Translations under genes and position numbers: made by a program
The notes under the pieces: generated by a model
What the model was told of the DNA's origin: nothing
Databases searched by the model: none
Seen by the model: the letters and a program-made list of their open reading frames with translations, nothing else
Virus record (IMG/VR): IMGVR_UViG_3300005512_000039
Location: 1-57,795 of that record
Origin: a virus
Taxonomy: Duplodnaviria; Caudoviricetes
Reading direction: 5' to 3' (one strand)
Length of the DNA: 57,795 bases
Part shown: positions 1 through 57,795 of the stretch, piece after piece
Position numbering within the stretch: position 1 is the first letter of the stretch
Layout: each line of letters starts with the position of its first letter

Positions 1-33
1 CAAAGCGTGACGTTTTAGTTTCGTTAGTGGCTT

Positions 34-261
34 TCATTTGTGTTTCTCTTTTAAAAACACTTTAAAAATATCGTCGAGAACTTCATGGGCATACGACCAA
101 TCTATTAAAAACTCCATATATTTACAAGCCGCCGCCCAATCCTCTAAGGACAAATTGCTTACTAAATCAGGATCAAAAGCTTCTCGCTCCCACCAAGCTA
201 TCACCACAGAATCATTTGGATCGTATGCTTCCAACGTTTTAATAATGTCTGATACTTTCAT
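34..261 (-). CDS. hypothetical acidic early protein
   Basis: 75-aa ORF preceded by ACACGGAGA leader/RBS (268-275); phage-type N-terminus MKVSDIIKTLEAYDPND. Confidence 0.7.
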   Translation of the reverse strand: MKVSDIIKTLEAYDPNDSVVIAWWEREAFDPDLVSNLSLEDWAAACKYMEFLIDWSYAHEVLDDIFKVFLKEKHK

Positions 262-426
262 TTAAATCTCCGTGTTTTAGGGCCTATCCCGTGACCCGAA
301 TAAATAAGGGATATTGACATCATTGCATATCTAAATCTAAAACACAATAGAAATTTCTAAAAATTCTATCTCCGACGGCGGCGGGGCACTTTTCTCTGCC
401 GACTGCGCTCGACGGCCTCTTCGCCA
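262..426. repeat. ~165-bp direct repeat, copy 1 (copy 2 at 57630-57795)
   Basis: 304-426 identical to 57673-57795; 262-303 matches 57630-57672 with a few mismatches/one indel. Confidence 0.95.
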
Positions 427-464
427 AAAATAAGTTTCGCTATCCAGTCAATTAGAAAAAACAT
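366..464 (-). CDS. 32-aa peptide with hydrophobic N-terminus and Arg-rich tail (not in ORF track)
   Basis: MFFLIDWIAKLIFGEEAVERSRQRKVPRRRRR*; TAATG overlap with upstream ORF and GGAGG upstream. Confidence 0.6.
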   Translation of the reverse strand: MFFLIDWIAKLIFGEEAVERSRQRKVPRRRRR

Positions 465-685
465 TATCGAGCACCTCCAGAAAAAACGGTGTCGAAAAGA
501 TTGGAATTCTTGATTCTTTTCGCTCGATCATTGCATAACTTAATTTGAAGATCACGGGCGGTATCCTCAGCATGGATCAAGGCCCTCAGTAATTTATCGT
601 CTTGAATCCCCGCTTGGACTGCTCGGTCGTACATCGATCCCAAATCATCATAGATCAGCCCTAATACTTTAAAATGATCAGTCAT
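464..685 (-). CDS. hypothetical protein
   Basis: 73-aa ORF, AGGAGG RBS, coupled to neighbours. Confidence 0.7.
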   Translation of the reverse strand: MTDHFKVLGLIYDDLGSMYDRAVQAGIQDDKLLRALIHAEDTARDLQIKLCNDRAKRIKNSNLFDTVFSGGAR

Positions 686-893
686 TTTTTGTTACCTCCT
701 TAATCCTAAGCAACTCACTTAAAAGCTCCTCTTTTTCCTCGTATGAGACCTCATCGTCATCCCATGAAAATATTGCTTTTTCTAACCAATTCAAATAAAT
801 ATCCGATGCCTCATCCCACTCAACGATTTCACTTATTTTCGGGTTAGTATCAAGAGGTTCTACATACTGCATAACTTGATATAAGCTAGTCAT
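678..893 (-). CDS. hypothetical acidic protein
   Basis: 71-aa ORF, overlapping start/stop with neighbours. Confidence 0.7.
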   Translation of the reverse strand: MTSLYQVMQYVEPLDTNPKISEIVEWDEASDIYLNWLEKAIFSWDDDEVSYEEKEELLSELLRIKEVTKND

Positions 894-1071
894 TATCGTC
901 CCCCTTTGGTTTAACCATTACTCGAACAGACTCGCCCTCAGAATTCCAAACAGAATTTATAACCTCAAATTTATGCGACGGGCACGTGTCGAGCCATTCA
1001 AAAAGTTTTTTATTCCGTTTTTTAATTGCTCCGGTCATGTTGGAAAAACCATAGCTAACTTCATTCGTCAT
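886..1071 (-). CDS. hypothetical protein
   Basis: 61-aa ORF, AAGGAG RBS; FEWLDTCP motif typical of small phage proteins. Confidence 0.7.
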   Translation of the reverse strand: MTNEVSYGFSNMTGAIKKRNKKLFEWLDTCPSHKFEVINSVWNSEGESVRVMVKPKGDDND

Positions 1072-1171
1072 CTTTTTCTCCTTCCTTCTCCGGTTTAATT
1101 TCAGGGAATGGATTCTCCCCCGCGTTCAATAAATCAATCAACGATTCTCTAACCTTTTCCCAATCAATCAT
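1061..1171 (-). CDS. 36-aa hypothetical protein (not in ORF track)
   Basis: MIDWEKVRESLIDLLNAGENPFPEIKPEKEGEKDDE*; AAGGGG upstream; first ORF after promoter at ~1205-1232. Confidence 0.5.
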   Translation of the reverse strand: MIDWEKVRESLIDLLNAGENPFPEIKPEKEGEKDDE

Positions 1172-1202
1172 CAGTCATTCCCCTTAGTTAAGTAGAACCC
1201 CA

Positions 1203-1232
1203 AGCTTAGTCTAGGCTATGGGTTTTTGTCAA
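1203..1232 (-). promoter_or_regulatory. sigma70-type promoter
   Basis: minus strand TTGACA-N18-TAAGCT. Confidence 0.55.
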
Positions 1233-1253
1233 CTACCTTCCTTACAAAAAATC

Positions 1254-1496
1254 TATATATATACCCTCCCAGAAAAACTTTTTTTAAAAAAACTTTCAGA
1301 CCCCCCCATTAACGCCGATTTGAATTTAACCCCAAGTTACGCAAACTAAGGACTGCTATTTGCTAGTGTAACCGCTAATATGTAACCTTGAATGGCTCTA
1401 CTATGCGGGTCTCAGGGCTAAGTTACATTGTTACGCGAGTTACGGCTATTTTTATTTTTTTTTTCAAAAAATATTTCTCTGGAGGGGTATATATAT
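1254..1496. other. putative replication origin: ~40-bp imperfect inverted repeats enclosing GTTAC/GTAAC iterons
   Basis: TATATATATACCCTCCCAGAAAAACTTTTTTTAAAAAAA (1254-1292) vs reverse complement of ~1458-1496; GTTAC/GTAAC at 1336, 1368, 1382, 1422, 1430, 1439; intergenic. Confidence 0.55.
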
Positions 1497-1513
1497 AAAA
1501 CGTTTTTAATGTC

Positions 1514-1541
1514 CCGTGATCCGCGATCCGTGATCTCTGAT
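1514..1541 (+). repeat. tandem heptamer array CCGYGAT
   Basis: CCGTGAT CCGCGAT CCGTGAT CTCTGAT. Confidence 0.85.
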
Positions 1542-1553
1542 CCTTCTGGTCTG

Positions 1554-1817
1554 TTATTTCCCCCGTCTCCCATGAAGCCAGTCTACTGGCCCGAGGGCCG
1601 CGATCCGTTGGATTTCGCTGACGTGTTCTTGTTTTCGGGAGGGGCCTTGAGGTTTATTTTTCGGGTTTTGCTCGTCGAAGAGTTTTTGTAATTTGTTGAC
1701 GGCTTGTTTGAGTACTTTTTTATTTTCCTCCGAGAGTTTGAGTTGTAATGGTTTGACCACGTCGATGAGCAGTTCGAGTTCTCGTAGGGTGAGGTCTTTG
1801 TGGTAATTTTTTTTCAT
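1554..1817 (-). CDS. hypothetical basic protein
   Basis: 87-aa ORF in early operon. Confidence 0.6.
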   Translation of the reverse strand: MKKNYHKDLTLRELELLIDVVKPLQLKLSEENKKVLKQAVNKLQKLFDEQNPKNKPQGPSRKQEHVSEIQRIAALGPVDWLHGRRGK

Positions 1818-1825
1818 GGTGTTAT

Positions 1826-2026
1826 TTAAACATTTTTTTCGTCTGCTGTGGGCATGACTTCCTCGGCATCGACATCTACTTCCGCAAGGCTCCAGTCTTC
1901 GAACGGGATATTGATTAGGAGTTCACGGCCTTCTCCCACGGCCTCGACGTGATCTTCGGCATCGAGGTACATGGTGTAGGTCATGGTGGCGGTAATTTTA
2001 AATGGTTTTAGTTTTTCGAATTTCAT
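1826..2026 (-). CDS. small acidic protein, DpnD/PcfM-like paralog
   Basis: FKITATMTYTMYLDAEDHVEA pattern; GAGGAGG RBS. Confidence 0.6.
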   Translation of the reverse strand: MKFEKLKPFKITATMTYTMYLDAEDHVEAVGEGRELLINIPFEDWSLAEVDVDAEEVMPTADEKNV

Positions 2027-2184
2027 TCTTCCTCCTCTTTAAAGTCCACTTCATAGCATTCGGCACAAAGGTATCCAATCTCAAAGTCTTGACCGGCGGG
2101 GATTCGGTTGACGAATCGTCCGCTCCCCCACGAGGTGTCTTGTCTGCACTCAAGGCATAGATCGCCCATGTCTTTAACGTTCAT
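2023..2184 (-). CDS. 53-aa Zn-finger protein (not in ORF track)
   Basis: MNVKDMGDLCLECRQDTSWGSGRFVNRIPAGQDFEIGYLCAECYEVDFKEEEE*; two CxxC; ATGA coupling. Confidence 0.7.
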   Translation of the reverse strand: MNVKDMGDLCLECRQDTSWGSGRFVNRIPAGQDFEIGYLCAECYEVDFKEEEE

Positions 2185-2422
2185 AATCCCCCCATACTCT
2201 GGCCTCGGTAGCGGTAATTATTTTCTGATCGATCAACTCGGAGATAGCCTCGTCGCTTCGGCCCGTGGTCAGATATTCGACGAGATGTTGCCGTGGCACG
2301 TGGGCCAAGAGTTCGTATACGTGTTCGAGTTCTTCGTCATCTTCGATACGCTCTAGGGTTTTCCAGATCAGCAAATCTTTATCGTTGCCGAATAGTTCGT
2401 TGGTTAATTTCCATCGGTTCAT
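2174..2422 (-). CDS. hypothetical acidic protein (start corrected to MNRWKL)
   Basis: GAGGAGG RBS before ATG 2422, ATGA coupling. Confidence 0.7.
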   Translation of the reverse strand: MNRWKLTNELFGNDKDLLIWKTLERIEDDEELEHVYELLAHVPRQHLVEYLTTGRSDEAISELIDQKIITATEARVWGDYER

Positions 2423-2574
2423 TCTTCGACCTCCTCTGCGTCTATGGTTACATCTCGTAAATGATCGTCCCAAGCATGATCTTCGGCGGCTATGCGTTCT
2501 GCCTCCTCAAGGCTCTCGGCCTCGATACCGTCGATTCGGTGGTACTGCGTAATGCTTACGTTGTATTTTTTCAT
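2419..2574 (-). CDS. 51-aa DpnD/PcfM-like paralog (not in ORF track)
   Basis: MKKYNVSITQYHRIDGIEAESLEEAERIAAEDHAWDDHLRDVTIDAEEVEE*; GGAGG RBS, ATGA coupling at both ends. Confidence 0.7.
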   Translation of the reverse strand: MKKYNVSITQYHRIDGIEAESLEEAERIAAEDHAWDDHLRDVTIDAEEVEE

Positions 2575-2762
2575 GCCTCAACCTCCGTAACGTAATGATC
2601 GTTTAATAAACCCATCTCGTAGTAATGATCGACATCGGCTTGATCTAAATCTTTGTTATAAAATTTCGCTATTGCTTTTTCCTCTGCTTCTAATTCATTT
2701 TCAGCAGTCACTTCTACCGTGATCGACGCATCTAAAGATAAAGAAACTTCGTATGTTTTCAT
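2571..2762 (-). CDS. DpnD/PcfM-like small acidic protein
   Basis: MKTYEVSLSLDASITVEVTAENELEAEEKA pattern. Confidence 0.65.
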   Translation of the reverse strand: MKTYEVSLSLDASITVEVTAENELEAEEKAIAKFYNKDLDQADVDHYYEMGLLNDHYVTEVEA

Positions 2763-2968
2763 TCGCTAACCTCTGCCACTCGAAAATCGTCGTGGTCATA
2801 GTCTTCTAAGTCTCCACACTCGACGGCATCTCGCAAGTCTTCGAAAAAGTCTTCGAGTTCGCGTTCGGCTTGCTCTCTGGTATCGAAGCTGATGGGCGCA
2901 TCGTTATTGTCTTTCCAAGTGTTGATCCACCCGTCGCACAGAGTGTAGGTTTGTAATTCGTATTTCAT
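2759..2968 (-). CDS. hypothetical acidic early protein
   Basis: 69 aa, AAGGAGG RBS, first gene after promoter. Confidence 0.75.
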   Translation of the reverse strand: MKYELQTYTLCDGWINTWKDNNDAPISFDTREQAERELEDFFEDLRDAVECGDLEDYDHDDFRVAEVSE

Positions 2969-2998
2969 AGTTACCTCCTTTTGTTTAATCGAACTTCG

Positions 2999-3027
2999 AT
3001 TCTGGACTAGGTATGCGAGGTTGTCAA
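2999..3027 (-). promoter_or_regulatory. sigma70 promoter (leftward early operon)
   Basis: minus strand TTGACA-N17-CAGAAT. Confidence 0.65.
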
Positions 3028-3082
3028 CTACTTTTATCGAGTCGGGTCGAATCGACGTTTTTTAGATTGAGTCTAAAATTTA

Positions 3083-3097
3083 TGTTGCACTGCAACA
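3083..3097. promoter_or_regulatory. palindromic operator TGTTGCA-C-TGCAACA (PhaR-box-like)
   Basis: perfect 7-1-7 inverted repeat between divergent promoters. Confidence 0.45.
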
Positions 3098-3111
3098 CAA
3101 TTTAACCCACC

Positions 3112-3124
3112 TAACTTGTTGATT
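3112..3124 (-). promoter_or_regulatory. IHF consensus site
   Basis: minus strand AATCAACAAGTTA = WATCAANNNNTTR. Confidence 0.5.
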
Positions 3125-3144
3125 TAATTAAGAAAAATTAATAG

Positions 3145-3173
3145 TTGACTTTATCTTATATATAGTTTAGACT
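3145..3173 (+). promoter_or_regulatory. sigma70 promoter (rightward)
   Basis: TTGACT-N17-TAGACT. Confidence 0.7.
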
Positions 3174-3233
3174 ATGGGGTGGAAGTGGGGATTTAACTTC
3201 CAACGTTCTTTAACAATTTACACGGAGAAAAAT

Positions 3234-3605
3234 ATGTCAAAAGACAATAGCGATTTTGTTTTGCCTAACGGTTTCTGTTTCCTAGCCGTTACCTTGGGAA
3301 ACTACGGAGTATGGCGAAAGGCCCGCGATCCAATAACAGCGATCCGCGAAGCCTTCAAAGCCAATAGCTCTCGTGGTAAACCTACCCCAATAGCAGTCTA
3401 CTACGGGAAACACGATGAGATCAGCTGTGGCAGTCTTTACGGGGGCCTTAAGTGGAAACAAGACGGCACGGTTCCCGTAGTCGTAGGGCTTTACAAAGTC
3501 ACAACGCATTCGATTAAACCCATGAAACGCGGGGATTTCGGAGAAGATCATCCAGATCAGTTCACTTGGATGAACGATACGATTCAATACATCGAATCGC
3601 ATTAA
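3234..3605 (+). CDS. hypothetical protein, monocistronic (start corrected to MSKDNS)
   Basis: ACACGGAGA RBS, own promoter and terminator. Confidence 0.75.
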   Translation: MSKDNSDFVLPNGFCFLAVTLGNYGVWRKARDPITAIREAFKANSSRGKPTPIAVYYGKHDEISCGSLYGGLKWKQDGTVPVVVGLYKVTTHSIKPMKRGDFGEDHPDQFTWMNDTIQYIESH

Positions 3606-3614
3606 CCACTCAGC

Positions 3615-3637
3615 GGGGGCTTCGGCCCCCTTTTTTT
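3615..3637 (+). terminator. intrinsic terminator
   Basis: GGGGGC-TTCG-GCCCCC followed by T-run. Confidence 0.85.
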
Positions 3638-4925
3638 ATTCCGTGATGGTTCCGGCGGCGATTGTTCGATTATTTTCTTCATCAATAAGGATGAAGGCTC
3701 CGGTGCTTTTATTTTTTTTAAAACGGTCAAATAAAAAAACGTTTTGAGCTTTTATATTGACTTGACCAATTTCATTCATGTTCAGAGTTAAACAAGGTTT
3801 GATTGGCCTTAACGTTTCCATATCAATCCGGTGTTGAATTGATTTTACGCGTATTCGGGTTTCACCACAGGAATGTTTCATAAGGTATGTCCGAGATAAA
3901 TCTAATGGTTTTTCATCAAACCAACACAGTTCAGCCTTGAAGTTGTCCCCTTGAGTCATGGGGGCGGTGACATCGTGAAAAAACATTCCCCTCGACACAT
4001 CAACCTCTTGATCTAAAAATATTGTTACGGACTCCTGAGCGGATACCGATTTAACACAATCTCCCGACGCATTTAGAATACGTGCAACGCTTACTCGATG
4101 TCCTTTCGTTCCAATTAAAACCTCGTCTCCCAAATTAATAACGCCCGAAACGACCAAACCTTGATAACCCCGTAAATCAAGGCCCTCAAAACCAGAGTTT
4201 TTTCGTACATTGTCTCGATTAAGACGCATCACTCTTTGAACTGAAAACCTAAAAGGAAGCGCACTTGAATTATTTGTTAATGGCAGACGTTCTAAATACT
4301 CTAATAAGGTAGGCCCCGCGTACCAGTTCATGTATTCACTTCGAATGGTAACGTTATCCCCTTTAAGTGCAGACACGGGTATTGAATTAACCTGTACGTA
4401 TCCAATAGATACAGCAAGGCGAAAACATTCTTTCGTGATGTCTTGATATGTTTTTTTAGAAAAATTAACTTTATCCATTTTATTGACAGCAAATACCACG
4501 TGGGAAATACCTACCCACCGTGCAAGATATAAATGCCTTCTCGTTTGGTCTTTCACTCCACTCTCGGCATCAATTAAAATAACGACTAGCTCTGCTGAAC
4601 TTGCCGCAGTAACCATGTTTCGGGTGTACTGCACATGACCGGCAGAGTCCCCAACAATAAATTTTCTAGAGGGTGTTGAAAAATAACGATAGGCAACGTC
4701 GATAGTAATACCTTGTTCGCGTTCAGCTAATAGTCCATCCGTAATCAGAGATAAATCAATTTCTTTCATACCGCGTTTTTTCGAGGAAGCTTCAATAGCA
4801 CTTAGCTCATCTATTTGTAAGCTTTTGCTATCAAATAACATTCGACCAATAAGGGTGCTTTTTCCATCATCTACGCTCCCTGCAGTAATAAAACGAAGCA
4901 AACCTGACTCCCCTTTTGCGTTCAT
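3636..4925 (-). CDS. cysN: sulfate adenylyltransferase subunit 1 (GTPase)
   Basis: LRFITAGSVDDGKSTLIGR, DGLLAEREQGITIDVAYRYFST, GHVQYTRNMVT, NKMD, GAFILID motifs. Confidence 0.97.
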   Translation of the reverse strand: MNAKGESGLLRFITAGSVDDGKSTLIGRMLFDSKSLQIDELSAIEASSKKRGMKEIDLSLITDGLLAEREQGITIDVAYRYFSTPSRKFIVGDSAGHVQYTRNMVTAASSAELVVILIDAESGVKDQTRRHLYLARWVGISHVVFAVNKMDKVNFSKKTYQDITKECFRLAVSIGYVQVNSIPVSALKGDNVTIRSEYMNWYAGPTLLEYLERLPLTNNSSALPFRFSVQRVMRLNRDNVRKNSGFEGLDLRGYQGLVVSGVINLGDEVLIGTKGHRVSVARILNASGDCVKSVSAQESVTIFLDQEVDVSRGMFFHDVTAPMTQGDNFKAELCWFDEKPLDLSRTYLMKHSCGETRIRVKSIQHRIDMETLRPIKPCLTLNMNEIGQVNIKAQNVFLFDRFKKNKSTGAFILIDEENNRTIAAGTITE

Positions 4926-5815
4926 TAAAAATAACCTTCCTTTTTTCTTATCTCCATTGATGCTTCGCTTAATTGATCATCTAATCGAGTCGCGCCCCTC
5001 TCTGTGATTTTAGTTTGAGCCGTTTCTAAAATGACTTCCTCAACGTTTTTTGCTCTGGATTCTACGGGGGCAGTACAAGTAATATCTCCCACCGTCCTAA
5101 ACCTCACACTCATTCTTTTTATTTGATCAGATTCTTTTGCGGGAGTAATAGGTGTAACGGGAACTAAAAAATTATTCTTTATAACCACCTCCCTTTCATG
5201 AGCAAAATAAATACTCGGAAGGTTAATCCTTTCACGCTGTACATATTCCCAAACATCTAATTCAGTCCAATTGGATATCGGAAAAACTCGAACGTTTTCT
5301 CCGTCAAAAACTTTGGCGTTATATAAATTCCAAATCTCAGGGCGTTGATTCTTTGGATTCCATTGACCAAATTCATCTCGAAAAGAAAAAATTCTTTCTT
5401 TTGCACGAGCTTTTTCCTCATCCCTTCTAGCACCCCCAATGCAAGCGTCAAAATTATGTTCTGAGATCGCATCCAGTAAGGTTATTGTTTGATACTTATT
5501 TCTTGGTTCCCCCTCGTGTTTTAGATGAACGCGCCCTTGTTTGATAGAATCCCCTACCGATCTTACGACTAAATTTAAATTATTGTCCTTAACAGTTGAA
5601 TCTCGGAAATCAATAACTTCTGGATAGTTATGTTCGGTGTCAATATGAAGTAAGGTAAAAGGTAAGCACTCTGGGAAAAAAGCTTTAAGTCCTAAATGAA
5701 GAACGACGGCAGAATCTTTGCCTCCAGAAAATAATAAAGCCGGATTGTTGCATTCAGCCGCTACTTCTCTAAGTATGTAAATAGCCTCTGACTCAAGTTC
5801 ATCCAAATGCGACAT
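4925..5815 (-). CDS. cysD: sulfate adenylyltransferase subunit 2 (start corrected to MSHLDELESE)
   Basis: LFSGGKDS PP-loop, GGARRDEEKARAKERIFSFRD, RVFPISNWTELDVW, C-terminal SMEIRKKEGYF; TAATG-coupled to cysN. Confidence 0.97.
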   Translation of the reverse strand: MSHLDELESEAIYILREVAAECNNPALLFSGGKDSAVVLHLGLKAFFPECLPFTLLHIDTEHNYPEVIDFRDSTVKDNNLNLVVRSVGDSIKQGRVHLKHEGEPRNKYQTITLLDAISEHNFDACIGGARRDEEKARAKERIFSFRDEFGQWNPKNQRPEIWNLYNAKVFDGENVRVFPISNWTELDVWEYVQRERINLPSIYFAHEREVVIKNNFLVPVTPITPAKESDQIKRMSVRFRTVGDITCTAPVESRAKNVEEVILETAQTKITERGATRLDDQLSEASMEIRKKEGYF

Positions 5816-5820
5816 TAAAA

Positions 5821-6321
5821 TTATTCCTTGTGCGCTTTCAAATACTCTGAAGCGCGAGCCGTGATCCGTGAATCGTCTTTCAGTAGCCCTATGGCGTGGT
5901 TGCACGGACGGCAAAGCAGTCCTCGAACCTTGTTGGTCGAGTGATCGTGGTCTACTGCCATGCGGTAGACGAGTTGCGCTTGGTGTATCCCGCAGATCGC
6001 GCATTGGTAGTTTTGATTTTTGAGCATCGCTTTAAAGTCCTCGAAGGTGATGCCGTACTTGAGAACGAGTTTGCTGTCCTCGACGTTCTTATGAATTTTG
6101 TTTCTAGGGGCAAAGGCGGGGCACTCACGGGCCATGTAATTTTTCTTAATCGAACGGCCTTGTTGCTCGTGTGTTCTCCCGCAGTGTTTACATCGACCGA
6201 TCCACTTCGAGGGTTGTCCAAGGGCAAAGACAACAACGTGATCGTTCTCTTGCCAGAGTAAATCTATGCGTGGCTTACGACTTCTTGTTTCGTGGGCCAA
6301 TGACTGATTCGGGGTTGACAT
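5821..6321 (-). CDS. endonuclease VII-family HNH nuclease (probable homing endonuclease)
   Basis: KYGIT...QNYQCAIC...AVDHDHSTNKVRGLLCRPCNHAIGLLKDD. Confidence 0.9.
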   Translation of the reverse strand: MSTPNQSLAHETRSRKPRIDLLWQENDHVVVFALGQPSKWIGRCKHCGRTHEQQGRSIKKNYMARECPAFAPRNKIHKNVEDSKLVLKYGITFEDFKAMLKNQNYQCAICGIHQAQLVYRMAVDHDHSTNKVRGLLCRPCNHAIGLLKDDSRITARASEYLKAHKE

Positions 6322-6328
6322 CGATTAA
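6267..6328. repeat. 62-bp perfect direct repeat, copy 1
   Basis: TGCGTGGCTTACGACTTCTTGTTTCGTGGGCCAATGACTGATTCGGGGTTGACATCGATTAA, identical at 6990-7051. Confidence 0.97.
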
Positions 6329-6340
6329 AATCATCTTCCG

Positions 6341-6937
6341 TCATGTGTTCTTCTTTTTTTTTATATTCCATGTTGGTGTGTAAAATGTTGATAGCTTAGT
6401 GTTTGGTATTTTTTTTGCGTATATCATTTTTTTATTTGTTGAAACACGTTCTGATTTGTTAGCAAGTCCTTTATGTGTTTTAGTACTACCCATTGTTTCA
6501 CCTAAATAAACCCAATTATCAGCTAGATATAATGTACCTTTACGATAATCTTCTTCTACAACAAAAGTTTCAAACCCATGTACTTTTACTTTATATCTTT
6601 CTTCCCAATCAAACGATATTCTTTTACGCCAACGCGACAAAACAAACGTAGCTAAATTAGGAATGTGTTTTTCTAATCTGAATACGGTGTTGTTTATTAT
6701 TGAAGGTAAAGCTACTTTTTTGTTGTCTTTAGTTAAACCAAAATAATTATCCCTTGTTTTAACCGCCCACACTGAACTAGCACCACTTATTATCCCAATA
6801 ACATTGGAGTCTAAATTAATAATATAGTGAAGTTGTTGTCCATGAGTTCCTTTGTTAGGTACATAATGTCTATTACGAATATTTTGATAAACTGGATCAG
6901 TTCTTTTACAACGAATAAGTTCTATATTAAAAGTCAT
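6341..6937 (-). CDS. DUF4338/Druantia DruA-like (Mom/GNAT-related) protein
   Basis: RHY, RDNYFG, IINNTVF, PNLATFVL, DWEERY, ETFV, GTLYLADNWVYLGETMG motif series; visibly AT-rich. Confidence 0.7.
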   Translation of the reverse strand: MTFNIELIRCKRTDPVYQNIRNRHYVPNKGTHGQQLHYIINLDSNVIGIISGASSVWAVKTRDNYFGLTKDNKKVALPSIINNTVFRLEKHIPNLATFVLSRWRKRISFDWEERYKVKVHGFETFVVEEDYRKGTLYLADNWVYLGETMGSTKTHKGLANKSERVSTNKKMIYAKKIPNTKLSTFYTPTWNIKKKKNT

Positions 6938-6989
6938 AGGTCATCACACTAATTGTCCCCCTGATTTAAGTAAGTCTCCACCAAATACG

Positions 6990-7051
6990 TGCGTGGCTTA
7001 CGACTTCTTGTTTCGTGGGCCAATGACTGATTCGGGGTTGACATCGATTAA
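6990..7051. repeat. 62-bp perfect direct repeat, copy 2 (3' end of xseB)
   Basis: identical to 6267-6328. Confidence 0.97.
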
Positions 7052-7246
7052 GCTGTTGGTTTTCTTATCATACACTTGGATTTGTTGCTGAACGTTTTTT
7101 AATTCTATATCGCAAAAGTTAATCAGCTCCATTCCCTTTTTGTACAAGGCTAAGGCTTCGGATAGCGGTAGATCGTCCTCTTCCATTCGGGTAACACACC
7201 CCTCCAGTTCTTTTAAATTTGCTTCGAACGGTTTTTGTTTACTCAT
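6998..7246 (-). CDS. xseB: exodeoxyribonuclease VII small subunit
   Basis: FEANLKELEGCVTRMEEDDLPLSEALALYKKGMELINFCDIELKNVQQQI matches the XseB pattern. Confidence 0.9.
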   Translation of the reverse strand: MSKQKPFEANLKELEGCVTRMEEDDLPLSEALALYKKGMELINFCDIELKNVQQQIQVYDKKTNSLIDVNPESVIGPRNKKS

Positions 7247-7367
7247 GTACTTTGCTCAAGGGGCAATGAACGTGCGCTTTTCTCTCCGCCCCGACATCAG
7301 CACTGGCAAGGGCGAAACTGGCGGAAAAAAGAAACAAAACCAGTAATAACAACGTCATGTTTTTCAT
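7239..7367 (-). CDS. 42-aa predicted secreted peptide (not in ORF track)
   Basis: MKNMTLLLLVLFLFSASFALA-SADVGAERKAHVHCPLSKVHE*; signal peptide with AxA site. Confidence 0.5.
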   Translation of the reverse strand: MKNMTLLLLVLFLFSASFALASADVGAERKAHVHCPLSKVHE

Positions 7368-7372
7368 TGAGG

Positions 7373-7474
7373 TTATTTATTAAATAGATAATCCGCCAAA
7401 CCCGCCAGTAAACCCGCGAGGATTGGAATTAATGTAGAGTAAAACTTAGTGCTTTTAGGCTTATTGCTTTTCAT
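7373..7474 (-). CDS. 33-aa membrane peptide (not in ORF track)
   Basis: MKSNKPKSTKFYSTLIPILAGLLAGLADYLFNK*; ACGGAG RBS; first ORF after promoter. Confidence 0.6.
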   Translation of the reverse strand: MKSNKPKSTKFYSTLIPILAGLLAGLADYLFNK

Positions 7475-7503
7475 GAAACGCTCCGTAAGTAATAGAATAC
7501 TAG

Positions 7504-7533
7504 AGTATAAAAAGATTTATATTAAAATGTCAA
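7504..7533 (-). promoter_or_regulatory. sigma70 promoter driving xseB-...-cysDN operon
   Basis: minus strand TTGACA-N18-TATACT. Confidence 0.7.
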
Positions 7534-7557
7534 CTTTATTTAAAAGGAACCCTGACT

Positions 7558-7881
7558 ATGGCAAACGAAACAAAAAATTCTTTATATTTTAAAGAGGTAG
7601 TGTACATCGAATGGACAGACGCTGTTGCCGTAGCTGATTGGGAAACAGTAGAGGAAGCTTCTTTGTTTGAGTGCAAAACTTTTGGATTTTTAGTAACGGA
7701 GAACGATAAGGCTATTTGTGTTGCGGCGGTGGTGTCGGACTCAGATAAACAATCCAATGCAAAGATTCACATACCTAAAGCGTGGTGTGACAAAATAGTT
7801 AGAATGCCTTTGTACGACGTGATTAACGAGTCTGCTGTTGACCCTGACATATTTAAACTAAGTCATGGGGGAACACTTTAA
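7558..7881 (+). CDS. conserved phage hypothetical protein
   Basis: VYIEWTDA...W...CKTFGFL...IPKAW pattern common in phage proteins; AAAGGA RBS. Confidence 0.75.
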   Translation: MANETKNSLYFKEVVYIEWTDAVAVADWETVEEASLFECKTFGFLVTENDKAICVAAVVSDSDKQSNAKIHIPKAWCDKIVRMPLYDVINESAVDPDIFKLSHGGTL

Positions 7882-8162
7882 TGTAACGGTTCGTCATCAG
7901 GGTTCTTATAAACCCCTTGTAACTTATCTACATTTTCAGATGCCGCAGACAGACAAGAGGCCAGTATGCCTAACGCTTGGCCCGAGGTCCGTGAGCCGAT
8001 AAACAATTGCGTAAGCATTTGTGTCAACGATCCGGCAACTGCGGCGGTCTGGGAAATACCCGACAGATTTAAAGTTTTTAACAATTCTGCGGTTTCGCTT
8101 GCCGCGAAAAAGAATTCTTTTTCTTCATCGGACAAGTCCTCATCAAAATCCTCTAGATCCAT
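7878..8162 (-). CDS. hypothetical protein
   Basis: 94-aa ORF in operon. Confidence 0.7.
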   Translation of the reverse strand: MDLEDFDEDLSDEEKEFFFAASETAELLKTLNLSGISQTAAVAGSLTQMLTQLFIGSRTSGQALGILASCLSAASENVDKLQGVYKNPDDEPLH

Positions 8163-8427
8163 TGTCGCTCGAAGTTTTCTTGGTTGGTTGCCAGTTATCT
8201 ACTTCAGCATACCATTTTCCTGACCTAGCTTCACAAACTTGAACGTTTATCCAATCACCTTCTTTTTGCTCTAACCATCGGATCACATCGGCTCGTTTGA
8301 TACTCAGATTACATTTAATCCAATCGGGGGCCGTGTCCCGTGGTTTCTTAGCTAGGAGCCCATCAACAAATTCTTTGGCGGGTTTTTCAGAAGGGGTGTC
8401 GGACTTCATGTCATTAATATCTATCAT
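8143..8427 (-). CDS. conserved small phage protein (possible ssDNA-binding fold)
   Basis: APDWIKCNLSIK...WINVQV...SGKWYAEVDNWQP; GAGG RBS. Confidence 0.7.
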   Translation of the reverse strand: MIDINDMKSDTPSEKPAKEFVDGLLAKKPRDTAPDWIKCNLSIKRADVIRWLEQKEGDWINVQVCEARSGKWYAEVDNWQPTKKTSSDNGSRGF

Positions 8428-8438
8428 TTTTACCTCAT

Positions 8439-8473
8439 AAAAAAAACCCTTAGTCAGGGGAAATGACTAAGGG
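8439..8473 (-). terminator. intrinsic terminator
   Basis: CCCTTAGTCA/TGACTAAGGG stem, T-run on minus strand. Confidence 0.8.
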
Positions 8474-8558
8474 CTTTAGCACTACACGGAGAACAAAAGG
8501 AAAACAGATCCTGATGTCAGGTTAATTTTATCTAAAAACAAAAAGTACTGCAACGACA

Positions 8559-8747
8559 TTACACACTGTATGGGCAGTAACTGTTAAACACAAAGCGTTG
8601 AACGTAAGTGCAGTTAAAATCCATGCAATACGTGCCAACGTATTTGTAACCGCTGTTGGTCATAACCCCTTCGCACTTCAACAACTTCCCTGCGAACGCG
8701 CTTAGTGGCAATGTAATTAGTAATACCGCTATAATTTTCTTTAACAT
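8559..8747 (-). CDS. small secreted 4-Cys protein (start corrected to MLKKII)
   Basis: AGGAGGAG RBS; signal peptide MLKKIIAVLLITLPLSAFA; four Cys in mature part. Confidence 0.75.
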   Translation of the reverse strand: MLKKIIAVLLITLPLSAFAGKLLKCEGVMTNSGYKYVGTYCMDFNCTYVQRFVFNSYCPYSV

Positions 8748-8757
8748 AACTCCTCCT

Positions 8758-8928
8758 TTAATTATCGAAACGATCATCCTCATCACGAGGTTTGTACTTC
8801 TGAACAAAATCATCAAAGATAACCCGCAACTGACCGCTAATTGTGCGGCCCTCGGCCTTAGACATCTCTTTAATCACGAGATAAATCTCTCTAGGCACTA
8901 ATACGCTTTTCCATTTGTTTGTATCCAT
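8758..8928 (-). CDS. ribbon-helix-helix DNA-binding protein (start corrected to MDTNKW)
   Basis: WKSVLVPREIYLVIKEMSKAEGRTISGQLRVIF fits the RHH pattern. Confidence 0.75.
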   Translation of the reverse strand: MDTNKWKSVLVPREIYLVIKEMSKAEGRTISGQLRVIFDDFVQKYKPRDEDDRFDN

Positions 8929-8987
8929 AACACTTCCTTTAGGTTTACATGGGATTATATGCGAATATATGAGACCGTGCAACTATC

Positions 8988-9016
8988 TTGACAAGAAAAG
9001 GCAAAGTTAAGACAAT
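8988..9016 (+). promoter_or_regulatory. sigma70 promoter upstream of riboswitch
   Basis: TTGACA-N17-GACAAT. Confidence 0.7.
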
Positions 9017-9022
9017 GCGAGG

Positions 9023-9070
9023 ACGTTCATCCAATCGGACGGAAGTAGACTACTCAGTCGAAGGAACGCA
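9023..9070 (+). ncRNA. glnA-motif (glutamine-I) riboswitch
   Basis: CGTTCA-TCC(AATC)GGA-C-GGAAGTA-GAC(TACTCA)GTC-GAAGGAACGC: P1 CGTTC/GAACG, P2, E-loop and P3 of the glnA RNA consensus. Confidence 0.85.
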
Positions 9071-9094
9071 CCTAACTTTAAATAGGAGGGTGTT

Positions 9095-9202
9095 ATGACT
9101 ATTTGGACTCAATATCGCAGACAACAAGAACGTGAAGACTATAAAAAGTCTAGCGCGATCAAGAAACTTGTGTGGATGCGCGTCTTACAAATCTATAGTT
9201 AA
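9095..9202 (+). CDS. 35-aa basic peptide under riboswitch control (not in ORF track)
   Basis: MTIWTQYRRQQEREDYKKSSAIKKLVWMRVLQIYS*; AGGAGG RBS. Confidence 0.7.
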   Translation: MTIWTQYRRQQEREDYKKSSAIKKLVWMRVLQIYS

Positions 9203-9228
9203 AAAAAGCCCCGACGTAATGTCGGGGC
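9201..9228 (-). terminator. intrinsic terminator after DNA polymerase
   Basis: GCCCCGAC/GTCGGGGC stem with T7 on minus strand. Confidence 0.85.
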
Positions 9229-9256
9229 AAAACAACTCGGAGGAGTGAAACAGCAA

Positions 9257-11155
9257 TTACTTTGCCTCGCCCCAACTAGGTCCGATTTCAATATCGCACT
9301 TATTTGGAACTTGCAAGGGCACTGCTTTAGTCATTATATCAGCAATATATTTCGCTTGCTCTTTGTCTTTGACAGACATGGCGATCTCATCATGAATCTG
9401 AGTTAAAGGAACTAAGCCCTCTTTATACAAATCCACCATTGCTTTTTTGGTCATATCTGCCGCTGAAGCTTGGATTAGACGGTTCAGGGCTTTGTATGTG
9501 TAAGCCCTTTTAAGCCTCGTGGTGGCTCCGTATTCTTGAACAGCCTCTTGGTAAGGCAAGGCTTTGTTCATGGCAAAGGTGTCCGGTTCCCATCGGTCAA
9601 AACGGCATTTACGACCCAGTATCGAACGGATAGAACCCGACGATGCTTTATCGTTTAACCGGTTCATAACACCGTTCATCAAACCCTTAACAAAAGGTAC
9701 ACGCTTGTGATACTGACCAATCAACTCTTTAGCATCATCCATTGAAATGTCCAACTGCTCCGATAGCTTTCCAACCCCCATTCCGTACATCATGCCAAGG
9801 TTAATTACTTTAGCTTGCTTCCTCGGTATGTTAGCCATTTCCGCCACCATTGTATGGAAGTCTGTGCTAGGATCTTCGTTGTACGCTTCTACAAAATCTA
9901 ATGCACCCTCCAATGGCAAATTACGACTCTCACCATAAACATGAGCATAATGGACCAAGATCCGTGGTTCCTGTTGCGAGAAGTCTATTGCCGCCCACTG
10001 CTCTCCCTCTTCTGGCAAAAACAAAGAACGTATCATTGGCCCAATCTCAGGGTCCCTTGCGGGAATTTGCTGAAGGTTTGGGCTATTCATACTTAAACGA
10101 CCGGATACTGTGCCGCCGTCATCTGACCTTATTTGGTTGATGTGACTATGGATTCTACCGTCAGCGTGGCAGTGTTTCATGATTGTGTTGAGGAAAGTGC
10201 CGGTGGTCTTATTCAGGTTCCTAGCCTCAACGATGAGTTGCGCGAGAGGGTGGGGGTTCTCTTGGAGGAAAAGTTTAGTGAAGCTCGGTGCGCCCTTTTC
10301 CGTCTTTGGATATTGGAGGCCGACTTTGTCGAACGCTTTTACAAGAGATTGAGCCGCCCAGATTTCAACGTCACGACCGGCAATCTTCTTGATCTCTTTC
10401 ATGACTTCCCGTTCCCGCTTAACAAGACTGTTCCGAGTTTTCTCAACCCTATCTTGATCGACCCTGACCCCACGCCAAGTCATTTCGATAAGACATGGGA
10501 GAAGTTCCAGTTCAAGATTAGCGATGCCCCAGAGGTCTTCTTTTCCAAGTTGAATGCTGAAATAATTCCAGAGCTCAAGAGCGAGTTCAGCGTCCGCCTC
10601 ACCGTAAGCACCGACATGCATTGCGGGAAGCTTCCACATCTCAGCTTTAGGATCAACGCCGAAACTTCTAGCGGCTTCGACTAAACCTTTTTCTGATTTA
10701 GTTTTGCCTAACAAGTCATAAGACAGGGCATTCAAACTGTAGCTATATCGGTTCTCATCTAATAAAGACGCAATCAACATTGTGTCGATTATTCTTCCTT
10801 TGAGATCAAAACCCATACGTTTAATCCACCCCGCATCGTATTGAGCGTTGTGCATAATTTTATCGGCAGGACATTCGAAGACTTTTTTCAGCCACTTGTT
10901 GACAATCTTTTCGTCTAAATTACCTCCACCAAGATGGCGAATTGGGATATACCCTGACCATCCATCTACGGCTACGGCATAGCCTACAACCTCCCCGTTT
11001 CCTGTAGCCCATCCTGGGCCATTGGTTTTAATATCGGGGTCTCTCGTTTCTACGTCGATAGCAATTTTTTTTGCGGTTGTGATGTCTGGCAATTCCATCG
11101 GGGGTATCCATTCGCTTTTTGGAGCAAACATCGCCATCTGCAAGTTTCCTGCCAT
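9257..11155 (-). CDS. polA: DNA polymerase, family A, with 3'-5' exonuclease
   Basis: DVET, HNAQYD exo motifs; SGRLS...PNLQQIP, DFSQQEPR (motif A), RKQAKVINLGMMYG (motif B), QIHDE (motif C). Confidence 0.97.
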   Translation of the reverse strand: MAGNLQMAMFAPKSEWIPPMELPDITTAKKIAIDVETRDPDIKTNGPGWATGNGEVVGYAVAVDGWSGYIPIRHLGGGNLDEKIVNKWLKKVFECPADKIMHNAQYDAGWIKRMGFDLKGRIIDTMLIASLLDENRYSYSLNALSYDLLGKTKSEKGLVEAARSFGVDPKAEMWKLPAMHVGAYGEADAELALELWNYFSIQLGKEDLWGIANLELELLPCLIEMTWRGVRVDQDRVEKTRNSLVKREREVMKEIKKIAGRDVEIWAAQSLVKAFDKVGLQYPKTEKGAPSFTKLFLQENPHPLAQLIVEARNLNKTTGTFLNTIMKHCHADGRIHSHINQIRSDDGGTVSGRLSMNSPNLQQIPARDPEIGPMIRSLFLPEEGEQWAAIDFSQQEPRILVHYAHVYGESRNLPLEGALDFVEAYNEDPSTDFHTMVAEMANIPRKQAKVINLGMMYGMGVGKLSEQLDISMDDAKELIGQYHKRVPFVKGLMNGVMNRLNDKASSGSIRSILGRKCRFDRWEPDTFAMNKALPYQEAVQEYGATTRLKRAYTYKALNRLIQASAADMTKKAMVDLYKEGLVPLTQIHDEIAMSVKDKEQAKYIADIMTKAVPLQVPNKCDIEIGPSWGEAK

Positions 11156-11167
11156 ACAAACCTCTCT

Positions 11168-11458
11168 TTACTTTTTGTCCTTTGGGGAGAATTCCCCTCC
11201 AAGCGCGGTGTACCCTGCCTTGTCGATCCACGAATCTTCGTGGTCTATTGTGTTTAAAAGACGTGCCGTCTTTACCCAATCCATCATGAGGGCAACGTGA
11301 GATGCTGTGATCCTCCCATGACTTTCAATTGCTGACTTTGCTATTACGTTCCATCCTTTAGCTATTTTATCGTGATTTTCATAAGCATCACCATAATCTT
11401 TTGCTCGATCCCCCTTGATCAAATCGTCTGCTTTTTTAAGTAAGTCAGCCCTGTTCAT
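11168..11458 (-). CDS. DUF6378-like phage protein
   Basis: GDRAKDYGD...NHDKIA..W...KTAR...DSWIDKAGY. Confidence 0.8.
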   Translation of the reverse strand: MNRADLLKKADDLIKGDRAKDYGDAYENHDKIAKGWNVIAKSAIESHGRITASHVALMMDWVKTARLLNTIDHEDSWIDKAGYTALGGEFSPKDKK

Positions 11459-11669
11459 TATTCCTCCAGAGTTTTAAATGTTTTTCTTTAAGAATTATTA
11501 AACTGTTCCAAAGCATTTTCATGTCAACCATTGCATTCATGGCGTGTTTTTCCGCTTGAAAATACTCTCTTTTATTTACACAGTCGGCTATCAGCTTAAA
11601 TTCTTTTTGTGCTTTTAAATAAAACTCAGCGTAGTCCACATCTTTTTCTTCAGACTTCATCATTTTCAA
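11445..11669 (-). CDS. hypothetical protein
   Basis: ~72-aa ORF in replication operon, GAGG RBS. Confidence 0.65.
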   Translation of the reverse strand: MKMMKSEEKDVDYAEFYLKAQKEFKLIADCVNKREYFQAEKHAMNAMVDMKMLWNSLIILKEKHLKLWRNNEQG

Positions 11670-11817
11670 TCGCTTCCTCTTTTGGTTTAAAAACTAATAC
11701 GAATGCTTTACACGAAGGACAACTTAAATTTGTTTCTATTTCAAAAATATCATCCTCTTCGTCAATGTCATGATCGCCGCCCCAAATCAATTCATGATTA
11801 CAATACCAACAGTTCAT
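11650..11817 (-). CDS. 55-aa Zn-ribbon protein (not in ORF track)
   Basis: MNCWYCNHELIWGGDHD...NLSCPSCKAFV; ATGA overlap with helicase stop. Confidence 0.8.
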   Translation of the reverse strand: MNCWYCNHELIWGGDHDIDEEDDIFEIETNLSCPSCKAFVLVFKPKEEAIENDEV

Positions 11818-13331
11818 AAGTGGTAACTCCTTCCGATATCTTCGGGGTCAACAATGTATAGATTTTGTCTAGCCCTCGTTACCCCGACATAAAAAACACG
11901 GTGCATATCGTCAGGATTAATATGCATCTCGCTTTCTGCGGCAGGACTCAGGTCCGTGAGCAGTACAACGTTATCCGCTTCTCCACCTTTTGATCCGTGG
12001 ATCGTGGACGCTGTTATCCGAGGCGTGGCATTAAACTTCTCGCCCCGTCTTAACAACGCCGTGATGTATGCTCGTTCGGTCTCAGGTATTTTATCCATTG
12101 CCTCTGACCAGATCATATCTTTAGTAGCTAATAGACCGTGATTGTTTATTAAGCCTTGCAGAGTAACAAACTCTTCGTCCTCTAATGCGGGTAGTTTTTT
12201 AAACCCGCGTTGGATACGTTTACCGGCGGACATATAATTGTAAATCTTTCGAGCAACCGCTCCAGACACTTCTTTACCCTTGCGAAGACTTTCCCAACCG
12301 TTTACAGCTTCAGATAATTTTTCGCCAATTGAGCGATGCCCTTTGTAATTAAACAGGTAACCATTTGATTTTAAATTAGAAGCTACCGCTTGAAGATGAT
12401 ATCCGGCTTGAGACAAAATTAGCCAATTACCTTGGGAGAAGTCTAAAGCATCAATAGTGTTTATTCTTTGAACTGTCCCCAACTCCGTTCGAGGTAAATA
12501 TGTTTTTGGAAATCTGCGGTGAATTCTTTTCGCCACGTTTTCTGCTACGACGTGAACAGAACTTGGGATTCGATACGATTGTTCTAATGTTTCTGAACCG
12601 CCCTCTAGGTTGATAAAGTGATCCACATTCGCCCCCGACCACCTAAAAACGCACTGATCGTCGTCCCCCGCGCAATACATTCTCTCGGAGTTTTTATCCA
12701 AGATATGTGCGATGTCCCACTGCAAAGCAGATAAGTCTTGAGCTTCATCTAAAAAAGTAAGCTTAAACTTAGGGCAACATTTATCGCTTTCCGCAATAAA
12801 CATCTCAAGCATATCGGTAAAATCGTAAAGCCCCATGTTTCTTTTGTAATCAGAAAAAGCACGATTAACATAATCAACGGTGTTCCAAGGAATATCGACA
12901 GAACTTTTGTTGTATTCCTCTCGCAGGGAAACCTTTTTTAATCGAGCTAGATTAATGAGGCCAAGGATCGGATCTTTTTTACTCGATGCGGTAGGTAGAT
13001 CATCGTATAGATCCGTGGACCGTGTGCCGTTAAGCACGATCCCAATCGAATTGCTCAATTCTTTATAGTGTTGTTCACTCATAATGTTCTCAAACTTAAT
13101 TGAGGTCTGAGCCAAAGCAAGACTGTGCAGGGTTCTAAAATAAGTCAGATCCGTTTTAGGATCTAAATTAAATCTAACCGAGGCACGTTCCTTTGCTTCG
13201 TTTGCGGCCTTTCTAGTAAAGGCTAGGAAAGCAATCTCATTCGGATGGATTCCGTCCTCAAGGGCTTTGTCCACCATGTTGAGTAGCTTAGTTGTCTTCC
13301 CTGTTCCCGGAGGTCCGAATATCCTGTACAT
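11814..13331 (-). CDS. UvrD/Rep-family SF1 helicase
   Basis: GPPGTGKT, AFTRKAA, DEAQD, GDDDQ, QSYR, STIHGSKGGEAD, YVGVTRA. Confidence 0.95.
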   Translation of the reverse strand: MYRIFGPPGTGKTTKLLNMVDKALEDGIHPNEIAFLAFTRKAANEAKERASVRFNLDPKTDLTYFRTLHSLALAQTSIKFENIMSEQHYKELSNSIGIVLNGTRSTDLYDDLPTASSKKDPILGLINLARLKKVSLREEYNKSSVDIPWNTVDYVNRAFSDYKRNMGLYDFTDMLEMFIAESDKCCPKFKLTFLDEAQDLSALQWDIAHILDKNSERMYCAGDDDQCVFRWSGANVDHFINLEGGSETLEQSYRIPSSVHVVAENVAKRIHRRFPKTYLPRTELGTVQRINTIDALDFSQGNWLILSQAGYHLQAVASNLKSNGYLFNYKGHRSIGEKLSEAVNGWESLRKGKEVSGAVARKIYNYMSAGKRIQRGFKKLPALEDEEFVTLQGLINNHGLLATKDMIWSEAMDKIPETERAYITALLRRGEKFNATPRITASTIHGSKGGEADNVVLLTDLSPAAESEMHINPDDMHRVFYVGVTRARQNLYIVDPEDIGRSYHL

Positions 13332-13482
13332 CCACCAATCCTTCTTTGTATTTGTTCACGATCTGTCGAACGCGCTCTTTAGTTAGGCCATATCGTTTAC
13401 CAATTGCAGTCAGAGTTCGATACTCATTAACGTGCATTTGATACATGTCTTTGGCTCTTTTGTCATAATCTAAATCGCTCAA
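13288..13482 (-). CDS. sigma70 region-4-like HTH protein
   Basis: TLTAIGKRYGLTKERVRQI. Confidence 0.85.
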   Translation of the reverse strand: MSDLDYDKRAKDMYQMHVNEYRTLTAIGKRYGLTKERVRQIVNKYKEGLVDVQDIRTSGNREDN

Positions 13483-15026
13483 AATGGAGACTCCTTTTGT
13501 CTGAATGATGGGATGTTTATCTCTACATCGGCGTTGTCAAAACTAGGTATTTTCCAAACCCGAACAGCTCTACCTTTAATTTTCATAACGGTGTTTTCTC
13601 CTTGAATATCCCGTAAGTATTTACCTATCTTGTTTCGTCTGAACTCAAAGAATTTGTTTTTCTTTAAGAAATCTTCAAAGTCTTTCAATCTAAAAAACGT
13701 ACAAGAAGTTTCTTCATCAGACCAAGGGCGACGTAATAGTATCTCTTCTTTGTCCTGAGCCTGTTGCATGTTTGTGCAAAACTCTTCAAGGTAATCGTAG
13801 AATTGACCAGAGGATGTAACGTCTTGTGAGACCTCAATGATTGCTCCGTCGTTTTCTTTCATCTCGGATAGCAAACCACTGACACGACCTTCCCAGTTCT
13901 GACGCTTCATTGAACGGGGCATAAAGTTAAGTTGCTCAAGGCAAGCCTTTTGAAAAGAAGCTTGGCTCATCAATCCGTCAGTGTCTAGCTCTAACGGTTC
14001 TCCGTTGACATCCATAAACCATATTGGTGGCGTGGAATTGTACTTGCGTAAGTTGGCGATGGTGGCTCCCGCCACTGCCGCGCCGACTCCAAACTTCCGT
14101 GTCCGGCACAAATCTTTATTGCAATGAGCGTTAATAGGAGCATCACCACATTTATATGCATAGTCTTTTCTTAACAGTTGTTTCGCTACAATGTTGACTT
14201 CCGCCAAAGGAAGCGACGGCTGAAAGTATTCTTGATTGTACTTTAATATCTCGCTCTCCCAACTATCTGGGTGAGCCTTACGTAAGTAAACTCCCATGTT
14301 AAACAATCCGTTATTCCTACCGCCCTCCGATATTTTTTGACGGCTAAGTATCTGTAAGCACGGTGGTCCGTCGGCCAAGAGGTTTGTTTCTTTAGCTTCG
14401 GGTACTTGTAAGTTCTGTATTTCTTCTGGGGTTTTTACATAAGTTTCGTACAGCTTAATAAATTCTGCTAACGTAGCTGAAGTCGCATCGTCAAGAAAAG
14501 CGTAACGCAATCCTTCTTCAGCGTTGTAATACGGTAGGTTTAAAAAATTACCTACGTCTCCACGATCTAAGTGTAATTTGATTTGTTTGGGAAAAATCTC
14601 GCTCTCGCCGAAGCCCAGAGCAGAAGACATATTCTTAAGGGCTTTTTGCATGTCTTTAGCTGAGACCCATTCATTGCTAAATAAAAAGCAATGCGCGCCG
14701 CCCGACTTTGATCGGCAGACGACAAGAGGGAGCGATAGACCGCGTATTTTCTTAATAAGCGCCGCATGATCAAGCGGGTACTGATCGATATCAATGCAAC
14801 CCCATTTACAAGAATCGTTTTCGTTAATGGGTATTATACCCAGACCTCTACCATTACCTGCAAGATGTTCTTTAAATAATTCTACAGTAGGTTCTTCTCG
14901 AATTACTCCGGCATTCCCCGATTGTTTTCCATTTGCTTTTTGCTTTTCTATTTTAAAATAGCCATAGGCCGACTTTAAGCCTTCAAATATGGCTGCAAAC
15001 TTTTCAACTGACATATAATCTCCCAC
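13479..15026 (-). CDS. AEP-superfamily primase with PriCT-like domain
   Basis: WGCIDID, RSKSGGAH, EIFPKQ, NLPY, PPC...EGGRNNGLF. Confidence 0.85.
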   Translation of the reverse strand: MGDYMSVEKFAAIFEGLKSAYGYFKIEKQKANGKQSGNAGVIREEPTVELFKEHLAGNGRGLGIIPINENDSCKWGCIDIDQYPLDHAALIKKIRGLSLPLVVCRSKSGGAHCFLFSNEWVSAKDMQKALKNMSSALGFGESEIFPKQIKLHLDRGDVGNFLNLPYYNAEEGLRYAFLDDATSATLAEFIKLYETYVKTPEEIQNLQVPEAKETNLLADGPPCLQILSRQKISEGGRNNGLFNMGVYLRKAHPDSWESEILKYNQEYFQPSLPLAEVNIVAKQLLRKDYAYKCGDAPINAHCNKDLCRTRKFGVGAAVAGATIANLRKYNSTPPIWFMDVNGEPLELDTDGLMSQASFQKACLEQLNFMPRSMKRQNWEGRVSGLLSEMKENDGAIIEVSQDVTSSGQFYDYLEEFCTNMQQAQDKEEILLRRPWSDEETSCTFFRLKDFEDFLKKNKFFEFRRNKIGKYLRDIQGENTVMKIKGRAVRVWKIPSFDNADVEINIPSFRQKESPF

Positions 15027-15059
15027 GGTGGAAGGGCGGGTTTCCCCGCCCCAGAATGA

Positions 15060-15842
15060 TTAAAACGGTATTTGATCTCCGTTCGTCTCACCCTCTCCAT
15101 TGTCGTGTTTAACGACAACTTCTCCTGCCGTGATGTCCTCAGAAAACTTCTTAGCTTGATGATACATACCCGCATCCTCAATCTGAGACTCCAAAGACAT
15201 TTCCCAACCGTGCCAAGATCCCTTTGAGTTCTCTTCCTGAATAGTCTTCAAGTGGTAAATGTGACTATATCGTGGCGGAGTAAAGGTTCCGTTCTGGCCT
15301 TGCATGACGCGGCTTGCCATAATTGAATTCCACTTCCTTGATTTCTTTAACTGAGTGGATTTCATCGCAATCAAAGCAGGCTCGACGCTTCCATCCTCGT
15401 TTAAGATCAAGACAAAATGTTGGTGAGTCTCTTCAATATATTCGCCATTACCTCCCACAACATATTCTTTGTTGTCATCCGCTGACCGCTCGGTCTTAGG
15501 CCGTTGGTCTTGAGGCGTGTAAATGGCACTTGGTGCTCCATTGCCAGAACCACGAGGAGCCCACTGAATAAAACGTCTCTGATAAGCACATGGGATAACC
15601 TTTATACCTGTCTTACCCTTGTAAACTTTACCAGTAACGGTGTTGTAGATATCCCCCTTACGAGCCTCTTCGTTCTCGTCAAGCACTGGATCATTACCAG
15701 ACAAGACTTTAACAAAAGGTAGCGCCAAATCCTCCTGACCTACGTTTTCCAAGCCCTTACCTGCATCTTGCTCAAAGATAGATGGATCAAAAATAGTAAT
15801 ACCCTGTTCTTTCTTCTTCGCTACTTCAGTTTTTGTTGCCAT
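15060..15842 (-). CDS. putative ssDNA-binding protein
   Basis: position in replication module; acidic tail ending DQIPF. Confidence 0.65.
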   Translation of the reverse strand: MATKTEVAKKKEQGITIFDPSIFEQDAGKGLENVGQEDLALPFVKVLSGNDPVLDENEEARKGDIYNTVTGKVYKGKTGIKVIPCAYQRRFIQWAPRGSGNGAPSAIYTPQDQRPKTERSADDNKEYVVGGNGEYIEETHQHFVLILNEDGSVEPALIAMKSTQLKKSRKWNSIMASRVMQGQNGTFTPPRYSHIYHLKTIQEENSKGSWHGWEMSLESQIEDAGMYHQAKKFSEDITAGEVVVKHDNGEGETNGDQIPF

Positions 15843-16423
15843 TAGTTACTCCCCTTTTTACGTTTAATCGTCGCACGTTGCCCTACCCATGCTCCAAAAA
15901 GCTCCATTGGAAACTCGTCACCTGCCTCGACTCGTTCCTTAATAAAAGCCCTAAGTGTTTGCGGATGAACTTCCGTTTTGGTCTGGGCATCGAAACCATT
16001 CTTCATCGCAAATTCTGCAAAGTCTTTTGCGACCTCGTCTTCGCCCTTGCCAAAGCTACAAGCTACGGTGTTTTTTATAATGTCATCATAGTCATTATCC
16101 CGAAGCCAATCATAAGCGGCGGATCGGTTATCTACCTTAATCGAAGCACCGTATGTTTGTTTTACTTCAACTGTTGAACCATCATCGAGTTCTAACTTGT
16201 TCAAGCCTAGCTCAATAAACATCCCCGGCAAATCTTCATCGGTTAGTTTGAGTAAAGCTTTCTTCTCGACTGATAGTTTTTCTTCAAGGTCAGAAATAAG
16301 TTCTTCCTTATCTCTAATCTTTTTTGCTACGTCTGCCACTGATTTCAAACCACCTTGATTCAGACTTTCTATCGAGCCTTTGCTCGGACTAGTGTCTTCC
16401 TCCATTAATTTCGTCAAGTCCAT
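15842..16423 (-). CDS. conserved replication-module protein
   Basis: WLRDNDYDDIIKN and VHPQTLRAFIKE motifs common in phage replication clusters. Confidence 0.75.
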   Translation of the reverse strand: MDLTKLMEEDTSPSKGSIESLNQGGLKSVADVAKKIRDKEELISDLEEKLSVEKKALLKLTDEDLPGMFIELGLNKLELDDGSTVEVKQTYGASIKVDNRSAAYDWLRDNDYDDIIKNTVACSFGKGEDEVAKDFAEFAMKNGFDAQTKTEVHPQTLRAFIKERVEAGDEFPMELFGAWVGQRATIKRKKGSN

Positions 16424-16459
16424 TTTTTCTCCTTTCGTTGTTAAAGACCATACCGGGTC

Positions 16460-16500
16460 TTGACAAAGATGTATATTATACTATATCGTACACATGTCAA
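16460..16500. promoter_or_regulatory. overlapping divergent promoters
   Basis: TTGACA on both strands (16460 +, 16500 -) flanking TATAAT/TATACT-like hexamers between divergent genes. Confidence 0.6.
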
Positions 16501-16517
16501 TAGCCAAAAGGAAAAAA

Positions 16518-17966
16518 ATGAAGAACTACGAATTCGAGACCAAACCCTTCGATCACCAGTTAAACGTGATCCGTGATTCGTGGGCCGCGAAGCACTATGC
16601 TTTATTCATGGAGATGGGAACCGGAAAAACCAAAGTTGCTATAGACACGATGGCTATACTCCACGAAGAAAACAAAATCAACGCAGTGTTAGTTATCGCA
16701 CCTAAAGGTGTCTATGATAATTGGGTTAGAAAAGAAATCCCCGTGCATCTGCCTGAAAGGATAGCGCGAAACATTGTCCGTTGGCAACCTAATATTACAC
16801 AAAAATTCCATGACGAATTAGAGCCTTTTGTGTTAGACCCGTTCGACGGTATAAAAATATTTGTTATGAACGTCGAAGCGTTCAGCACAAGTAAAGGTGT
16901 ACAGATCGCTAAAGTGTTTTTGAAAAAGAATCCAGACAATATGGTTATTGTCGATGAGAGCACTACGATTAAGAATCGAAAAGCGGCTAGAACAAAAAAT
17001 ATCATTAAGTTACAAGACCTTAGCAAGTACCGACGAATACTGACAGGATCTCCCGTTACCAAAAGTCCTATGGATTTGTTTAGTCAATGCGAATTCTTGA
17101 ATCCTAAGTGCTTGGGGTTTAACAGTTACTATGCTTTTCAAGGCCGTTACGCCAACGTGCAACAACGTGCAATGGGTCATCGTAGTTTTAACCAGATTGT
17201 AGGTTACCGTCGTTTAGATGAGCTTAATAATAATCTCGATAAGTTTAGTAATCGAATACTTAAAGAAGACTGTCTCGACTTGCCAGACAAACTCTACATC
17301 CGACGCGATGTGCCGTTGTCCGTGGAGCAAGCTCGGCTGTACAAGCAGATGAAGAAGTTAGCCTTGGCTAAACTAGAAGATGGCGAGTTAGCTACAACCG
17401 CTAGTGTGTTGACGCAGATCATGCGGCTTCAACAGATATGCTGTGGTTTTTTACAACCGGATGATGGCGAGATTCAGAGTCTGGATAACAACCGGATGGA
17501 CGAGTTGTTAACTATTTTGGATGAGACGCAAGGCAAAGTCATTATCTGGGCTTCGTATACTCATGACATAAAAAAGATCCGTGATACGTTATCCGAAAAA
17601 TATGGTGAAGAATCAGTGGCTTGCTACTACGGCGAAACGCCGCAGGACGAACGCCAGACCATTGTCGAAGAGTTTCAAGACAAGGACGGCCCTTTACGTT
17701 TCTTTGTGGGTCAGCCTCGAACAGGAGGCTACGGTATTACTTTGACGGCGGCTAACACGGTTATCTATTACAGCAACAGCTACGATTTGGAGATTCGATT
17801 ACAGTCGGAGGATCGAGCGCATCGTATTGGACAAACAAACAAGGTGACATACATTGATTTGGTGTCACCAAACACTATCGACGAGAAGATATTAATTGCG
17901 CTTAAAAGCAAAATTGATATTGCTGGTCAAGTTTTGGGCGAACAAGCCCGTGATTGGTTACTTTAA
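16518..17966 (+). CDS. SNF2-family SF2 helicase
   Basis: MEMGTGKT, DEST, LTGSP, GGYGITLTAA, QSEDRAHRIGQ; start MKNYEF after AAGGA. Confidence 0.95.
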   Translation: MKNYEFETKPFDHQLNVIRDSWAAKHYALFMEMGTGKTKVAIDTMAILHEENKINAVLVIAPKGVYDNWVRKEIPVHLPERIARNIVRWQPNITQKFHDELEPFVLDPFDGIKIFVMNVEAFSTSKGVQIAKVFLKKNPDNMVIVDESTTIKNRKAARTKNIIKLQDLSKYRRILTGSPVTKSPMDLFSQCEFLNPKCLGFNSYYAFQGRYANVQQRAMGHRSFNQIVGYRRLDELNNNLDKFSNRILKEDCLDLPDKLYIRRDVPLSVEQARLYKQMKKLALAKLEDGELATTASVLTQIMRLQQICCGFLQPDDGEIQSLDNNRMDELLTILDETQGKVIIWASYTHDIKKIRDTLSEKYGEESVACYYGETPQDERQTIVEEFQDKDGPLRFFVGQPRTGGYGITLTAANTVIYYSNSYDLEIRLQSEDRAHRIGQTNKVTYIDLVSPNTIDEKILIALKSKIDIAGQVLGEQARDWLL

Positions 17967-17975
17967 GGAGGCGTT

Positions 17976-18131
17976 ATGAAAGACAATAAAACATTACGTG
18001 CTAACCGTTCGACAAGAGAAATTTATGGTCGCAGTTTAAACTCAAGCGATTTTAAAGAAGAAAACAATCCTATGTTTTATGTAGGTCTTTTAATCTTTGT
18101 AGCAGGCGTTTTAGGGATTATTTTCCTTTAA
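17976..18131 (+). CDS. 51-aa C-terminally anchored membrane protein (not in ORF track)
   Basis: AAGGAGG RBS; ends MFYVGLLIFVAGVLGIIFL*. Confidence 0.7.
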   Translation: MKDNKTLRANRSTREIYGRSLNSSDFKEENNPMFYVGLLIFVAGVLGIIFL

Positions 18132-19305
18132 ACAACCGTGCGATGCGGTTGGTTAGATCGTCTATGTTTTTGAATTTAATTTGTTTAGACAACATTATTT
18201 CAAGAACGCTTTTTTGATCAGGATTTCCTTCGCGGTAATTACCAGAAATAGATAATCCTTCTGGAGTACTGTAATAGGCATAGTATTGTTCTGGCGTTAA
18301 GCCTTCGCCATAATTTATTTTGGCAGGAGCACCAAACGCCTGTATTTCTTCAGGGAGTTCAACTTCTCCTGAAAGATATCGACCAGAAGCTCCGGCACCA
18401 AACTGGTATTCGTTTGGCGTAGTTACATTAAAACCTAAATTGCCGCGACCTTCTTTGTATTTTTCTTTTATAGCTACAGGTTGGCCGTCTATGTATTCAG
18501 GTATTTCCCTAGAGCCAGAGCCGTATTCAATAAAAATGTCAGGGTCTACTTTGTAAACTTTTTCTTGTAAAGAACCAATCCCCTCACCTACCGCGCCGCC
18601 GTCTTCGAACTCCGTTTTGTAAACAGGTTCTTTGTCGCGGGGCATAAGTTCTTCAGTAGAAGTACCAAACATGTTTAAAATTGAATCAGCTCTATTTTTT
18701 ACTCGGAAATCAAGGTCTTTAAATTCTTCTTCTCTTGATTCAGGGTTTTTAGCCATCTTTACCGAAGTTTTAATTATGTCAGGAACCAACTCTGTATAAA
18801 TTTTTGAAGTTTTGTTTAATAGTTGTAGTACCGGAAAGTATCGTAATAGTGCTTCAGTAAGCTCTTCTTGAGAAGGAACCTTAGATCTTGTTGGTTCTGC
18901 CTCTAAGAAAAAAGGTACATCTCCGCCGTTTTCGAAACCAAGCGAACCAATGCCGTAGTAACTAGAAAAACCTTCAGGGTTCTGAAGGATGTTCAAAGCA
19001 TTCTGCCGTGCCGTCTGTAACTGTTGTGCACGGGCCGCGGACTCTGCGCCAAAGGTATCGATTTCTTTTTGCGTGATCCCCGGATCAGTAGGTTCTTTCT
19101 GACTAAAAGTCCCTGTACCGCTTTTATTATGAGCTTCAACCGCTTTGTTATAAGCGTCAACTTGAGCTTTGTAATCAGCTATCTTTTTATCGTAATCCAA
19201 TAGTTGAGTCTTATCCGCTGACGTTAATGTAGTGGGCACGAGTATCTGGTTAGGGTTGTATAAACCACTTGCGCCTGAACCAAAACTAAAGCGAGGGATT
19301 GCCAT
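18118..19305 (-). CDS. putative internal virion protein
   Basis: end of structural operon; FENGG/FEDGG and GIGSL motifs. Confidence 0.6.
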   Translation of the reverse strand: MAIPRFSFGSGASGLYNPNQILVPTTLTSADKTQLLDYDKKIADYKAQVDAYNKAVEAHNKSGTGTFSQKEPTDPGITQKEIDTFGAESAARAQQLQTARQNALNILQNPEGFSSYYGIGSLGFENGGDVPFFLEAEPTRSKVPSQEELTEALLRYFPVLQLLNKTSKIYTELVPDIIKTSVKMAKNPESREEEFKDLDFRVKNRADSILNMFGTSTEELMPRDKEPVYKTEFEDGGAVGEGIGSLQEKVYKVDPDIFIEYGSGSREIPEYIDGQPVAIKEKYKEGRGNLGFNVTTPNEYQFGAGASGRYLSGEVELPEEIQAFGAPAKINYGEGLTPEQYYAYYSTPEGLSISGNYREGNPDQKSVLEIMLSKQIKFKNIDDLTNRIARLFKGK

Positions 19306-22300
19306 TAGCCTAGCAAGCTTTCTATGCCTTGACCGGGCGCATCTGGAATAAGGGAAGACACTATGTCATTAGGGTAATCTCTTTTGTACCTTGCTCTCAT
19401 TTCTGGAGAACTAGCTACCCCTGAACTGTCCGAGGTCGTTTGTGCCGGTGGCTGTTGAGCCACGGGCAGTTGCGCGACTACAAATGGACGCGGTTCAGGG
19501 GCGCTTGCACCGCCGGTGGGAGCGGCAGGTGATCTTTCTAGTTGTACTAATGGGCTGTCTATTCCAGGGATATCTTGTTCAGGTTCCTCTTCAATAATAT
19601 CCTCGGATTGAATGACTCTAGGAGCAACCAAGCCTGCACGTCCACGACCCTGTTTTCCAATTTCTTCTTTTACTGCTCCGTATAAATTACCTAGCTTCTT
19701 TTTAATTACTTCATCAATTGCTCTTTTTTCAACCGCATTTCTTGGGGTTTTCAACGCTAAAATAAAAAGATCTTTGTCTTTTACAATTTTTTCCATAGCT
19801 AAAGACGTTGCGTTAAAAGGCATTTCCCTTAAAAACTTCATCGCAAATTTAGAAGCCATTTGTTCTTCTACCAAACCACTTCCTCGTGTCCCCGGTATAT
19901 ATTTAACCAAACGAACGGCCATTAAACGCGTAGCTAATTCTTGAGCCATAGACATGTTTTCTGGGCTTAACTCTAAACCCGTTAACTTTACACCATCTTC
20001 AAATTGTTGAATATTTTTCAAAAGAGCGGCATATCGGTCTAAAGACTGTTTATCAATTAATTTTCGTTTAATTAAAAAATCAGCAATGCTTTGTTTTGGA
20101 CGATTATTAAACCCTTGTCCCTGCTCAAACAAAACATCGCCTGCTTTTTGTGGATTAAAGTTAGCATTTCCACCGGCAGATTCAAACACATATTGAAAAA
20201 TACTACCCGTTAGTCCTTCTAAAGCTTCTTCCTTATTAAAGTTTTTTGGAACTTGGTCTCTTTTAGCAACGTTATTTACATCACGAATAAAGTCATCTAA
20301 TATTTCGGGGCCAAATCCTTCTCTATTGTCAATAGCGGACTTAACCGTTACATAAGGGTTTTTTGAATTTATAGCGCGACCAAAAGAATAATCTGATTTA
20401 AAACGTTCTTTAAAAGCGGCGGCTTCGGCTAAAGATTTTTGCAAAACATCTAAACCGCTATCCATTTCAAGTAGACCGTCTACAAAATCCTCTCCTAAAA
20501 CTTCTTTTAATGCTTTTCCATCGTCTGTTTTAAATCTAGTTTGTAATTTAATTAGTTCTTGTCTAACGGCTTCTGCAATTTTTTTCGTAGATTCTTCAGG
20601 AGGGTCGTTTTTATACTGTTCGGTTACCGTATCTAATTTTTTCTTTAAAGGCGCAATAATGTCTCTGTTTAATACTTCCAACGTTAATCCTGATACAGTG
20701 TTTACGTTATCTTGTATTTGTTGGCGAAGATTAACAGTTACCTCTTCATCGTTTGCATCTCGATAAGTGTACTCAGTGTCTTCGGGTAACAATTCTTCCG
20801 CCCTCGACCGGAGGTATTCAGAACCATTATTTAGTGCTTTTAACTTAGTTGCTTTGGTTGCGTCACTTCCGGTTAAATAAGATCTAGCAAAACTTTCCGG
20901 GTCCATTAAACGTTCGTCATATCCTTTTCTTCCAGCGGGTATTCCGGCTATGCTTCTTTTTATGGCATCTCCAAAACCTCTATAAAAAGATCTCGCCACA
21001 CGTAAAGCAGACGAAGTTTCTGTGGGAACACTGTTATTAATGTCTTCAAACAAGGCTTGTTTCATTTTGGAGGCAATGCCGTATAAATCGTCTCCTCGTC
21101 TACGACTATCTGCCCTCCACGAAGTTAAACGTTTTCCTAAATTCACCAAACTGGAAAACGCAATTCCTTCTCTAGGAAGATCACCAGAAGCTTGTTTTAA
21201 TTCAGCAATTAAGGCTTCTTTTTGAGCTTTAAGTAACCTTCTGGAGTCTGTAATTTGACGACCGCTACCTAATTCAGGGAAAAAATCGTCTAAAAGAATT
21301 TGGATGTTTTCAATGTTTTCTCTAGAAGCTATCGGAATTCCTGCATCACTAACCGTTATTTCAGGAGGGTTAGATAAACGATCTATGTCTTCGGGGGTTT
21401 TTTTACCTTTGGCAAAGTTTACATCGCCGTTTACTATTCTTTCATATAATCCTAAAGCTTTACTAAACTCTTCGGATTCTTTCATGTTTTCTAATTTTAA
21501 TTGAGCCGGATTTGCCGCAGGAGACCCTTCTAAGTCTAATTCGGTTTTCATTCGGTTAACGGTGTTTTGAATTTCTGAAAAGAATTTGTCCTTACCGAAG
21601 GTCTTTAATGTTTCTTCATCATATTGCTTTAAAAGATCATCCCATTTTTTAATAAACAAAGGGGCATCTAACTCCGTAACACCGTCACTATCAAAAAACT
21701 TTTGTACATTAGGTATATCCCCAGCTTTTCTTGCGGCTTCATACAAGGATATAGAAATGGCGTTAGCATAATCAAACTGTTGTTCTAAAGCTTTAGCTTG
21801 AGCCGTAGATATTTCATCAATTCTTTCAAACTGCGTGTTACCTTTACTTAACTGCAAGGCCGATTGAGTAGCTTTATCTACAGCATCCGATAATTTATCT
21901 ACCATTAAGTTAGTAAACTCAAGTTGTTCTAGCTCTCTAGCTACTTCGACTAACCTAGGATCTCCTGTATTATTAAATATTTTAATTAGATTTTTATTGA
22001 ATAAGGACGCTTTTCTTCCTACGGGGTCTTTAGCTGCTTTTAATCGTTCGCGTTGATTCATGAAATAATTTTCTAAGATTAAAGCAGTAGGAGAACCTGT
22101 TCTTAAGCCAACCGTTAATTCACTTTCAGCGGCACCCTCGGCAAGTTTTAATTCTTCCGACACTTTTTTTAAAACAGATTCCGGTAGATCTTTTAACCAG
22201 TCCCCACCTTTTTCCGCATTTGCCGCAACGTTTAGTGGATTTTCTCCACTTTCTATAAAAAAATCTAAAATTAAACGAACAGCGTCTCGTCCTTCTTTTG

Positions 22301-23498
22301 TCTGTAATAATTTTTCATTTTCGGGAGAGTTACGTCTAAGTTTGTTAAATACTTCTTTATAATTAGTAAAAAGCGCCTCTCGACCCAACGCACCACCTGT
22401 AATAACCCTAGTAGGCGAATACCCTTTATAAAATTCTAACAACTTTGGAACACCTCTTTGAGCAATTTCAATTGCGCCATAAGTTGGCGTTAATCCAAGA
22501 CCCAGTTCAACAAAAGTTCTTAAAACAGGGTCTTGATCTAGCTCAAAGTTAGATACCGTTACTCCGGCTATTCCAGCTAACCCCGCTTCAGACGCTATAA
22601 ATTTTCCGGGGCTTTTTTCGTAAAGCTCTCTTGTTTTTGGAAACATTTCATCTAAAAAAGCGGCAAACCTTTGGCTTTTAGTAGTTTTAACAGGCCCCGC
22701 TTGTCTCATTCTTTCGAGCATTAAAGCTGGTCCCGTTGCTTTTAAAGCGTAATCTTTTACTACGGGGCCCCCAGCTAATATATTAGCGGCGGTTCTAATT
22801 CCTTCTATTTCGGAAACCTCTCCCGGCAATAAATTTTTTTCTCTTGGAAAAAGATATTCTCCAAGAGGCGTAGTAACAAGAGAACTGGCAATGGCCGTTC
22901 CAAGTCCGACCGTTACTCCAGCAATAGGTTTAGCAAAAGGCCCAACAAATGGTAGTGTAGCGGGTGTAGCGGTAAAAGCTTTACGTCCTGCTTCCAAAGC
23001 TGTTTTTGCCCCTACGTAACCTTCTCCAGTTCCTTTTACTAAGGCCTTTAATTTTTCTACTAAATCACCTTCTTTTAAATTTGTTAATCTACTAAGCAAA
23101 AGTTGTTTTTTTTCAAACTCACTTTTTTTAGCATAAGTATCAAACCATCGGTTTCTTTGTCCGGGAACTTGAGCAGCTACAACTTCAGGGAACAACTCCC
23201 CAAAAGCGTTTGATCGACCTATTAATAATTCCTCAACGTTTAATCCACCCAAGGTTTGATAATACGGATTTTCATTAAGTATTTCAGTTGTAAAATCTAA
23301 TAATTTAGACGTTAACTGATCCGCGTTTAAATCAACTGCTTTACCGGTAGATCGGTCAATCTGAGTTCTTAATTGAGCTTGTTCCTCGTCGGACCAATTA
23401 ACTCTAGGGTTAGTCAGTTCAATAGGTTTTACCGGCGGATTGTTTGGGTCCACGTAAGCAGAAGGAGGAAGTCCTATGGGAAGTTCTTCTGTGGCCAT
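19305..23498 (-). CDS. large internal virion/ejection protein
   Basis: 1397 aa, helical, hydrophobic Gly/Ala segments, podovirus core-protein position. Confidence 0.7.
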   Translation of the reverse strand: MATEELPIGLPPSAYVDPNNPPVKPIELTNPRVNWSDEEQAQLRTQIDRSTGKAVDLNADQLTSKLLDFTTEILNENPYYQTLGGLNVEELLIGRSNAFGELFPEVVAAQVPGQRNRWFDTYAKKSEFEKKQLLLSRLTNLKEGDLVEKLKALVKGTGEGYVGAKTALEAGRKAFTATPATLPFVGPFAKPIAGVTVGLGTAIASSLVTTPLGEYLFPREKNLLPGEVSEIEGIRTAANILAGGPVVKDYALKATGPALMLERMRQAGPVKTTKSQRFAAFLDEMFPKTRELYEKSPGKFIASEAGLAGIAGVTVSNFELDQDPVLRTFVELGLGLTPTYGAIEIAQRGVPKLLEFYKGYSPTRVITGGALGREALFTNYKEVFNKLRRNSPENEKLLQTKEGRDAVRLILDFFIESGENPLNVAANAEKGGDWLKDLPESVLKKVSEELKLAEGAAESELTVGLRTGSPTALILENYFMNQRERLKAAKDPVGRKASLFNKNLIKIFNNTGDPRLVEVARELEQLEFTNLMVDKLSDAVDKATQSALQLSKGNTQFERIDEISTAQAKALEQQFDYANAISISLYEAARKAGDIPNVQKFFDSDGVTELDAPLFIKKWDDLLKQYDEETLKTFGKDKFFSEIQNTVNRMKTELDLEGSPAANPAQLKLENMKESEEFSKALGLYERIVNGDVNFAKGKKTPEDIDRLSNPPEITVSDAGIPIASRENIENIQILLDDFFPELGSGRQITDSRRLLKAQKEALIAELKQASGDLPREGIAFSSLVNLGKRLTSWRADSRRRGDDLYGIASKMKQALFEDINNSVPTETSSALRVARSFYRGFGDAIKRSIAGIPAGRKGYDERLMDPESFARSYLTGSDATKATKLKALNNGSEYLRSRAEELLPEDTEYTYRDANDEEVTVNLRQQIQDNVNTVSGLTLEVLNRDIIAPLKKKLDTVTEQYKNDPPEESTKKIAEAVRQELIKLQTRFKTDDGKALKEVLGEDFVDGLLEMDSGLDVLQKSLAEAAAFKERFKSDYSFGRAINSKNPYVTVKSAIDNREGFGPEILDDFIRDVNNVAKRDQVPKNFNKEEALEGLTGSIFQYVFESAGGNANFNPQKAGDVLFEQGQGFNNRPKQSIADFLIKRKLIDKQSLDRYAALLKNIQQFEDGVKLTGLELSPENMSMAQELATRLMAVRLVKYIPGTRGSGLVEEQMASKFAMKFLREMPFNATSLAMEKIVKDKDLFILALKTPRNAVEKRAIDEVIKKKLGNLYGAVKEEIGKQGRGRAGLVAPRVIQSEDIIEEEPEQDIPGIDSPLVQLERSPAAPTGGASAPEPRPFVVAQLPVAQQPPAQTTSDSSGVASSPEMRARYKRDYPNDIVSSLIPDAPGQGIESLLG

Positions 23499-23519
23499 AA
23501 ATTATACCTCGTTCTTTAT

Positions 23520-26500
23520 TTATCTTTGTTGTCGTTTTTTACTCTCTATAAGAGTTTTTTGATCTTCTGTAGGAACAAACCCGCTTTGGCTGTAAGGGAT
23601 AATAGAATCCATAATATTTATTGCTTGTTCTAAAGCTACTTCAGATTGTTCTAAAGCGGTCAAAACAGGTTTACTTTTTTCAGTGCCATCCCTTAATCTA
23701 TCTTGGACATACAGCAATTCGTCTATAAATTGATCCTTTAAAAGACGAACTTTATTTAGCTCTATTTTTCCGGTTGTCATCCATTTATCCACATCAGCCA
23801 TGATAGAGGCAAGTCTCACCTGTTCGCCTTCTGCAACTCTAGGACTATTTGCAGCGGCCATACGGAAGTTTAACATTATAGCTCTTACCGCTTGTTTAGC
23901 ATAAATGTTCTCTGCCCAAAAAGGCTCATCCATACCAAATATTGCCGCTCCCGCAGTACCTAAACTAGCTTTTAGGTTATTCCAAAAGCCCGTACCTTTT
24001 TCAATTTGTTCCGCTAAGTTAATATTGTTTCTAACAATATATTGTGCGTCACCTTTTTCTGACTCTAACTCCTTCTTTAATTTTTGAGCTTCCTCTAAAT
24101 TGTTTATAACGAAGTCTCTAGCATCCGCTCTTTCTTGAACGCTCAGGTTAGGATTAAAGTCTGGCGCTACACGTTCATTAAATACATTGATAGGCTTTTT
24201 GTCTATATCGCTTATTAAAAGCTTAAGTCGTGTTTTCTTATATCTTTCTTCTCGCTTAAGCCTTTGCATACCCGCTGTTGCGGCAGCATTAGCGGTATCG
24301 TCGCTAATTGGAATTAACTTAGCCAAAAACCTAGGATCAACAACTTTGGGATTACCCTCAGCATCCGTTTGGTCTACGTAATAAACATCTTTTCCGTCAT
24401 TGACTCTAAAGAATACGTAAGATCGGCCTCCCTCAACGTCGTTCCAATTTTCATAAGAGTAAGTTTGCGCTTTTGCAACAGAGTTATGTATTGGAACTTC
24501 TCTACCCGTGTCTCCCGGAACGTTTGGATCAGGCGGATACACGTAGGCTAAACGACCGTCTGTTATCTGTTTAAGAACCGGTTTACCCGGCGCTGTGTAC
24601 AAAGTCGTTATCTTTTCGGAGACGGGGTCGTATTTCAACACCTGTCCGTCCACCGTAAGCGTTTCGTTTTTAGGCGATCCGCTAAACACTACTTCAGCCG
24701 CTTTAGTTCTTTTATTAACAGCAAGTTTTACGTCGTAATTTCCGTCTTTAACAGACATAAACTCAAATTCGTCGGGTAATGTGTAGCTTTCTTGTATTTT
24801 GCCTGTCTTTGTATTAACTAAAACAGATTCTTTTTTTCCAGAAGGGTCCGTTCTTGTTTCCCATTTTAAAGCAGCTATATCTGTATAAAGTGGTTTTCCC
24901 TCGGGCCCTGTAACGGGTTCAAAAACAGAACCGGATACGCTTTTGTTTCTACTATATAACTGTTTATTTCCATTAACGTCCATAATAGACATTGTCTCTA
25001 TGTCAGGCCCGGATTTAACAAGAGGTCTCCCATCGGGACCTTTTAATAATTCGGTGGTAGAGTCTAACCTAAGGTCATAAATATTTTCTGGATTTTCTCC
25101 TGTAATAATTTTATTTGTAGTTTGATAAACTACCTCTACCCCAGTATTTTGATCTAGATAAGTTTCTTGTCTAGGGTTTGCTTGATAGTCTGCATTTTTT
25201 AAAGATACGTCTCTCAGCCAACCCGAATAAGTTTTTTGTGCATCACGTTCAGATTGTGCTTTTTGTTTTATTTGTTCTTTTTCTATATCAGCTTCTTGTT
25301 TAATTCTCTCTTTTTCTATATCGTAACCTTCTTGAATGCCAAGGTTACGCAAATCCATAGCACCTTGAGCGGCGGCTAAATCAAATTTACGAGATTCTTG
25401 TTCTTGTTCTTGTTTAAATTTACCTAAGTCAGCTGCACGAGCACCTATTTTAGGAAACAATTCTGTTTGTTGTGCAGCATACGCAAGTTTCTCAGCAAGA
25501 CTCATACGTTGTGGGCCGGGGGCCGCGATTGCTAGTCCGGTCTGCGCTAGATCAAAAAGCATTTGCGCTTTAGTCAAATCTTGTTGACCTTGAAGCGCTC
25601 TAGTCTGGGCATCTTTATCTAGAAGTTGTCCGTAAAAATTACGTTGTAATTCATATTCTTGCTGTAGAGGACTTTTTAGCATATTTGCAGGCGGCGCAGT
25701 AAAAGGGTCTCCACCCATACGCATTCCAACTACACCGCCTTGGTTAAAATTTACAGGAGCAGGGCCCTCCTCAGCGCCCATATTGACGGTAGACATAATG
25801 CCTCCGGCCATATCTCCAGTTACTGGTTCAGTCATAGCTCCTTGAGCCAACCCGCCAATACCTTCATCAACCTTAGCCATCATCATGACGGGTTGTACTA
25901 AAGTAAGAACTGATTCTGGGGTTTGTTGAGCATCCTGCTCACCTACAATATCTGCGAGTTCCATTCGCCGCTCTTCGATAGTAGCGTCGGTCTCTCTCAT
26001 TGAATTCATGACTTGCTCGTAGTCTTCAGCCTCATCCAAAGCCATGATGCCTTGGCTGGCTTGAGACAACATCTGTTCAAGTATTGCAGGGTCCATACCC
26101 GCTTGTTGCGCTTGCGCCATCTCTGGCATTGCTGCCGGTGGTGCCGCAGGCATCATACCTTGAGGGGGCATGGCCATCGGAGCCATACCGCCTTCTTGCA
26201 TGCCGTATACGGGTTGAGGCGCTAAAACTTCATCGGGTGGCGGCGCTAAAACTTCAGGGTTTAAATTTCCTCCCTCTCCGTACACACTACCTTTTTGTTC
26301 TAAGTATTCCGGATTATTTAGTAAAAAATTTTCAAGCTGTTCGGGAGAAACTTGTGGCGGTCTTGAAGGAGTAGGCACAAAGGCTGGAGCGGAAGGTGCC
26401 GGTCTTAAAGGATCAGAATACGTAACGTTAGCTTCTTTTAACCTCTGAACTTCTTGCATAACTTCAGGTCTTACCACGCCTCTTTCGTCAAACAAGCTGT

Positions 26501-26711
26501 TATTTTCTAAATAATCAGGGTAATTTTGTAAAAAAAGTTGTATGTCTTCTCTAGAAAGTGTGGGCACCGGCACACCGCCTTCTTGCATCGGCACAACACC
26601 GCGACCTATTAAGATGTCTTTCTGCGTCACTTTGCCATCCCCGCTAAGATCGGGAAAAGCCGCACCGCCCTCTCTAAACATCTGTCTATTCATTAAATTT
26701 CGATTCATCAT
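23520..26711 (-). CDS. internal virion/ejection protein
   Basis: 1063 aa; EF-hand-like DLSGDGKVTQKD; five [MF]xxGG motifs; beta-rich repeats. Confidence 0.7.
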   Translation of the reverse strand: MMNRNLMNRQMFREGGAAFPDLSGDGKVTQKDILIGRGVVPMQEGGVPVPTLSREDIQLFLQNYPDYLENNSLFDERGVVRPEVMQEVQRLKEANVTYSDPLRPAPSAPAFVPTPSRPPQVSPEQLENFLLNNPEYLEQKGSVYGEGGNLNPEVLAPPPDEVLAPQPVYGMQEGGMAPMAMPPQGMMPAAPPAAMPEMAQAQQAGMDPAILEQMLSQASQGIMALDEAEDYEQVMNSMRETDATIEERRMELADIVGEQDAQQTPESVLTLVQPVMMMAKVDEGIGGLAQGAMTEPVTGDMAGGIMSTVNMGAEEGPAPVNFNQGGVVGMRMGGDPFTAPPANMLKSPLQQEYELQRNFYGQLLDKDAQTRALQGQQDLTKAQMLFDLAQTGLAIAAPGPQRMSLAEKLAYAAQQTELFPKIGARAADLGKFKQEQEQESRKFDLAAAQGAMDLRNLGIQEGYDIEKERIKQEADIEKEQIKQKAQSERDAQKTYSGWLRDVSLKNADYQANPRQETYLDQNTGVEVVYQTTNKIITGENPENIYDLRLDSTTELLKGPDGRPLVKSGPDIETMSIMDVNGNKQLYSRNKSVSGSVFEPVTGPEGKPLYTDIAALKWETRTDPSGKKESVLVNTKTGKIQESYTLPDEFEFMSVKDGNYDVKLAVNKRTKAAEVVFSGSPKNETLTVDGQVLKYDPVSEKITTLYTAPGKPVLKQITDGRLAYVYPPDPNVPGDTGREVPIHNSVAKAQTYSYENWNDVEGGRSYVFFRVNDGKDVYYVDQTDAEGNPKVVDPRFLAKLIPISDDTANAAATAGMQRLKREERYKKTRLKLLISDIDKKPINVFNERVAPDFNPNLSVQERADARDFVINNLEEAQKLKKELESEKGDAQYIVRNNINLAEQIEKGTGFWNNLKASLGTAGAAIFGMDEPFWAENIYAKQAVRAIMLNFRMAAANSPRVAEGEQVRLASIMADVDKWMTTGKIELNKVRLLKDQFIDELLYVQDRLRDGTEKSKPVLTALEQSEVALEQAINIMDSIIPYSQSGFVPTEDQKTLIESKKRQQR

Positions 26712-26726
26712 TAAAGTAATCCTGTT

Positions 26727-28124
26727 TTAAAATAAATTAGCGGATTTTGCTCCGGCGGCTGCCGAAAGACCTGCAATACCCAAACCAAGAATCTTCTCAC
26801 CCGTCGATACACTAGGGCTACTTGCACCCGTTACAGACATTTGTGTAGATGGTGCACCTTTGTAAATATCAGACAAGAAACCTAAACGCTGATAAGGCTC
26901 ATACGCTGCTTGTAGGGCCGTGGACCGTGCTGCCTCAAGCTCGGCTTGCTGCTGACTTTGTTGTTTCTGGCCAATATCAAACAAGAACCCTGCCTCTTGC
27001 TGCCCTAACTGCTGTTGCTGCTGACCTAGCGAAGCCTGTCTCAAACCAAGTGTGCCCAAAGCCTCGCCTTGTTGTAACCCTAATCCACCGTAATCAACAC
27101 CTAGCGTACCAAGACCTTGTGCTAATTGACCGCCTAATTGTTGCCCAGATATGCCTAACTGACCCGCTTGTCCAGATAATTGACCAGCTAATTGCGCTGC
27201 CGACATCCCTGTCTGAGAAGCAAGCTGTTCAATATTAAGACCGGTCTGCGCCAAAGCTTGTGCATTCGCTGCTTGTAACTGACTTGTGCTTAATCCTAAT
27301 TGACCGCCAAGTTGAGCCGCTTGCTGTGTTCTAGCTTGCTGCTGCTCAAATGCTTGCTGTGCTCGTTGTGCCGCACTTTCAAATCCAGCCGCTCTCATTT
27401 GAGCCGCGGTCCGTGCTTGCTGTTCCAAAACGTTACGGTTAAGCTCACTTTCGGCTACCGCCTGACGAGACCCGCCAAACGCACCTTGGCCCACGGCCTG
27501 TGCTTGAAGACCTTGTTGTTGAATTTCACCTTGACGTGCAATATCAGCTAAAGCTTGTTGTACGGCAGCAGTTTCAAAAGGGCTTTGATATTGAGCAATA
27601 GTCGTAGGATCAAATTGTCCCCCTGTTTGTCCCAATAAACCTAAAGCAGATTCATAAGCACCTATACCACGTTGAGTAGCTTGACCAAATTGAGGTAAAG
27701 CTTGCTGTCCCAACAAAGCTGACCCAATTCCCGCTCTTTGAGCAGCTTGTTGTGCCGTTCCAATTGCGCCTTGAATGCCTAGCTGAGAAGCCGCGACTTG
27801 CGGACTAATGCCTGCCATCGCTTGTCTGATACCTGCCGCAGACTCTTGTTGAAACGGTGTCGCACCAGCCATTGTCCCGCCCAACGCAGTTTGAGCATCA
27901 CCTAACGTAAAGCCTGCCTCGGTTAAATACGGCTGAAAAGCACCAACGCCTTGTTCCGCCGCACCAAACGCCGCCATCTGTAACGGAGAAAACCCTGCAA
28001 TCTGCTGGGCTGGGATAGCTACAGGTTTGTCTGCTAATTGTTTTGCTGATTCTAAAAGTCCTAGTTTAATCGCCTCTATTTCTGGCGCTTCGCGGACTAT
28101 CTGTTCAGTGGTTTCAACGGCCAT
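26727..28124 (-). CDS. Gln/Ala/Gly-rich DNA pilot/ejection protein
   Basis: GAFGGSRQAV motif, long Q/A/G repeats, hydrophobic C-terminus. Confidence 0.75.
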   Translation of the reverse strand: MAVETTEQIVREAPEIEAIKLGLLESAKQLADKPVAIPAQQIAGFSPLQMAAFGAAEQGVGAFQPYLTEAGFTLGDAQTALGGTMAGATPFQQESAAGIRQAMAGISPQVAASQLGIQGAIGTAQQAAQRAGIGSALLGQQALPQFGQATQRGIGAYESALGLLGQTGGQFDPTTIAQYQSPFETAAVQQALADIARQGEIQQQGLQAQAVGQGAFGGSRQAVAESELNRNVLEQQARTAAQMRAAGFESAAQRAQQAFEQQQARTQQAAQLGGQLGLSTSQLQAANAQALAQTGLNIEQLASQTGMSAAQLAGQLSGQAGQLGISGQQLGGQLAQGLGTLGVDYGGLGLQQGEALGTLGLRQASLGQQQQQLGQQEAGFLFDIGQKQQSQQQAELEAARSTALQAAYEPYQRLGFLSDIYKGAPSTQMSVTGASSPSVSTGEKILGLGIAGLSAAAGAKSANLF

Positions 28125-29941
28125 TATGCCATCCTTCCTTTTCTCTCAAGGTTAGCCATAACCCCATACATGTTTTGTATCCCTCGTCTTAGGTTTCCGT
28201 TACCCATGCCTTTAACCGCATCGGTGGTCATAACAAACTCACCCGGCATTAACATGGCTCGGACGCTGTCTTTGCCCGGTATACCTTCATCCGGCATAAT
28301 CCCGCCGGTTCTTCGAGGAAATATTTCTCCGCCTTGAGCTGCTGTTTGAACAGGAGGTCTATAGAAAGGACCACCTTCTCTAGGTCTGCTTGACGGTAAA
28401 GCAAAAGTCGATGGATTATAAAAGTCAGAATAACTAACGTATTGTGTCAAAGGCGCTGTATAAATTGGATCTACTGCTGCAGTATTAACCATAAATTGAT
28501 CTTGATTTGCCATGAACCGTTCATAACCGGTCGGACCACGCTTCACGCCAAGCGGTGAGTCTTCTTCTGGAGTAGGCTTTGGAGTTTTAAACATACCTGT
28601 TCCGTACATCACTGCGCCACCTGTAACAGCATAAGGAGCTACTTGTTGAAGAAGATTTTTCTGTGTCTCTCCAGAAAATACTTTAGCATATTCTAATTGG
28701 ATATTCGGATCTAACTTACCATATTGTTCTATGAAAGAAGGATCCTTTAATACATCAGAAACGCTTTTTTCTGGGGCACCAAACAATAAGTCTTTACCCT
28801 TATCATATCCAGTTGTAGCGTATTTTTTTGCGGTGTTGTAAGCTTCACCCAATTTTTCTGAGAATGTTGTCGGTTGTGGTCCAAACTGAGTGTTTGTGCT
28901 AATCGATTGATTGCCCGGTGCTCCTGTATAAGGTCGTGCCGCAGGCATTCCTTCACTTAACACACCCTCCGATGCCGTCGATGGTGGACCCATGTAAGCT
29001 TGTGTATCTGCATACGCAGGAAGTTGTTCACCACCACCCATGATGTCTGATATATATTGTTCTTGAGCGCTAACTACCTCTCCATCCGCCGTAGGGGTAG
29101 TAGTTTTCGCCCCCGTGGTACTTGCCTTTGCCGCCAAACTTGGATCAACAAACTCTTGACCGAAATTAAATCCTTGACCACTAAAACCACTCTTTAATTG
29201 ACCGCCTACTTGAGCAAAACGTGCGCCTGGGTTAGCTAAAGACTGGGTAAACCCTCCGGTAAAGCCCCCTTCACCGCCAATGTTGCTGATTCCGGAAAAA
29301 GCGGCACTAGATAAACCAGAAAGCGCCGCAGATTTAAGCGCGTCTTTAAAACTCCCGCCTTGAACTAAGGTTCCAATACCTGAACCGAGGGCCGCGCCAT
29401 ACGCGCCAAGAGCCGGAAAGGCTAACGTAAGCGCAATCGGCAATACAATCGGAGCAACTTTCTTGGCTACCTGGACAACCTTGCTGGCTACTTTCTTTAC
29501 GCCTTTAGCTATGCTAGAAACGGCTTTCTTAATAGGTCTAAAAACACGTTTAAAAAAGTACTCAGGTAAACCTGTCTCTGGATTAATCGAAGCCGAGCCA
29601 GAACCCACAACATACTGCTCAGGATTTTCAACCCCTTGAGCCATCAGTTGCTCAAATACCGCTTCTTTTATTTCAGGGTTGTCATCTAGAATCTTTTTAG
29701 GAATAATCAGTTCGCCTGTTTGAGCGTGAACAATAACGTCATCGCCAAAACGACCTAGAGAAGCCATCTGAGCCGCCATATCAGTAAACTGACTGATGCC
29801 CTCGCCGCCGTAAACTTCTTCAGCTAGTTGTTGATCTTCTTCTCGTTCTAAATTAGCAATGTCCTCGTCGGACATCATAAAACTAGCTACACCCCCGTCA
29901 GGGACTTGCATTTGATCCATTTCTGCGGTCATCTCAGCCAT
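28124..29941 (-). CDS. internal virion/ejection protein
   Basis: GRFGDDVIVH, INPETGLPEY, Gly-rich TM hairpin, DSVRAMLMPGEFVM. Confidence 0.75.
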   Translation of the reverse strand: MAEMTAEMDQMQVPDGGVASFMMSDEDIANLEREEDQQLAEEVYGGEGISQFTDMAAQMASLGRFGDDVIVHAQTGELIIPKKILDDNPEIKEAVFEQLMAQGVENPEQYVVGSGSASINPETGLPEYFFKRVFRPIKKAVSSIAKGVKKVASKVVQVAKKVAPIVLPIALTLAFPALGAYGAALGSGIGTLVQGGSFKDALKSAALSGLSSAAFSGISNIGGEGGFTGGFTQSLANPGARFAQVGGQLKSGFSGQGFNFGQEFVDPSLAAKASTTGAKTTTPTADGEVVSAQEQYISDIMGGGEQLPAYADTQAYMGPPSTASEGVLSEGMPAARPYTGAPGNQSISTNTQFGPQPTTFSEKLGEAYNTAKKYATTGYDKGKDLLFGAPEKSVSDVLKDPSFIEQYGKLDPNIQLEYAKVFSGETQKNLLQQVAPYAVTGGAVMYGTGMFKTPKPTPEEDSPLGVKRGPTGYERFMANQDQFMVNTAAVDPIYTAPLTQYVSYSDFYNPSTFALPSSRPREGGPFYRPPVQTAAQGGEIFPRRTGGIMPDEGIPGKDSVRAMLMPGEFVMTTDAVKGMGNGNLRRGIQNMYGVMANLERKGRMA

Positions 29942-30174
29942 TATCCTGCTCCACCAGATATGCTCTCAGGCATAGTTACTTGAATTATTGTACTTTTACT
30001 TTCAGTCCCCGTCCATGAATTACCGCAATCTGGGCAATTTCCAGACGGATATGACAGTATTTCTTCAGGGGTGTCCACCGCATTGCCGCAATTAGCGCAA
30101 TGAATTAACTCTTGGCTGGTGGAAGGTCTCCATTTGGAGCCATTAGCCATAGTAATAATTGTTTCGTCACTCAT
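29941..30174 (-). CDS. Zn-ribbon protein in tail module
   Basis: CANC...CPDC. Confidence 0.7.
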   Translation of the reverse strand: MSDETIITMANGSKWRPSTSQELIHCANCGNAVDTPEEILSYPSGNCPDCGNSWTGTESKSTIIQVTMPESISGGAG

Positions 30175-30467
30175 GATATAGTCACCGTTACGCTCCCTAC
30201 AGAGCCTGTTGCAGACTGACCACCGACATGAGGCATATTAGCTAAGGTTATTTTAACAAATCCTGCCTGTTGAAACAAAGCCCCTACCTCTAATCCGCTA
30301 TCGTCTGTTTGTAAATTAGTAAGAACAATATTGGTGTTTCTACCCTCACCTGGATTTTGTATCTGCTGCAAATAAACAGAAAAAGATCGAACAATTTCAT
30401 TTAAATAAGCTTGATCATACTCCGCTGGGGGTAATGGAAAAAACGGTAATACCAGATTCCTAGACAT
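30171..30467 (-). CDS. putative tail structural protein
   Basis: LPPAEYDQAY motif, directly downstream of nozzle gene. Confidence 0.65.
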   Translation of the reverse strand: MSRNLVLPFFPLPPAEYDQAYLNEIVRSFSVYLQQIQNPGEGRNTNIVLTNLQTDDSGLEVGALFQQAGFVKITLANMPHVGGQSATGSVGSVTVTIS

Positions 30468-32584
30468 TATCTACGCCCGTCTGGCTTGACATCTACTCTA
30501 GGAGAACCCAATCTCCAAGAAACCCCCGTAGTGCTACTGTCTATCTTAAACGCCATAGAACGACCGCGTAACCGTAAACGAACGTCTTGCGTAAACTGTT
30601 CTACAGGAACCGATGCCGTCTTAGTAACCGCACTTCCTGTGCTGTTTGTATACGGACCTCCCGGAAAATTTCTAACCTCGACAGTCATAGTTACACTAGG
30701 CGACGACGCGGAGCTATTCCTAAAGGTTACATCGGGTATTAAACGGCTAACCAACATAAAGTTATCGCCATCCGATATATCAAACTGACTACTTTCTACA
30801 TAAGAAGAAATAGCCGTTGAAGGATTACTGCTGCCATCATCAAACCCAGACTCTTGGTAATACAAAACGTTGTCCGAACCTGCTGATATCGGGTTTGTCT
30901 CAAAACCGCGATCCAACCATGCCGTTCTATTTAAAGTACCGTAATACCATATATTCTGCGCGTAATTAAACACAACATAACTATCATTCTCAGTAGAAGC
31001 CAAAGATGGGTAAAACCACCATACCTCAGAAAAAGCTGTATTAGAGGCAGCCTTTACTTTTTCAAATTGTTCTTCGTTAAGATTACTAAACACGTAATCC
31101 CTGACACTACACGGTATTCTTTGAACCGCACCGCCATATACATAAAACTCTTCTTGACCCATCCAATATACTTTGTCTTCCACAGAAACCGCTGCCAAAG
31201 GACCCGCTATGGTCACGTTTTGAGAAACCGTGTTAATACCAAAAGTAAACGGCGGTCCTAAGAATTGAAGCGTATGTAACGAAACATCAGTAAACACAAG
31301 AATCTGCTGCCTTGTTTCCACCGCCATAATAATTTCGGAGCCCGTACCAATACGTAAATCTCCTGCCGTATTAGTAGGCAAAGATTGCCAATCCGTAAGA
31401 CTTTCTTGGTCAGAAAAACGAATCAACAAAGGGTCTTGAGTTCCTATGTCATTTTCAGGGTCACAACCAAAAGCTAACACGTGACGATCTCGATCAGATA
31501 TCAACACCTGTTTTGCTATCGTTGGAGCTAAATTTGAACCCGCCAATGAAGATAATTCGACTGCTCGATTAGTTTTACCAGAAGAAGCATCCCAGTAATA
31601 AATACCACCATCCCTGATATTTATTAATAAGTCCTCTCCGAAGTTATCGTCTGTCCAAATACGTAATTCATCAGTCGTTACCGTAGTCGAAGCAGCCGAT
31701 CCCCACGTTCCACGGCTCCAAGCTCCCGCTCCCCAGCCAGTTCCTCCAACTACCGTGTCCAAACCCACATTAATTTGATAGGTTCCTACAACCGATGCGC
31801 CGCCATTGCCTGAATCACTAGAGTTTGCGAAAACATAGCTAGGATCTAAACCACCGGTTATCGTAATTGAGTCAATACTAGTATTTTCAGCGCGAGCCTC
31901 TACATAATACTCATTAGCATTAACAATGTGAGTGATTTGATACTCTTGGTTTATAACATTAGCCGTAATATTACCGCCAAAAGTTGCTGCCCCCGAAAAA
32001 GTAACAAAATCAAAATCAACCGCACCATGATTAGTATCAGATACGATGATTGTTGCACAAAGAACAGCATCTCCTGAAGTATGAGACGCGGCGGTAGTAC
32101 CGTTTTGGCCCCTATTACAACCCGTCAAAGTATTAGAGGAAATTCCTTCATAAGTAATAATCTCACTATTTATTTTGATTCGACCATTATTTGGAAAACC
32201 CGATGCGCTAGTTAACGTTATGGTTAAATCTCCGGTGGCTACGTCAGCCCCCAAAGTGTTAGCAGAAGCAGAAAAGGTAACATCACCCGCCGCAGTTGTT
32301 TCTCTGATGGGCGTTATGTCATAAAAACCTTGACCTTCAACTAGGTAATACTTTAAATTAGTACCTAATCCAAGATATTTAGATCCATCTAAAGCAAGCC
32401 ACCCGTGTAGGGTTCTACCTGTACCTAAAAAATAGTTAGGTGTTAGCTTAGTCCAACCACCTATTTTTTCAGGGTATCCAAAACGGAATCGGACTTTGTC
32501 CCCGTCAAACCAACCACCTTCATTACTGTAAGAAGTGGTCTCTCGGTTTATACCGGGCTTAAACTGTAATTTAGTTAAAGGCAT
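30467..32584 (-). CDS. tail nozzle/stabilisation protein (P22 gp10-like)
   Basis: 705 aa beta-rich; KPGINR...EKIGGW N-terminus, LRLRGR...WRLG...PDGRR C-terminus. Confidence 0.8.
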   Translation of the reverse strand: MPLTKLQFKPGINRETTSYSNEGGWFDGDKVRFRFGYPEKIGGWTKLTPNYFLGTGRTLHGWLALDGSKYLGLGTNLKYYLVEGQGFYDITPIRETTAAGDVTFSASANTLGADVATGDLTITLTSASGFPNNGRIKINSEIITYEGISSNTLTGCNRGQNGTTAASHTSGDAVLCATIIVSDTNHGAVDFDFVTFSGAATFGGNITANVINQEYQITHIVNANEYYVEARAENTSIDSITITGGLDPSYVFANSSDSGNGGASVVGTYQINVGLDTVVGGTGWGAGAWSRGTWGSAASTTVTTDELRIWTDDNFGEDLLINIRDGGIYYWDASSGKTNRAVELSSLAGSNLAPTIAKQVLISDRDRHVLAFGCDPENDIGTQDPLLIRFSDQESLTDWQSLPTNTAGDLRIGTGSEIIMAVETRQQILVFTDVSLHTLQFLGPPFTFGINTVSQNVTIAGPLAAVSVEDKVYWMGQEEFYVYGGAVQRIPCSVRDYVFSNLNEEQFEKVKAASNTAFSEVWWFYPSLASTENDSYVVFNYAQNIWYYGTLNRTAWLDRGFETNPISAGSDNVLYYQESGFDDGSSNPSTAISSYVESSQFDISDGDNFMLVSRLIPDVTFRNSSASSPSVTMTVEVRNFPGGPYTNSTGSAVTKTASVPVEQFTQDVRLRLRGRSMAFKIDSSTTGVSWRLGSPRVDVKPDGRR

Positions 32585-32612
32585 ATTTGGGGAGCTTAAA
32601 ACATTTTTCTAC

Positions 32613-33038
32613 CTATAGTATAACCTTTTTGACATATTTATCGGAATTTATTGCGTTTTTATATATTAATAAAGCCCATTTTTTTACGTTTTTAGTAGTT
32701 ACTCTATAGTCATACGTGGTTGGAATCTCAAATACTTTGTCTGTATCCTCATACTTACTCTTACTTACAGTGTCCATCCATATTGTTATATCAGCCTTAA
32801 AAATCTTTCTTATCTCTTCTGTGGGGGCTATAAAATCTGTTATACTTCTCGCATACTCTTCAGACAGCTTCTTGAGTCGCCTTGCTTGTCGTAGTCTGCC
32901 TTCATTGCTAAAATCCCAATCATTATACTCAGCTCTAACTTTGTCCGCATTAATTCTTGGAAATCTTGATAACCTTTGTAATTCGTCTGCTAATGTAGTT
33001 TTTCCACTACCTGAAAGTCCCATTACAAGGATTTTCAT
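32613..33038 (-). CDS. cysC: adenylyl-sulfate (APS) kinase-like protein
   Basis: GLSGSGKTT P-loop, NADKVR..DWDFSNEGRLRQARR, DFIAPTEEIR, FEIP; compact phage form. Confidence 0.85.
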   Translation of the reverse strand: MKILVMGLSGSGKTTLADELQRLSRFPRINADKVRAEYNDWDFSNEGRLRQARRLKKLSEEYARSITDFIAPTEEIRKIFKADITIWMDTVSKSKYEDTDKVFEIPTTYDYRVTTKNVKKWALLIYKNAINSDKYVKKVIL

Positions 33039-33529
33039 ATTCTTATGGGGTTATCATTATGATTATAACCTGCTTGTTTTACATGAAAATCTATATCTTT
33101 AACAGGTTTATATTCAATTTCAAAATGTTTGCAAATTTCTTTACAAGCTTTATGTTTATCTTCCATAAACTGTTCGAAAGACATGCATAAAACATCTGAA
33201 CTTTCTAATAAATTATTCCAACGATATAACCAAAATTTAGCTTCTTGTATGTTACCTTGTAATTTATTTAAATGGTCAAGTATGTTTCTAAACAAAAATA
33301 CTTTTTTACCGTCTATATTAGGAGCAACTTCTGTACATAAACTTGAATATTTAACTAATAAGTGGTCTTTATGATTATCTTTAATTAGTTGAATTTTTTT
33401 AGTCATGTCATTAGTAGATACAATATCATGAGACCATTTAGGTTCTGTAATGGTATCTACTGAACTACTTAACATACAAGCTAATAATGTACTCCCACAA
33501 TGTGAAGTGTGAAAGATTGAATATTTCAT
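33035..33529 (-). CDS. sulfotransferase-family protein
   Basis: 5'-PSB-like loop HTSHCGSTLL, then EP, VFLFRN (3'-PB), SFEQF...ICKHF. Confidence 0.75.
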   Translation of the reverse strand: MKYSIFHTSHCGSTLLACMLSSSVDTITEPKWSHDIVSTNDMTKKIQLIKDNHKDHLLVKYSSLCTEVAPNIDGKKVFLFRNILDHLNKLQGNIQEAKFWLYRWNNLLESSDVLCMSFEQFMEDKHKACKEICKHFEIEYKPVKDIDFHVKQAGYNHNDNPIRI

Positions 33530-33530
33530 G

Positions 33531-34037
33531 TTAAGACTTCAATAGTTTAAATGCTAGTGTAACTCTTAGCCCGTTGAAGTCTTTACTAATCGGAGAGGCA
33601 AAATGAAATATGTTATTTTGGAAGTAAATAGCAGAATTGGGAGTGTAAGAAACCGTAACTACATCTCCTAAAACAGCATCCTCTTTTAAAAAAGAAGTTC
33701 CCCCTCCAAACTTAGGCTGCCAATCTTGATTACAATAAATTAAAAAAGTTCTTCCATTATCGTCTTTAGTGTCTTGATGAGGCTTCCCTGACCCTCCCGC
33801 AGTATGCCCATTCATATAAATTTCATCTACTGTAAAATCGTCTCTAGTTACCTCTTTAATTTTGTTCAGTATCCGCTCACTAAAAAAAGAGTCTTCTTCT
33901 AGTCCGTCTATTTTCCAAAAAAAATTTTCGCTTGACTCGTTAGAATAATGTCCCCAACTCCATCTTGGGCTATTTATAATACTTGTTACATAACTTATTT
34001 CTTGACTACATAAAAAATTATCATATTTAATCAGCAT
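33531..34037 (-). CDS. 2OG-Fe(II) oxygenase (prolyl-hydroxylase-like)
   Basis: HQD, W..FGGGTSF, PNSAIYF, distal H (HFA), RVTLAFK. Confidence 0.9.
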   Translation of the reverse strand: MLIKYDNFLCSQEISYVTSIINSPRWSWGHYSNESSENFFWKIDGLEEDSFFSERILNKIKEVTRDDFTVDEIYMNGHTAGGSGKPHQDTKDDNGRTFLIYCNQDWQPKFGGGTSFLKEDAVLGDVVTVSYTPNSAIYFQNNIFHFASPISKDFNGLRVTLAFKLLKS

Positions 34038-34665
34038 TTTTAATATCCAAAAACTTTGTTATTGAATACTTACCATTTCCTGAAAAAGGTTTAGAAAATT
34101 TATTTGTAACTACTTTAGTAGAAGCGTGATAGAGGCAACTTTTAAAAAATATTACTCTATTAGGTTTAATTTCTATCGTATAGTCAAAGTCTTTAAAGTG
34201 CAAATCGCCCCCAGTAAAAGCTTTTGGTTCTTTATAAAAATAACTTATCATGGTGTATCTAGAGGTATCTACATGACTCTTATATTCCTCAGTATCCTCA
34301 TAATATCTTAGTTTAGTTCCACTAGTATTTAAGTCAGATACATCTCTAAGTAAGGGATCTAAGGCTGCTATTGAATTAAGCAGAGCTTGATTAAATATTT
34401 TATCTGTTATAGTTAAAATATCAGAGTAAGTGCTCTCTTTAAAGATACTATTTAAGAAGATTCCATAGCCATCTGATAGTGTTGTTGCTGACAGCTTTTC
34501 TTTTGCTGTACCTAACTCTTCCCCTGACTTTACCATTCTATTTGGAGACGATAAGTACTCTATTTCTTTCCAAAGTAAGTCTAGCTCTTCGTTGTTATAA
34601 AAATTATCTATTACAGCATGAGGGAAAGGGTCCGTGTTTAAATATACTAGAGGTTTCTCTTGCAT
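34027..34665 (-). CDS. 2OG-Fe(II) oxygenase
   Basis: YKSHVD, FTGGDLHF, NRVIFF..CLYH, GKYSIT. Confidence 0.9.
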   Translation of the reverse strand: MQEKPLVYLNTDPFPHAVIDNFYNNEELDLLWKEIEYLSSPNRMVKSGEELGTAKEKLSATTLSDGYGIFLNSIFKESTYSDILTITDKIFNQALLNSIAALDPLLRDVSDLNTSGTKLRYYEDTEEYKSHVDTSRYTMISYFYKEPKAFTGGDLHFKDFDYTIEIKPNRVIFFKSCLYHASTKVVTNKFSKPFSGNGKYSITKFLDIKNAD

Positions 34666-34919
34666 TAAACAGAGGCCTGATTTGCAGCTTCTTCTTCTGC
34701 TGCTTTAGCTTCATTCCACAGATTAATACAGCTAGTGGTCCAACTTGGCAGCTCTGTAATATCTTCGTTTAAAGATCCATCAGTGTATTCAATCCATCCT
34801 TTAGTTTGATCCCACTGTAAGGCATGAACATTAGCAGGTATACCCGATAAAGCTAATTCTAAAAAACAATAATTATCAATATATACGGCACCGTCACTAG
34901 GAATTATCGTTAGTTTCAT
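34665..34919 (-). CDS. tail-fibre-associated small protein
   Basis: HALQWD...GWIEY motif seen downstream of phage fibres. Confidence 0.6.
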   Translation of the reverse strand: MKLTIIPSDGAVYIDNYCFLELALSGIPANVHALQWDQTKGWIEYTDGSLNEDITELPSWTTSCINLWNEAKAAEEEAANQASV

Positions 34920-35247
34920 TTTTCACCTCAATTAAATTACTAATATTAGTTTCTTTTGTTTTTTCTAATAAGATATGTTGTGTTGTCTTATTGGATTTTA
35001 CCATTTCATTTCTAAATGATTCTACCGCTGCTCCAGTCTCTCTGCTAACTTTACTATTTTCTATTAATAGCATGGGTATCCAGTTAATAGCACAATCGCC
35101 TGAATTTATTTCTTTGTTTGTTTGAGGGTCTCTTCCTGCAATAGTAACCCAAAAATTACAGCCTACAAGCTTACCTTCTCTAATTGAACCGTCTTCAATG
35201 CAAGCTTCTCCTAACCAAGGGCACAGCTTTACTTTGTCTACAGCCAT
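34897..35247 (-). CDS. conserved Cys-containing fibre-associated protein
   Basis: CP..C, GRDPQT, CAINWIPMLLIENS...GAAVESFRNEMV. Confidence 0.7.
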   Translation of the reverse strand: MAVDKVKLCPWLGEACIEDGSIREGKLVGCNFWVTIAGRDPQTNKEINSGDCAINWIPMLLIENSKVSRETGAAVESFRNEMVKSNKTTQHILLEKTKETNISNLIEVKNETNDNS

Positions 35248-35474
35248 TGATTTACCTTATTAATTGAATCTACTATTTCATCTTTAAATATAATAAAAGA
35301 TTTATTTATTTCTTTCGCCACTGCTTTTTTGTTTAATAGCTCTCTGACATTTTTTCTTATAGCACAGCCTACTCTTTTGTTATCTTGCTGTATACAAAAG
35401 CTACACGTACTACAAGTTTCAGGAAAAGTCCCTTTAGTTATTGGGCATATTGTTTTAACGTCCTTTTTTGCCAT
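35238..35474 (-). CDS. small Cys-rich protein (distant paralog of neighbour)
   Basis: CP...CSTC.FC...GCAI. Confidence 0.6.
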   Translation of the reverse strand: MAKKDVKTICPITKGTFPETCSTCSFCIQQDNKRVGCAIRKNVRELLNKKAVAKEINKSFIIFKDEIVDSINKVNQWL

Positions 35475-36961
35475 TAATCCTTTGCAGCAATAATAAAGTC
35501 GTAAAACTTAATGTTTTTAGTCAGAGTATGAGTATGAGAACCACCACTACCTGCTGCGCCTGTGCTAACAGTGGTCAAAGGATTCTGGTTTTGCCCTGCT
35601 TGTTGGCCCTCACCTGTGCCGACTTTTTGGTAAGTGTGACTATGGCTTGGAATTTGAGCAGTACTCAATGTGGTAGCTCCAGTTGTGGTAGCTCCATTAT
35701 AAGTACTAAATCCTGTTGCACCCCCACTAGTTGCGGTACCCGTTACTAAACGTAAAATAGAGTCATTAATAGCCGCTGTCGTATCTTTAGTCCATCCAGT
35801 AGGAGCGGCAGTTTGGTTAAAAGCCATTTTAGTACCTGCATCAAAACCACCTGAAGCTGCAGGAGCAGTGCTTGTCCATGTAGTACCATCAGACGTTAAA
35901 ATATTGCCTGATGTACCTGGAGCAACAAAATTAGGGGCAGAAGTACCATTACCTACAACTACATTATTAGCGGTCAAAGTTGTAGCACCTGTACCGCCTT
36001 GTGCTACAGATAATGGTGTAGTTAAACCTGATAAAGAAGTAATGTCTGAGTTAGCCCCTGAAGCAGCAGCGGATAAATTAGTCCTTGCCGTGGCTGCATC
36101 AGATGCTCCGGTACCACCATCGGCTACAGCTAAATCCGTAATACCTGAAATAGAGCCGCCAGTAATAGATACACTAGCGGCGGATTGTGTAGCAATAGTC
36201 CCTAAACCTAAAGAAGTTCTAGCAGTAGAACCACTTTCCGCTACAAAGTTAGCACCGTCGCCAACAATAAAATTACCATCAGTAACCGCTAATCCGGCAA
36301 TGTCCGTAAGCCCTGCATCGTATGCTTGAACATTTGTTCCAATCGCAAGACCTAAATTTGTCCTTGCTGTAGCGGCATCAGATGCTCCTGTTCCCCCGTC
36401 AGCAACGGCTAAATCAGTAGTTAGCGTTAAACTTCCCGCAGAAAGGGCTCCGCCCAAAGTCATACTTCCCGCAGAAACAGCTCCAACAATATTTAGCGCA
36501 TCAAAATGAGCGTTGTTAAAAACGTTTGCAGCTACCGCGCCTGTTCCAGCCCCGTCAAAATGAATGACCGCTGTTTTACCGGCAGGAACTTCATAATCAT
36601 TAGAGGCGTTATAAGTACCTTGAAAAACAAGAATACTTCTGCTTCCGGATAAAGCGTTTCTAATATAAATAATTTTTTCTGCGTCGTTAGGTGTTAATTG
36701 AACATAAGCTGACGCACCTAAATCACCGCCATCGTTAAAGATAATAAACCTATTTCTACCATTAGAATCCACACCATCGTTAATGGGTAAACTATTGGGT
36801 GATCCGGAACTACCCGCAGAAGGAAGAGTAATTGTTATTTGACCGTCTAATGACGTATCAATTAAGCTTAAATTGGTGTTTGTGGTTGTGCCCCATGACC
36901 CGGATTGTTCTCCTGTGGCTATGAGCTCAATTCCATTATTTAAGGTATATGAACTAGGCAT
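35474..36961 (-). CDS. tail fibre protein
   Basis: GEQSGSWGTTTNTN N-terminus; repeated TDLAVADGGTGASDAATARTNL; APTGWTK and LSTAQIPSHSH...HTH tip motifs. Confidence 0.9.
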   Translation of the reverse strand: MPSSYTLNNGIELIATGEQSGSWGTTTNTNLSLIDTSLDGQITITLPSAGSSGSPNSLPINDGVDSNGRNRFIIFNDGGDLGASAYVQLTPNDAEKIIYIRNALSGSRSILVFQGTYNASNDYEVPAGKTAVIHFDGAGTGAVAANVFNNAHFDALNIVGAVSAGSMTLGGALSAGSLTLTTDLAVADGGTGASDAATARTNLGLAIGTNVQAYDAGLTDIAGLAVTDGNFIVGDGANFVAESGSTARTSLGLGTIATQSAASVSITGGSISGITDLAVADGGTGASDAATARTNLSAAASGANSDITSLSGLTTPLSVAQGGTGATTLTANNVVVGNGTSAPNFVAPGTSGNILTSDGTTWTSTAPAASGGFDAGTKMAFNQTAAPTGWTKDTTAAINDSILRLVTGTATSGGATGFSTYNGATTTGATTLSTAQIPSHSHTYQKVGTGEGQQAGQNQNPLTTVSTGAAGSGGSHTHTLTKNIKFYDFIIAAKD

Positions 36962-37016
36962 TTTTTATCCTTTGATAAAATCAAATATTAACACATTAAT
37001 TATAAGTTATTGTAGT

Positions 37017-38051
37017 TTAGGCCGCTATCTTTTCCCAATTAGGTGATTGAGAGGGGCTTATTTTGCTCCAAACTAGAGCTTGACCCACAACCCCTGACGC
37101 ACTTTCGCCAGTAAGAAAAACATTTGTCCTATATGATACCGTAACTGTGCCTTCAGAGGCAGTTGATTCAATTCCAGTAAGATTTATGATTTGGCCAACT
37201 TGGGTTGTAACTGAACCAACCGAACCCGTAGCGGATACGCCTGTTGTAGGTATATTTACATCAGGTTGTACTACAAAGCTTCCTACCGCAGTTACACCTT
37301 GCTCACCATTCAAAATGACTACAGGGGCATCACCCGTTACCGTAACTGAATTTATTGCGCTAGTAGAAGATACTCCGGTCAAACTTATCGAAACATCTTC
37401 TTTAATAGCCGCCGTTCCAACTGACCCTGTTGCAGCGACACCTGTTGCTGAAACATTTTGATCAGTAGTTAAACTTATATTTCCAATAGAGCCGGTGGTA
37501 AATATTCCATTTGGCGTAACAACTTGTCCCGTAAGAGCTTCTGCATCTCCAACCGAAGCGGTCGCAGACTCACCCGTAACAGAAAAAGTCTGGTTTGTAA
37601 TCAAGCTTACATTACCAACCGACCCGGTTGCAGAAATACCCGCCGCTGAAACATTCTGATTTGTGATGAAACTTACGTTGCCAACAGAACTTGTTGAAGA
37701 TACCCCTGTTGGAGTAACAGTCTGTCTAACACCCGCACTTACTGTTCCAACGGCAGTAGTAGCCGCTGTTCCCGTAAGAGTTACGGTTCCATCACCCGTG
37801 ATTGTTACCGATCCAGGTGAGGCCGTAACTTCATTTCCAGTTACATTTGAAACCGCATCAATAACAACCGAAACAGACCCGGTTGATGCAGTCGCAGACA
37901 GCCCCGTACTCGGTACGTTTGCTACAGCGGAGACGGAGACAGAACCTACTTGACCGGAGGCTGCTGTAACCGTTACAGAACCTTCACCCCACGTGAGTTC
38001 ACCCCACGTGCCACGTCCCCACCCAGTAAATGGGACGGAGACATCAGCCAT
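37017..38051 (-). CDS. Ser/Thr/Gly/Val-repeat virion fibre protein
   Basis: GWGRGTWG then ~21-aa TGVSATGSVG repeats. Confidence 0.75.
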   Translation of the reverse strand: MADVSVPFTGWGRGTWGELTWGEGSVTVTAASGQVGSVSVSAVANVPSTGLSATASTGSVSVVIDAVSNVTGNEVTASPGSVTITGDGTVTLTGTAATTAVGTVSAGVRQTVTPTGVSSTSSVGNVSFITNQNVSAAGISATGSVGNVSLITNQTFSVTGESATASVGDAEALTGQVVTPNGIFTTGSIGNISLTTDQNVSATGVAATGSVGTAAIKEDVSISLTGVSSTSAINSVTVTGDAPVVILNGEQGVTAVGSFVVQPDVNIPTTGVSATGSVGSVTTQVGQIINLTGIESTASEGTVTVSYRTNVFLTGESASGVVGQALVWSKISPSQSPNWEKIAA

Positions 38052-38497
38052 TACGCTATCCTAATAATTGCGTTACTAGCGTCAGCAGTAGGGAAAACAA
38101 TAGTAAAGTCACCAGCGGTACTAGACTTATCTGCACCAAAATCCAAAACAATTACGGAAGGATTCGTTAAAGCAATCGATGTCGTGTTTGGAGTAGTGTT
38201 ATATATCAAAGCACCTCTTGCCGTGATTGTCGCTGTAGTAAACGTCAAATCAGCAAAATCTGTAAGAGCCGTTGTACCGCTAGTACTTGGATCTACGTTT
38301 GTCAAAGCTGCTCCACCAGAAGTGTAACCTGTTCCGCTGGCCTCGTTAGTAGCAGAAAAAGCCGTAGTGGAGGCATCTAATGTTGCTGATGAAGTATATA
38401 GCGCCAACTTAAAAGTGTCTGCGCCGTTTGCAAAATCATGTGCACCAAACATCAATTCTTTCTTGAACGATGTGCACATTGCTTGGGTAATGGCCAT
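38051..38497 (-). CDS. virion structural protein
   Basis: CTSFKKEL...FKLALYTSSA...GYTSGG...ARGALIYN...VLDFGADK. Confidence 0.75.
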   Translation of the reverse strand: MAITQAMCTSFKKELMFGAHDFANGADTFKLALYTSSATLDASTTAFSATNEASGTGYTSGGAALTNVDPSTSGTTALTDFADLTFTTATITARGALIYNTTPNTTSIALTNPSVIVLDFGADKSSTAGDFTIVFPTADASNAIIRIA

Positions 38498-38498
38498 A

Positions 38499-38801
38499 TT
38501 AAAGTCTCCTTATTAATTCAGCTAACTCTGGTTGGCCAGCGTCAACTATGGCGTTAAAAATTGTTGTTCTATCACTTTTTATAGCTTCTCTCATGTATAA
38601 AGAAATAACTTTAACCACGTGATTCCTAAAAGCATGAGCTTGATTTCTAATTATAGGGTCCGCCGTATCTGATATAGATATAATTTTATCCGCACATCGC
38701 TCGGCTATCTCTTCTGGCGTAAACCCCCGATTATTTGTTGTTTCAACATTAACCGCAAAATTTCCACCAACATTTAAATTTAAAGCTTCCGTAGTAATCA
38801 T
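38499..38801 (-). CDS. conserved hypothetical protein
   Basis: 100-aa ORF in structural operon. Confidence 0.7.
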   Translation of the reverse strand: MITTEALNLNVGGNFAVNVETTNNRGFTPEEIAERCADKIISISDTADPIIRNQAHAFRNHVVKVISLYMREAIKSDRTTIFNAIVDAGQPELAELIRRL

Positions 38802-39448
38802 TGTTTAACTCGTATAACTTTTCCGGTTCTATACTCATCCGTAACTTCTTTGGCCTCACCAAACATCTTAAGACCAAGCATAGCCTCAGCAAATCGTTTT
38901 TCGTATGAAGCCATTAAATCAGCCTCACCCTTCATATAAGTGTAAGCTTCTAATAATGTTCCGTAAAGCATGGATATTTCAGCGTTTTCACTAAGCCACG
39001 TTGTTCCACTATCCGACCCTGCCGTCAAACTTGCAGGTCGATAGAAATAATGTAATTCTACATTGTAGGAGCTGTCTGGAGTAGGCCCAATGATAAAGTT
39101 ATCTATGTTGTAAACAGCATAATAGCGAGGACCTCCAGTTGTCGTTGGATCTGGGTTAAATGCCTGAACAAAGTCAGAATCTTTAAACTCCAAAAACTGG
39201 TGATCATTGTTGGCATCAATATACGACAACGAAAAAGGAGCTAAGAAATCACTAGGACAATTCAGATACTGATTACCCGAAGTAAGTATACCGCTCGCAT
39301 TTGTTCTGAAAAAACTAAGCTGAATGTTTTTTAAAATACGTTCTTCGGCTTGACGAATAAATATAGGTAGATTATTCACAAACGACGTTTCGTCGTTTTC
39401 TGTGTAATCTTGAACCGCTTGTTTTAACTGTGCATATGTAAAACTCAT
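38798..39448 (-). CDS. head-tail adaptor / tail tubular protein
   Basis: YAQLKQAVQDY, AEERI, PTPDSSYNVELHY. Confidence 0.75.
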   Translation of the reverse strand: MSFTYAQLKQAVQDYTENDETSFVNNLPIFIRQAEERILKNIQLSFFRTNASGILTSGNQYLNCPSDFLAPFSLSYIDANNDHQFLEFKDSDFVQAFNPDPTTTGGPRYYAVYNIDNFIIGPTPDSSYNVELHYFYRPASLTAGSDSGTTWLSENAEISMLYGTLLEAYTYMKGEADLMASYEKRFAEAMLGLKMFGEAKEVTDEYRTGKVIRVKQ

Positions 39449-39750
39449 GATGTCGTCACCGTAACCAAACCAACTTGACCAAATCCTGTAACAGGTTTTA
39501 AATTTTCGTTTTCCACTGAAGGAACACCTACGTAAACAGTAACAGGCTCTATCCTGTCCGGTCTTGCGTTTTGTAAAGCTTGAGGATCGGATACTTTTCT
39601 AAACGGACCTAGCTGCGGGTGTTTTGGTTCGTATTGATCCGGCCCTACAAGTAAACCGTTCCATTCACGACGCATAACTTTATACGGATACCTAAACCCG
39701 GATCTATCGCAGATAGCATAAGAATCTTTACCTGATGCAAACTTAGCCAT
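39445..39750 (-). CDS. conserved virion-associated protein
   Basis: ICDRSGFRYPY...EWNGLLV...EPKHPQL...ARPD. Confidence 0.7.
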   Translation of the reverse strand: MAKFASGKDSYAICDRSGFRYPYKVMRREWNGLLVGPDQYEPKHPQLGPFRKVSDPQALQNARPDRIEPVTVYVGVPSVENENLKPVTGFGQVGLVTVTTS

Positions 39751-40421
39751 TATCCCGACCTGTAGTAACTAAACTTTGGAACTACGTTAAAAGAGGCTCT
39801 ATCTCGATCTTCTTCAGCGGCCCTTTGAAACTCTTCTTCATAAATAGTTTTTAACATGGGAGTCATCTTAGGGTTTTTCTTCAAAGATAAATAATACGCC
39901 AGACCCGCCGCTAAACAAGGATAAAACCTAAAAGGAAGATCCATTGTGTTAGTAAAAGTGTCTGCGTCATCCATTCGAGTCAAAGCATCATAGTACACAG
40001 TGTACGAAGTAGAGCTGTCAGGGACAGGCCATACTTTTAAGTTAGGCGTAAGCTGCCTATCCAAAAAGAATTGATTAGGTCTACCCGATGTTGTTTTTGT
40101 GGGTATAGTTAAATATTCATCTCGGCTTAATCGCTCTAATGAATAGTCGGTACCCGAAACTCTGACCACTACAGACAGAACATCTATTACATCAGCAGAT
40201 AAATCATATTCGCCATCATTGGCGACAAGCGTCAAAGACCGCTGTTTAATCGTCCATTGATTTAACCCACGATTAGCCCAGTCAGCAAGCATAAGATTAA
40301 GAGACCTTTTAGCCGTTTTTAGGTCGTAACCGGTCCGGACTTCTAAGCCACAACGCTCAAAAGCCTCTTCGATGTAATCTGCTACATCTAACTCAAAATC
40401 TTTGCTTCCTGAAGTAGCCAT
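39750..40421 (-). CDS. head-tail adaptor protein
   Basis: IEEAFERCG, AKRSLNLMLADWANRGLN, GRP.Q, VWPVPD. Confidence 0.75.
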   Translation of the reverse strand: MATSGSKDFELDVADYIEEAFERCGLEVRTGYDLKTAKRSLNLMLADWANRGLNQWTIKQRSLTLVANDGEYDLSADVIDVLSVVVRVSGTDYSLERLSRDEYLTIPTKTTSGRPNQFFLDRQLTPNLKVWPVPDSSTSYTVYYDALTRMDDADTFTNTMDLPFRFYPCLAAGLAYYLSLKKNPKMTPMLKTIYEEEFQRAAEEDRDRASFNVVPKFSYYRSG

Positions 40422-40423
40422 AA

Positions 40424-40594
40424 TTAGGTTGCCTTAACTAACTTATACCCTTTTGCTTTAGCCTTTGCGCGAAGCTCTGCAACGCTCATGCCGTTAGTAG
40501 CCTCACCACCTTTTTTCATTTTCTTAACCATACCGCCGCCGCGCATTTTCTTAACCATACCGCCGCCGCGCATTTTCTTAGGTGACATCGCCAT
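40424..40594 (-). CDS. 56-aa very basic protein with MxxGG repeats (not in ORF track)
   Basis: MAMSPKKMRGGGMVKKMRGGGMVKKMKKGGEATNGMSVAELRAKAKAKGYKLVKAT*; AGGAG RBS. Confidence 0.85.
   Translation of the reverse strand: MAMSPKKMRGGGMVKKMRGGGMVKKMKKGGEATNGMSVAELRAKAKAKGYKLVKAT
40517..40580. repeat. 27-bp tandem repeat (2.4 copies), in frame
   Basis: CATTTTCTTAACCATACCGCCGCCGCG x2 + CATTTTCTTA. Confidence 0.95.
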
Positions 40595-41159
40595 TTTTTA
40601 ATCTCCTGTAAAGTTCTTCCCTACGTTTGAAAATATGAGAAGCATTATACTCCTCATCATATCTATCATAATACCCGTTTTTCTTGATTTTGTACGCAGA
40701 CTCTTGCAATTTAGACAGTCTTTGAACAAAAACCATTGCATAATTTACTTCAGTCAACGGTTCAAAATCAGCTTCTTCCGAAAACTCTGGGGCTTCATCA
40801 TAAGGATGAAATCCCATAACCCACATATCTCTATCTATAAAAAAACCTCTTGAAATTGCAGTGTTTACCTCGTCTAAAAACGCATGAAATTTGTCAGGGT
40901 CCTCATCAAACGTAAAATCAACCAGTATGGCTAGGTCGTGCGTGTCTGTCCACTGCGACAAAGCCGTGTATAAATCTTGATAGCTGTCTTCGTTTTTAAA
41001 CAAAAAAGCTACTTTATCATCTAACCAGGCCCCTCTAGCAAAAGGGCATGGCGCTAAATTATTAAAAAATTTATTAGGTTTTTCTAATATCTTTTCAGAC
41101 CAAGACCTAATTTCATCTACCACTGCCTTTTCTACAGGATCTCCAATAAAAAAAGTCAT
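40578..41159 (-). CDS. hypothetical protein (DUF1415-like)
   Basis: PCPFA and GFHP motifs. Confidence 0.6.
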   Translation of the reverse strand: MTFFIGDPVEKAVVDEIRSWSEKILEKPNKFFNNLAPCPFARGAWLDDKVAFLFKNEDSYQDLYTALSQWTDTHDLAILVDFTFDEDPDKFHAFLDEVNTAISRGFFIDRDMWVMGFHPYDEAPEFSEEADFEPLTEVNYAMVFVQRLSKLQESAYKIKKNGYYDRYDEEYNASHIFKRREELYRRLKNGDVT

Positions 41160-41485
41160 ACTCTTTTAGAAACCGCGCCGATAGTGTATTTTTTTCTGTC
41201 AGGCAAAATTTTACCGCAACCTATAGCAACAACCCCACCGTTTTCCATTTTTCTAACTTTAGCTTTTTCTGTATTAGAAACAACCTGTTTACCTTTAGAA
41301 CCTTCTCGTTTCTTTTTACGGGCCGTTGAAGCTCTTTCTGATTTGCTTAAACTCTGCGCCTTTGCTTTAGGCAAGCAGCGATCCGGGTTTTTCTTGTTTT
41401 TTGACGTACCACAAGCTCCTGCAATGTTACCTGAGCTATCTATGCGGACCCATTCCTCATCTACCCAATCTTGCAGCTTACCCAT
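41156..41485 (-). CDS. basic virion-associated protein (DUF5872-like)
   Basis: LQDWVDEEWV...CG...RCLPKAKA...; MENGG motif. Confidence 0.7.
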   Translation of the reverse strand: MGKLQDWVDEEWVRIDSSGNIAGACGTSKNKKNPDRCLPKAKAQSLSKSERASTARKKKREGSKGKQVVSNTEKAKVRKMENGGVVAIGCGKILPDRKKYTIGAVSKRV

Positions 41486-41724
41486 TACTTACCCTTTCGC
41501 TTTCCGCCCTTAGACTTCTTAGCGTAATTAGGGTCTTTACAGTACTTTGAAGCAGCTAAATTAGCGTAAGCGCTAGGATAAGTATCAAAAGTTCTTTTTG
41601 CCCAAGCTTTACCTTCCGGACAAATTTTACTTCCTTTTGATTTGCTAGAAACCGCACCGCCTTTCCTATAGTACGTAACTTCGCAAGGAGAAGGTTTAGG
41701 ACCTGTTTTTACTCTAGATCCCAT
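41485..41724 (-). CDS. small basic protein
   Basis: AKRTFDTYPSAYAN motif; YRKGG motif. Confidence 0.7.
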   Translation of the reverse strand: MGSRVKTGPKPSPCEVTYYRKGGAVSSKSKGSKICPEGKAWAKRTFDTYPSAYANLAASKYCKDPNYAKKSKGGKRKGK

Positions 41725-41725
41725 T

Positions 41726-41911
41726 TTATCCGCCCCAAAGTCTTTGTATCCAAGGAGATGCCATAATGGCTATGATTAAAGCCCACATCATTTTACGCAA
41801 CCATTTTAATTCTTCTTTATGGTCGTCTAAACGATCTTCAATGCGTTGATATCGAAGATCACACTTTTCTTCGTGGTGGGCTAGTTTAGCTAAAACTTCC
41901 TCTGGGCTCAT
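41726..41911 (-). CDS. XhlA-like coiled-coil/TM protein (start corrected to MSPEEV)
   Basis: HEEKCDLRYQRI coiled coil plus C-terminal TM helix. Confidence 0.65.
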   Translation of the reverse strand: MSPEEVLAKLAHHEEKCDLRYQRIEDRLDDHKEELKWLRKMMWALIIAIMASPWIQRLWGG

Positions 41912-41915
41912 ATCA

Positions 41916-42200
41916 TCACCATGCTTTACATGACCAGTATCTGGCTGAAAATTTATCTTTCGCGGTGTCACAACTGTGCCGCGCCCTAAAATTTTTTCTA
42001 CGCCCCGGTTGGTCTTTTTTAATTGACATGTTTGGATCGCCAAACCGGACCAACTTAATCTCAGAGCCTTTCTTAGCGAGAACAGCGCTCTTTTTAGCCT
42101 TTCCCGGAGTTCGTTTTGGTTTGTTAAAACCCGCAAACGTCTCACCGCGATAGCTGATACGCCCTGAAGGAAGCCGCTTAACGTCCTTGGTGGTAGCCAT
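41916..42200 (-). CDS. small basic conserved phage protein
   Basis: VRFGDPNM...RRKNFRARHSC...SARYWSCKAW. Confidence 0.8.
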   Translation of the reverse strand: MATTKDVKRLPSGRISYRGETFAGFNKPKRTPGKAKKSAVLAKKGSEIKLVRFGDPNMSIKKDQPGRRKNFRARHSCDTAKDKFSARYWSCKAW

Positions 42201-42949
42201 TAAAGGTTACCTCCGTTGTCTACTAGAACGCCGTTAAAAGACGCCGACAAAGCGTTACTCTGGTTCTTGTTACAGATACCCCGGACTTCTACGTCCGACT
42301 TTTCCGTCACCTTAATCGGATACGCAAAAGGATAGTAAATCTGACTTTCCACAACATCCAGCTTAACCTGTGTGCGGAACACACCGCCAAACGGCTTTAC
42401 AAGAAAGCGAACGGTCATAAACACGCCGCCCGAAGTTCCTGTGCCGTGCGTAGCGATGCCCTCGCTAATGTACAGGGTTTTCCCGGCGGGGACGGTGTAT
42501 ACCGCCATCAGGGTCTGGTTTTCACCGGCGCTGATCTGAGCATACGTCGTTCCGCCATTGGCTATCGTGATATTGCCAGCCGGAGATGTTGCTCCGCTAA
42601 CGTATGCCCGGAAGACGCGAAGAAACAGACCCGTTGTTGTGGCTGTCCCGCTGGCGTTTAGGGTGACTTCTTCCTCTAGCTCGTTATAACTAGCATCCAA
42701 GCCAGAAATCAAGACGGTAACGCCAGAGTCCGTCGCACCACTGGCCGAAGTAACCGTCATGGCCACCGCGGATCCGGGATAAGCGTAGACGCCGCCCACA
42801 TCCCAAATGGTTTCTTCGACGTTCAGAATTGCAGGGTTATACCCGTACTTGAACAGGGTATTATGGTATGAGATCTGATCGCGAGCAACCTGAAGCTCAA
42901 ATGGTTCAGAAGTACCTACACGAGAAATAGAACTTACTTCACGAGCCAT
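42200..42949 (-). CDS. putative capsid fibre/decoration protein
   Basis: beta-rich, QTLMAVYTVPAGKTLY; in head module. Confidence 0.6.
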   Translation of the reverse strand: MAREVSSISRVGTSEPFELQVARDQISYHNTLFKYGYNPAILNVEETIWDVGGVYAYPGSAVAMTVTSASGATDSGVTVLISGLDASYNELEEEVTLNASGTATTTGLFLRVFRAYVSGATSPAGNITIANGGTTYAQISAGENQTLMAVYTVPAGKTLYISEGIATHGTGTSGGVFMTVRFLVKPFGGVFRTQVKLDVVESQIYYPFAYPIKVTEKSDVEVRGICNKNQSNALSASFNGVLVDNGGNL

Positions 42950-42960
42950 ATCGGTACCCC

Positions 42961-43236
42961 TTAACTATAAAATATAGTCATAGCGGTGATATTAGTAGCC
43001 GTATCAATTTCAATATCACTAGTAAACAAAAGACCTTCGTCTGGAATGTTGACCGAGTGAGAATCTGAAGCTAAGAAATCAATATCAAGAACTGTTGATC
43101 CCCCACTCCCATCCGTCAAAGTCAACCGTCCAGCACCCGCACCAGTCAATACCTGAACCTGGCGGAGTCGGGCTCGACCTACTGAAGCCGAGCCTGTCCC
43201 GGTCAGACGTTTTGCTTTTACGTCTGAATTAGCCAT
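42961..43236 (-). CDS. small virion structural protein
   Basis: beta-rich 91 aa, IPDEGLLF motif. Confidence 0.65.
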   Translation of the reverse strand: MANSDVKAKRLTGTGSASVGRARLRQVQVLTGAGAGRLTLTDGSGGSTVLDIDFLASDSHSVNIPDEGLLFTSDIEIDTATNITAMTIFYS

Positions 43237-43246
43237 AAGTTACCCC

Positions 43247-43690
43247 TTAAGAGAGGTTGTTGTTCTGTAGATAAAGAACAGTTACCGTAGCTGCACCTGC
43301 GGTAGCCGCAGTTCCAGTTTGGTTATATGTAACTGTCACATTTACATCAGAAGAACCGATATCAATCAGATTTGGGATCTGAGACACGTCTGATGTAGCA
43401 AGAACTCTAGCCGCACTGCCAACTGCAAGCGCGTCAGCGTATTGATCTGCTGTTGAACCATCACCAATATCAAACGTGTTGGTTGTTCCTGCATCAAATG
43501 CAGTCGTTACATCAACAGCGATTTGATAAATTTGACTGTTGGCAGGTAGTGTTGCAACAACGGTTTCTGTGCCATCTGCACCGAAAACAACGTTTGCACT
43601 TTGTGCCATTAGAACAAAACCGACGTTGGCAGATGCGCCTTCGCGGACTGAACCGGCCTTAATAGGACCAGAAAAAGTAGTAGTAGCCAT
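43247..43690 (-). CDS. capsid decoration/cement protein (start MATTTFSGP)
   Basis: AGGAG RBS; TTFSGPIK, LPANSQI, ATAGAATVTVLY; follows MCP. Confidence 0.7.
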   Translation of the reverse strand: MATTTFSGPIKAGSVREGASANVGFVLMAQSANVVFGADGTETVVATLPANSQIYQIAVDVTTAFDAGTTNTFDIGDGSTADQYADALAVGSAARVLATSDVSQIPNLIDIGSSDVNVTVTYNQTGTAATAGAATVTVLYLQNNNLS

Positions 43691-43768
43691 GTTTTTCTCC
43701 TGTCGTGGCAAATGTCAGTCGCACCATGCGAACTGTCAGGGTACCTATAGCATACAAAAAATTTAAAC

Positions 43769-43800
43769 AAAAAGAAAGGGATAGTTTTACCTATCCCTTT
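43769..43800 (-). terminator. intrinsic terminator after major capsid gene
   Basis: AAAGGGATAG/CTATCCCTTT stem with T-rich tail on minus strand. Confidence 0.75.
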
Positions 43801-43841
43801 CCCAACCTTTAATATAAAATTTTGTCTTATATTACAATGGT

Positions 43842-44750
43842 TTATGCAGCACCTGGAGTACCAAAAACAGAACGCCAGTCAGAAACACCAAAGCTGTAAC
43901 GCTCTCGTGCCTTGAATCGCATGTTTCCAGTATCAAAATCTCCTTCCATTGCCGTTTTAATTGGCGAACGGTTGAAGTATTTGAATCCGTTAGGTGCGTC
44001 TGTCTTAATGAAGAATGCGTCTGTATCCGTTAGGAAGTGGTTAACCACTGCGCCATCAGGAATCATACCCATGTTCTTCATTGCGTTAGTGTCGTTGTCA
44101 GCAGTTCCTGAACGTAGATTTGAGTTAATAACCCGCTCCGCAATAAATTGCAGTTCTTTAGGGATAATCAACTTTGTTCCACGAACAGCGATCTTTAGAC
44201 CACGCTCATCGGTAAGACCTGCAATGTCAATAAGCATCTGCTCAAGAGAGGTCTCGTTGAGGTCAGCTGCTACAGTCAATACGTTACGCTGGTTTCCAGA
44301 CAAGCTAGGGTGAGCGGATGAGCAAAGAGCTGCACCATCACCGACAGGGAAGCTAGTATTGAACGCATTGTTCAAAATAGCTGCTGCCTTGATCTGCTTT
44401 GTTTGGGCCATTGAACGTGCAAGAGCCTTTGTATATCGAGATGCAAGACGATCATAAAGGTTATCTTCGATAGCCTCTTCTGTAATCGAGAATGCAAGTG
44501 CGATAGTTTCGTGTGTGTAACGAGCTGTAAATGTTTCCTGAGCATCGTCAAAACTGATGGCATTACCCTCATTTTTAACAGGTGCTGTGGAGAAACCAGC
44601 GAGCATTACTTCTTCTTCGAAAGCGCGGTCAGATGACTCCTCTTCAAAGATTTCAGCATGCTCATTTTCGTAACGGTTGTATTCGAGCCCGAACAAGGCA
44701 TTAAGGCCGGGTTCTAGCTCTTTCGCCAGTTGTGCGCGAGAAATAGCCAT
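43842..44750 (-). CDS. major capsid protein
   Basis: MAISRAQLAKELEPGLNALFGLEY...KARERYSFGVSDWR; follows scaffold, strong RBS, terminator downstream. Confidence 0.92.
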   Translation of the reverse strand: MAISRAQLAKELEPGLNALFGLEYNRYENEHAEIFEEESSDRAFEEEVMLAGFSTAPVKNEGNAISFDDAQETFTARYTHETIALAFSITEEAIEDNLYDRLASRYTKALARSMAQTKQIKAAAILNNAFNTSFPVGDGAALCSSAHPSLSGNQRNVLTVAADLNETSLEQMLIDIAGLTDERGLKIAVRGTKLIIPKELQFIAERVINSNLRSGTADNDTNAMKNMGMIPDGAVVNHFLTDTDAFFIKTDAPNGFKYFNRSPIKTAMEGDFDTGNMRFKARERYSFGVSDWRSVFGTPGAA

Positions 44751-44763
44751 GGTTTAACCCTCC

Positions 44764-45414
44764 TTAAAGACCGGTTGAATCCGCAGTGGTTTGTGAATCA
44801 AACCTACGGGTTCCGGCGTTGAAATGTGCGTTTAATCTAACAATAAGTGGAATACCAGCAGCAGTGTAATCACTGTTTGCTACATCATCCATAATGCCAA
44901 CAATACGCAAAGGTAGTGTTGCCGTTACTGCAATTGAAGAAACGCTAAGAGCACTATTAGAATTACCGGTGGCGGTGACTCCAGTTCGTGCGGAGGTTCC
45001 AAGAGAAGCGTTAGCAAACACTGCTGCCAGAGCCGTTGCACGGTCTGTTAGGGAAGCGTCTGAAGCGACCTTGAAAAGTTGGTTAGGGTTATCTGCTACG
45101 AAGGCTTTAACTGGATAGTTAGTGTCAACGCTAACAGAGGCCGAACCAGGCCAGTAGTTTAACCATACAGGTTTTTTCTGTACAGAGTCTTGGTACTGTA
45201 CGCCCATTAGGACACCTAATGCTTGCGTAGTTCCACCATTTGTGGCACCAGCTTGATCAATAACACCAGCTGCTGTAGGAACGCAGATAGAGTACTGAAA
45301 AATAGCATTAGTATTGTTAGAAGCGATTTCGTACTCAGTTACACCTGTAGAGTTCGCACCGCTTCCAACTAGCCCGATAGGACGAAGACCATAGGCGGTT
45401 GTTGCATTTGCCAT
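44764..45414 (-). CDS. minor capsid/cement protein
   Basis: MAN...YGLRP N-terminus; directly upstream of MCP. Confidence 0.7.
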   Translation of the reverse strand: MANATTAYGLRPIGLVGSGANSTGVTEYEIASNNTNAIFQYSICVPTAAGVIDQAGATNGGTTQALGVLMGVQYQDSVQKKPVWLNYWPGSASVSVDTNYPVKAFVADNPNQLFKVASDASLTDRATALAAVFANASLGTSARTGVTATGNSNSALSVSSIAVTATLPLRIVGIMDDVANSDYTAAGIPLIVRLNAHFNAGTRRFDSQTTADSTGL

Positions 45415-45445
45415 GATATTTTTCTCCTAAAAGGGGCAGTCCTCA

Positions 45446-45916
45446 TTATTTTTTCGGACCACCAAAAGTTACACGAGATTGACGATCAGGTTTAGTAATC
45501 GTCATGGTTGAGTGGGCGTTCTCTCTCATCATGTCATGATCCACTGCATCCATCTGATCTTTACTTCTACTTTTGAAGTATTCAGTACGTTCAGCAACGG
45601 TCTCAACAGGAATTCGAGCGAGAATCAACCCTCCCTGTCCAAATACACCAGAATACTTACCTGTTTCAACTACGGGACCTTCAAAATCTGGATATTCGTC
45701 TTTACGAACCAGTTCATAACCTTCCCTAAGCTTTGCGCTGACGTTCTTTGTATCATCAAATCCTCGTGACTCCGCACGAATCCATCGATGTTTGTAGCCG
45801 TCAGGTGCAGGTGGTGCATCTAATACAGAGGGTGGAGCCCAAGGCTTACGCACAGCCTGTTTCTCCCTAGTTTTACTTGCGCGGGAGCTTCTATCGATTT
45901 TAGTTTCTTCAGTCAT
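45446..45916 (-). CDS. conserved head-assembly protein
   Basis: WAPPSVLDAPPAPDGYKHRWIR...GGLILARIP. Confidence 0.7.
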   Translation of the reverse strand: MTEETKIDRSSRASKTREKQAVRKPWAPPSVLDAPPAPDGYKHRWIRAESRGFDDTKNVSAKLREGYELVRKDEYPDFEGPVVETGKYSGVFGQGGLILARIPVETVAERTEYFKSRSKDQMDAVDHDMMRENAHSTMTITKPDRQSRVTFGGPKK

Positions 45917-45921
45917 CTTTA

Positions 45922-46794
45922 TTACTCCTTCACGTATTTCGCGTATTCTTCAAGTGGCACACCCAATTTTTTCGCTATTGCGACTTGGCTAGGGGTGAGT
46001 CTAACCTTTTTCCCACTGCGCCCAGTTGTAGCTGTTCTTGAAGCAGAAGCAACCGTCTGGGCTGGACGTTTACTTTGACTTTTCAACTTGTGCGGAAACT
46101 CGTCCGCCATTCGCCGATCTAGTTCAGTATAGTACTCATCACTCTGAGGGTCAAACCCTTCTTGTTCAATAAGTTTTTTGTGAATACCAAAAACAGCATA
46201 AGTCATAGCCTGATCGTCCCCAAACCAGCTATTCTTTAAAGCCCATTTTTCCGCCTTTGGATCGGGTCTCTTAGGCTGTGCCGGTTGCTGAACATGTTGT
46301 TTCTGGTATTCAGCATATTGCTGGGCTTGTTGAGCATATCTAGCTTGTTCTGATTTAGCTTGTTCCGCTCGATCCGCTTGAATGGCTAAAGCTGTTATTT
46401 TGCGTTGTGCTTCGACAGCCGCTTTTGTGTCTCCAAGCTCCATAGCACGAGATAACTCATTTTCCGCTTGATCCATTTGAGCGGTAACTCGCGTACTAAA
46501 CTCAGAAACATAACTGCTGTCTAAGTTATTCATGCGTTGTTTTAACTGTTCGGCCTCTGTCTGTACGTTTCGAGCATAATTAATTGCTTCTTGCTCTCGT
46601 CGTTCAGCCTCCCGCATTTTTTTAGTCAAGCGGTCTATACGTTTTTGTGTCGCAGATTCCGCTTTCTTAAACTGGTCGTCGGAATCATTGGTATTGTCCG
46701 ACGCTTCTACTGAATCATTTTCTTGTTCAGGAACTTCAACCTCAGTACTCGGTTCCTCTTCTACTTCAAACTCTTTTTCTTCATTTTCAACCAT
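45922..46794 (-). CDS. capsid scaffolding protein
   Basis: acidic N-terminus, long coiled coil, AKKLGVPLEEYAK C-terminus. Confidence 0.75.
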   Translation of the reverse strand: MVENEEKEFEVEEEPSTEVEVPEQENDSVEASDNTNDSDDQFKKAESATQKRIDRLTKKMREAERREQEAINYARNVQTEAEQLKQRMNNLDSSYVSEFSTRVTAQMDQAENELSRAMELGDTKAAVEAQRKITALAIQADRAEQAKSEQARYAQQAQQYAEYQKQHVQQPAQPKRPDPKAEKWALKNSWFGDDQAMTYAVFGIHKKLIEQEGFDPQSDEYYTELDRRMADEFPHKLKSQSKRPAQTVASASRTATTGRSGKKVRLTPSQVAIAKKLGVPLEEYAKYVKE

Positions 46795-46804
46795 TATCTA
46801 CTCC

Positions 46805-47233
46805 TTATAAATGATGAACGTCTTCTGGATCAAGTATTGTTGCAAGAATCTCATCGTCATTAAGAACTCTTACTTCTCCACCGTCTATTTGAAACCGCGA
46901 ACCAGCATAACGGGCAAACATCACCCATTGTTTTTCTTGGCACCACGGGCCTGATGGAAATTTTTCTTGATCTCTGTAAGCTAAAGGACCGACTTTCAAC
47001 ACATATCCTACTTGCGTAGATATTTGTTTTTTCTCTTGAACCTCGTCCGGTAAGAAAATACCGCTTTCTGTCTTAGCTTTGCCTTTATAAGGAAGAATTA
47101 ATATGCGCCATCCGGTTGGTTGCGGCATGCGCTCCAACAACGACTTGTTTATTAATTCTGGATTTAAAACGGGTTTATCACTGTAAGCATCCGCCAAGTT
47201 AGGCGTTGCTTCTTGCTTTACTTCTTCAGTCAT
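46805..47233 (-). CDS. groES: co-chaperonin GroES
   Basis: PTGWRILI...KTESGIFLP...VLKVGP...VMFARYAG...LNDDEILA. Confidence 0.92.
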   Translation of the reverse strand: MTEEVKQEATPNLADAYSDKPVLNPELINKSLLERMPQPTGWRILILPYKGKAKTESGIFLPDEVQEKKQISTQVGYVLKVGPLAYRDQEKFPSGPWCQEKQWVMFARYAGSRFQIDGGEVRVLNDDEILATILDPEDVHHL

Positions 47234-47423
47234 CAGATTGCTCCTGTTTTTCTAGCAGGCCCTTGAGTTCCTGTTCTACGTGATTTAAGGAATCCATGTT
47301 TCCCATAAGTTCACGATATTGTTCCATTGATTTAACGTTGCCGTATTGCAATAAATCTACAATTCCAGCGCGTCGATCACGAATAATTCTAAACACTGCT
47401 TCCGCTACATATATCTCATCCAT
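47226..47423 (-). CDS. hypothetical protein upstream of groES
   Basis: GAGGTGAG RBS before MDEIYV. Confidence 0.7.
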   Translation of the reverse strand: MDEIYVAEAVFRIIRDRRAGIVDLLQYGNVKSMEQYRELMGNMDSLNHVEQELKGLLEKQEQSDD

Positions 47424-47493
47424 CTCACCTCGCATATTATCTAATAAAATCGTAGATTATCTTATCATATCTTATACAAGATAAGATAGTTTT

Positions 47494-47943
47494 TTATGCA
47501 AGTTCGAAATGAGGAGCGTCTACAAAGGGTCTTCTATTCTGTGAACGACGTAAATCTATATATTCATGCATTAGTTCTTCAGCGGTAATATCAGAATCAG
47601 TTAGGTTGCGATGCCACGCTGCACCCCAACGTAATTCAACATTTAATTCTTTAGCCGCCTGACGCATAGCATCAGCTATGTCATCATATAAATTTAATTC
47701 CCAACTAACTCTTGGTCCTATGTAAGCTACCAAATCAACCGCTTTTCCGCCTATGTGTTTGCTTCGTAAAGTTTGACTAGCACCTTTAGCCACCAACTCT
47801 TTTTGACGCTCTAAAGTTCTTAAACCTTCAGAAACCCCAAAATCTATTTTTGTTATGGTTATGGCTTTTTTTACTACATCAATAAGTTTAGGGTCCAAAC
47901 CTTTTAACCTGCTTAAACTTCTTTCAGAAAGCTTAAAGCTCAT
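47494..47943 (-). CDS. endolysin, M15 L-Ala-D-Glu peptidase family
   Basis: EGLRTLERQ, SKHIGGKAVD, WGAAW, DAPHFEL. Confidence 0.92.
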   Translation of the reverse strand: MSFKLSERSLSRLKGLDPKLIDVVKKAITITKIDFGVSEGLRTLERQKELVAKGASQTLRSKHIGGKAVDLVAYIGPRVSWELNLYDDIADAMRQAAKELNVELRWGAAWHRNLTDSDITAEELMHEYIDLRRSQNRRPFVDAPHFELA

Positions 47944-48080
47944 CTACCCTGACCCCTATATTTTTTAAAATTTCTTTTGTCATGTTTATTACGCGGTCTA
48001 GAAAACGGAGAGCTACCGTCGCTTGTTTTCTTTTTAATACGTAATTTGTGAGCACGTTCACCAAGAGTTAACTTAGCCAT
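47940..48080 (-). CDS. 46-aa very basic peptide (not in ORF track)
   Basis: MAKLTLGERAHKLRIKKKTSDGSSPFSRPRNKHDKRNFKKYRGQGR*; coupled to holin and endolysin. Confidence 0.8.
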   Translation of the reverse strand: MAKLTLGERAHKLRIKKKTSDGSSPFSRPRNKHDKRNFKKYRGQGR

Positions 48081-48481
48081 TAACTTGCTACTCTTTTAAA
48101 TTTTTCAAAACTGCGTAGTCCACCCAGTCCTAACATACCCATAAGCACGGTCATTAATTGACCCATGTCGAAATTAGGTAGCTCAGGTACTTCCATGCCA
48201 TAGGCAGCGAGACCAAAAATAGCCAAAGGTTGGATAACAAAATGATAAGCAAAGGCAGTGCCGCAAACCCAACCCACAAATGGTCTCCAACCACCCTTCC
48301 AAACCGAGCTACTAGCGGCTTCCGCCTTGTTAACCTCCACTTGGGCAAGGGCAAGCTCCTGTGCATGCCTGTCTGCCATCGTCGAAATTTCATGTGCTAA
48401 CGCTACCTTCTGATCTTTATCTTCAATAAACTTGTCTAAAAGCCCTGTAACAGGGCCAACAAGTGCGCTAAGTAGAGCCAT
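48080..48481 (-). CDS. holin (3TM/GTA-type)
   Basis: QVEVNKAEA...GWRPFVGWVC...MLGLGGLRSFEK. Confidence 0.9.
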   Translation of the reverse strand: MALLSALVGPVTGLLDKFIEDKDQKVALAHEISTMADRHAQELALAQVEVNKAEAASSSVWKGGWRPFVGWVCGTAFAYHFVIQPLAIFGLAAYGMEVPELPNFDMGQLMTVLMGMLGLGGLRSFEKFKRVAS

Positions 48482-48490
48482 AGTATCTCC

Positions 48491-48658
48491 TTATTTATCA
48501 CACTTACAAACGTTAATACCTAATTTTTGTAAAAGCCATATAGCTAAACTTTTAATTTTTCTATAACACCACATAAATAGGGATTGAACCATTTGAACTA
48601 CCCATAACAAGGCCCCCAGAAATTTTTCACATACTTTGTCTATTGCTTTAAAAATCAT
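48491..48658 (-). CDS. 55-aa amphipathic cationic peptide (not in ORF track)
   Basis: MIFKAIDKVCEKFLGALLWVVQMVQSLFMWCYRKIKSLAIWLLQKLGINVCKCDK*; GGGAGG RBS. Confidence 0.7.
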   Translation of the reverse strand: MIFKAIDKVCEKFLGALLWVVQMVQSLFMWCYRKIKSLAIWLLQKLGINVCKCDK

Positions 48659-48670
48659 AAAAGCCTCCCA

Positions 48671-48823
48671 TTAGGCGGATGTTTTTTTACGTTTTTTTTG
48701 AGTAGAACGGCCAGCCTCAGACAAAGCTATAGCAATAGCTTGTTTTTGCTTATAGCCTTCCCCCATTAACTTTTCAATATTAGCGCTAACTACTTTGTCG
48801 CTCTTACCTTTCTTTAAAGGCAT
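48671..48823 (-). CDS. small basic phage protein (start MPLKKG)
   Basis: [16 protein letters not shown]...[12 protein letters not shown] common phage family. Confidence 0.8.
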
Positions 48824-48824
48824 T

Positions 48825-49022
48825 TTAACATCCGTTAAATTTTGTACCTTTGATAGCCGCTCCAGTTCCACGCATTTTCATACGCTTTACAGTGTCTCCA
48901 GCCATCGGCGCGTCGGCAGTTTTTCCGTAAGGAATGCGACCTTGGTCTTTAATATCTGCATACTCTACTGCTTTTGGTGGATTAGATGGGGCAGAACCCA
49001 TAAACTTTACTTTTGATTTCAT
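48825..49022 (-). CDS. small basic phage protein
   Basis: [15 protein letters not shown]-terminal motif. Confidence 0.75.
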
Positions 49023-49528
49023 GCTGGTCTCCTAAAAGGATTAACGTAAGGTCTATCTTCAGACTGCTCTCTTTCCATCCGAGCATCTACAAAAGCTTGA
49101 TATGGGCTAATGACCGGTTGTGGATTAGAAAGTCTATTTAAATAACTATTATAAGCCGTCCGATACTCAGGACTACTCAAAAATTGTTGAGCAACGGTAT
49201 TTTGAACAGGCGCTTCTGTAACGGGTTCCTGAGCTACCGGTTCAACGTTTGGTGTGGGAGTAGACAAATTAAGTCTTTCCCGTATAGCCGGATCATTTAA
49301 TAAAGAGATTAAACCGGAGCTTAAACCACCCCCTTGTACAACAGCCGGAGCTCCTCCCGGAGTTGGAACAGCTATTCCAGAGCCCTGCATAGGACCTACC
49401 TTTATAGCTTGAGGTGGAACCATAGGAGACATTCCTCCTCCAGAAGCCTGACCCGGAGTATCTACTTTTTTAAGTTGTCCACTTGCTACCATTTGCGGGA
49501 TCATTGATCTAAGTGCTGAACTAAACAT
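49019..49528 (-). CDS. Pro/Gly-rich hypothetical protein
   Basis: 169-aa ORF, GAGG RBS. Confidence 0.65.
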   Translation of the reverse strand: MFSSALRSMIPQMVASGQLKKVDTPGQASGGGMSPMVPPQAIKVGPMQGSGIAVPTPGGAPAVVQGGGLSSGLISLLNDPAIRERLNLSTPTPNVEPVAQEPVTEAPVQNTVAQQFLSSPEYRTAYNSYLNRLSNPQPVISPYQAFVDARMEREQSEDRPYVNPFRRPA

Positions 49529-49530
49529 AA

Positions 49531-49797
49531 TTATTTACCTCTTTCCTCTAATAATTTTACTCTGACTTTAAGGTCATGAATATGCTCTAGCATTTCTTCC
49601 TTTAGCGCTTGTCTAGCAAATGCATTGCCCGGCGATGGAACAATCTCACCATTAGGACTAATTAGTTGCATTTGATTTGCGCGAATCAACTGGATGTCCG
49701 TTTGTATTTCGCCAATACTAGAAATGACCCACCACATAGCCGCCAACAAAACTGGGACTAGACTAGCCAGCGCCTTTGGTAGGTCAAAATCTTTCAT
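49531..49797 (-). CDS. membrane-anchored coiled-coil protein
   Basis: N-terminal TM, RVKLLE tail. Confidence 0.7.
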   Translation of the reverse strand: MKDFDLPKALASLVPVLLAAMWWVISSIGEIQTDIQLIRANQMQLISPNGEIVPSPGNAFARQALKEEMLEHIHDLKVRVKLLEERGK

Positions 49798-49946
49798 TTC
49801 ATGCGATTAATCATATCAAAAAGAGTTTTTACTTTGTCTTCTAATATTTTAACCCTAACTGTAATTTCCGCTCTAAAAGCTACACCTATTGCAGCCACAG
49901 CGATAAGACCAGATATCACCGGCCAAAAATCCATAAAACTTTCCAT
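49794..49946 (-). CDS. 50-aa membrane-anchored coiled-coil protein (not in ORF track)
   Basis: MESFMDFWPVISGLIAVAAIGVAFRAEITVRVKILEDKVKTLFDMINRMK*; coupled to portal stop. Confidence 0.75.
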   Translation of the reverse strand: MESFMDFWPVISGLIAVAAIGVAFRAEITVRVKILEDKVKTLFDMINRMK

Positions 49947-52399
49947 TACTGTGACCTTTGTTTAAGTAATTCACGCTCCATAGCAGATTGTATTCTAGCA
50001 GCAGTTTGAGATTCTTGTGATTGAAGCCGTTGCTGGAACTGATCTTTTCGAGCCTGAAGAGCTTGAGCATCTAACTGAAGCTTCTGAGCATCTAACTGAG
50101 CATCGTTCTGTTCCGCCTGAGCTTTGAGCTGTAATTCAGTTTCTTTCAACTTGACTAACGGATCAGGCTGACCTGCTCCAGATAGCTGTCCAGACAACTG
50201 TTTAACTTGTTGCAGACCTTCAGCCACGTACTGTGCCACTAATTGCTCCATTTGAAGCATTTCATCTTCAGGGCTTATAGACATACCTTGTTGCTGCGCT
50301 TGTTGCCGCTGTTGACTATAGGCCACTATAGCCTGTTCTTGAGCCGCAATCTTTACGTGCTCCATAACGTGTTTCTGTAATGACATTGCAACCGGCGGCA
50401 AGGACCCGACCATTGGACTTGAACCAAAAACCAAGTGCGCCGTAATGTGCGCTTGATGATTCTGGCCTTCAAAAGCTTTAAGCTCAAGCATCTCCAAAGA
50501 ATTTATATTTTCCTGAGCAGGGTCAATAGGTACTGGCTCCTCATCAGGAACCGATTTCATAATCCTATCTACATCCGTAACACCCAAAGCTTCATACATG
50601 TCACGATAAACCTCGTGCATGTTGTGTAATTCCGGTGCAGCACCCGCAAGTTGTAATTTGGTTTGCGCCAACACTATGCGTTGCGCCTGACTAAAAGCAT
50701 TCGGATTGCTTACCGGAATCACGTCTACTCTATCATCAAAATCTTCGCGCATGATAGTTGACTCTTCTCCGGCAACAGAGTATGGATATTCTTGCGGTAA
50801 ACTTTCAGACATCACCCTAGACAGGATCTTGAACTCCTGACGCATAGCGTAATGCAAACGCTTGTGCACCGCGCTCATCACCCTAGAGCCTTGCTCCATC
50901 ATCGCAATCGTAGTACCTACCGCCGCATTCTGATTACCATCACCAACCTTTAAATCAGTAATCGTTGCAAACCTTTGCCCCGCCTGAACAACAAATCCCA
51001 ATAACTGGAACAAAGTTGGATCAGGACCCTTAAACGGTAAAGGCATGAGGGAGTCACGGATGGCACCGCCCGGAGCGTCCACATCTCTAAATTCACCGGG
51101 CTGGAGTGGATCGTCATCGTCTCGGATACGAAGTCCACGGGCTTTAAATCCCGCAGGCAGATTGGACAGAGTACCCGCATCGATTAATTGCCTCAACGCA
51201 GCAGTAGCCGTCCGTGACAAACCGCCAATGGTATGAATAAGACCTAAACCATAAAAACCAAAACCAGGTAAAAACTTGAAGTGCGTGAAATATTGTATCT
51301 TCCGCTTCTTCTCGTCATCTTCCCTATAGTTACGTCTTATGGATAAAATCTGACCATTATCCTGTGAAATAGTTACAACGTAAGGAACCTTAATTCCTAA
51401 AGGCTCCCCCTCGTCATCAACCTCTTCGTATCCCTCTAAATCTAAATCAACATGGCATTCGAGCAACGTACAGTCATAATCAATCTGCGAAGGCTCTACT
51501 CCATCAATCTTATCTATCTCTTCAGAAACACCATCCATTGCAGACTGCGCCGGAATAACCGGTATATCCAAATAAAAACCTGCAACCTGTTTCTTTCTTA
51601 AATCATTCAAACTAATCCGAAACGACTGCGTCACATTAGGACATGTGTCCAAATCCGCCGTCTCATACGGAACCACTAAATTCTCTGCCGGAACAAACTT
51701 GGATACCGCACGACCCATCGTCTCGTCATAATACGTCTTCTTAAACGTAGAACCCGCCAGCGGCAAATAAAACAACATCTGATCCATGTCAGGCGTGTAA
51801 TCCTCCATCACATTCGTGACGTAGTAATTCATAAACTGCTTTACACGCTGCGCCTGATTAACCTTTTCTCGCGTCTCTTTGCCCATGACCACAGTCCGAA
51901 CAGGACCAGAAGCCGGTAATAATTCGTTAAACGCCTGCGCCTGAAACTGCGTAGCAGCCTCGGCTAACAATGGATGTGTCACGGCCGACGCTCCACGGAA
52001 AGGTTGCGTCCTCTCTTCATACGTAAATCCAAGAAGCTCTAGACCATTTGCATACGCCTCTTCCCATTCCTGACGACCAGCCTTGTTTGCATCAAACTCA
52101 TCAAGCAGCTCTCCTGCAATCCGGCGCAACTCTCGATCTGGAATGTTTTCTGCTAAGTTGGCATAAAAATCATCTTCCATGCCACGCTCGTCCATCGGCT
52201 CAAAATCTATCGTAACGCCGCCATCTTCTTCTTGTTCTATCTCAATCTCGCCTACATTTTCCGCTTCGATCATCGCCTGGACCGTGTTCCGTGAGCCGGG
52301 AAGCTCTAACTCCAGTTCAGCGTCCAAGTCCTCCATGTCGATCTGAGACGGAACCGCATTTTCCATGAACGTTCCAAAACCTTTTTTAGCCTGTGCCAT
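49946..52399 (-). CDS. portal protein
   Basis: 817 aa after TerL; HPLLAEAATQFQA, LRQLIDAGTLSNLPAG, Gln-rich barrel C-terminus. Confidence 0.92.
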   Translation of the reverse strand: MAQAKKGFGTFMENAVPSQIDMEDLDAELELELPGSRNTVQAMIEAENVGEIEIEQEEDGGVTIDFEPMDERGMEDDFYANLAENIPDRELRRIAGELLDEFDANKAGRQEWEEAYANGLELLGFTYEERTQPFRGASAVTHPLLAEAATQFQAQAFNELLPASGPVRTVVMGKETREKVNQAQRVKQFMNYYVTNVMEDYTPDMDQMLFYLPLAGSTFKKTYYDETMGRAVSKFVPAENLVVPYETADLDTCPNVTQSFRISLNDLRKKQVAGFYLDIPVIPAQSAMDGVSEEIDKIDGVEPSQIDYDCTLLECHVDLDLEGYEEVDDEGEPLGIKVPYVVTISQDNGQILSIRRNYREDDEKKRKIQYFTHFKFLPGFGFYGLGLIHTIGGLSRTATAALRQLIDAGTLSNLPAGFKARGLRIRDDDDPLQPGEFRDVDAPGGAIRDSLMPLPFKGPDPTLFQLLGFVVQAGQRFATITDLKVGDGNQNAAVGTTIAMMEQGSRVMSAVHKRLHYAMRQEFKILSRVMSESLPQEYPYSVAGEESTIMREDFDDRVDVIPVSNPNAFSQAQRIVLAQTKLQLAGAAPELHNMHEVYRDMYEALGVTDVDRIMKSVPDEEPVPIDPAQENINSLEMLELKAFEGQNHQAHITAHLVFGSSPMVGSLPPVAMSLQKHVMEHVKIAAQEQAIVAYSQQRQQAQQQGMSISPEDEMLQMEQLVAQYVAEGLQQVKQLSGQLSGAGQPDPLVKLKETELQLKAQAEQNDAQLDAQKLQLDAQALQARKDQFQQRLQSQESQTAARIQSAMERELLKQRSQ

Positions 52400-52438
52400 A
52401 AACGAGCCCTTAGATAGTATTAGCGCAATTATACTAGA

Positions 52439-53893
52439 TTAGTAATATACCCTTACTCTAGCAGAAGTTTCATCATTTTCCCAACTATCCGTCGGTAATT
52501 GAACAAAATTTCCTTGACGATAACGCATTAAAGCCTGTGTCATACTGTCCACCAAGTCGTCGTATTCGCCATTTGGAAAGGCCGCAACCTCCTCAATCAA
52601 CTCGTCCGCGAATAATTCGTCGGGGGCCCAGACCATTCCAGCCTCAAATAACGGCGAAACACTATGTACCCTCGAAACTTTATCGTTACCTTTACTCGGT
52701 GTGAAGTTTACAACCGGTATGCCCATGTTCCGTAGCTCGTGGGTCAAGGGCAAACCACTCGCCTTCGCCTCAACAATGACGGTGTCGGGGTCCCAGAACT
52801 TATAATTATCCAAAGCCACCTCCTTTAGCTCTGGAAAGTCCCATCGACCCTTCTTACTATCCAATAAAATCAGGTTAGGTTGCCCCGTTTCGTTAGGATA
52901 AAACACACCCCACGTCGTAATAGCCGAGAAATCCGACGTTTCGCGCTTGGTAAACGCCGTATCGTAACTCTGGATCACAAATTGTAAGTTAGGAACCGCC
53001 TTTTTTTCCCATTTATTCCACCACTCGCGTGGAATAATCGCGTTTTCCTCACCCGTAGGGTTCTGCTGGTACTGTGCATTCCATTTGCTAGGCGGAATCG
53101 ACGCTTTTACCGAAGTCAGGTCCTCCAAACTCCAATATTCCGGCCAACACGGTTTACCGTCATCAAATATAGCCGGTAATTCCACGACTTCCCACTGATC
53201 GGCCAACGGATCTTTAGCCATCGCCCTCAATAACTGACCCGTCATGTCCTTCTCCGACCACCGAGTCTGCACCAATACAATACTCCCACCCGGCTGGAGC
53301 CTCTGACGGGGACCCCCAGTGTACCAATCCCACGCATCATCAAATCCACTGACACTCATCGCCGTTTGCTCCGAGTGCGGATCGTCAATAATCACCAAAT
53401 CGCCACCACGACCAGCCAGGTTAGAACCTACACCCACCGCGTAGTACATCCCACCCTTGCTCGTGTCCCAACGGCCCGAAGCCTTACTGTCCGCGGCCAA
53501 CTGTACTTCAGGAAAAATCTCCTTGTACTCGTCACTATCAATTAAATTCTTCGTCTTACGCCCAAAGTTAACCGCCAACTCAGTCGTGTGCGTCGCCTGA
53601 ATAATTTTCATCTTCGGGTTCTTGCCCATCATCCACGCAGGAAACAAATACGACGCAAACTCAGACTTCGTGTGCCGTGGGGCCATGTTAATGATCAATC
53701 TCTTTAACTCACCCTTGGCCACCCGCTCCAACTTCTCTGCAATAATCTTATGGTGCCGACCCGCAATAAAGTCAGGCCATACAGTACGAACAAATCCAAT
53801 AAAATTATTTTGTGAGAACTCGTTCTTCTCAATCTGCGCTAAACGCAATCGAAGCTTTAGCTCCCTATCGTTAGCGTTTAAATCTACATCCAT
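52439..53893 (-). CDS. terL: terminase large subunit
   Basis: MAPRHTKS Walker A, IIDDPH Walker B, QTRW, SYDTA, VEAKASG, DDLVDS nuclease. Confidence 0.97.
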   Translation of the reverse strand: MDVDLNANDRELKLRLRLAQIEKNEFSQNNFIGFVRTVWPDFIAGRHHKIIAEKLERVAKGELKRLIINMAPRHTKSEFASYLFPAWMMGKNPKMKIIQATHTTELAVNFGRKTKNLIDSDEYKEIFPEVQLAADSKASGRWDTSKGGMYYAVGVGSNLAGRGGDLVIIDDPHSEQTAMSVSGFDDAWDWYTGGPRQRLQPGGSIVLVQTRWSEKDMTGQLLRAMAKDPLADQWEVVELPAIFDDGKPCWPEYWSLEDLTSVKASIPPSKWNAQYQQNPTGEENAIIPREWWNKWEKKAVPNLQFVIQSYDTAFTKRETSDFSAITTWGVFYPNETGQPNLILLDSKKGRWDFPELKEVALDNYKFWDPDTVIVEAKASGLPLTHELRNMGIPVVNFTPSKGNDKVSRVHSVSPLFEAGMVWAPDELFADELIEEVAAFPNGEYDDLVDSMTQALMRYRQGNFVQLPTDSWENDETSARVRVYY

Positions 53894-53937
53894 CGGGGGA
53901 CCCTGTAAAAATTATAAAAAACGCCTATGCAAAACGC

Positions 53938-54429
53938 CTATGTTTCACGTGAAACATTCAATATCAAATCCAATATCCTGTCCCAGTCAACCGCACCATC
54001 AGATCGATACACCGGCTTAAACTTCAATCCGTCAAACTTTAAATCCATCGCCTCCGAACCCCGATACAACGATATCGACTCCGGTGTGGGCTTCTTGGTC
54101 CGTGTGCCGCGGTCCGCGATCCGCAGGACAAGAACCCATGTACTCGCATGCTTATGACGACTCAACCAAGATACTTGATGCGGTCTCAAATCAACCGCAT
54201 TCGTCATCGTTGCTTTTAATTCGACAAAGTGAAAATTACCCGATTCATCACACAACACCACGTCCGGTACACCGGGCATGGCCCACGTTTCAAGGCGTGT
54301 GTGTTCTATCTTCTTCTTGCTCTTCTCCAAGGCTGTCTTCATCGTTTTCCACAGACCGCTCTCCCTCTTCAGGGCTGTCCTCGGAATCGGCTTCTCGTTC
54401 TGGAGTAACATCAATCGTGATCGGGGCAT
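53938..54429 (-). CDS. PD-(D/E)xK nuclease (VRR-NUC/Holliday-junction resolvase-like)
   Basis: ESGLW...RLE...PGVPDV...FVELK...LRPHQVSW; start uncertain. Confidence 0.85.
   Translation of the reverse strand: MPRSRLMLLQNEKPIPRTALKRESGLWKTMKTALEKSKKKIEHTRLETWAMPGVPDVVLCDESGNFHFVELKATMTNAVDLRPHQVSWLSRHKHASTWVLVLRIADRGTRTKKPTPESISLYRGSEAMDLKFDGLKFKPVYRSDGAVDWDRILDLILNVSRET
53941..53956. promoter_or_regulatory. parS site (perfect consensus)
   Basis: TGTTTCACGTGAAACA, extends to 18-bp palindrome 53940-53957. Confidence 0.85.
54100..54127 (+). repeat. tandem heptamer array
   Basis: CCGTGTG CCGCGGT CCGCGAT CCGCAGG. Confidence 0.8.
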
Positions 54430-54985
54430 AACCTTCCTTTATCTCTTCTAGGGCTTTCAATACATCTTCTTTAGACATCGAATCAATAGAACCATGTCTG
54501 ATTTCAGATTTGTTGATATATATGTCTCCGTGGGCCTGGCCACGTCGGTACTCAGCCTGAACGGCAGCGGAATACGCCCCGTTTTCCAAGGCTCGATCTC
54601 GGATAATCTGCAGATCCCTTATGTGGCGCTTGTAATCAATACCATATTTGTGATCAAGCTCGTCCCGATAAGCTTTGATATGCCTAACGACATGCGGACA
54701 AATCTGAGGATTAGTCAGTTCATATGCTCTTTGGTGCGCCGATCCTGCCGAATATCCCGCATTGATCGCAGCCTGACGTAATGTTATTTGCCCATCCTTA
54801 GTCACTAACTCTTTGACAAACAATTCTTGTTTTCTAGTCAAGGGTTGTTCTTTCAAAGCCTTGTTCCGTTTAGGAAGGTTCCTAATCGTTTTCTCTTTGA
54901 TCCTAGATATTTTTTTACTTTCTAATTTTTTATGTTCTTTATTGTAAGCGGCCAAGGCTGCTCTTAAGTCACTGGTTGTGGGCAT
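54290..54985 (-). CDS. terS: terminase small subunit (start corrected to MPTTSD)
   Basis: LTRKQELFV...QAAINAGYS HTH, SAAVQAEYRRG; upstream of terL. Confidence 0.85.
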   Translation of the reverse strand: MPTTSDLRAALAAYNKEHKKLESKKISRIKEKTIRNLPKRNKALKEQPLTRKQELFVKELVTKDGQITLRQAAINAGYSAGSAHQRAYELTNPQICPHVVRHIKAYRDELDHKYGIDYKRHIRDLQIIRDRALENGAYSAAVQAEYRRGQAHGDIYINKSEIRHGSIDSMSKEDVLKALEEIKEGYAPITIDVTPEREADSEDSPEEGERSVENDEDSLGEEQEEDRTHTP

Positions 54986-55335
54986 TCTTTTCTCTATTAA
55001 TTGATATGGGAATATATGCGCTAAATTATAAAATTTATAAATTTTTTTGCAAGTAAAACATGATATGAAATTTTTGACAAATATTCGTGAAAAACATGGC
55101 CCTTGCACCCGGTGACAGCGACGTGGGTCTGTGGGCATGGTGCAGCGCAACACGAATCGCGGATATCGAGCAGATGACCCGATAAACAGGGGCCCCGAGC
55201 GATTTTGCATTGCCATATGACCGCTGCCGATTCGATCCACGGCCCGCGAAAAATGGCCCGTGCTCTAGGATGAACTAGGAAGCGCGCCACGGCACGCAAA
55301 CGATTGCGGATATGGTTACCTAGTACGGATCGATT

Positions 55336-55392
55336 TAAACGGGCCACGGGCCACGGGCCACGGCTTACGGTACGTTTGAGACGGGCCACGGG
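55336..55392 (-). repeat. tandem heptamer array, inverted orientation
   Basis: minus strand CCGTGGC CCGTCTC AAACGTA CCGTAAG CCGTGGC CCGTGGC CCGTGGC CCGTTTA. Confidence 0.9.
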
Positions 55393-55514
55393 TGGCGGGT
55401 GGGGCTTTGTTTCACTATCAAAAAAGTTTGTTAAAAAATAACAAACGTTTGTTTGTTAGTCTTAATTAACTTAATTAAGTGGACGGGATCGGGCCGGATC
55501 CGGAAACACCAAAC

Positions 55515-55542
55515 AAAAAAAAGGCCCGCGAAAATGCGGGCC
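55515..55542 (-). terminator. intrinsic terminator
   Basis: GGCCCGC/GCGGGCC stem, T8 on minus strand. Confidence 0.85.
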
Positions 55543-55562
55543 GGAGTGAGTGAGGCGAACGG

Positions 55563-55958
55563 TTATTTATCGACGGCCAGCCGGTACGCCTTGATGATAA
55601 TGTCCGGCCATGTCTTGGTGATTAAATGCAGATTACCGCTATCGGCATGAATTAAAGATTTACCTAAACCCTTAGCGAAATCGCCACAGATACCGCGCTC
55701 TAACGCTTCGGCAATTGTAATCCGGTCGGACATAATAAGCCGGTGCGCTTTTTGTTGTTCGTCGGTTTGGCCCATTGCTAATCGAACCCATGGCATGAGT
55801 TCAATATCTGCTAAACGTGAGCAGAAATTGACGGCCATATTAACCGCGATCATGGCCCCGCTTCGCTCGCTGTCAGGGATACGGTTTACCACGTCCCAAA
55901 TTTCGCTAAACTCTTTCGGCGTAGCGCAGATTTCGTTTTTTTGAATTGGGTTTTTCAT
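55563..55958 (-). CDS. hypothetical early protein
   Basis: 131 aa; FAKGLG..LIHAD..N...TWPD small phage domain. Confidence 0.7.
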   Translation of the reverse strand: MKNPIQKNEICATPKEFSEIWDVVNRIPDSERSGAMIAVNMAVNFCSRLADIELMPWVRLAMGQTDEQQKAHRLIMSDRITIAEALERGICGDFAKGLGKSLIHADSGNLHLITKTWPDIIIKAYRLAVDK

Positions 55959-56389
55959 ACTTCCGCCCCTTTGTATGGTACGGGCTCATACTCAAAAAAA
56001 TAATTGATTGCGGCATCGAGGAAAGAATACGCGCCGCGCTTAATTTCTACCTTTGCCCCGTCGAACCAATCTATAAACCAATATTCAACGCGGTCGGGCC
56101 GAGTCATCTCATCGACATAAATGCGAAACTCATCGGAGGGGCCGCCCCAACTCAACTGCCAACGATAATATCCCTCAGTTTGATCGGTAAATGTGTGAGG
56201 GGCCACATAGTCAAAGCTTAGGCCGTAATTGTCCAATGCTTCTCCGGCCCAATCGCCGGACAATTGGTCATGCAAGACATGAGCGGATCGCTTCGACTCA
56301 TCTAGGTCGTAATATCGGTATATCCCCTCGATATCCGTCGCCCGTTCTTTGAACTTTTCGAAAACCAATTCAATACATCTTTTTTCCAT
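55955..56389 (-). CDS. hypothetical acidic early protein (start corrected to MEKRCI)
   Basis: GGAG RBS; YYRWQLSWGGPSDEFRIY motif. Confidence 0.75.
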   Translation of the reverse strand: MEKRCIELVFEKFKERATDIEGIYRYYDLDESKRSAHVLHDQLSGDWAGEALDNYGLSFDYVAPHTFTDQTEGYYRWQLSWGGPSDEFRIYVDEMTRPDRVEYWFIDWFDGAKVEIKRGAYSFLDAAINYFFEYEPVPYKGAEV

Positions 56390-56473
56390 TTTTAAATTCT
56401 CCATGTAATATTGATAAAATCGCATAGTGCGGTATCTAGTATAAAACCAAAAAGGGAAAACATGCAAGCGCAC

Positions 56474-56498
56474 AAAAAAGGCCCCCAAAATGAGGGCC
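56474..56498 (-). terminator. intrinsic terminator abutting promoter (TTGCAT-N18-TATACT)
   Basis: GGCCC/GGGCC stem, T6, then GTGCGCTTGCAT on minus strand. Confidence 0.7.
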
Positions 56499-56518
56499 GG
56501 ATAGAGAAAAAAAAACGA

Positions 56519-56872
56519 TTAAATACGTTTAATGCTTACCTCTGATAATTTGATTAAATCCGCCAAATAAATTTCGGTTACAGAAATGCCCTCGCGCGTT
56601 AGATAATCCTCAATGCCCTCAGACCAATTATGAGTAAATTCGTTATAAAAAGCGCTGTTGCATGGTGCATTTAACCAATGCTCGAAAGCCTCTTCCGAAC
56701 CAAAAGTCTGTAAAACCCAGTCTAAAAAATCCGATCTATTAAATTCATCGACGATATATAGATAATTTTTAGAATCGTGTTTGACATGCATTAGATATTT
56801 ATCAGAAATAGGCCTTTCGCCATTTTTCCACTCTCCGGCGCAATAGGGGGCATACGATGTTGGATAACTCAT
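56519..56872 (-). CDS. hypothetical early protein (start corrected to MSYPTS)
   Basis: ACACGGAGA RBS. Confidence 0.7.
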   Translation of the reverse strand: MSYPTSYAPYCAGEWKNGERPISDKYLMHVKHDSKNYLYIVDEFNRSDFLDWVLQTFGSEEAFEHWLNAPCNSAFYNEFTHNWSEGIEDYLTREGISVTEIYLADLIKLSEVSIKRI

Positions 56873-56955
56873 TTTTTTAATCTCCGTGTTAGTTGATTTT
56901 TTCCCATACGGGAAACCCGATATTATCACGGGTTTATTTTTAATATCAAGCGCAC

Positions 56956-56981
56956 AAAAAAAAGGCCCCCAAGTGGGGGCC
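56956..56981 (-). terminator. intrinsic terminator abutting promoter (TTGATA-N16-GATAAT)
   Basis: GGCCCCCA/TGGGGGCC stem, T8, then GTGCGCTTGATA on minus strand. Confidence 0.8.
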
Positions 56982-57004
56982 AAAGGTACTACACGGAAAA
57001 ATAA

Positions 57005-57628
57005 CTACGCGGCTTTTTTCAACGGTTGATCGGATATCCAACTATCAAAATCAAAAATATGTTTTGATTTATCGTCGGCCCTATAGGGCATTACTACCCC
57101 AACGAAATTTGAATCATCGGCGGCTGTAACCGCGTTAGCTCCGGAACCATTTTGATTCAAGGACAACGAAAGACTATCATTTTTTAACCATTTACTCATA
57201 CGATAACAATCAAAAACCTCTTTTAATAATCTCGGATCAATATGAGACGGTTTACCGCTTAAATCTTTAATTTGATGCAATAGCTTACGCCAGTCGGGAT
57301 ATCGAGCGTCGGTGGAAAAGGTAGTTTGAAGTGTATTATCAAACAAAGTCATATTACCCCCGTCACTAACACTAAACTCCACCAGTTCTACCGGCGATTT
57401 AGAAAAAACGTTTAATGCTTCCCTAGAGATCAAATATTGACCAGTCTTAATATCGTCAGAATCATACATCTCATGCTTAAATAAACAGGCTTTATGCCCG
57501 TCACTTGCGACATAAAAAGTTTGAGCATCAGTTATTTCAACTAACACATGATTTAAAGCATTTCGAATATCTTTTTTAGGTGCAATGTATTTAATTAATG
57601 CTTTCAAAGTTTGTAAATGAAGTTTCAT
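57005..57628 (-). CDS. DNA polymerase III beta-clamp-like protein (partial, two-domain size)
   Basis: DIRNALNHVLV...VASDGHK, RYPDWRKL, GVVMPYR resemble DnaN central and C-terminal motifs. Confidence 0.7.
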   Translation of the reverse strand: MKLHLQTLKALIKYIAPKKDIRNALNHVLVEITDAQTFYVASDGHKACLFKHEMYDSDDIKTGQYLISREALNVFSKSPVELVEFSVSDGGNMTLFDNTLQTTFSTDARYPDWRKLLHQIKDLSGKPSHIDPRLLKEVFDCYRMSKWLKNDSLSLSLNQNGSGANAVTAADDSNFVGVVMPYRADDKSKHIFDFDSWISDQPLKKAA

Positions 57629-57629
57629 G

Positions 57630-57795
57630 TTAAATCTCCGTGTTTTAGGGCCTATCCCCTGACCCTGAATTGATAAGGGATATTGACATCATTGCATATC
57701 TAAATCTAAAACACAATAGAAATTTCTAAAAATTCTATCTCCGACGGCGGCGGGGCACTTTTCTCTGCCGACTGCGCTCGACGGCCTCTTCGCCA
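57630..57795. repeat. ~165-bp direct repeat, copy 2 (runs off window end)
   Basis: matches 262-426. Confidence 0.95.

Follow-up and report, generated by a model that had tools for sequence, protein, structure and literature searches.

Polar seven-nucleotide repeat arrays converging beside the terminase genes look like an undescribed DNA signal in a marine phage and its relatives

The genome of a marine phage related to the HTVC023P-type podovirus carries short tandem arrays of a heptad, a CCGYG core followed by two free bases (NN), in a strict 7-bp register, and the arrays, their strand polarity and their position relative to the large terminase gene (terL) are conserved in its family, so that they look like an undescribed DNA signal. 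We analyzed the whole 57,795-nt stretch of this viral record (hereafter the window) and its relatives. The reading we prefer, at a probability of roughly 35%, is that the heptads are unit sites for cooperative protein binding, with arrows converging on the start of packaging or the genome end, and that the small terminase (TerS) of SF6 type is the candidate reader.

A first-pass annotation of the window had quoted heptamers at 17 places, and all 17 were found when the sequence was read. We call an array strict when it has at least two adjacent CCGYG units and relaxed when it combines one CCGYG unit with YCG/ACG or CCGNN units. Eight + strand sites are strict (1514, 5859, 8331, 13013, 26918, 27404, 52282 and 54100) and six are relaxed (1591, 7982, 11995, 16564, 17313 and 17579). 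They are given here with the element that precedes them.

1242–1509, no strand assigned: origin-like or control element, two 51-nt inverted arms flanking ~170 bp
1514–1534, + strand: x3 array CCGTGAT CCGCGAT CCGTGAT and a degenerate fourth unit, abutting the origin-like element, with a x3 array at the same edge in relatives
1591–1611, + strand: relaxed array CCGAGGG CCGCGAT CCGTTGG
5852–5879, + strand: array GCGCGAG CCGTGAT CCGTGAA TCGTCTT, within a CysD-like gene
7982–8002, + strand: relaxed array CCGAGGT CCGTGAG CCGATAA
8331–8344, + strand: x2 array CCGTGTC CCGTGGT
11995–12008, + strand: array CCGTGGA TCGTGGA, at the 3' end of a helicase gene and 180 nt upstream of the small gene 11650–11817
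13013–13033, + strand: x3 array CCGTGGA CCGTGTG CCGTTAA, in a variable linker of the helicase gene 11814–13331
16564–16591, + strand: x4 relaxed array ACGTGAT CCGTGAT TCGTGGG CCGCGAA, 70 nt into a + strand SNF2-type helicase gene
17313–17326, + strand: weak pair CCGTTGT CCGTGGA
17579–17599, + strand: relaxed array CCGTGAT ACGTTAT CCGAAAA
26918–26931, + strand: x2 array CCGTGGA CCGTGCT
27404–27417, + strand: x2 array CCGCGGT CCGTGCT
52282–52302, + strand: x3 array CCGTGTT CCGTGAG CCGGGAA, ~100 nt into the portal gene
54100–54127, + strand: x4 array CCGTGTG CCGCGGT CCGCGAT CCGCAGG, between terS and terL, within ORF 53938–54429

The window contains CCGYG 100 times on the + strand and 56 times on the − strand. 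Pairs within 18 nt of each other are spaced by 7 nt (n = 10) or 14 nt (n = 4) and by no other distance on the + strand, and by 7 nt (n = 3), 14 nt (n = 2), 13 nt (n = 1) or 16 nt (n = 1) on the − strand. As controls, 500 synonymous-codon shuffles and 500 codon permutations were made. The ten + strand copies of CCGYGNNCCGYG compare with means of 0.15 and 0.06, respectively, and ten was reached by none of the 500 shuffles of either type; the triple CCG-N4 occurs seven times on the + strand against 0.45 in shuffled sequence (0/500 reach seven). When all 5-mers were scanned without bias at spacings of 5–12, CCGTG at spacing 7 ranked first in the window, with 7 pairs against 0.07 expected. The arrays are therefore real, the + strand enrichment withstands codon-preserving shuffles, and the restriction of + strand pairs to 7 or 14 nt, together with this excess (10 vs 0.15), fits cooperative binding at a fixed step. 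All three − strand cases of the CCGYGNNCCGYG type lie within 55336–55398, in non-coding DNA that precedes terS and terL, where an ORF (55304–55441, +) wrongly included in the gene list inflated the − strand expectation of the synonymous shuffle. An extra strict − strand pair at 19027–19040 is not conserved in relatives. Lone − strand CCGYG is at chance level (56 observed vs 53.5 shuffled), so that the single copies at ~551 and ~56925, which had been taken as part of the signal, carry no weight.

The heptad core is held where the protein sequence does not require it. In relative L163, third-codon positions within the cores of four arrays are identical in 18 of 18 cases vs 1232 of 2456 elsewhere (p = 7e-6), and the figures for L162, also from four arrays, are 15/15 vs 886/1880. 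Because core bases are held at synonymous sites, these alignments show that selection acts on the core at the DNA level. At the 13013 array, all 15 core positions are preserved in relatives whose flanks are 62–74% identical, and the NN positions vary freely. The core is fixed and NN variable in relatives at any codon position, and thus, as the annotation had held, the 7-nt period is not a codon effect. Conservation also extends to the 11995 array (10/10 aligning relatives, 11 compared), to units 1–3 of the 16564 array (11/11 relatives at 73–89% nucleotide identity) and to unit 1 and the register of the 17579 array (8/10 aligning relatives, 11 compared); L204 and L159 have a T-to-C change there that still gives CCGYG, and L161 has lost it. 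A x3 array is found in relatives ~60 nt upstream of the homologue of the small gene 11650–11817, despite the different genome location of that gene. The portal-gene array is found at the equivalent place in the close relative L046, and the 54100 array is also present in L103. The weak sites 17313, 14320 and 15479 show no conservation; the 17313 pair is absent from relatives at 73–75% identity and so is probably not under the constraint that acts on the other arrays.

On the − strand, the heptads are gathered in a single cluster near the terminase genes, with the following surroundings.

55523–55542, − strand: terminator-like hairpin with a T run, a consensus match only, which closes the preceding block of genes immediately ahead of the cluster
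55231–55398, − strand: heptad cluster, comprising 55336–55370, 55378–55398 and looser CCGTG/CCGCG units down to 55231
55025–55052, − strand: sigma-70-like promoter match (TTGCAA, 16 nt, TATAAT; 10/12), a consensus match only
54290–54982, − strand: small terminase (TerS) of SF6/SPP1 type (phrog_51 at 3.3e-10), candidate heptad reader
52439–53893, − strand: large terminase (TerL; phrog_38 at 3.3e-106), which anchors the cluster position in relatives

The array at 55336–55370 has five units, three of them perfect CCGTGGC, and that at 55378–55398 has three. The cluster reads in the direction of terS and terL and lies in non-coding DNA between the terminator-like hairpin and the promoter-like site, which follows the cluster and precedes the terS ATG by 43 nt; the cluster therefore probably works as DNA and not as mRNA. 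Natural variants and junctions were taken from contigs of four sequencing runs, which cannot show molecule ends. Contigs from three of the runs join 53960/53965 directly to 55079/55082, which makes the terS-plus-nuclease block a movable insert that separates the cluster from terL. In the 54100 array, contig variants affect one NN position (54105) and one core position (54109).

The arrays are a family trait. Among 120 viral contigs retrieved by the DNA pattern alone, 85 had protein matches to the source phage, and the other 35 were unrelated contigs with mostly single microsatellite-like runs. Family clusters, with up to 14 units, lie just upstream of terL on its sense strand: between −400 and +1500 of the terL start, 53 arrays are sense and one is antisense (76 oriented family loci). 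Away from the clusters, arrays have two to four units and are mostly on the opposite strand, with 22 antisense vs 4 sense strict arrays outside the cluster in six complete genomes, and 61 antisense and 11 sense arrays in the flanks of 80 helicase-centred loci. The polarity proposed from the window thus recurs in relatives. It is also independent of gene orientation, since the 16564 array is sense to its host helicase gene, yet keeps the genome-wide direction in 11/11 relatives. As the cluster and the dispersed sites are opposed, all arrows converge just downstream of the cluster, and this geometry beside the terminase genes, also proposed earlier, is repeated across the family. The position of the cluster upstream of terL is kept both with an adjacent terS, as in the window, L103 and L046, and with terS 4–6 kb away, as in other relatives. 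The CCGTG core is common to relatives with GC contents from 0.35 to 0.61; the cluster of a sister clade is built of GCTTGNN, and in the HTVC027P clade two heptad sequences occur together in one genome. HTVC023P and 023Pt_psg01 have no CCGYG pairs and no clear heptad cluster, though a TerS homologue is present.

On the reading we prefer, each heptad would be the unit site of a sequence-specific DNA-binding protein that binds cooperatively with a 7-bp step, so that at least two units in exact register would make a functional site. A single large cluster occupies the non-coding gap ahead of the terminase genes, and many opposed sites of two to four units overlie coding DNA. The convergence point would be the packaging start and hence the physical genome end, and the cluster would be a pac-type recognition region read by a ring-shaped SF6-type TerS, one HTH per heptad. 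The dispersed sites may be copies of this recognition unit that serve as polar marks for a directional transaction on the DNA, with its start or end at the convergence point, either guiding a translocating machine or protecting the DNA behind the cut. The tie of the cluster to the terminase genes, the polarity and the SF6/SPP1 type of TerS count for a role in packaging. The listed terS ORF extends to 55240, with the ATG at 54982 as its likely start. TerS was aligned with its homologues (36 in the alignment). It matches Pfam Terminase_2 (1.9e-5, short of the curated cut-off) and the PDB sequences 3zqp, 4zc3 and 2cmp at E ~0.03; its structural model (pLDDT 78) has 3zqq and 4zc3 as best fold matches (TMt 0.69, Foldseek E 0.05–0.2).

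Several observations count against this reading. Conserved reversed sites within genes do not follow from a pac model, in which their role is an add-on, and natural contigs differ at one core position of the 54100 array. Against TerS as the reader stand its distance of 4–6 kb from the cluster in relatives and its presence in HTVC023P and 023Pt_psg01, which have no CCGYG pairs and no clear heptad cluster. Near-identical recognition helices belong to L025, with CCGTG arrays, L327, with GCTTG clusters, and L065, with both, and so the helix does not track the heptad sequence. In addition, the SF6 TerS domain showed weak binding to its own pac repeats, with no preference for their sequence (PMC4737164; reviewed in PMC9611059).

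The candidates offered by the annotation (primase or helicase loading, Chi- or KOPS-like sites, a packaging signal) still cover the live hypotheses. Replication signals come second, although we consider them unlikely. The element at 1242–1534 would then be an origin, the heptads would be preferred loading or priming sites for the AEP primase and the helicases on the lagging-strand template of both arms, and the cluster would secure priming near the end of the short arm. The 51-nt arms of the element carry TATATATATA, CCCTCC and A/T tracts, and the ~170 bp between them contain direct and inverted GTAAC repeats. Relatives share the layout (x3 array, A/T-tract inverted repeat and three GTAAC-type iterons), there upstream of the terS gene, so that the element is a conserved module, and in the window and relatives the x3 array abuts it. 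Ten of the 14 dispersed arrays lie in the replication and early region (1.5–17.6 kb) and none in 27.4–52.2 kb, which makes a replication role fit at least as well as packaging. Primase, two helicases and DNA polymerase are family core genes, and the polarity is mirror-symmetric about the module and independent of transcription. There are precedents: the primase-helicase of phage P4 binds short repeats that lie in two cis regions separated by ~4.5 kb, and the pRN1 primase requires GTG in the template. However, the origin status of the element is an assumption, and the placement of the heptad on the lagging-strand template holds only under the assumed origin and fork directions. The implied arms are unequal (~5 kb vs ~53 kb), only two arrays occur across the ~35 kb of the structural half, the block from the element to the cluster is almost free of arrays, and the largest array set is tied to terL and not to the origin-like module. 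A true divergence of polarity at the element, as had been claimed, is not seen: from 55.4 kb to 1.25 kb there are no − strand arrays except the cluster, the single copies being chance. Known primase sites, of 3–5 nt, need no tandem register, and the GCTTG motif of the sister clade lacks GTG.

Third, and doubtful, is an omega-like transcription regulator, a phage repressor or insulator polymerising on heptads that would serve as operators or polar roadblocks. The cluster would shield the late operon from read-through of the upstream block, and the reversed sites would target leftward (antisense) transcription or adjust individual genes. The format is that of omega operators, which PMC9499535 describes as 7-bp non-palindromic units, at least two of them needed and 7–10 present in main sites. 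The terminator-like and promoter-like sites around the cluster, arrays ~60 nt upstream of the small gene and, in L071, an array at the start codon of a gene for an exonuclease-like protein also suit a regulator, as does the position of the x3 array ~20–30 bp from a possible leftward promoter, a TATATATA arm of the inverted repeat. However, the arrays are mostly deep within genes, the helicase-gene array would block its own gene, and known operator sets lack a uniform genome-wide polarity. No small regulator is conserved across the four complete relatives. Neither the RHH protein that the annotation named as a possible binder nor an omega-like protein was found among the 39 window proteins in a Pfam scan (E ≤ 0.01) or among 76 proteins compared with PHROGs.

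Chi-like protection is less probable again. Here, CRCGG, the core on the complementary strand, would be read by a host AddAB/RecBCD nuclease entering at DNA ends, with the cluster protecting one end and the dispersed sites the other. For ends at the convergence point this predicts the geometry observed, one orientation beside one end and the opposite elsewhere, independent of transcription, in conserved sites overprinted on genes. Known Chi sites are GC-rich, of 5–8 nt (e.g. AGCGG in B. subtilis), and are better recognised in tandem copies. They need no fixed register, whereas the pairs here are exactly 7 or 14 nt apart; the same CCGTG core occurs across GC contents of 0.35 to 0.61, probably in different hosts, and one genome of the HTVC027P clade has two heptad sequences. 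That the arrays have no function, as by-products of composition, protein repeats or replication slippage, is close to refuted by the shuffles (0/500) and by synonymous-site conservation limited to core positions; a 7-nt slip would also break the reading frame within a gene, and placement and polarity are repeated across 85 related contigs, although the microsatellite-like runs of the 35 unrelated contigs and the unconserved weak sites allow for chance or slippage in places.

Among known systems, the omega/ParB RHH protein of pSM19035 is a solved precedent, close in format: one dimer binds per 7-bp unit, weakly on one and tightly on two, and arrays have 7–10 units of 5'-WATCACW-3' with the main sites in non-coding control regions (PMC9499535). 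Both systems use non-palindromic 7-bp units in exact head-to-tail register (PMC9499535), and some heptads of the phage read ATCACGG on the other strand. They differ in that the phage core is CRCGG with no RHH protein among the 39 window proteins, and that omega sites mix orientations within an array and overlap promoters, with no spread of one polarity over coding DNA. The pac regions of SPP1 and SF6 also have direct repeats beside the terminase genes and a TerS of equal structural type (PMC4737164), and SF6 TerS could not be shown to bind its boxes specifically (PMC9611059, PMC4737164). The SPP1 boxes, in contrast, are few and do not form 7-bp tandem arrays, and they extend over the promoter and the start of the terS gene, whereas the phage family has up to 14 units, a terS that may be 4–6 kb away and scattered reversed copies.

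KOPS (read by FtsK) and Chi (read by RecBCD/AddAB) are single oriented words of 5–8 nt at any spacing, overprinted on genes and independent of transcription; KOPS arrows converge on dif, and Chi orientation is set relative to DNA ends. The phage arrays are likewise short, oriented, overprinted on genes and converging on one site, but seem to need at least two units in 7-bp register and include one big cluster; PHROG and Pfam scans of the window proteins found no FtsK-like protein. The T7 genome paper reportedly describes imperfect 7-bp repeats (SRL/SRR) in non-coding DNA beside the terminal repeats and concatemer junction. T7, too, is a podovirus in which almost every gene points the same way and 7-bp repeats lie in non-coding DNA; its heptamer arrays are, to our knowledge, confined to the ends, and we know of no genome-wide reversed copies there, whereas the present family has them. 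In phage P4, the alpha primase-helicase binds octamer repeats at ori and crr, so that, as in the present phage, two cis regions a few kb apart share one short repeat, there read by a replication protein; the P4 octamer has neither a strict tandem register nor polar dispersal, and its primase belongs to another family.

The heptamers reported by the first-pass annotation are present at all of the places it had named, as judged by direct reading of the sequence. We call the 7-bp unit, a CCGYG core followed by two free bases, a heptad, and two or more units in register an array. Fourteen plus-strand sites had been proposed as arrays; eight of these hold as strict arrays (at least two adjacent CCGYG units) and the other six in a relaxed form (one CCGYG with near-variants). 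The window holds 100 plus-strand and 56 minus-strand copies of CCGYG. Among plus-strand pairs less than 19 nt apart, 10 are spaced by 7 nt and 4 by 14 nt, and no other spacing occurs. The expected enrichment over codon-preserving shuffles was borne out: tandem CCGYGNNCCGYG was observed 10 times against 0.15 expected, a number reached by none of 500 synonymous-codon shuffles, and the expectation under codon permutation was 0.06. An unbiased scan of all 5-mers and spacings ranked CCGTG at spacing 7 first in the window. On the minus strand there are three tandems, all within 55336-55398, in the large heptad set upstream of terL (hereafter the cluster). Lone minus-strand copies at ~551 and ~56925 had also been counted as part of the pattern, and these proved meaningless because single CCGYG words on that strand number 56 against 53.5 expected. 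Array length is 2-5 units in the window and reaches 14 in relatives. Chance or slippage as their source is essentially excluded.

The window, a complete virus record of 57,795 bp, is a tailed phage with almost every gene on the minus strand (PHROG and Pfam scans). The genes referred to below, assigned by the same scans, are:

9257-11155: family A DNA polymerase
11814-13331: SF1 helicase
13479-15026: AEP primase
16494-17966, plus strand: SNF2-type helicase
49946-52399, minus strand: portal
52439-53893, minus strand: large terminase (terL)
54290-54982, minus strand: small terminase (terS)

Head, tail and lysis genes and two very large proteins were also found. The closest named kin are the Pelagibacter phages HTVC027P and HTVC023P, phage 023Pt_psg01 and the metagenome-assembled phage DSL-LC04, and by these nearest relatives the window is a member or neighbour of the HTVC023P-type group. 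Elsewhere in the window, a CysN-like GTPase (GTP_EFTU, 1.5e-38; 3636-6004, minus strand) and a CysD-like PAPS_reduct protein (4e-42; 6341-6937, minus strand) adjoin and together resemble a sulfate adenylyltransferase pair that the phage carries as an auxiliary metabolic gene; they are followed by a DruA-like protein (2.7e-20) and an exonuclease VII small-subunit-like protein (6998-7246). A direct repeat of 62-69 bp (6260-6328 and 6983-7051, 96-100% identical), which contains TTGACA and a TTTCGTGGGCC stretch, lies at the 3' ends of two adjacent genes. A perfect 27-bp tandem duplication (40517-40570) within the gene for a small basic protein yields the peptide KKMRGGGMV twice.

A pattern scan for CCGTGNNCCGTGNNCCGTG over 2.9 million viral contigs returned at least 120 loci. 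Among the 120 listed, 85 match window proteins (tblastn, E ≤ 1e-5), and TerS was matched in 58, TerL in 33 and the DNA polymerase in 26. The GC content of the 85 family loci spans 0.35 to 0.61, and many of them contain several additional arrays; in one (L097), 13 kb hold 14 array sites, and perfect CCGTGGC units alone number 14. The remaining 35 listed loci mostly contain a single microsatellite-like run. With 85 of the 120 listed pattern matches in the family, the heptads offer a simple sequence marker for it. Two of the related loci (L042 3549-5981 and L120 582-3014) encode a large terminase of 810 aa, in which ~330 extra residues interrupt the window-like sequence; this insert resembles an intein that includes a homing-endonuclease part. 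Term searches of PMC10149686, PMC9599517 and a preprint, which deal with HTVC023P-type and CRP-901-type phages, turned up no reference to the arrays, and full-text literature searches returned no relevant report of phage heptamer repeats with packaging or of the literal array strings. A conserved cis-signal across this phage group has no earlier report in the literature searched.

The cores are conserved beyond what the encoded proteins demand. The 13013 array sits in a poorly conserved helicase linker whose flanks are 62-74% identical at the nucleotide level in relatives, and in those relatives all 15 core positions are unchanged, while the free positions vary (TC, CC, AA; CA, AA, CT, AT) and the encoded residues vary too. 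Over the arrays at 11995, 13013, 16564 and 17579, third-codon positions within cores are identical in 18/18 cases in one relative (L163) against 1232/2456 elsewhere (p=7e-6), in 15/15 against 886/1880 in a second (L162), and in 17-18/18 against 62-69% in three closer relatives, with a weaker result of 15/18 against 56% in L161; these relatives are not mutually independent. Neither of the control CCG-N4-CCG pairs that lack YG (14320, 15479) is conserved, relatives at 73-75% identity have lost the weak 17313 pair, and a stray minus-strand pair at 19027 varies among relatives. Selection acts at the DNA level on the heptad cores. Even if the reader is a primase, nuclease or regulator, the heptads are a rare strong DNA-level constraint overprinted on phage genes.

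For the analysis of polarity, 76 family loci were oriented by gene direction (9 mixed-hit loci were left out), and arrays were scored as sense or antisense relative to that direction. From -400 to +1500 of the terL start, 53 arrays are sense and 1 is antisense. Elsewhere in these loci 100 are antisense and 49 sense, and on inspection many of the 49 are the terL-upstream cluster in loci that end before terL. Strict arrays outside the cluster are antisense in 22 cases versus 4 sense across six complete genomes (the window, the four related genomes G001-G004 and DSL-LC04). Four of the five complete relatives have the cluster 250-600 bp upstream of terL; G003 has none, and no convincing ORF was found between cluster and terL in relatives. 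The strand switch proposed from the window recurs: in the window and in the same four genomes, the cluster faces dispersed arrays just downstream of it. Contigs frequently end at clusters, which we put down to assembly breaks at repeats rather than to physical ends.

Is this polarity tied to transcription? The 16564 array lies 70 nt inside the plus-strand helicase gene and is gene-sense, yet it follows the orientation of the genome as a whole. In 11/11 relatives its first three units are unchanged, five synonymous third positions included. Arrays in the flanks of 80 loci centred on this helicase divide into 61 antisense and 11 sense. Strict arrays within an oppositely oriented helicase gene number 2 in the 80 loci, both in the global orientation, and two loci (L037, L092) each have one array at the 5' part of the helicase gene, within it or close by, in the opposite, local-antisense orientation; these strict-array counts are too small to decide between a global and a transcription-tied polarity. 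The better evidence is the conserved relaxed array at 16564, and by it the polarity is not set by transcription.

Three-unit arrays are conserved at two more positions. One sits at the edge of a non-coding module of 450-700 bp that carries inverted A/T-tract arms together with three GTAAC-, GGTACC- or CCTAG-type iterons and that we call origin-like; the module precedes terS in relatives, and the window copy is 1242-1534. The other is found in relatives ~60 nt upstream of a small gene whose homologue in the window is 11650-11817.

The window cluster is flanked by two consensus matches:

55542-55523: terminator-like hairpin, closing the upstream gene block
55052-55025: sigma-70-like promoter match, 43 nt before the terS ATG

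In gene direction, the hairpin is followed by an A/T-rich palindrome, heptads at 55398-55336, looser units to 55231 and then the promoter match. If both matches are real, the cluster between them would lie outside any major mRNA and act as DNA. It is ~350-400 bp upstream of the terS ATG in the window, whose lineage has terS and a nuclease-like PD-(D/E)XK-like ORF between cluster and terL. In relatives, terS is found 4-6 kb upstream, beside the origin-like module, and the cluster remains with terL. Contigs of three public runs join 53960/53965 to 55079/55082, with 14-18 other letters at the joint, so the 1.1-kb block between (53960-55082, terS plus the PD-(D/E)XK-like ORF) is present in some genomes and absent in others. 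The heptad copy number of the cluster shows no clear change in contigs of four public runs, and begin/end pile-ups are absent from those contigs, which cannot show molecule ends. In one related locus (L108 3557-3718), the non-coding gap between cluster and terL holds a 15-bp tandem repeat that reads as NEHRV repeats in one frame.

Two sets of repeated ends were noted. G004 has an end overlap of 4367 bp (1-4367 / 63629-67995, 99.9% identical). One limit lies just beyond the cluster, 151 bp upstream of terL, and the other at the poly-A tract of the origin-like region. The overlap may be a long terminal repeat or, equally, an assembly path halted at two difficult sequences, and we set it aside as evidence. 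The final 173 bp of the window (57623-57795) resemble positions 256-426 at 97% identity, and positions 1-255 are unmatched at the opposite end. The ends do not form a clean circular overlap; the repeat may come from strain variants or from an assembly join within the stretch from the origin-like element to the cluster.

The unit itself varies between lineages. HTVC027P, a cultured phage, has no CCGYG pairs. Its GCTTGNN units, 21 in all, fall into five arrays at 16.5-17.7 kb, placed between its terS, which is divergently oriented, and the block that leads to terL. A scan for GCTTG triples returned at least 120 loci, with an HTVC027P-type TerS in 88 of the 120 listed. Several HTVC027P-clade genomes carry both forms, with GCTTG units clustered on the terL side of terS and an antisense CCGTG array of three to four units on its other side, and CCGCTGG units are mixed into the clusters of G002 and G004. 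No such arrays were found in HTVC023P, 023Pt_psg01 or CRP-901. With up to 14 identical 7-bp units near a putative pac and the natural variants CCGTGNN and GCTTGNN, the system would be a clean substrate for binding studies and cryo-EM.

A cooperative protein with a 7-bp step would select just these features: the 7-bp register, at least two units and free bases at positions 6-7. The uniform polarity, with arrows converging just downstream of the cluster, suggests a directional DNA process starting or ending beside the terminase genes. We rank a link to packaging first, at a probability of roughly 0.35. The cluster would be the recognition region for pac or a terminus, TerS would read the heptads, and the dispersed, reversed sites would be polar marks. 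How small terminases recognize viral DNA is acknowledged as an open problem in a review (PMC9611059). The terS product aligns well with 35 homologues and matches Terminase_2 (Pfam, below cut-off) and phrog_51. The SF6 TerS DNA-binding domain is matched by sequence at E about 0.03 (PDB), and the predicted model (pLDDT 78) gives 3zqq and 4zc3 as top fold matches (TMt 0.69 over the DNA-binding domain, Foldseek E 0.05-0.2). These scores are individually weak to moderate; the TerS is of the SF6/SPP1 type. The packaging-linked reading is weakened by the reversed sites, which no known pac system would predict, and by the lack of covariation between TerS and the unit. In terms of best matches, GCTTG occurs with an HTVC027P-type TerS in 88 loci, CCGTG with a window-type TerS in 46 and CCGTG with an HTVC027P-type TerS in 7, and the recognition helix has neither a consistent specificity residue nor clean covariation with heptad type. 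Being confounded by phylogeny and lacking a specificity residue, this comparison speaks neither for nor against TerS. Whichever protein reads them, the arrays give a predicted location for genome ends or the packaging start in uncultured genomes.

A bolder and doubtful version is a polar genome-architecture code of a new kind in the most abundant marine phage group, in which a ring or filament formed by a single phage protein would read tandem 7-bp words. The words would be overprinted on genes at synonymous cost with their arrows pointing genome-wide to the packaging site, and TerS or a partner translocase would use them to find pac, pick the packaging direction or protect the cut end. If true, this would be the first natural substrate with its own cognate unit for each HTH of a TerS ring.

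Other readers were sought among the proteins. The non-structural proteins common to all four complete relatives compared are the polymerase, two helicases, AEP primase, two Pam3 gp33/gp34-like proteins, TerL and TerS, and no small DNA-binding protein is common to the four (E ≤ 1e-3). PDB sequence searches with the primase and two core proteins gave nothing useful. A 64-aa protein between primase and helicase (13288-13482, minus strand) has a sigma-70 region-4-type HTH (5.1e-6), and its counterpart in DSL-LC04 carries a sigma-factor annotation; the protein is one more candidate DNA binder. Candidate readers also include the AEP primase and the core proteins at 15060-15842 and 15842-16423.

Replication signals are a doubtful alternative, favoured by the origin-like module and by the density of arrays in replication genes. 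Origin iterons cluster at an origin beside an A/T-rich unwinding region and are bound by the initiator; here a three-unit array borders an element that has A/T tracts and GTAAC iterons, and the main cluster is 4-6 kb off beside terL. Slightly less probable is an omega-like regulator or polar roadblock, which draws support from the heptad format and the terminator-promoter context of the cluster. Omega-type RHH operators and parS likewise consist of contiguous, non-palindromic 7-bp repeats in exact register, and omega/ParB of pSM19035, as described in PMC9499535, is a worked example of cooperative binding with a 7-bp step. The omega unit is WATCACW, whereas the complementary strand here reads NNCRCGG, so that ATCAC is shared only when NN is AT. 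The ribbon-helix-helix protein encoded in omega systems has no counterpart in our scans: no RHH, Omega_Repress, Arc, MetJ or CopG family was detected among 39 window proteins (Pfam, E ≤ 0.01) or 76 proteins (PHROGs), although a small divergent RHH can escape such scans. Chi-like protection is unlikelier still. Chi is read by the host RecBCD or AddAB and is over-represented and skewed in the host genome. The geometry fits, with heptads in the orientation expected relative to a putative DNA end, but Chi is a single word active at any spacing and heptads are enriched in the 7-nt register only. RNA-level roles (translational repressor, antiterminator) fit many arrays 70-300 nt past start codons and were rejected because the helicase-gene array and the untranscribed-looking position of the cluster do not fit. 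G-quadruplex formation, possible for some units (GCCACGG repeats) and not for most, was dropped.

With respect to packaging, a known arrangement is the pac of SPP1/SF6, where repeats at the terS promoter and start flank the first terminase cut. Here the cluster is ~350-400 bp upstream of the terS ATG in the window, and in relatives with terS 4-6 kb off it stays with terL. PHROG and Pfam scans found no FtsK-type translocase with a sequence-reading domain, so a KOPS-like role would fall to TerL or the SNF2-type helicase. In KOPS the arrows of both arms converge on one processing site, and the arrays here likewise converge on a point just downstream of the cluster.

Follow-up and report, generated by a model that had tools for sequence, protein, structure and literature searches.

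What does a short plus-strand unit among the minus-strand replication genes of a phage do, and does it sense glutamine to control a peptide of its own? The question is raised by positions 8,988 to 9,202 of the window, by which we mean the whole analysed stretch of 57,795 nucleotides (IMG/VR virus record IMGVR_UViG_3300005512_000039, positions 1 to 57,795). The elements of this cassette and its neighbour are as follows.

8988..9016, plus strand: putative sigma-70-like promoter, TTGACA-N17-GACAAT, with 10 of 12 consensus matches, kept in the sister contig L059
9022..9072, plus strand: predicted glutamine riboswitch aptamer (type 1, glnA RNA, RF01739), from the covariance model
9068..9073, plus strand: predicted anti-Shine-Dalgarno (anti-SD) strand, made up of the G that ends P1, C9069 (the 'linchpin') and ACCU, from folds and covariation
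9084..9093, plus strand: Shine-Dalgarno (SD) sequence AGGAGG (9084-9089) and spacer, of which 9088-9093 would be sequestered by the anti-SD strand
9095..9202, plus strand: 35-aa ORF for a putative basic single-helix micropeptide, from family alignment, pN/pS and database matches
9208..9228, no strand assigned: GC-rich hairpin, putative intrinsic terminator of the minus-strand PolA gene, conserved in L059
9257..11155, minus strand: family A DNA polymerase (PolA), the convergent neighbour that marks the insertion site

The cassette lies between PolA on one side and small minus-strand ORFs ending at 8931 on the other, in a window where 67 of the 76 non-overlapping ORFs of at least 60 aa run on the minus strand. 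The preliminary description of a self-contained plus-strand unit, opposite in direction to its neighbours, is borne out on both flanks. The closest matches of PolA are found in phage DSL-LC04 (58%) and in the Pelagibacter phages HTVC023P/027P (50-52%), PolA of Pseudanabaena phage Pan1 matches at 39.5% only, and 25 of the 76 ORFs are shared collinearly with DSL-LC04. The source, of 58 kb, is a DSL-LC04/HTVC023P-type phage from sea or estuary, not a cyanophage. A cyanophage identity had been prompted by Pfam names of the type 'Pam3 gp33/gp34-like' and was rejected, since DSL-LC04 and HTVC023P share that replication module. The earlier remark that the phage has no cyanobacterial hallmarks is supported by these nearest relatives, and the nearest cellular homologues of the peptide occur in Burkholderiales-type genomes. 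The cassette is absent in DSL-LC04 and HTVC023P, and among 67 relatives with at least 450 nt past PolA, the aptamer is found downstream of PolA in only one. The sister contig has a 95% identical PolA, and its regulatory DNA is about 90% identical to that of the window. The cassette thus has the features of a 'moron': a promoter-like site, inverted orientation, patchy presence in relatives and cellular homologues.

The glnA-motif riboswitch proposed in the preliminary description is confirmed by a significant match of 51.6 bits (gathering score 35) to the Rfam model RF01739 over its full length, positions 1-53 of 53. The E-value is 1.8e-8 for the whole window and 4.4e-12 for the record. The aptamer string that it quoted is present at 9024-9069 and its CACCT at 9069-9073, as it had said. 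The RNA has the three-stem architecture of the class, with P1 at 9024-9028/9064-9068, P2 at 9030-9032/9037-9039 and P3 at 9049-9051/9058-9060, together with the conserved cores CGUUCA, ACGGAAGUA and GAAGGAACG. In 79 related leaders, compensatory changes on both sides are seen in two of the three P2 pairs and in all three P3 pairs; P1 is invariant there because the search pattern fixed it. RF01704 (glutamine-II, Downstream-peptide) gave no match at the gathering score, and a cmscan of the window returned only RF01739 and RF03012. It is very probable that the riboswitch is real, and binding of glutamine is predicted.

The aptamer is followed by an expression platform of a known type. AGGAGGGTG stands at 9084-9092, and 9068-9073 pairs with 9088-9093 in the MFE and centroid folds alike. 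Across the 79 leaders (alignment A2), this anti-SD/SD helix is 90.4% paired, and three of its five pairs change on both sides. The covarying pairs include columns 62-97 (CG 53, UG 11, UA 10) and 63-96 (CG 41, UA 28, UG 7). The covariation score was reached by none of 500 shuffles, and shifting the partners by 1-3 columns leaves 28-54% of cells pairing, compared with 94.9% for the actual structure. The suggestion that CACCTA can pair with the ribosome-binding region is therefore upheld by a helix that is present in both folds and covaries across these leaders. The leader fold is thermodynamically unremarkable against shuffles (z -0.39); what supports the structure is the covariance model together with covariation. 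In Synechocystis gifB, according to the accessible text of Klahn 2018 (PMC6212724), C68 pairs with the ribosome-binding site and glutamine releases that site, giving an ON switch. The platform of the cassette is of this kind: the base that follows P1, a C, pairs with the ribosome-binding site together with its neighbours, and by analogy we infer a glutamine-ON direction.

These elements suggest a simple mechanism. The sigma-70-like promoter would start an RNA with a type-1 glutamine riboswitch at its 5' end. At low glutamine, the P1-closing G, C9069 and ACCU would pair with the 3' half of the SD sequence and the spacer (9088-9093), and translation would be blocked. At high glutamine, the aptamer would close, C9069 would be drawn into a long-range pair, the short helix would melt, and the 35-aa ORF would be translated. 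The product would be a soluble, strongly basic micropeptide of a single helix.

The promoter proposed earlier exists as letters, with TTGACA at 8988-8993, a spacer of 17 nt and GACAAT at 9011-9016, and is identical and at equal distance in the related contig L059/L216. As a count, however, such a site is not above chance, with one in 8700-9500 against 1.9 +/- 1.2 in shuffles. Promoter-like sites are present in 19 of 102 viral upstream regions, eight of them with a -10 element ending 7-8 nt before CGTTCA, and transcription is predicted to start near the 5' boundary of the aptamer, at about 9022-9024. Downstream of the ORF, the hairpin at 9208-9228 is read as the PolA terminator because its T-run is on the minus strand. 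On the plus strand it is followed by AAAAC, with no U-tract, and it possibly also forms a 3'-end structure of the cassette. Contigs of four RNA libraries were compared with 8300-9900, and X15 contigs cover 8771-9061 and 9069-9218 with 0-2 differences; contigs say nothing on whether, on which strand or between which ends the DNA is transcribed, and they may stem from carried-over DNA. Their depth peaks at 9056-9109 because other riboswitch-peptide cassettes share the conserved 3' part of the aptamer and the platform.

The ORF begins with ATG at 9095, stops at 9200-9202 and translates as MTIWTQYRRQQEREDYKKSSAIKKLVWMRVLQIYS. An alignment of 38 family members is almost gapless; positions 4 and 7 are conserved as aromatic, and positions 9-11 and 17-18 as basic. 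In each of the 63 pairs whose pS exceeds 0, the pN/pS ratio is below 1 (range 0.06 to 0.97); six close pairs, including all three pairs of subgroup A3, have nonsynonymous differences only (pS = 0). The C-terminal two thirds of the peptide are strongly divergent even when compared with the sister contig. Among 1.84 billion proteins, a profile search gave 25 matches at E <= 1e-3; about 21 of these are 29-52 aa long and align from the first residue onwards, among them P0012, a variant at a single residue, and P0011, a relative of 34 aa. The preliminary description had made conservation a test of this ORF, and by its family alignment, its pN/pS below 1 and these 25 matches the ORF is conserved and apparently coding. 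It had also called the peptide unannotated, which is correct insofar as no name has been given to it, but the exact peptide is already in the public protein collection, nameless, on 25 contigs. The peptide is probably made and functional.

There are two explanations in which the peptide matters little. One is that the unit acts as RNA, as a plus-strand transcript under glutamine control that runs against the minus-strand replication operon, itself read from PolA towards the small genes ending at 8931, by antisense or transcriptional interference, with the ORF incidental or a stabilising leader. Both in the window and in L059, the cassette and PolA are convergent, and the cassette extends over the DNA upstream of the next minus-strand gene; 8700-9500 contains no promoter-like site on the minus strand; and since the hairpin has no plus-strand U-tract, transcription could run on into the antisense strand of PolA. 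A platform that masks the SD sequence, however, is sensible for translation only, the frame, length and residue pattern of the ORF are kept in contexts as different as phage Melnitz and bacterial chromosomes, and its pN/pS is below 1, all of which make an RNA-level role very unlikely. The other is that the cassette is a decaying, non-functional passenger from a host. Its rarity in the phage lineage (one of 67 relatives) is in keeping with this, as is the loss of Cys8, the family's most conserved residue, which is R8 in the window peptide. Arginine at this position is, however, shared by L016, L017, L076 and P0011, and the aptamer (51.6 bits), platform helix, SD sequence, ATG and open frame are all intact. 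With the exact peptide on so many contigs, and with near-identical DNA in at least seven studies of seawater or estuary metagenomes, decay is very improbable.

The peptide resembles no named protein. With a pI of 10.1 and 8 K+R against 3 D+E, it is predicted to be helical over residues 3-34 (pLDDT 92.8), and it is hydrophilic with no membrane-spanning stretch. An amphipathic helix was considered and rejected, since the hydrophobic moment of 0.12 is equalled or exceeded by 73% of shuffles. PHROGs had no match to it, and Pfam had none at E <= 10 for the window peptide, a Burkholderiales-type member or the viral member L044; two further members of the peptide family, L030 and L010, gave only unrelated sub-threshold matches in Pfam. 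A PDB profile search at E <= 10 found no chain similar to the family, and the ESM Atlas held no usable match or cluster similar to it. Read as kinship, the earlier comparison with IF17 fails: the peptide has no match to DUF4278 (PF14105) even at E <= 10, and viral YRG peptides used as positive controls matched that model with 30.5 and 26.5 bits (cut-off 25.3).

The same type of switch is widespread in viruses. A strict aptamer pattern searched over viral contigs identified at least 120 that carry it. Of the 122 viral aptamer units among the matches listed, 114 precede an SD sequence and an ORF of at least 15 aa (16-78 aa, median 39.5), and 41 of those 114 ORFs belong to the family of the window peptide. 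At least five unrelated peptide families stand behind the same aptamer on phage contigs, and DUF4278/IF17-like peptides occur in at least 23 viral units. In the available portion of McCown 2017 (PMC5473149), only two phage glnA RNAs are given, both from cyanophages, and phages are said to use riboswitches rarely; copies in T4-like cyanophages are mentioned there and in the accessible part of the S-CREM1 paper (PMC9964418). The viral contigs found here challenge that statement as it stands in the available text.

One published carrier is the OM43 phage Melnitz. The accessible text of Buchholz et al. 2022 (PMC9004378) reports a glutamine riboswitch in Melnitz, in the Pelagibacter phage Mosig and in pelagimyophage MAVGs; it assigns the Melnitz switch to the upstream ssrA tmRNA, with no mention of an ORF in that text. 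At the Melnitz locus (L125), RF01739 matches at 1501-1549 with 52.8 bits and is followed by a 32-aa ORF of the family of the window peptide, and aptamer plus platform are 77% identical to those of the window. GenBank leaves this ORF unannotated and has a CDS on the opposite strand instead. The cassette sits behind the tmRNA, adjoins ssrA and a late-transcription coactivator gene, and is co-oriented with its neighbours. The published reading is corrected accordingly: the switch precedes an unannotated ORF and does so behind the tmRNA. Among 50,697 phage records searched by blastn with the window and Melnitz cassettes, only the four Melnitz genomes contain the module.

The family is also cellular. 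The aptamer pattern matched 56 loci on cellular DNA, among them loci titled SAR86, SAR11, SAR116, other Alphaproteobacteria and Burkholderiales, and only seven with a cyanobacterial title. A 35-36-aa homologue, 41-46% identical to the window peptide, is encoded at seven of the 56 loci, all titled Betaproteobacteria, Burkholderiales or proteobacterium. These seven have tandem aptamers in a syntenic chromosomal context with no phage genes, in small Burkholderiales-type genomes, and the gene downstream of the cassette varies by genome (RraA-like, LrgA, or a convergent DUF285 gene). The part of Klahn 2018 available to us describes glutamine riboswitches, and control of glutamine synthetase (GS) by small inhibitory proteins, as confined to cyanobacteria. 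Aptamers with the same platform under SAR86, SAR11, SAR116 and Burkholderiales titles challenge this confinement as worded there.

What would the peptide act on? The only riboswitch targets of known family in the survey are nitrogen genes, namely those for DUF4278/IF17-like peptides and gltB-like genes, the latter being GATase_2 genes preceded by the same aptamer and platform type in other heterotrophs (SAR86, SAR116). GS and PII are encoded in all five Burkholderiales-type carrier genomes checked. In the GTDB family of the carriers, the riboswitch occurs in eight and GlnE in 18 of 29 genomes, MAGs or SAGs of unstated completeness, with no overlap (GlnE in 0 of 8 vs 18 of 21); three genomes have neither. 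This exclusivity may be one evolutionary event because a single lineage is concerned. GlnE absence as a general correlate was rejected, the picture being mixed outside that family: a GlnE-family match is present in three of ten further riboswitch-bearing genomes (two SAR116-type, and Ca. Marisalimonas), which carry other peptide families. The cyanobacterial inactivating factors are small, highly basic proteins with electrostatic action (Bolay 2018 review, accessible part); the peptide, with its 35 aa, its pI of 10.1 and its place behind a glutamine switch, resembles the IF7/IF17 class of small, strongly basic, Arg/Lys-rich proteins formed in nitrogen excess, a likeness that is weak and non-specific. 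OM43 is said to be without glnA in the accessible text of Buchholz et al. 2022 (PMC9004378), an argument against GS that is set aside, since a transcriptome table of the OM43 isolate NB0046 lists a type I glutamine synthetase, NtrB and PII (Gifford 2016, PMC5120137, consulted in part).

The best explanation of the whole is that the cassette is a self-contained, host-derived regulatory 'moron' that acts through a glutamine switch on host nitrogen assimilation, to which we give a probability of about 0.6. The peptide would feed back on host nitrogen assimilation, and the phage copy would keep or impose this control during infection. For the peptide itself, action on nitrogen assimilation is slightly favoured. 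GS would be the prime candidate target. For GS inhibition, as for the gating of lytic development that the preliminary description also proposed, the evidence is circumstantial; that the peptide inhibits GS specifically is a tentative proposal and the less probable outcome. Inhibition would also cut the glutamine supply just when the phage needs glutamine for nucleotide synthesis, which counts against it. The wider idea, that riboswitch-controlled micropeptides are the GS-inactivating factors of GlnE-less streamlined marine heterotrophs, analogous to IF7/IF17 with no shared sequence and captured by phages, this one and Melnitz among them, to keep nitrogen assimilation of the host under glutamine feedback during infection, is doubtful.

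The main competitor accepts both riboswitch and peptide, and has the peptide act outside nitrogen assimilation, with glutamine as a read-out of the growth state of the host. Lysis timing, translation or trans-translation, takeover of a host regulator, and defence or counter-defence are candidate roles of this kind. Lysis timing was the speculation of Buchholz et al. 2022 for Melnitz, in the portion of that paper available, for a cassette beside ssrA and a late-transcription coactivator gene. Among phages with nearly identical backbones, the C-terminal part of the peptide diverges rapidly, in the manner of interaction surfaces in conflict; the peptide has no homology to any nitrogen protein; and the aptamer is shared by those unrelated peptide families in phage contigs. 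Set against this, bacteria carry the family on their chromosomes, in syntenic surroundings free of phage genes, and its primary role is therefore cellular, while the known-family targets in the survey are nitrogen genes only. A holin-like role agrees poorly with a hydrophilic peptide that has no membrane-spanning stretch and an amphipathic moment not above shuffles. A role outside nitrogen assimilation is thus unlikely, and we retain the nitrogen-directed, host-derived cassette as the preferred reading.

The riboswitch itself is already known, including in phages of non-cyanobacterial hosts (PMC9004378, as far as its text is accessible). The peptide family seems to be undescribed so far, and so does its presence in heterotrophs and their phages; no description of the family was found in the literature searched, and subscription journals and supplements could contain one. 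If the peptides regulate GS, they would explain glutamine feedback on ammonium assimilation in GlnE-less streamlined bacteria and would show how phages manipulate ammonium assimilation of such hosts. On the wider idea above, GS control by riboswitch-gated inhibitor peptides would be general and horizontally mobile, not a cyanobacterial peculiarity, and phage riboswitches would be common, not rare. As Melnitz and its OM43 host are both cultured, the GS question lends itself to a direct test.

Four known systems allow a comparison. The Synechocystis PCC 6803 gifB/IF17 system (Klahn et al. 2018, PMC6212724, accessible text) has the same RF01739 aptamer, a C after P1 that pairs with the ribosome-binding site, and a small basic product formed at high glutamine; IF17, however, has 149 aa and the window peptide 35 aa, the latter is not a DUF4278 protein, and its carriers are a phage and heterotrophic proteobacteria. 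The RF01704/Yfr6 33-codon ORF of Prochlorococcus also places a glutamine aptamer before a very short conserved ORF, and ORFs downstream of RF01704 measure 17-100 aa with no characterised function according to the available portions of Weinberg 2010 (PMC2864571) and Klahn 2018. The aptamer class is a different one, and Yfr6-type ORFs are DUF4278-like and cyanobacterial. The cyanophage glnA RNAs (PMC5473149 and PMC9964418, each available in part) are likewise phage-borne riboswitches, numbering two in McCown 2017 as opposed to at least 120 viral contigs here. The fourth is Melnitz, whose host is not a cyanobacterium and in which RF01739 precedes an ORF of the same peptide family. It is a T4-like myophage of 141 kb with a co-oriented cassette, whereas the phage of the window has 58 kb and carries its cassette inverted.

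A glutamine riboswitch and a short open reading frame (ORF) form a cassette on the plus strand of the window at 8988-9202. Every sequence element quoted in the preliminary description was read in the sequence, at the following positions:

8988-8993, plus strand: TTGACA, -35-like, 17 nt before GACAAT
9011-9016, plus strand: GACAAT, -10-like
9024-9069, plus strand: aptamer string as first quoted
9069-9073, plus strand: CACCT
9084-9092, plus strand: AGGAGGGTG
9095-9202, plus strand: ORF of a 35-aa peptide, ATG at 9095, stop at 9200-9202

Searched against Rfam 15, the whole window gave two matches at the gathering score. RF01739, the glutamine riboswitch aptamer of glnA leaders, lies at 9022-9072 (plus strand) and covers 53 of 53 model positions with 51.6 bits against a cut-off of 35 (E 1.8e-8); a second search confirmed its position. 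This full-length match bears out the original assignment to the glnA motif, and the aptamer is a typical representative of its already known class. The promoter claim holds in part. The hexamers and their spacing are there, and a consensus scan of 8700-9500 found no other promoter-like site, but shuffled sequences give 1.9 +/- 1.2 such sites, so the site by itself proves nothing. A GC-rich hairpin at 9208-9228 was rejected as a classical terminator of the cassette. Its T-run is on the minus strand, making it the terminator of the convergent gene for a family A DNA polymerase (PolA; 9257-11155, minus strand).

Both the minimum-energy and the centroid fold of 9022-9110 contain a six-pair helix, G9068-U9073 with G9088-U9093, which joins an anti-Shine-Dalgarno (anti-SD) strand to the SD; the fold energy of the whole leader is not better than that of shuffles (z -0.39). 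The helix was tested on 79 distinct leaders, namely the window, the cultured phage Melnitz and those of 114 viral units that begin with C[AG][CT][CT]. It is paired in 90.4% of the cells of this alignment, where the 5' strand is partly fixed by selection, the aptamer stem P1 is fixed by the search pattern, and the SD side is unselected. Three of five pairs change on both sides, and none of 500 shuffles reached the covariation score. When the 3' partners were shifted by 1-3 columns, pairing fell from 94.9% to 28-54%. The two folds and the covariation uphold the proposed pairing of CACCTA with the ribosome binding site (RBS). The layout is that described by Klahn et al. 2018 (PMC6212724) for Synechocystis gifB, where the C after P1 (C68) and the next nucleotides pair with the RBS. 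According to that description, glutamine binding draws C68 into a long-range pair, which is proposed to melt the RBS helix and permit translation, and reporter data give an ON response. By analogy with gifB, we infer that the window switch would also be glutamine-ON.

The strict aptamer pattern matched at least 120 viral contigs. The matches listed yield 122 units, the window and Melnitz included, where each tandem array counts once, by its last aptamer. An SD and an ORF of at least 15 aa lie downstream in 114 of them (112 ORFs complete; 16-78 aa, median 39.5). The other eight have no ORF by the rule used, several of them where the locus ends or a further aptamer comes next. Tandem aptamers occur in seven loci; in the viral loci L014, L056, L064, L077, L098, L113 and L117, a single short ORF follows two glutamine aptamers, an arrangement also seen in the bacterial loci. 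The 114 ORFs among the matches listed are grouped as follows:

41 units (36 distinct sequences): the window's peptide family
23 units: YRG-repeat peptides
16 units: GTSGY...NNW family
9 units: ...NPFYP family
8 units: ...DPRLQxI family
17 units: other ORFs

The parallel with IF17, the gifB product that inactivates glutamine synthetase (GS) in cyanobacteria, is upheld only for other viral aptamers. The YRG-repeat peptides behind them match the IF17 domain DUF4278 in Pfam (30.5 and 26.5 bits against a cut-off of 25.3), but the same search gave the window's peptide no sequence similarity to IF17.

The alignment of the window's family is nearly gap-free. It has aromatic residues at positions 4 and 7, Cys at 8 (R in the window peptide and a few other members), basic residues at 9-11 and 17-18, an acidic or amide residue at 15, Y/H/W at 16, and aliphatic residues at 22 and 25. 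The pN/pS ratio is below 1 (0.06-0.97) in all 63 within-subgroup pairs with synonymous differences, pairs that are not independent; six very close pairs of the 69 have nonsynonymous changes only. AlphaFold2 with the family alignment predicts one helix (residues 3-34, pLDDT 92.8). The window peptide is hydrophilic with a pI of 10.1, and its amphipathicity is not beyond chance. Against 1.84 billion representative proteins, a profile search gave 25 matches at E <= 1e-3; about 21 of these, peptides 29-52 aa long, align from the first residue, and they include a one-residue variant of the window peptide and a 34-aa relative. The library protein P0001 (72 aa) is a head-to-tail fusion of two peptide copies. 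Its linker, ...KEGGTM..., is a translated SD region, which indicates a tandem duplication of platform and ORF with loss of the first stop codon. The exact window peptide occurs, nameless, on 25 contigs of a public collection, and its relatives, where named, are called 'hypothetical protein'. Marine metatranscriptome assemblies (runs X15, X16, X17 and X19; window 9056-9109) include contigs of several other riboswitch-peptide cassettes, whose loose ends run into ORFs of three families: the window's, GTSGY and an alphaproteobacterial YQWKKF family. Their depth at 9056-9109 reaches about 30, and such contigs are no proof of transcription.

Among isolated phages, only the four Melnitz strains, with the OM43 methylotroph H5P1 as host, carry DNA like the window cassette, 77% identical across aptamer, platform and start codon. 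The Melnitz aptamer (RF01739, 52.8 bits; L125:1501-1549, L125 being the Melnitz locus) lies directly 3' of a permuted tmRNA (RF04321, 1116-1448). Behind it come CACTTAAC...GGGGAGAGTGTTATG and a 32-aa ORF that is unannotated and belongs to the window's family, the whole unit spanning L125:1501-1670 (MZ577097.1 46398-46567). In the GenBank record, the tmRNA feature is stretched across the aptamer, and a 33-aa CDS is annotated on the opposite strand. Buchholz et al. 2022 (PMC9004378) read the switch as controlling ssrA. Since the riboswitch comes after the RNA gene and before an SD-masked ORF, control of the 32-aa ORF is the simpler reading, and the ssrA reading probably needs revising.

The window record is complete or nearly so (57,795 bases, estimated completeness 99%). 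No tRNA genes were found in it, and its minus strand holds 67 of 76 non-overlapping ORFs of at least 60 aa. The closest PolA is that of the metagenome-assembled lake phage DSL-LC04 (58%), followed by those of phage 023Pt_psg01 (53%) and the Pelagibacter phages HTVC023P and HTVC027P (50-52%); a Pseudanabaena phage reaches only 39.5%. DSL-LC04 has collinear homologues of 25 of the 76 ORFs, with identities of 72% for the major capsid protein, 58% for the large terminase and 52% for the portal. The genes with the Pfam names 'Pam3 gp33/gp34-like' are part of a replication module found at the same position in DSL-LC04 and HTVC023P. The PolA ranking, the collinearity and this common module rule out a cyanophage by relationship, as the first view of a phage without cyanobacterial ties had it. 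Near-identical DNA of the cassette region is present in seawater and estuary metagenomes from at least seven studies. A Mu-gpT-DE RNA (RF03012, 65.5 bits against a cut-off of 49) at 43688-43741 (minus strand) sits between the major capsid gene (43842-44750) and the gene of a cement-protein homologue (43247-43711), whose SD and ATG it takes in. A gene cluster at 3636-7246 (minus strand) is missing from DSL-LC04, and its first two products resemble a CysD/CysN-like pair:

3636-4925, minus strand: EF-Tu-type GTPase with eEF1A-like C-terminal domain
4925-6004, minus strand: PAPS-reductase-domain protein
6341-6937, minus strand: DruA-like protein
6998-7246, minus strand: exonuclease VII small-subunit homologue

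The cassette is an insertion in the window phage. RF01739 is above cut-off in neither DSL-LC04 nor HTVC023P; the pair gave one 12-bit noise match. Of 80 viral contigs with a PolA 65-95% identical to the window's, 67 extend at least 450 nt past the PolA stop, and only one of these, the sister phage contig L216 (identical with L059), has the aptamer there. Applied to the full 443,288 bases of these 80 loci, a relaxed pattern with one substitution allowed per block again returned L216 as the sole case. Its PolA is 95% identical to the window's, and identity is about 90% over the promoter hexamers, the aptamer, the platform, codons 1-8 and the hairpin (L216:2279-2323, minus strand; L059:520-830; window 8940-9240). 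From codon 9, the ORF encodes another member of the window's family with just 29% identity, as if an allele had been replaced or the C-terminal part of the peptide were evolving very fast.

The aptamer 3' half plus platform, searched in one-genome-per-species prokaryote contigs, gave 56 loci, a few of which lack the aptamer 5' half and are probably no riboswitches. Grouped by record title, they are:

7 loci: Cyanobacteria
14 loci: SAR86
3 loci: Pelagibacteraceae
3 loci: SAR116
11 loci: other Alphaproteobacteria or Rickettsiales
7 loci: Betaproteobacteria, Burkholderiales or 'proteobacterium'
11 loci: other titles

All seven loci of the Betaproteobacteria/Burkholderiales group encode a window-family peptide (for example, MNLWTQYCRRQARDDYYKAQMVRAMLLRALKAYDS). 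The complete ones are 35-46 aa long, among them five of 35-36 aa; that of L176 is cut by the contig end. Identity to the window peptide is 41% by alignment for L168 and 46% for L127. Five Burkholderiales-type genomes (1.2-2.1 Mb) have a unique locus with two tandem aptamers (51-61 bits). Genomes G001-G005, G120, G163 and G165 carry this form as a single chromosomal locus before a 35-aa peptide (e.g., L192:9933-10150, L193:10080-10298). One flank is conserved (4HBT thioesterase, PNPOx, an adhesin-E-like gene, DUF429, PhyH) and the other is variable, and no phage genes were found around the locus in the five genomes. Given this setting, the peptide family is bacterial and the phage copies look host-derived. 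The presence of window-family peptides in Burkholderiales-type chromosomes suggests a betaproteobacterial host (GTDB Burkholderiales) for the window phage, in agreement with the Pseudomonadota host predicted for DSL-LC04 in PMC10611076.

The switch reports glutamine, and its other targets in the survey are nitrogen genes: DUF4278/IF17-like peptides in viral contigs and gltB-like GATase_2 genes (E 6e-40 and 1e-22) in SAR86 (L175:501-1038, L134, L133) and SAR116 (L171) genomes. In SAR11-type genomes, the gene behind the aptamer encodes a circularly permuted ATP-grasp protein (CP_ATPgrasp_2, E 2e-27; L142, L144 and L172, from Pelagibacteraceae and other Alphaproteobacteria), and the leader is a different one that has no obvious SD-masking helix. 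One GTDB family of 29 genomes holds every cellular member of the window's peptide family. Eight of these genomes have the riboswitch, 18 have the GS adenylyltransferase GlnE, three have neither and none has both. GlnE is thus found in 0/8 riboswitch carriers versus 18/21 non-carriers, in genomes of unstated completeness. The eight carriers may form a single clade and so represent one event; in the wider order, the riboswitch is in two of 151 sampled genomes. GS and PII are present in all five carriers checked, and three of ten further riboswitch-bearing genomes have a GlnE-family match. OM43 is said in Buchholz et al. 2022 (PMC9004378) to lack glnA, a remark contradicted by isolate NB0046 as reported in Gifford 2016 (PMC5120137), so GS stays a possible target in Melnitz.

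A glutamine riboswitch in phages of heterotrophs has already been published (Buchholz et al. 2022, PMC9004378). In the searched literature, supplements and subscription journals aside, the peptide family, its occurrence downstream of the Melnitz switch, and the chromosomal tandem-aptamer form in GlnE-less Burkholderiales-type bacteria appear undescribed. The breadth of the aptamer across heterotroph genomes and viral contigs is new and contradicts statements in Klahn 2018 (PMC6212724) and McCown 2017 (PMC5473149).

We favor some role of the window-family peptide in nitrogen assimilation, with a probability of about 0.55. Inhibition of GS, suggested by analogy, is a tentative and rather doubtful proposal. 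Following the usual logic of auxiliary genes, the phage cassette could supply a short-lived host regulator once host transcription stops, and this regulator might keep unregulated GS from draining ATP and glutamate. Cyanobacterial IF7 and IF17 are described in the review by Bolay 2018 as small, highly basic proteins that inactivate GS electrostatically. A clade that lost covalent GS control and has a glutamine-ON basic micropeptide in its place resembles this cyanobacterial IF7/IF17 solution.
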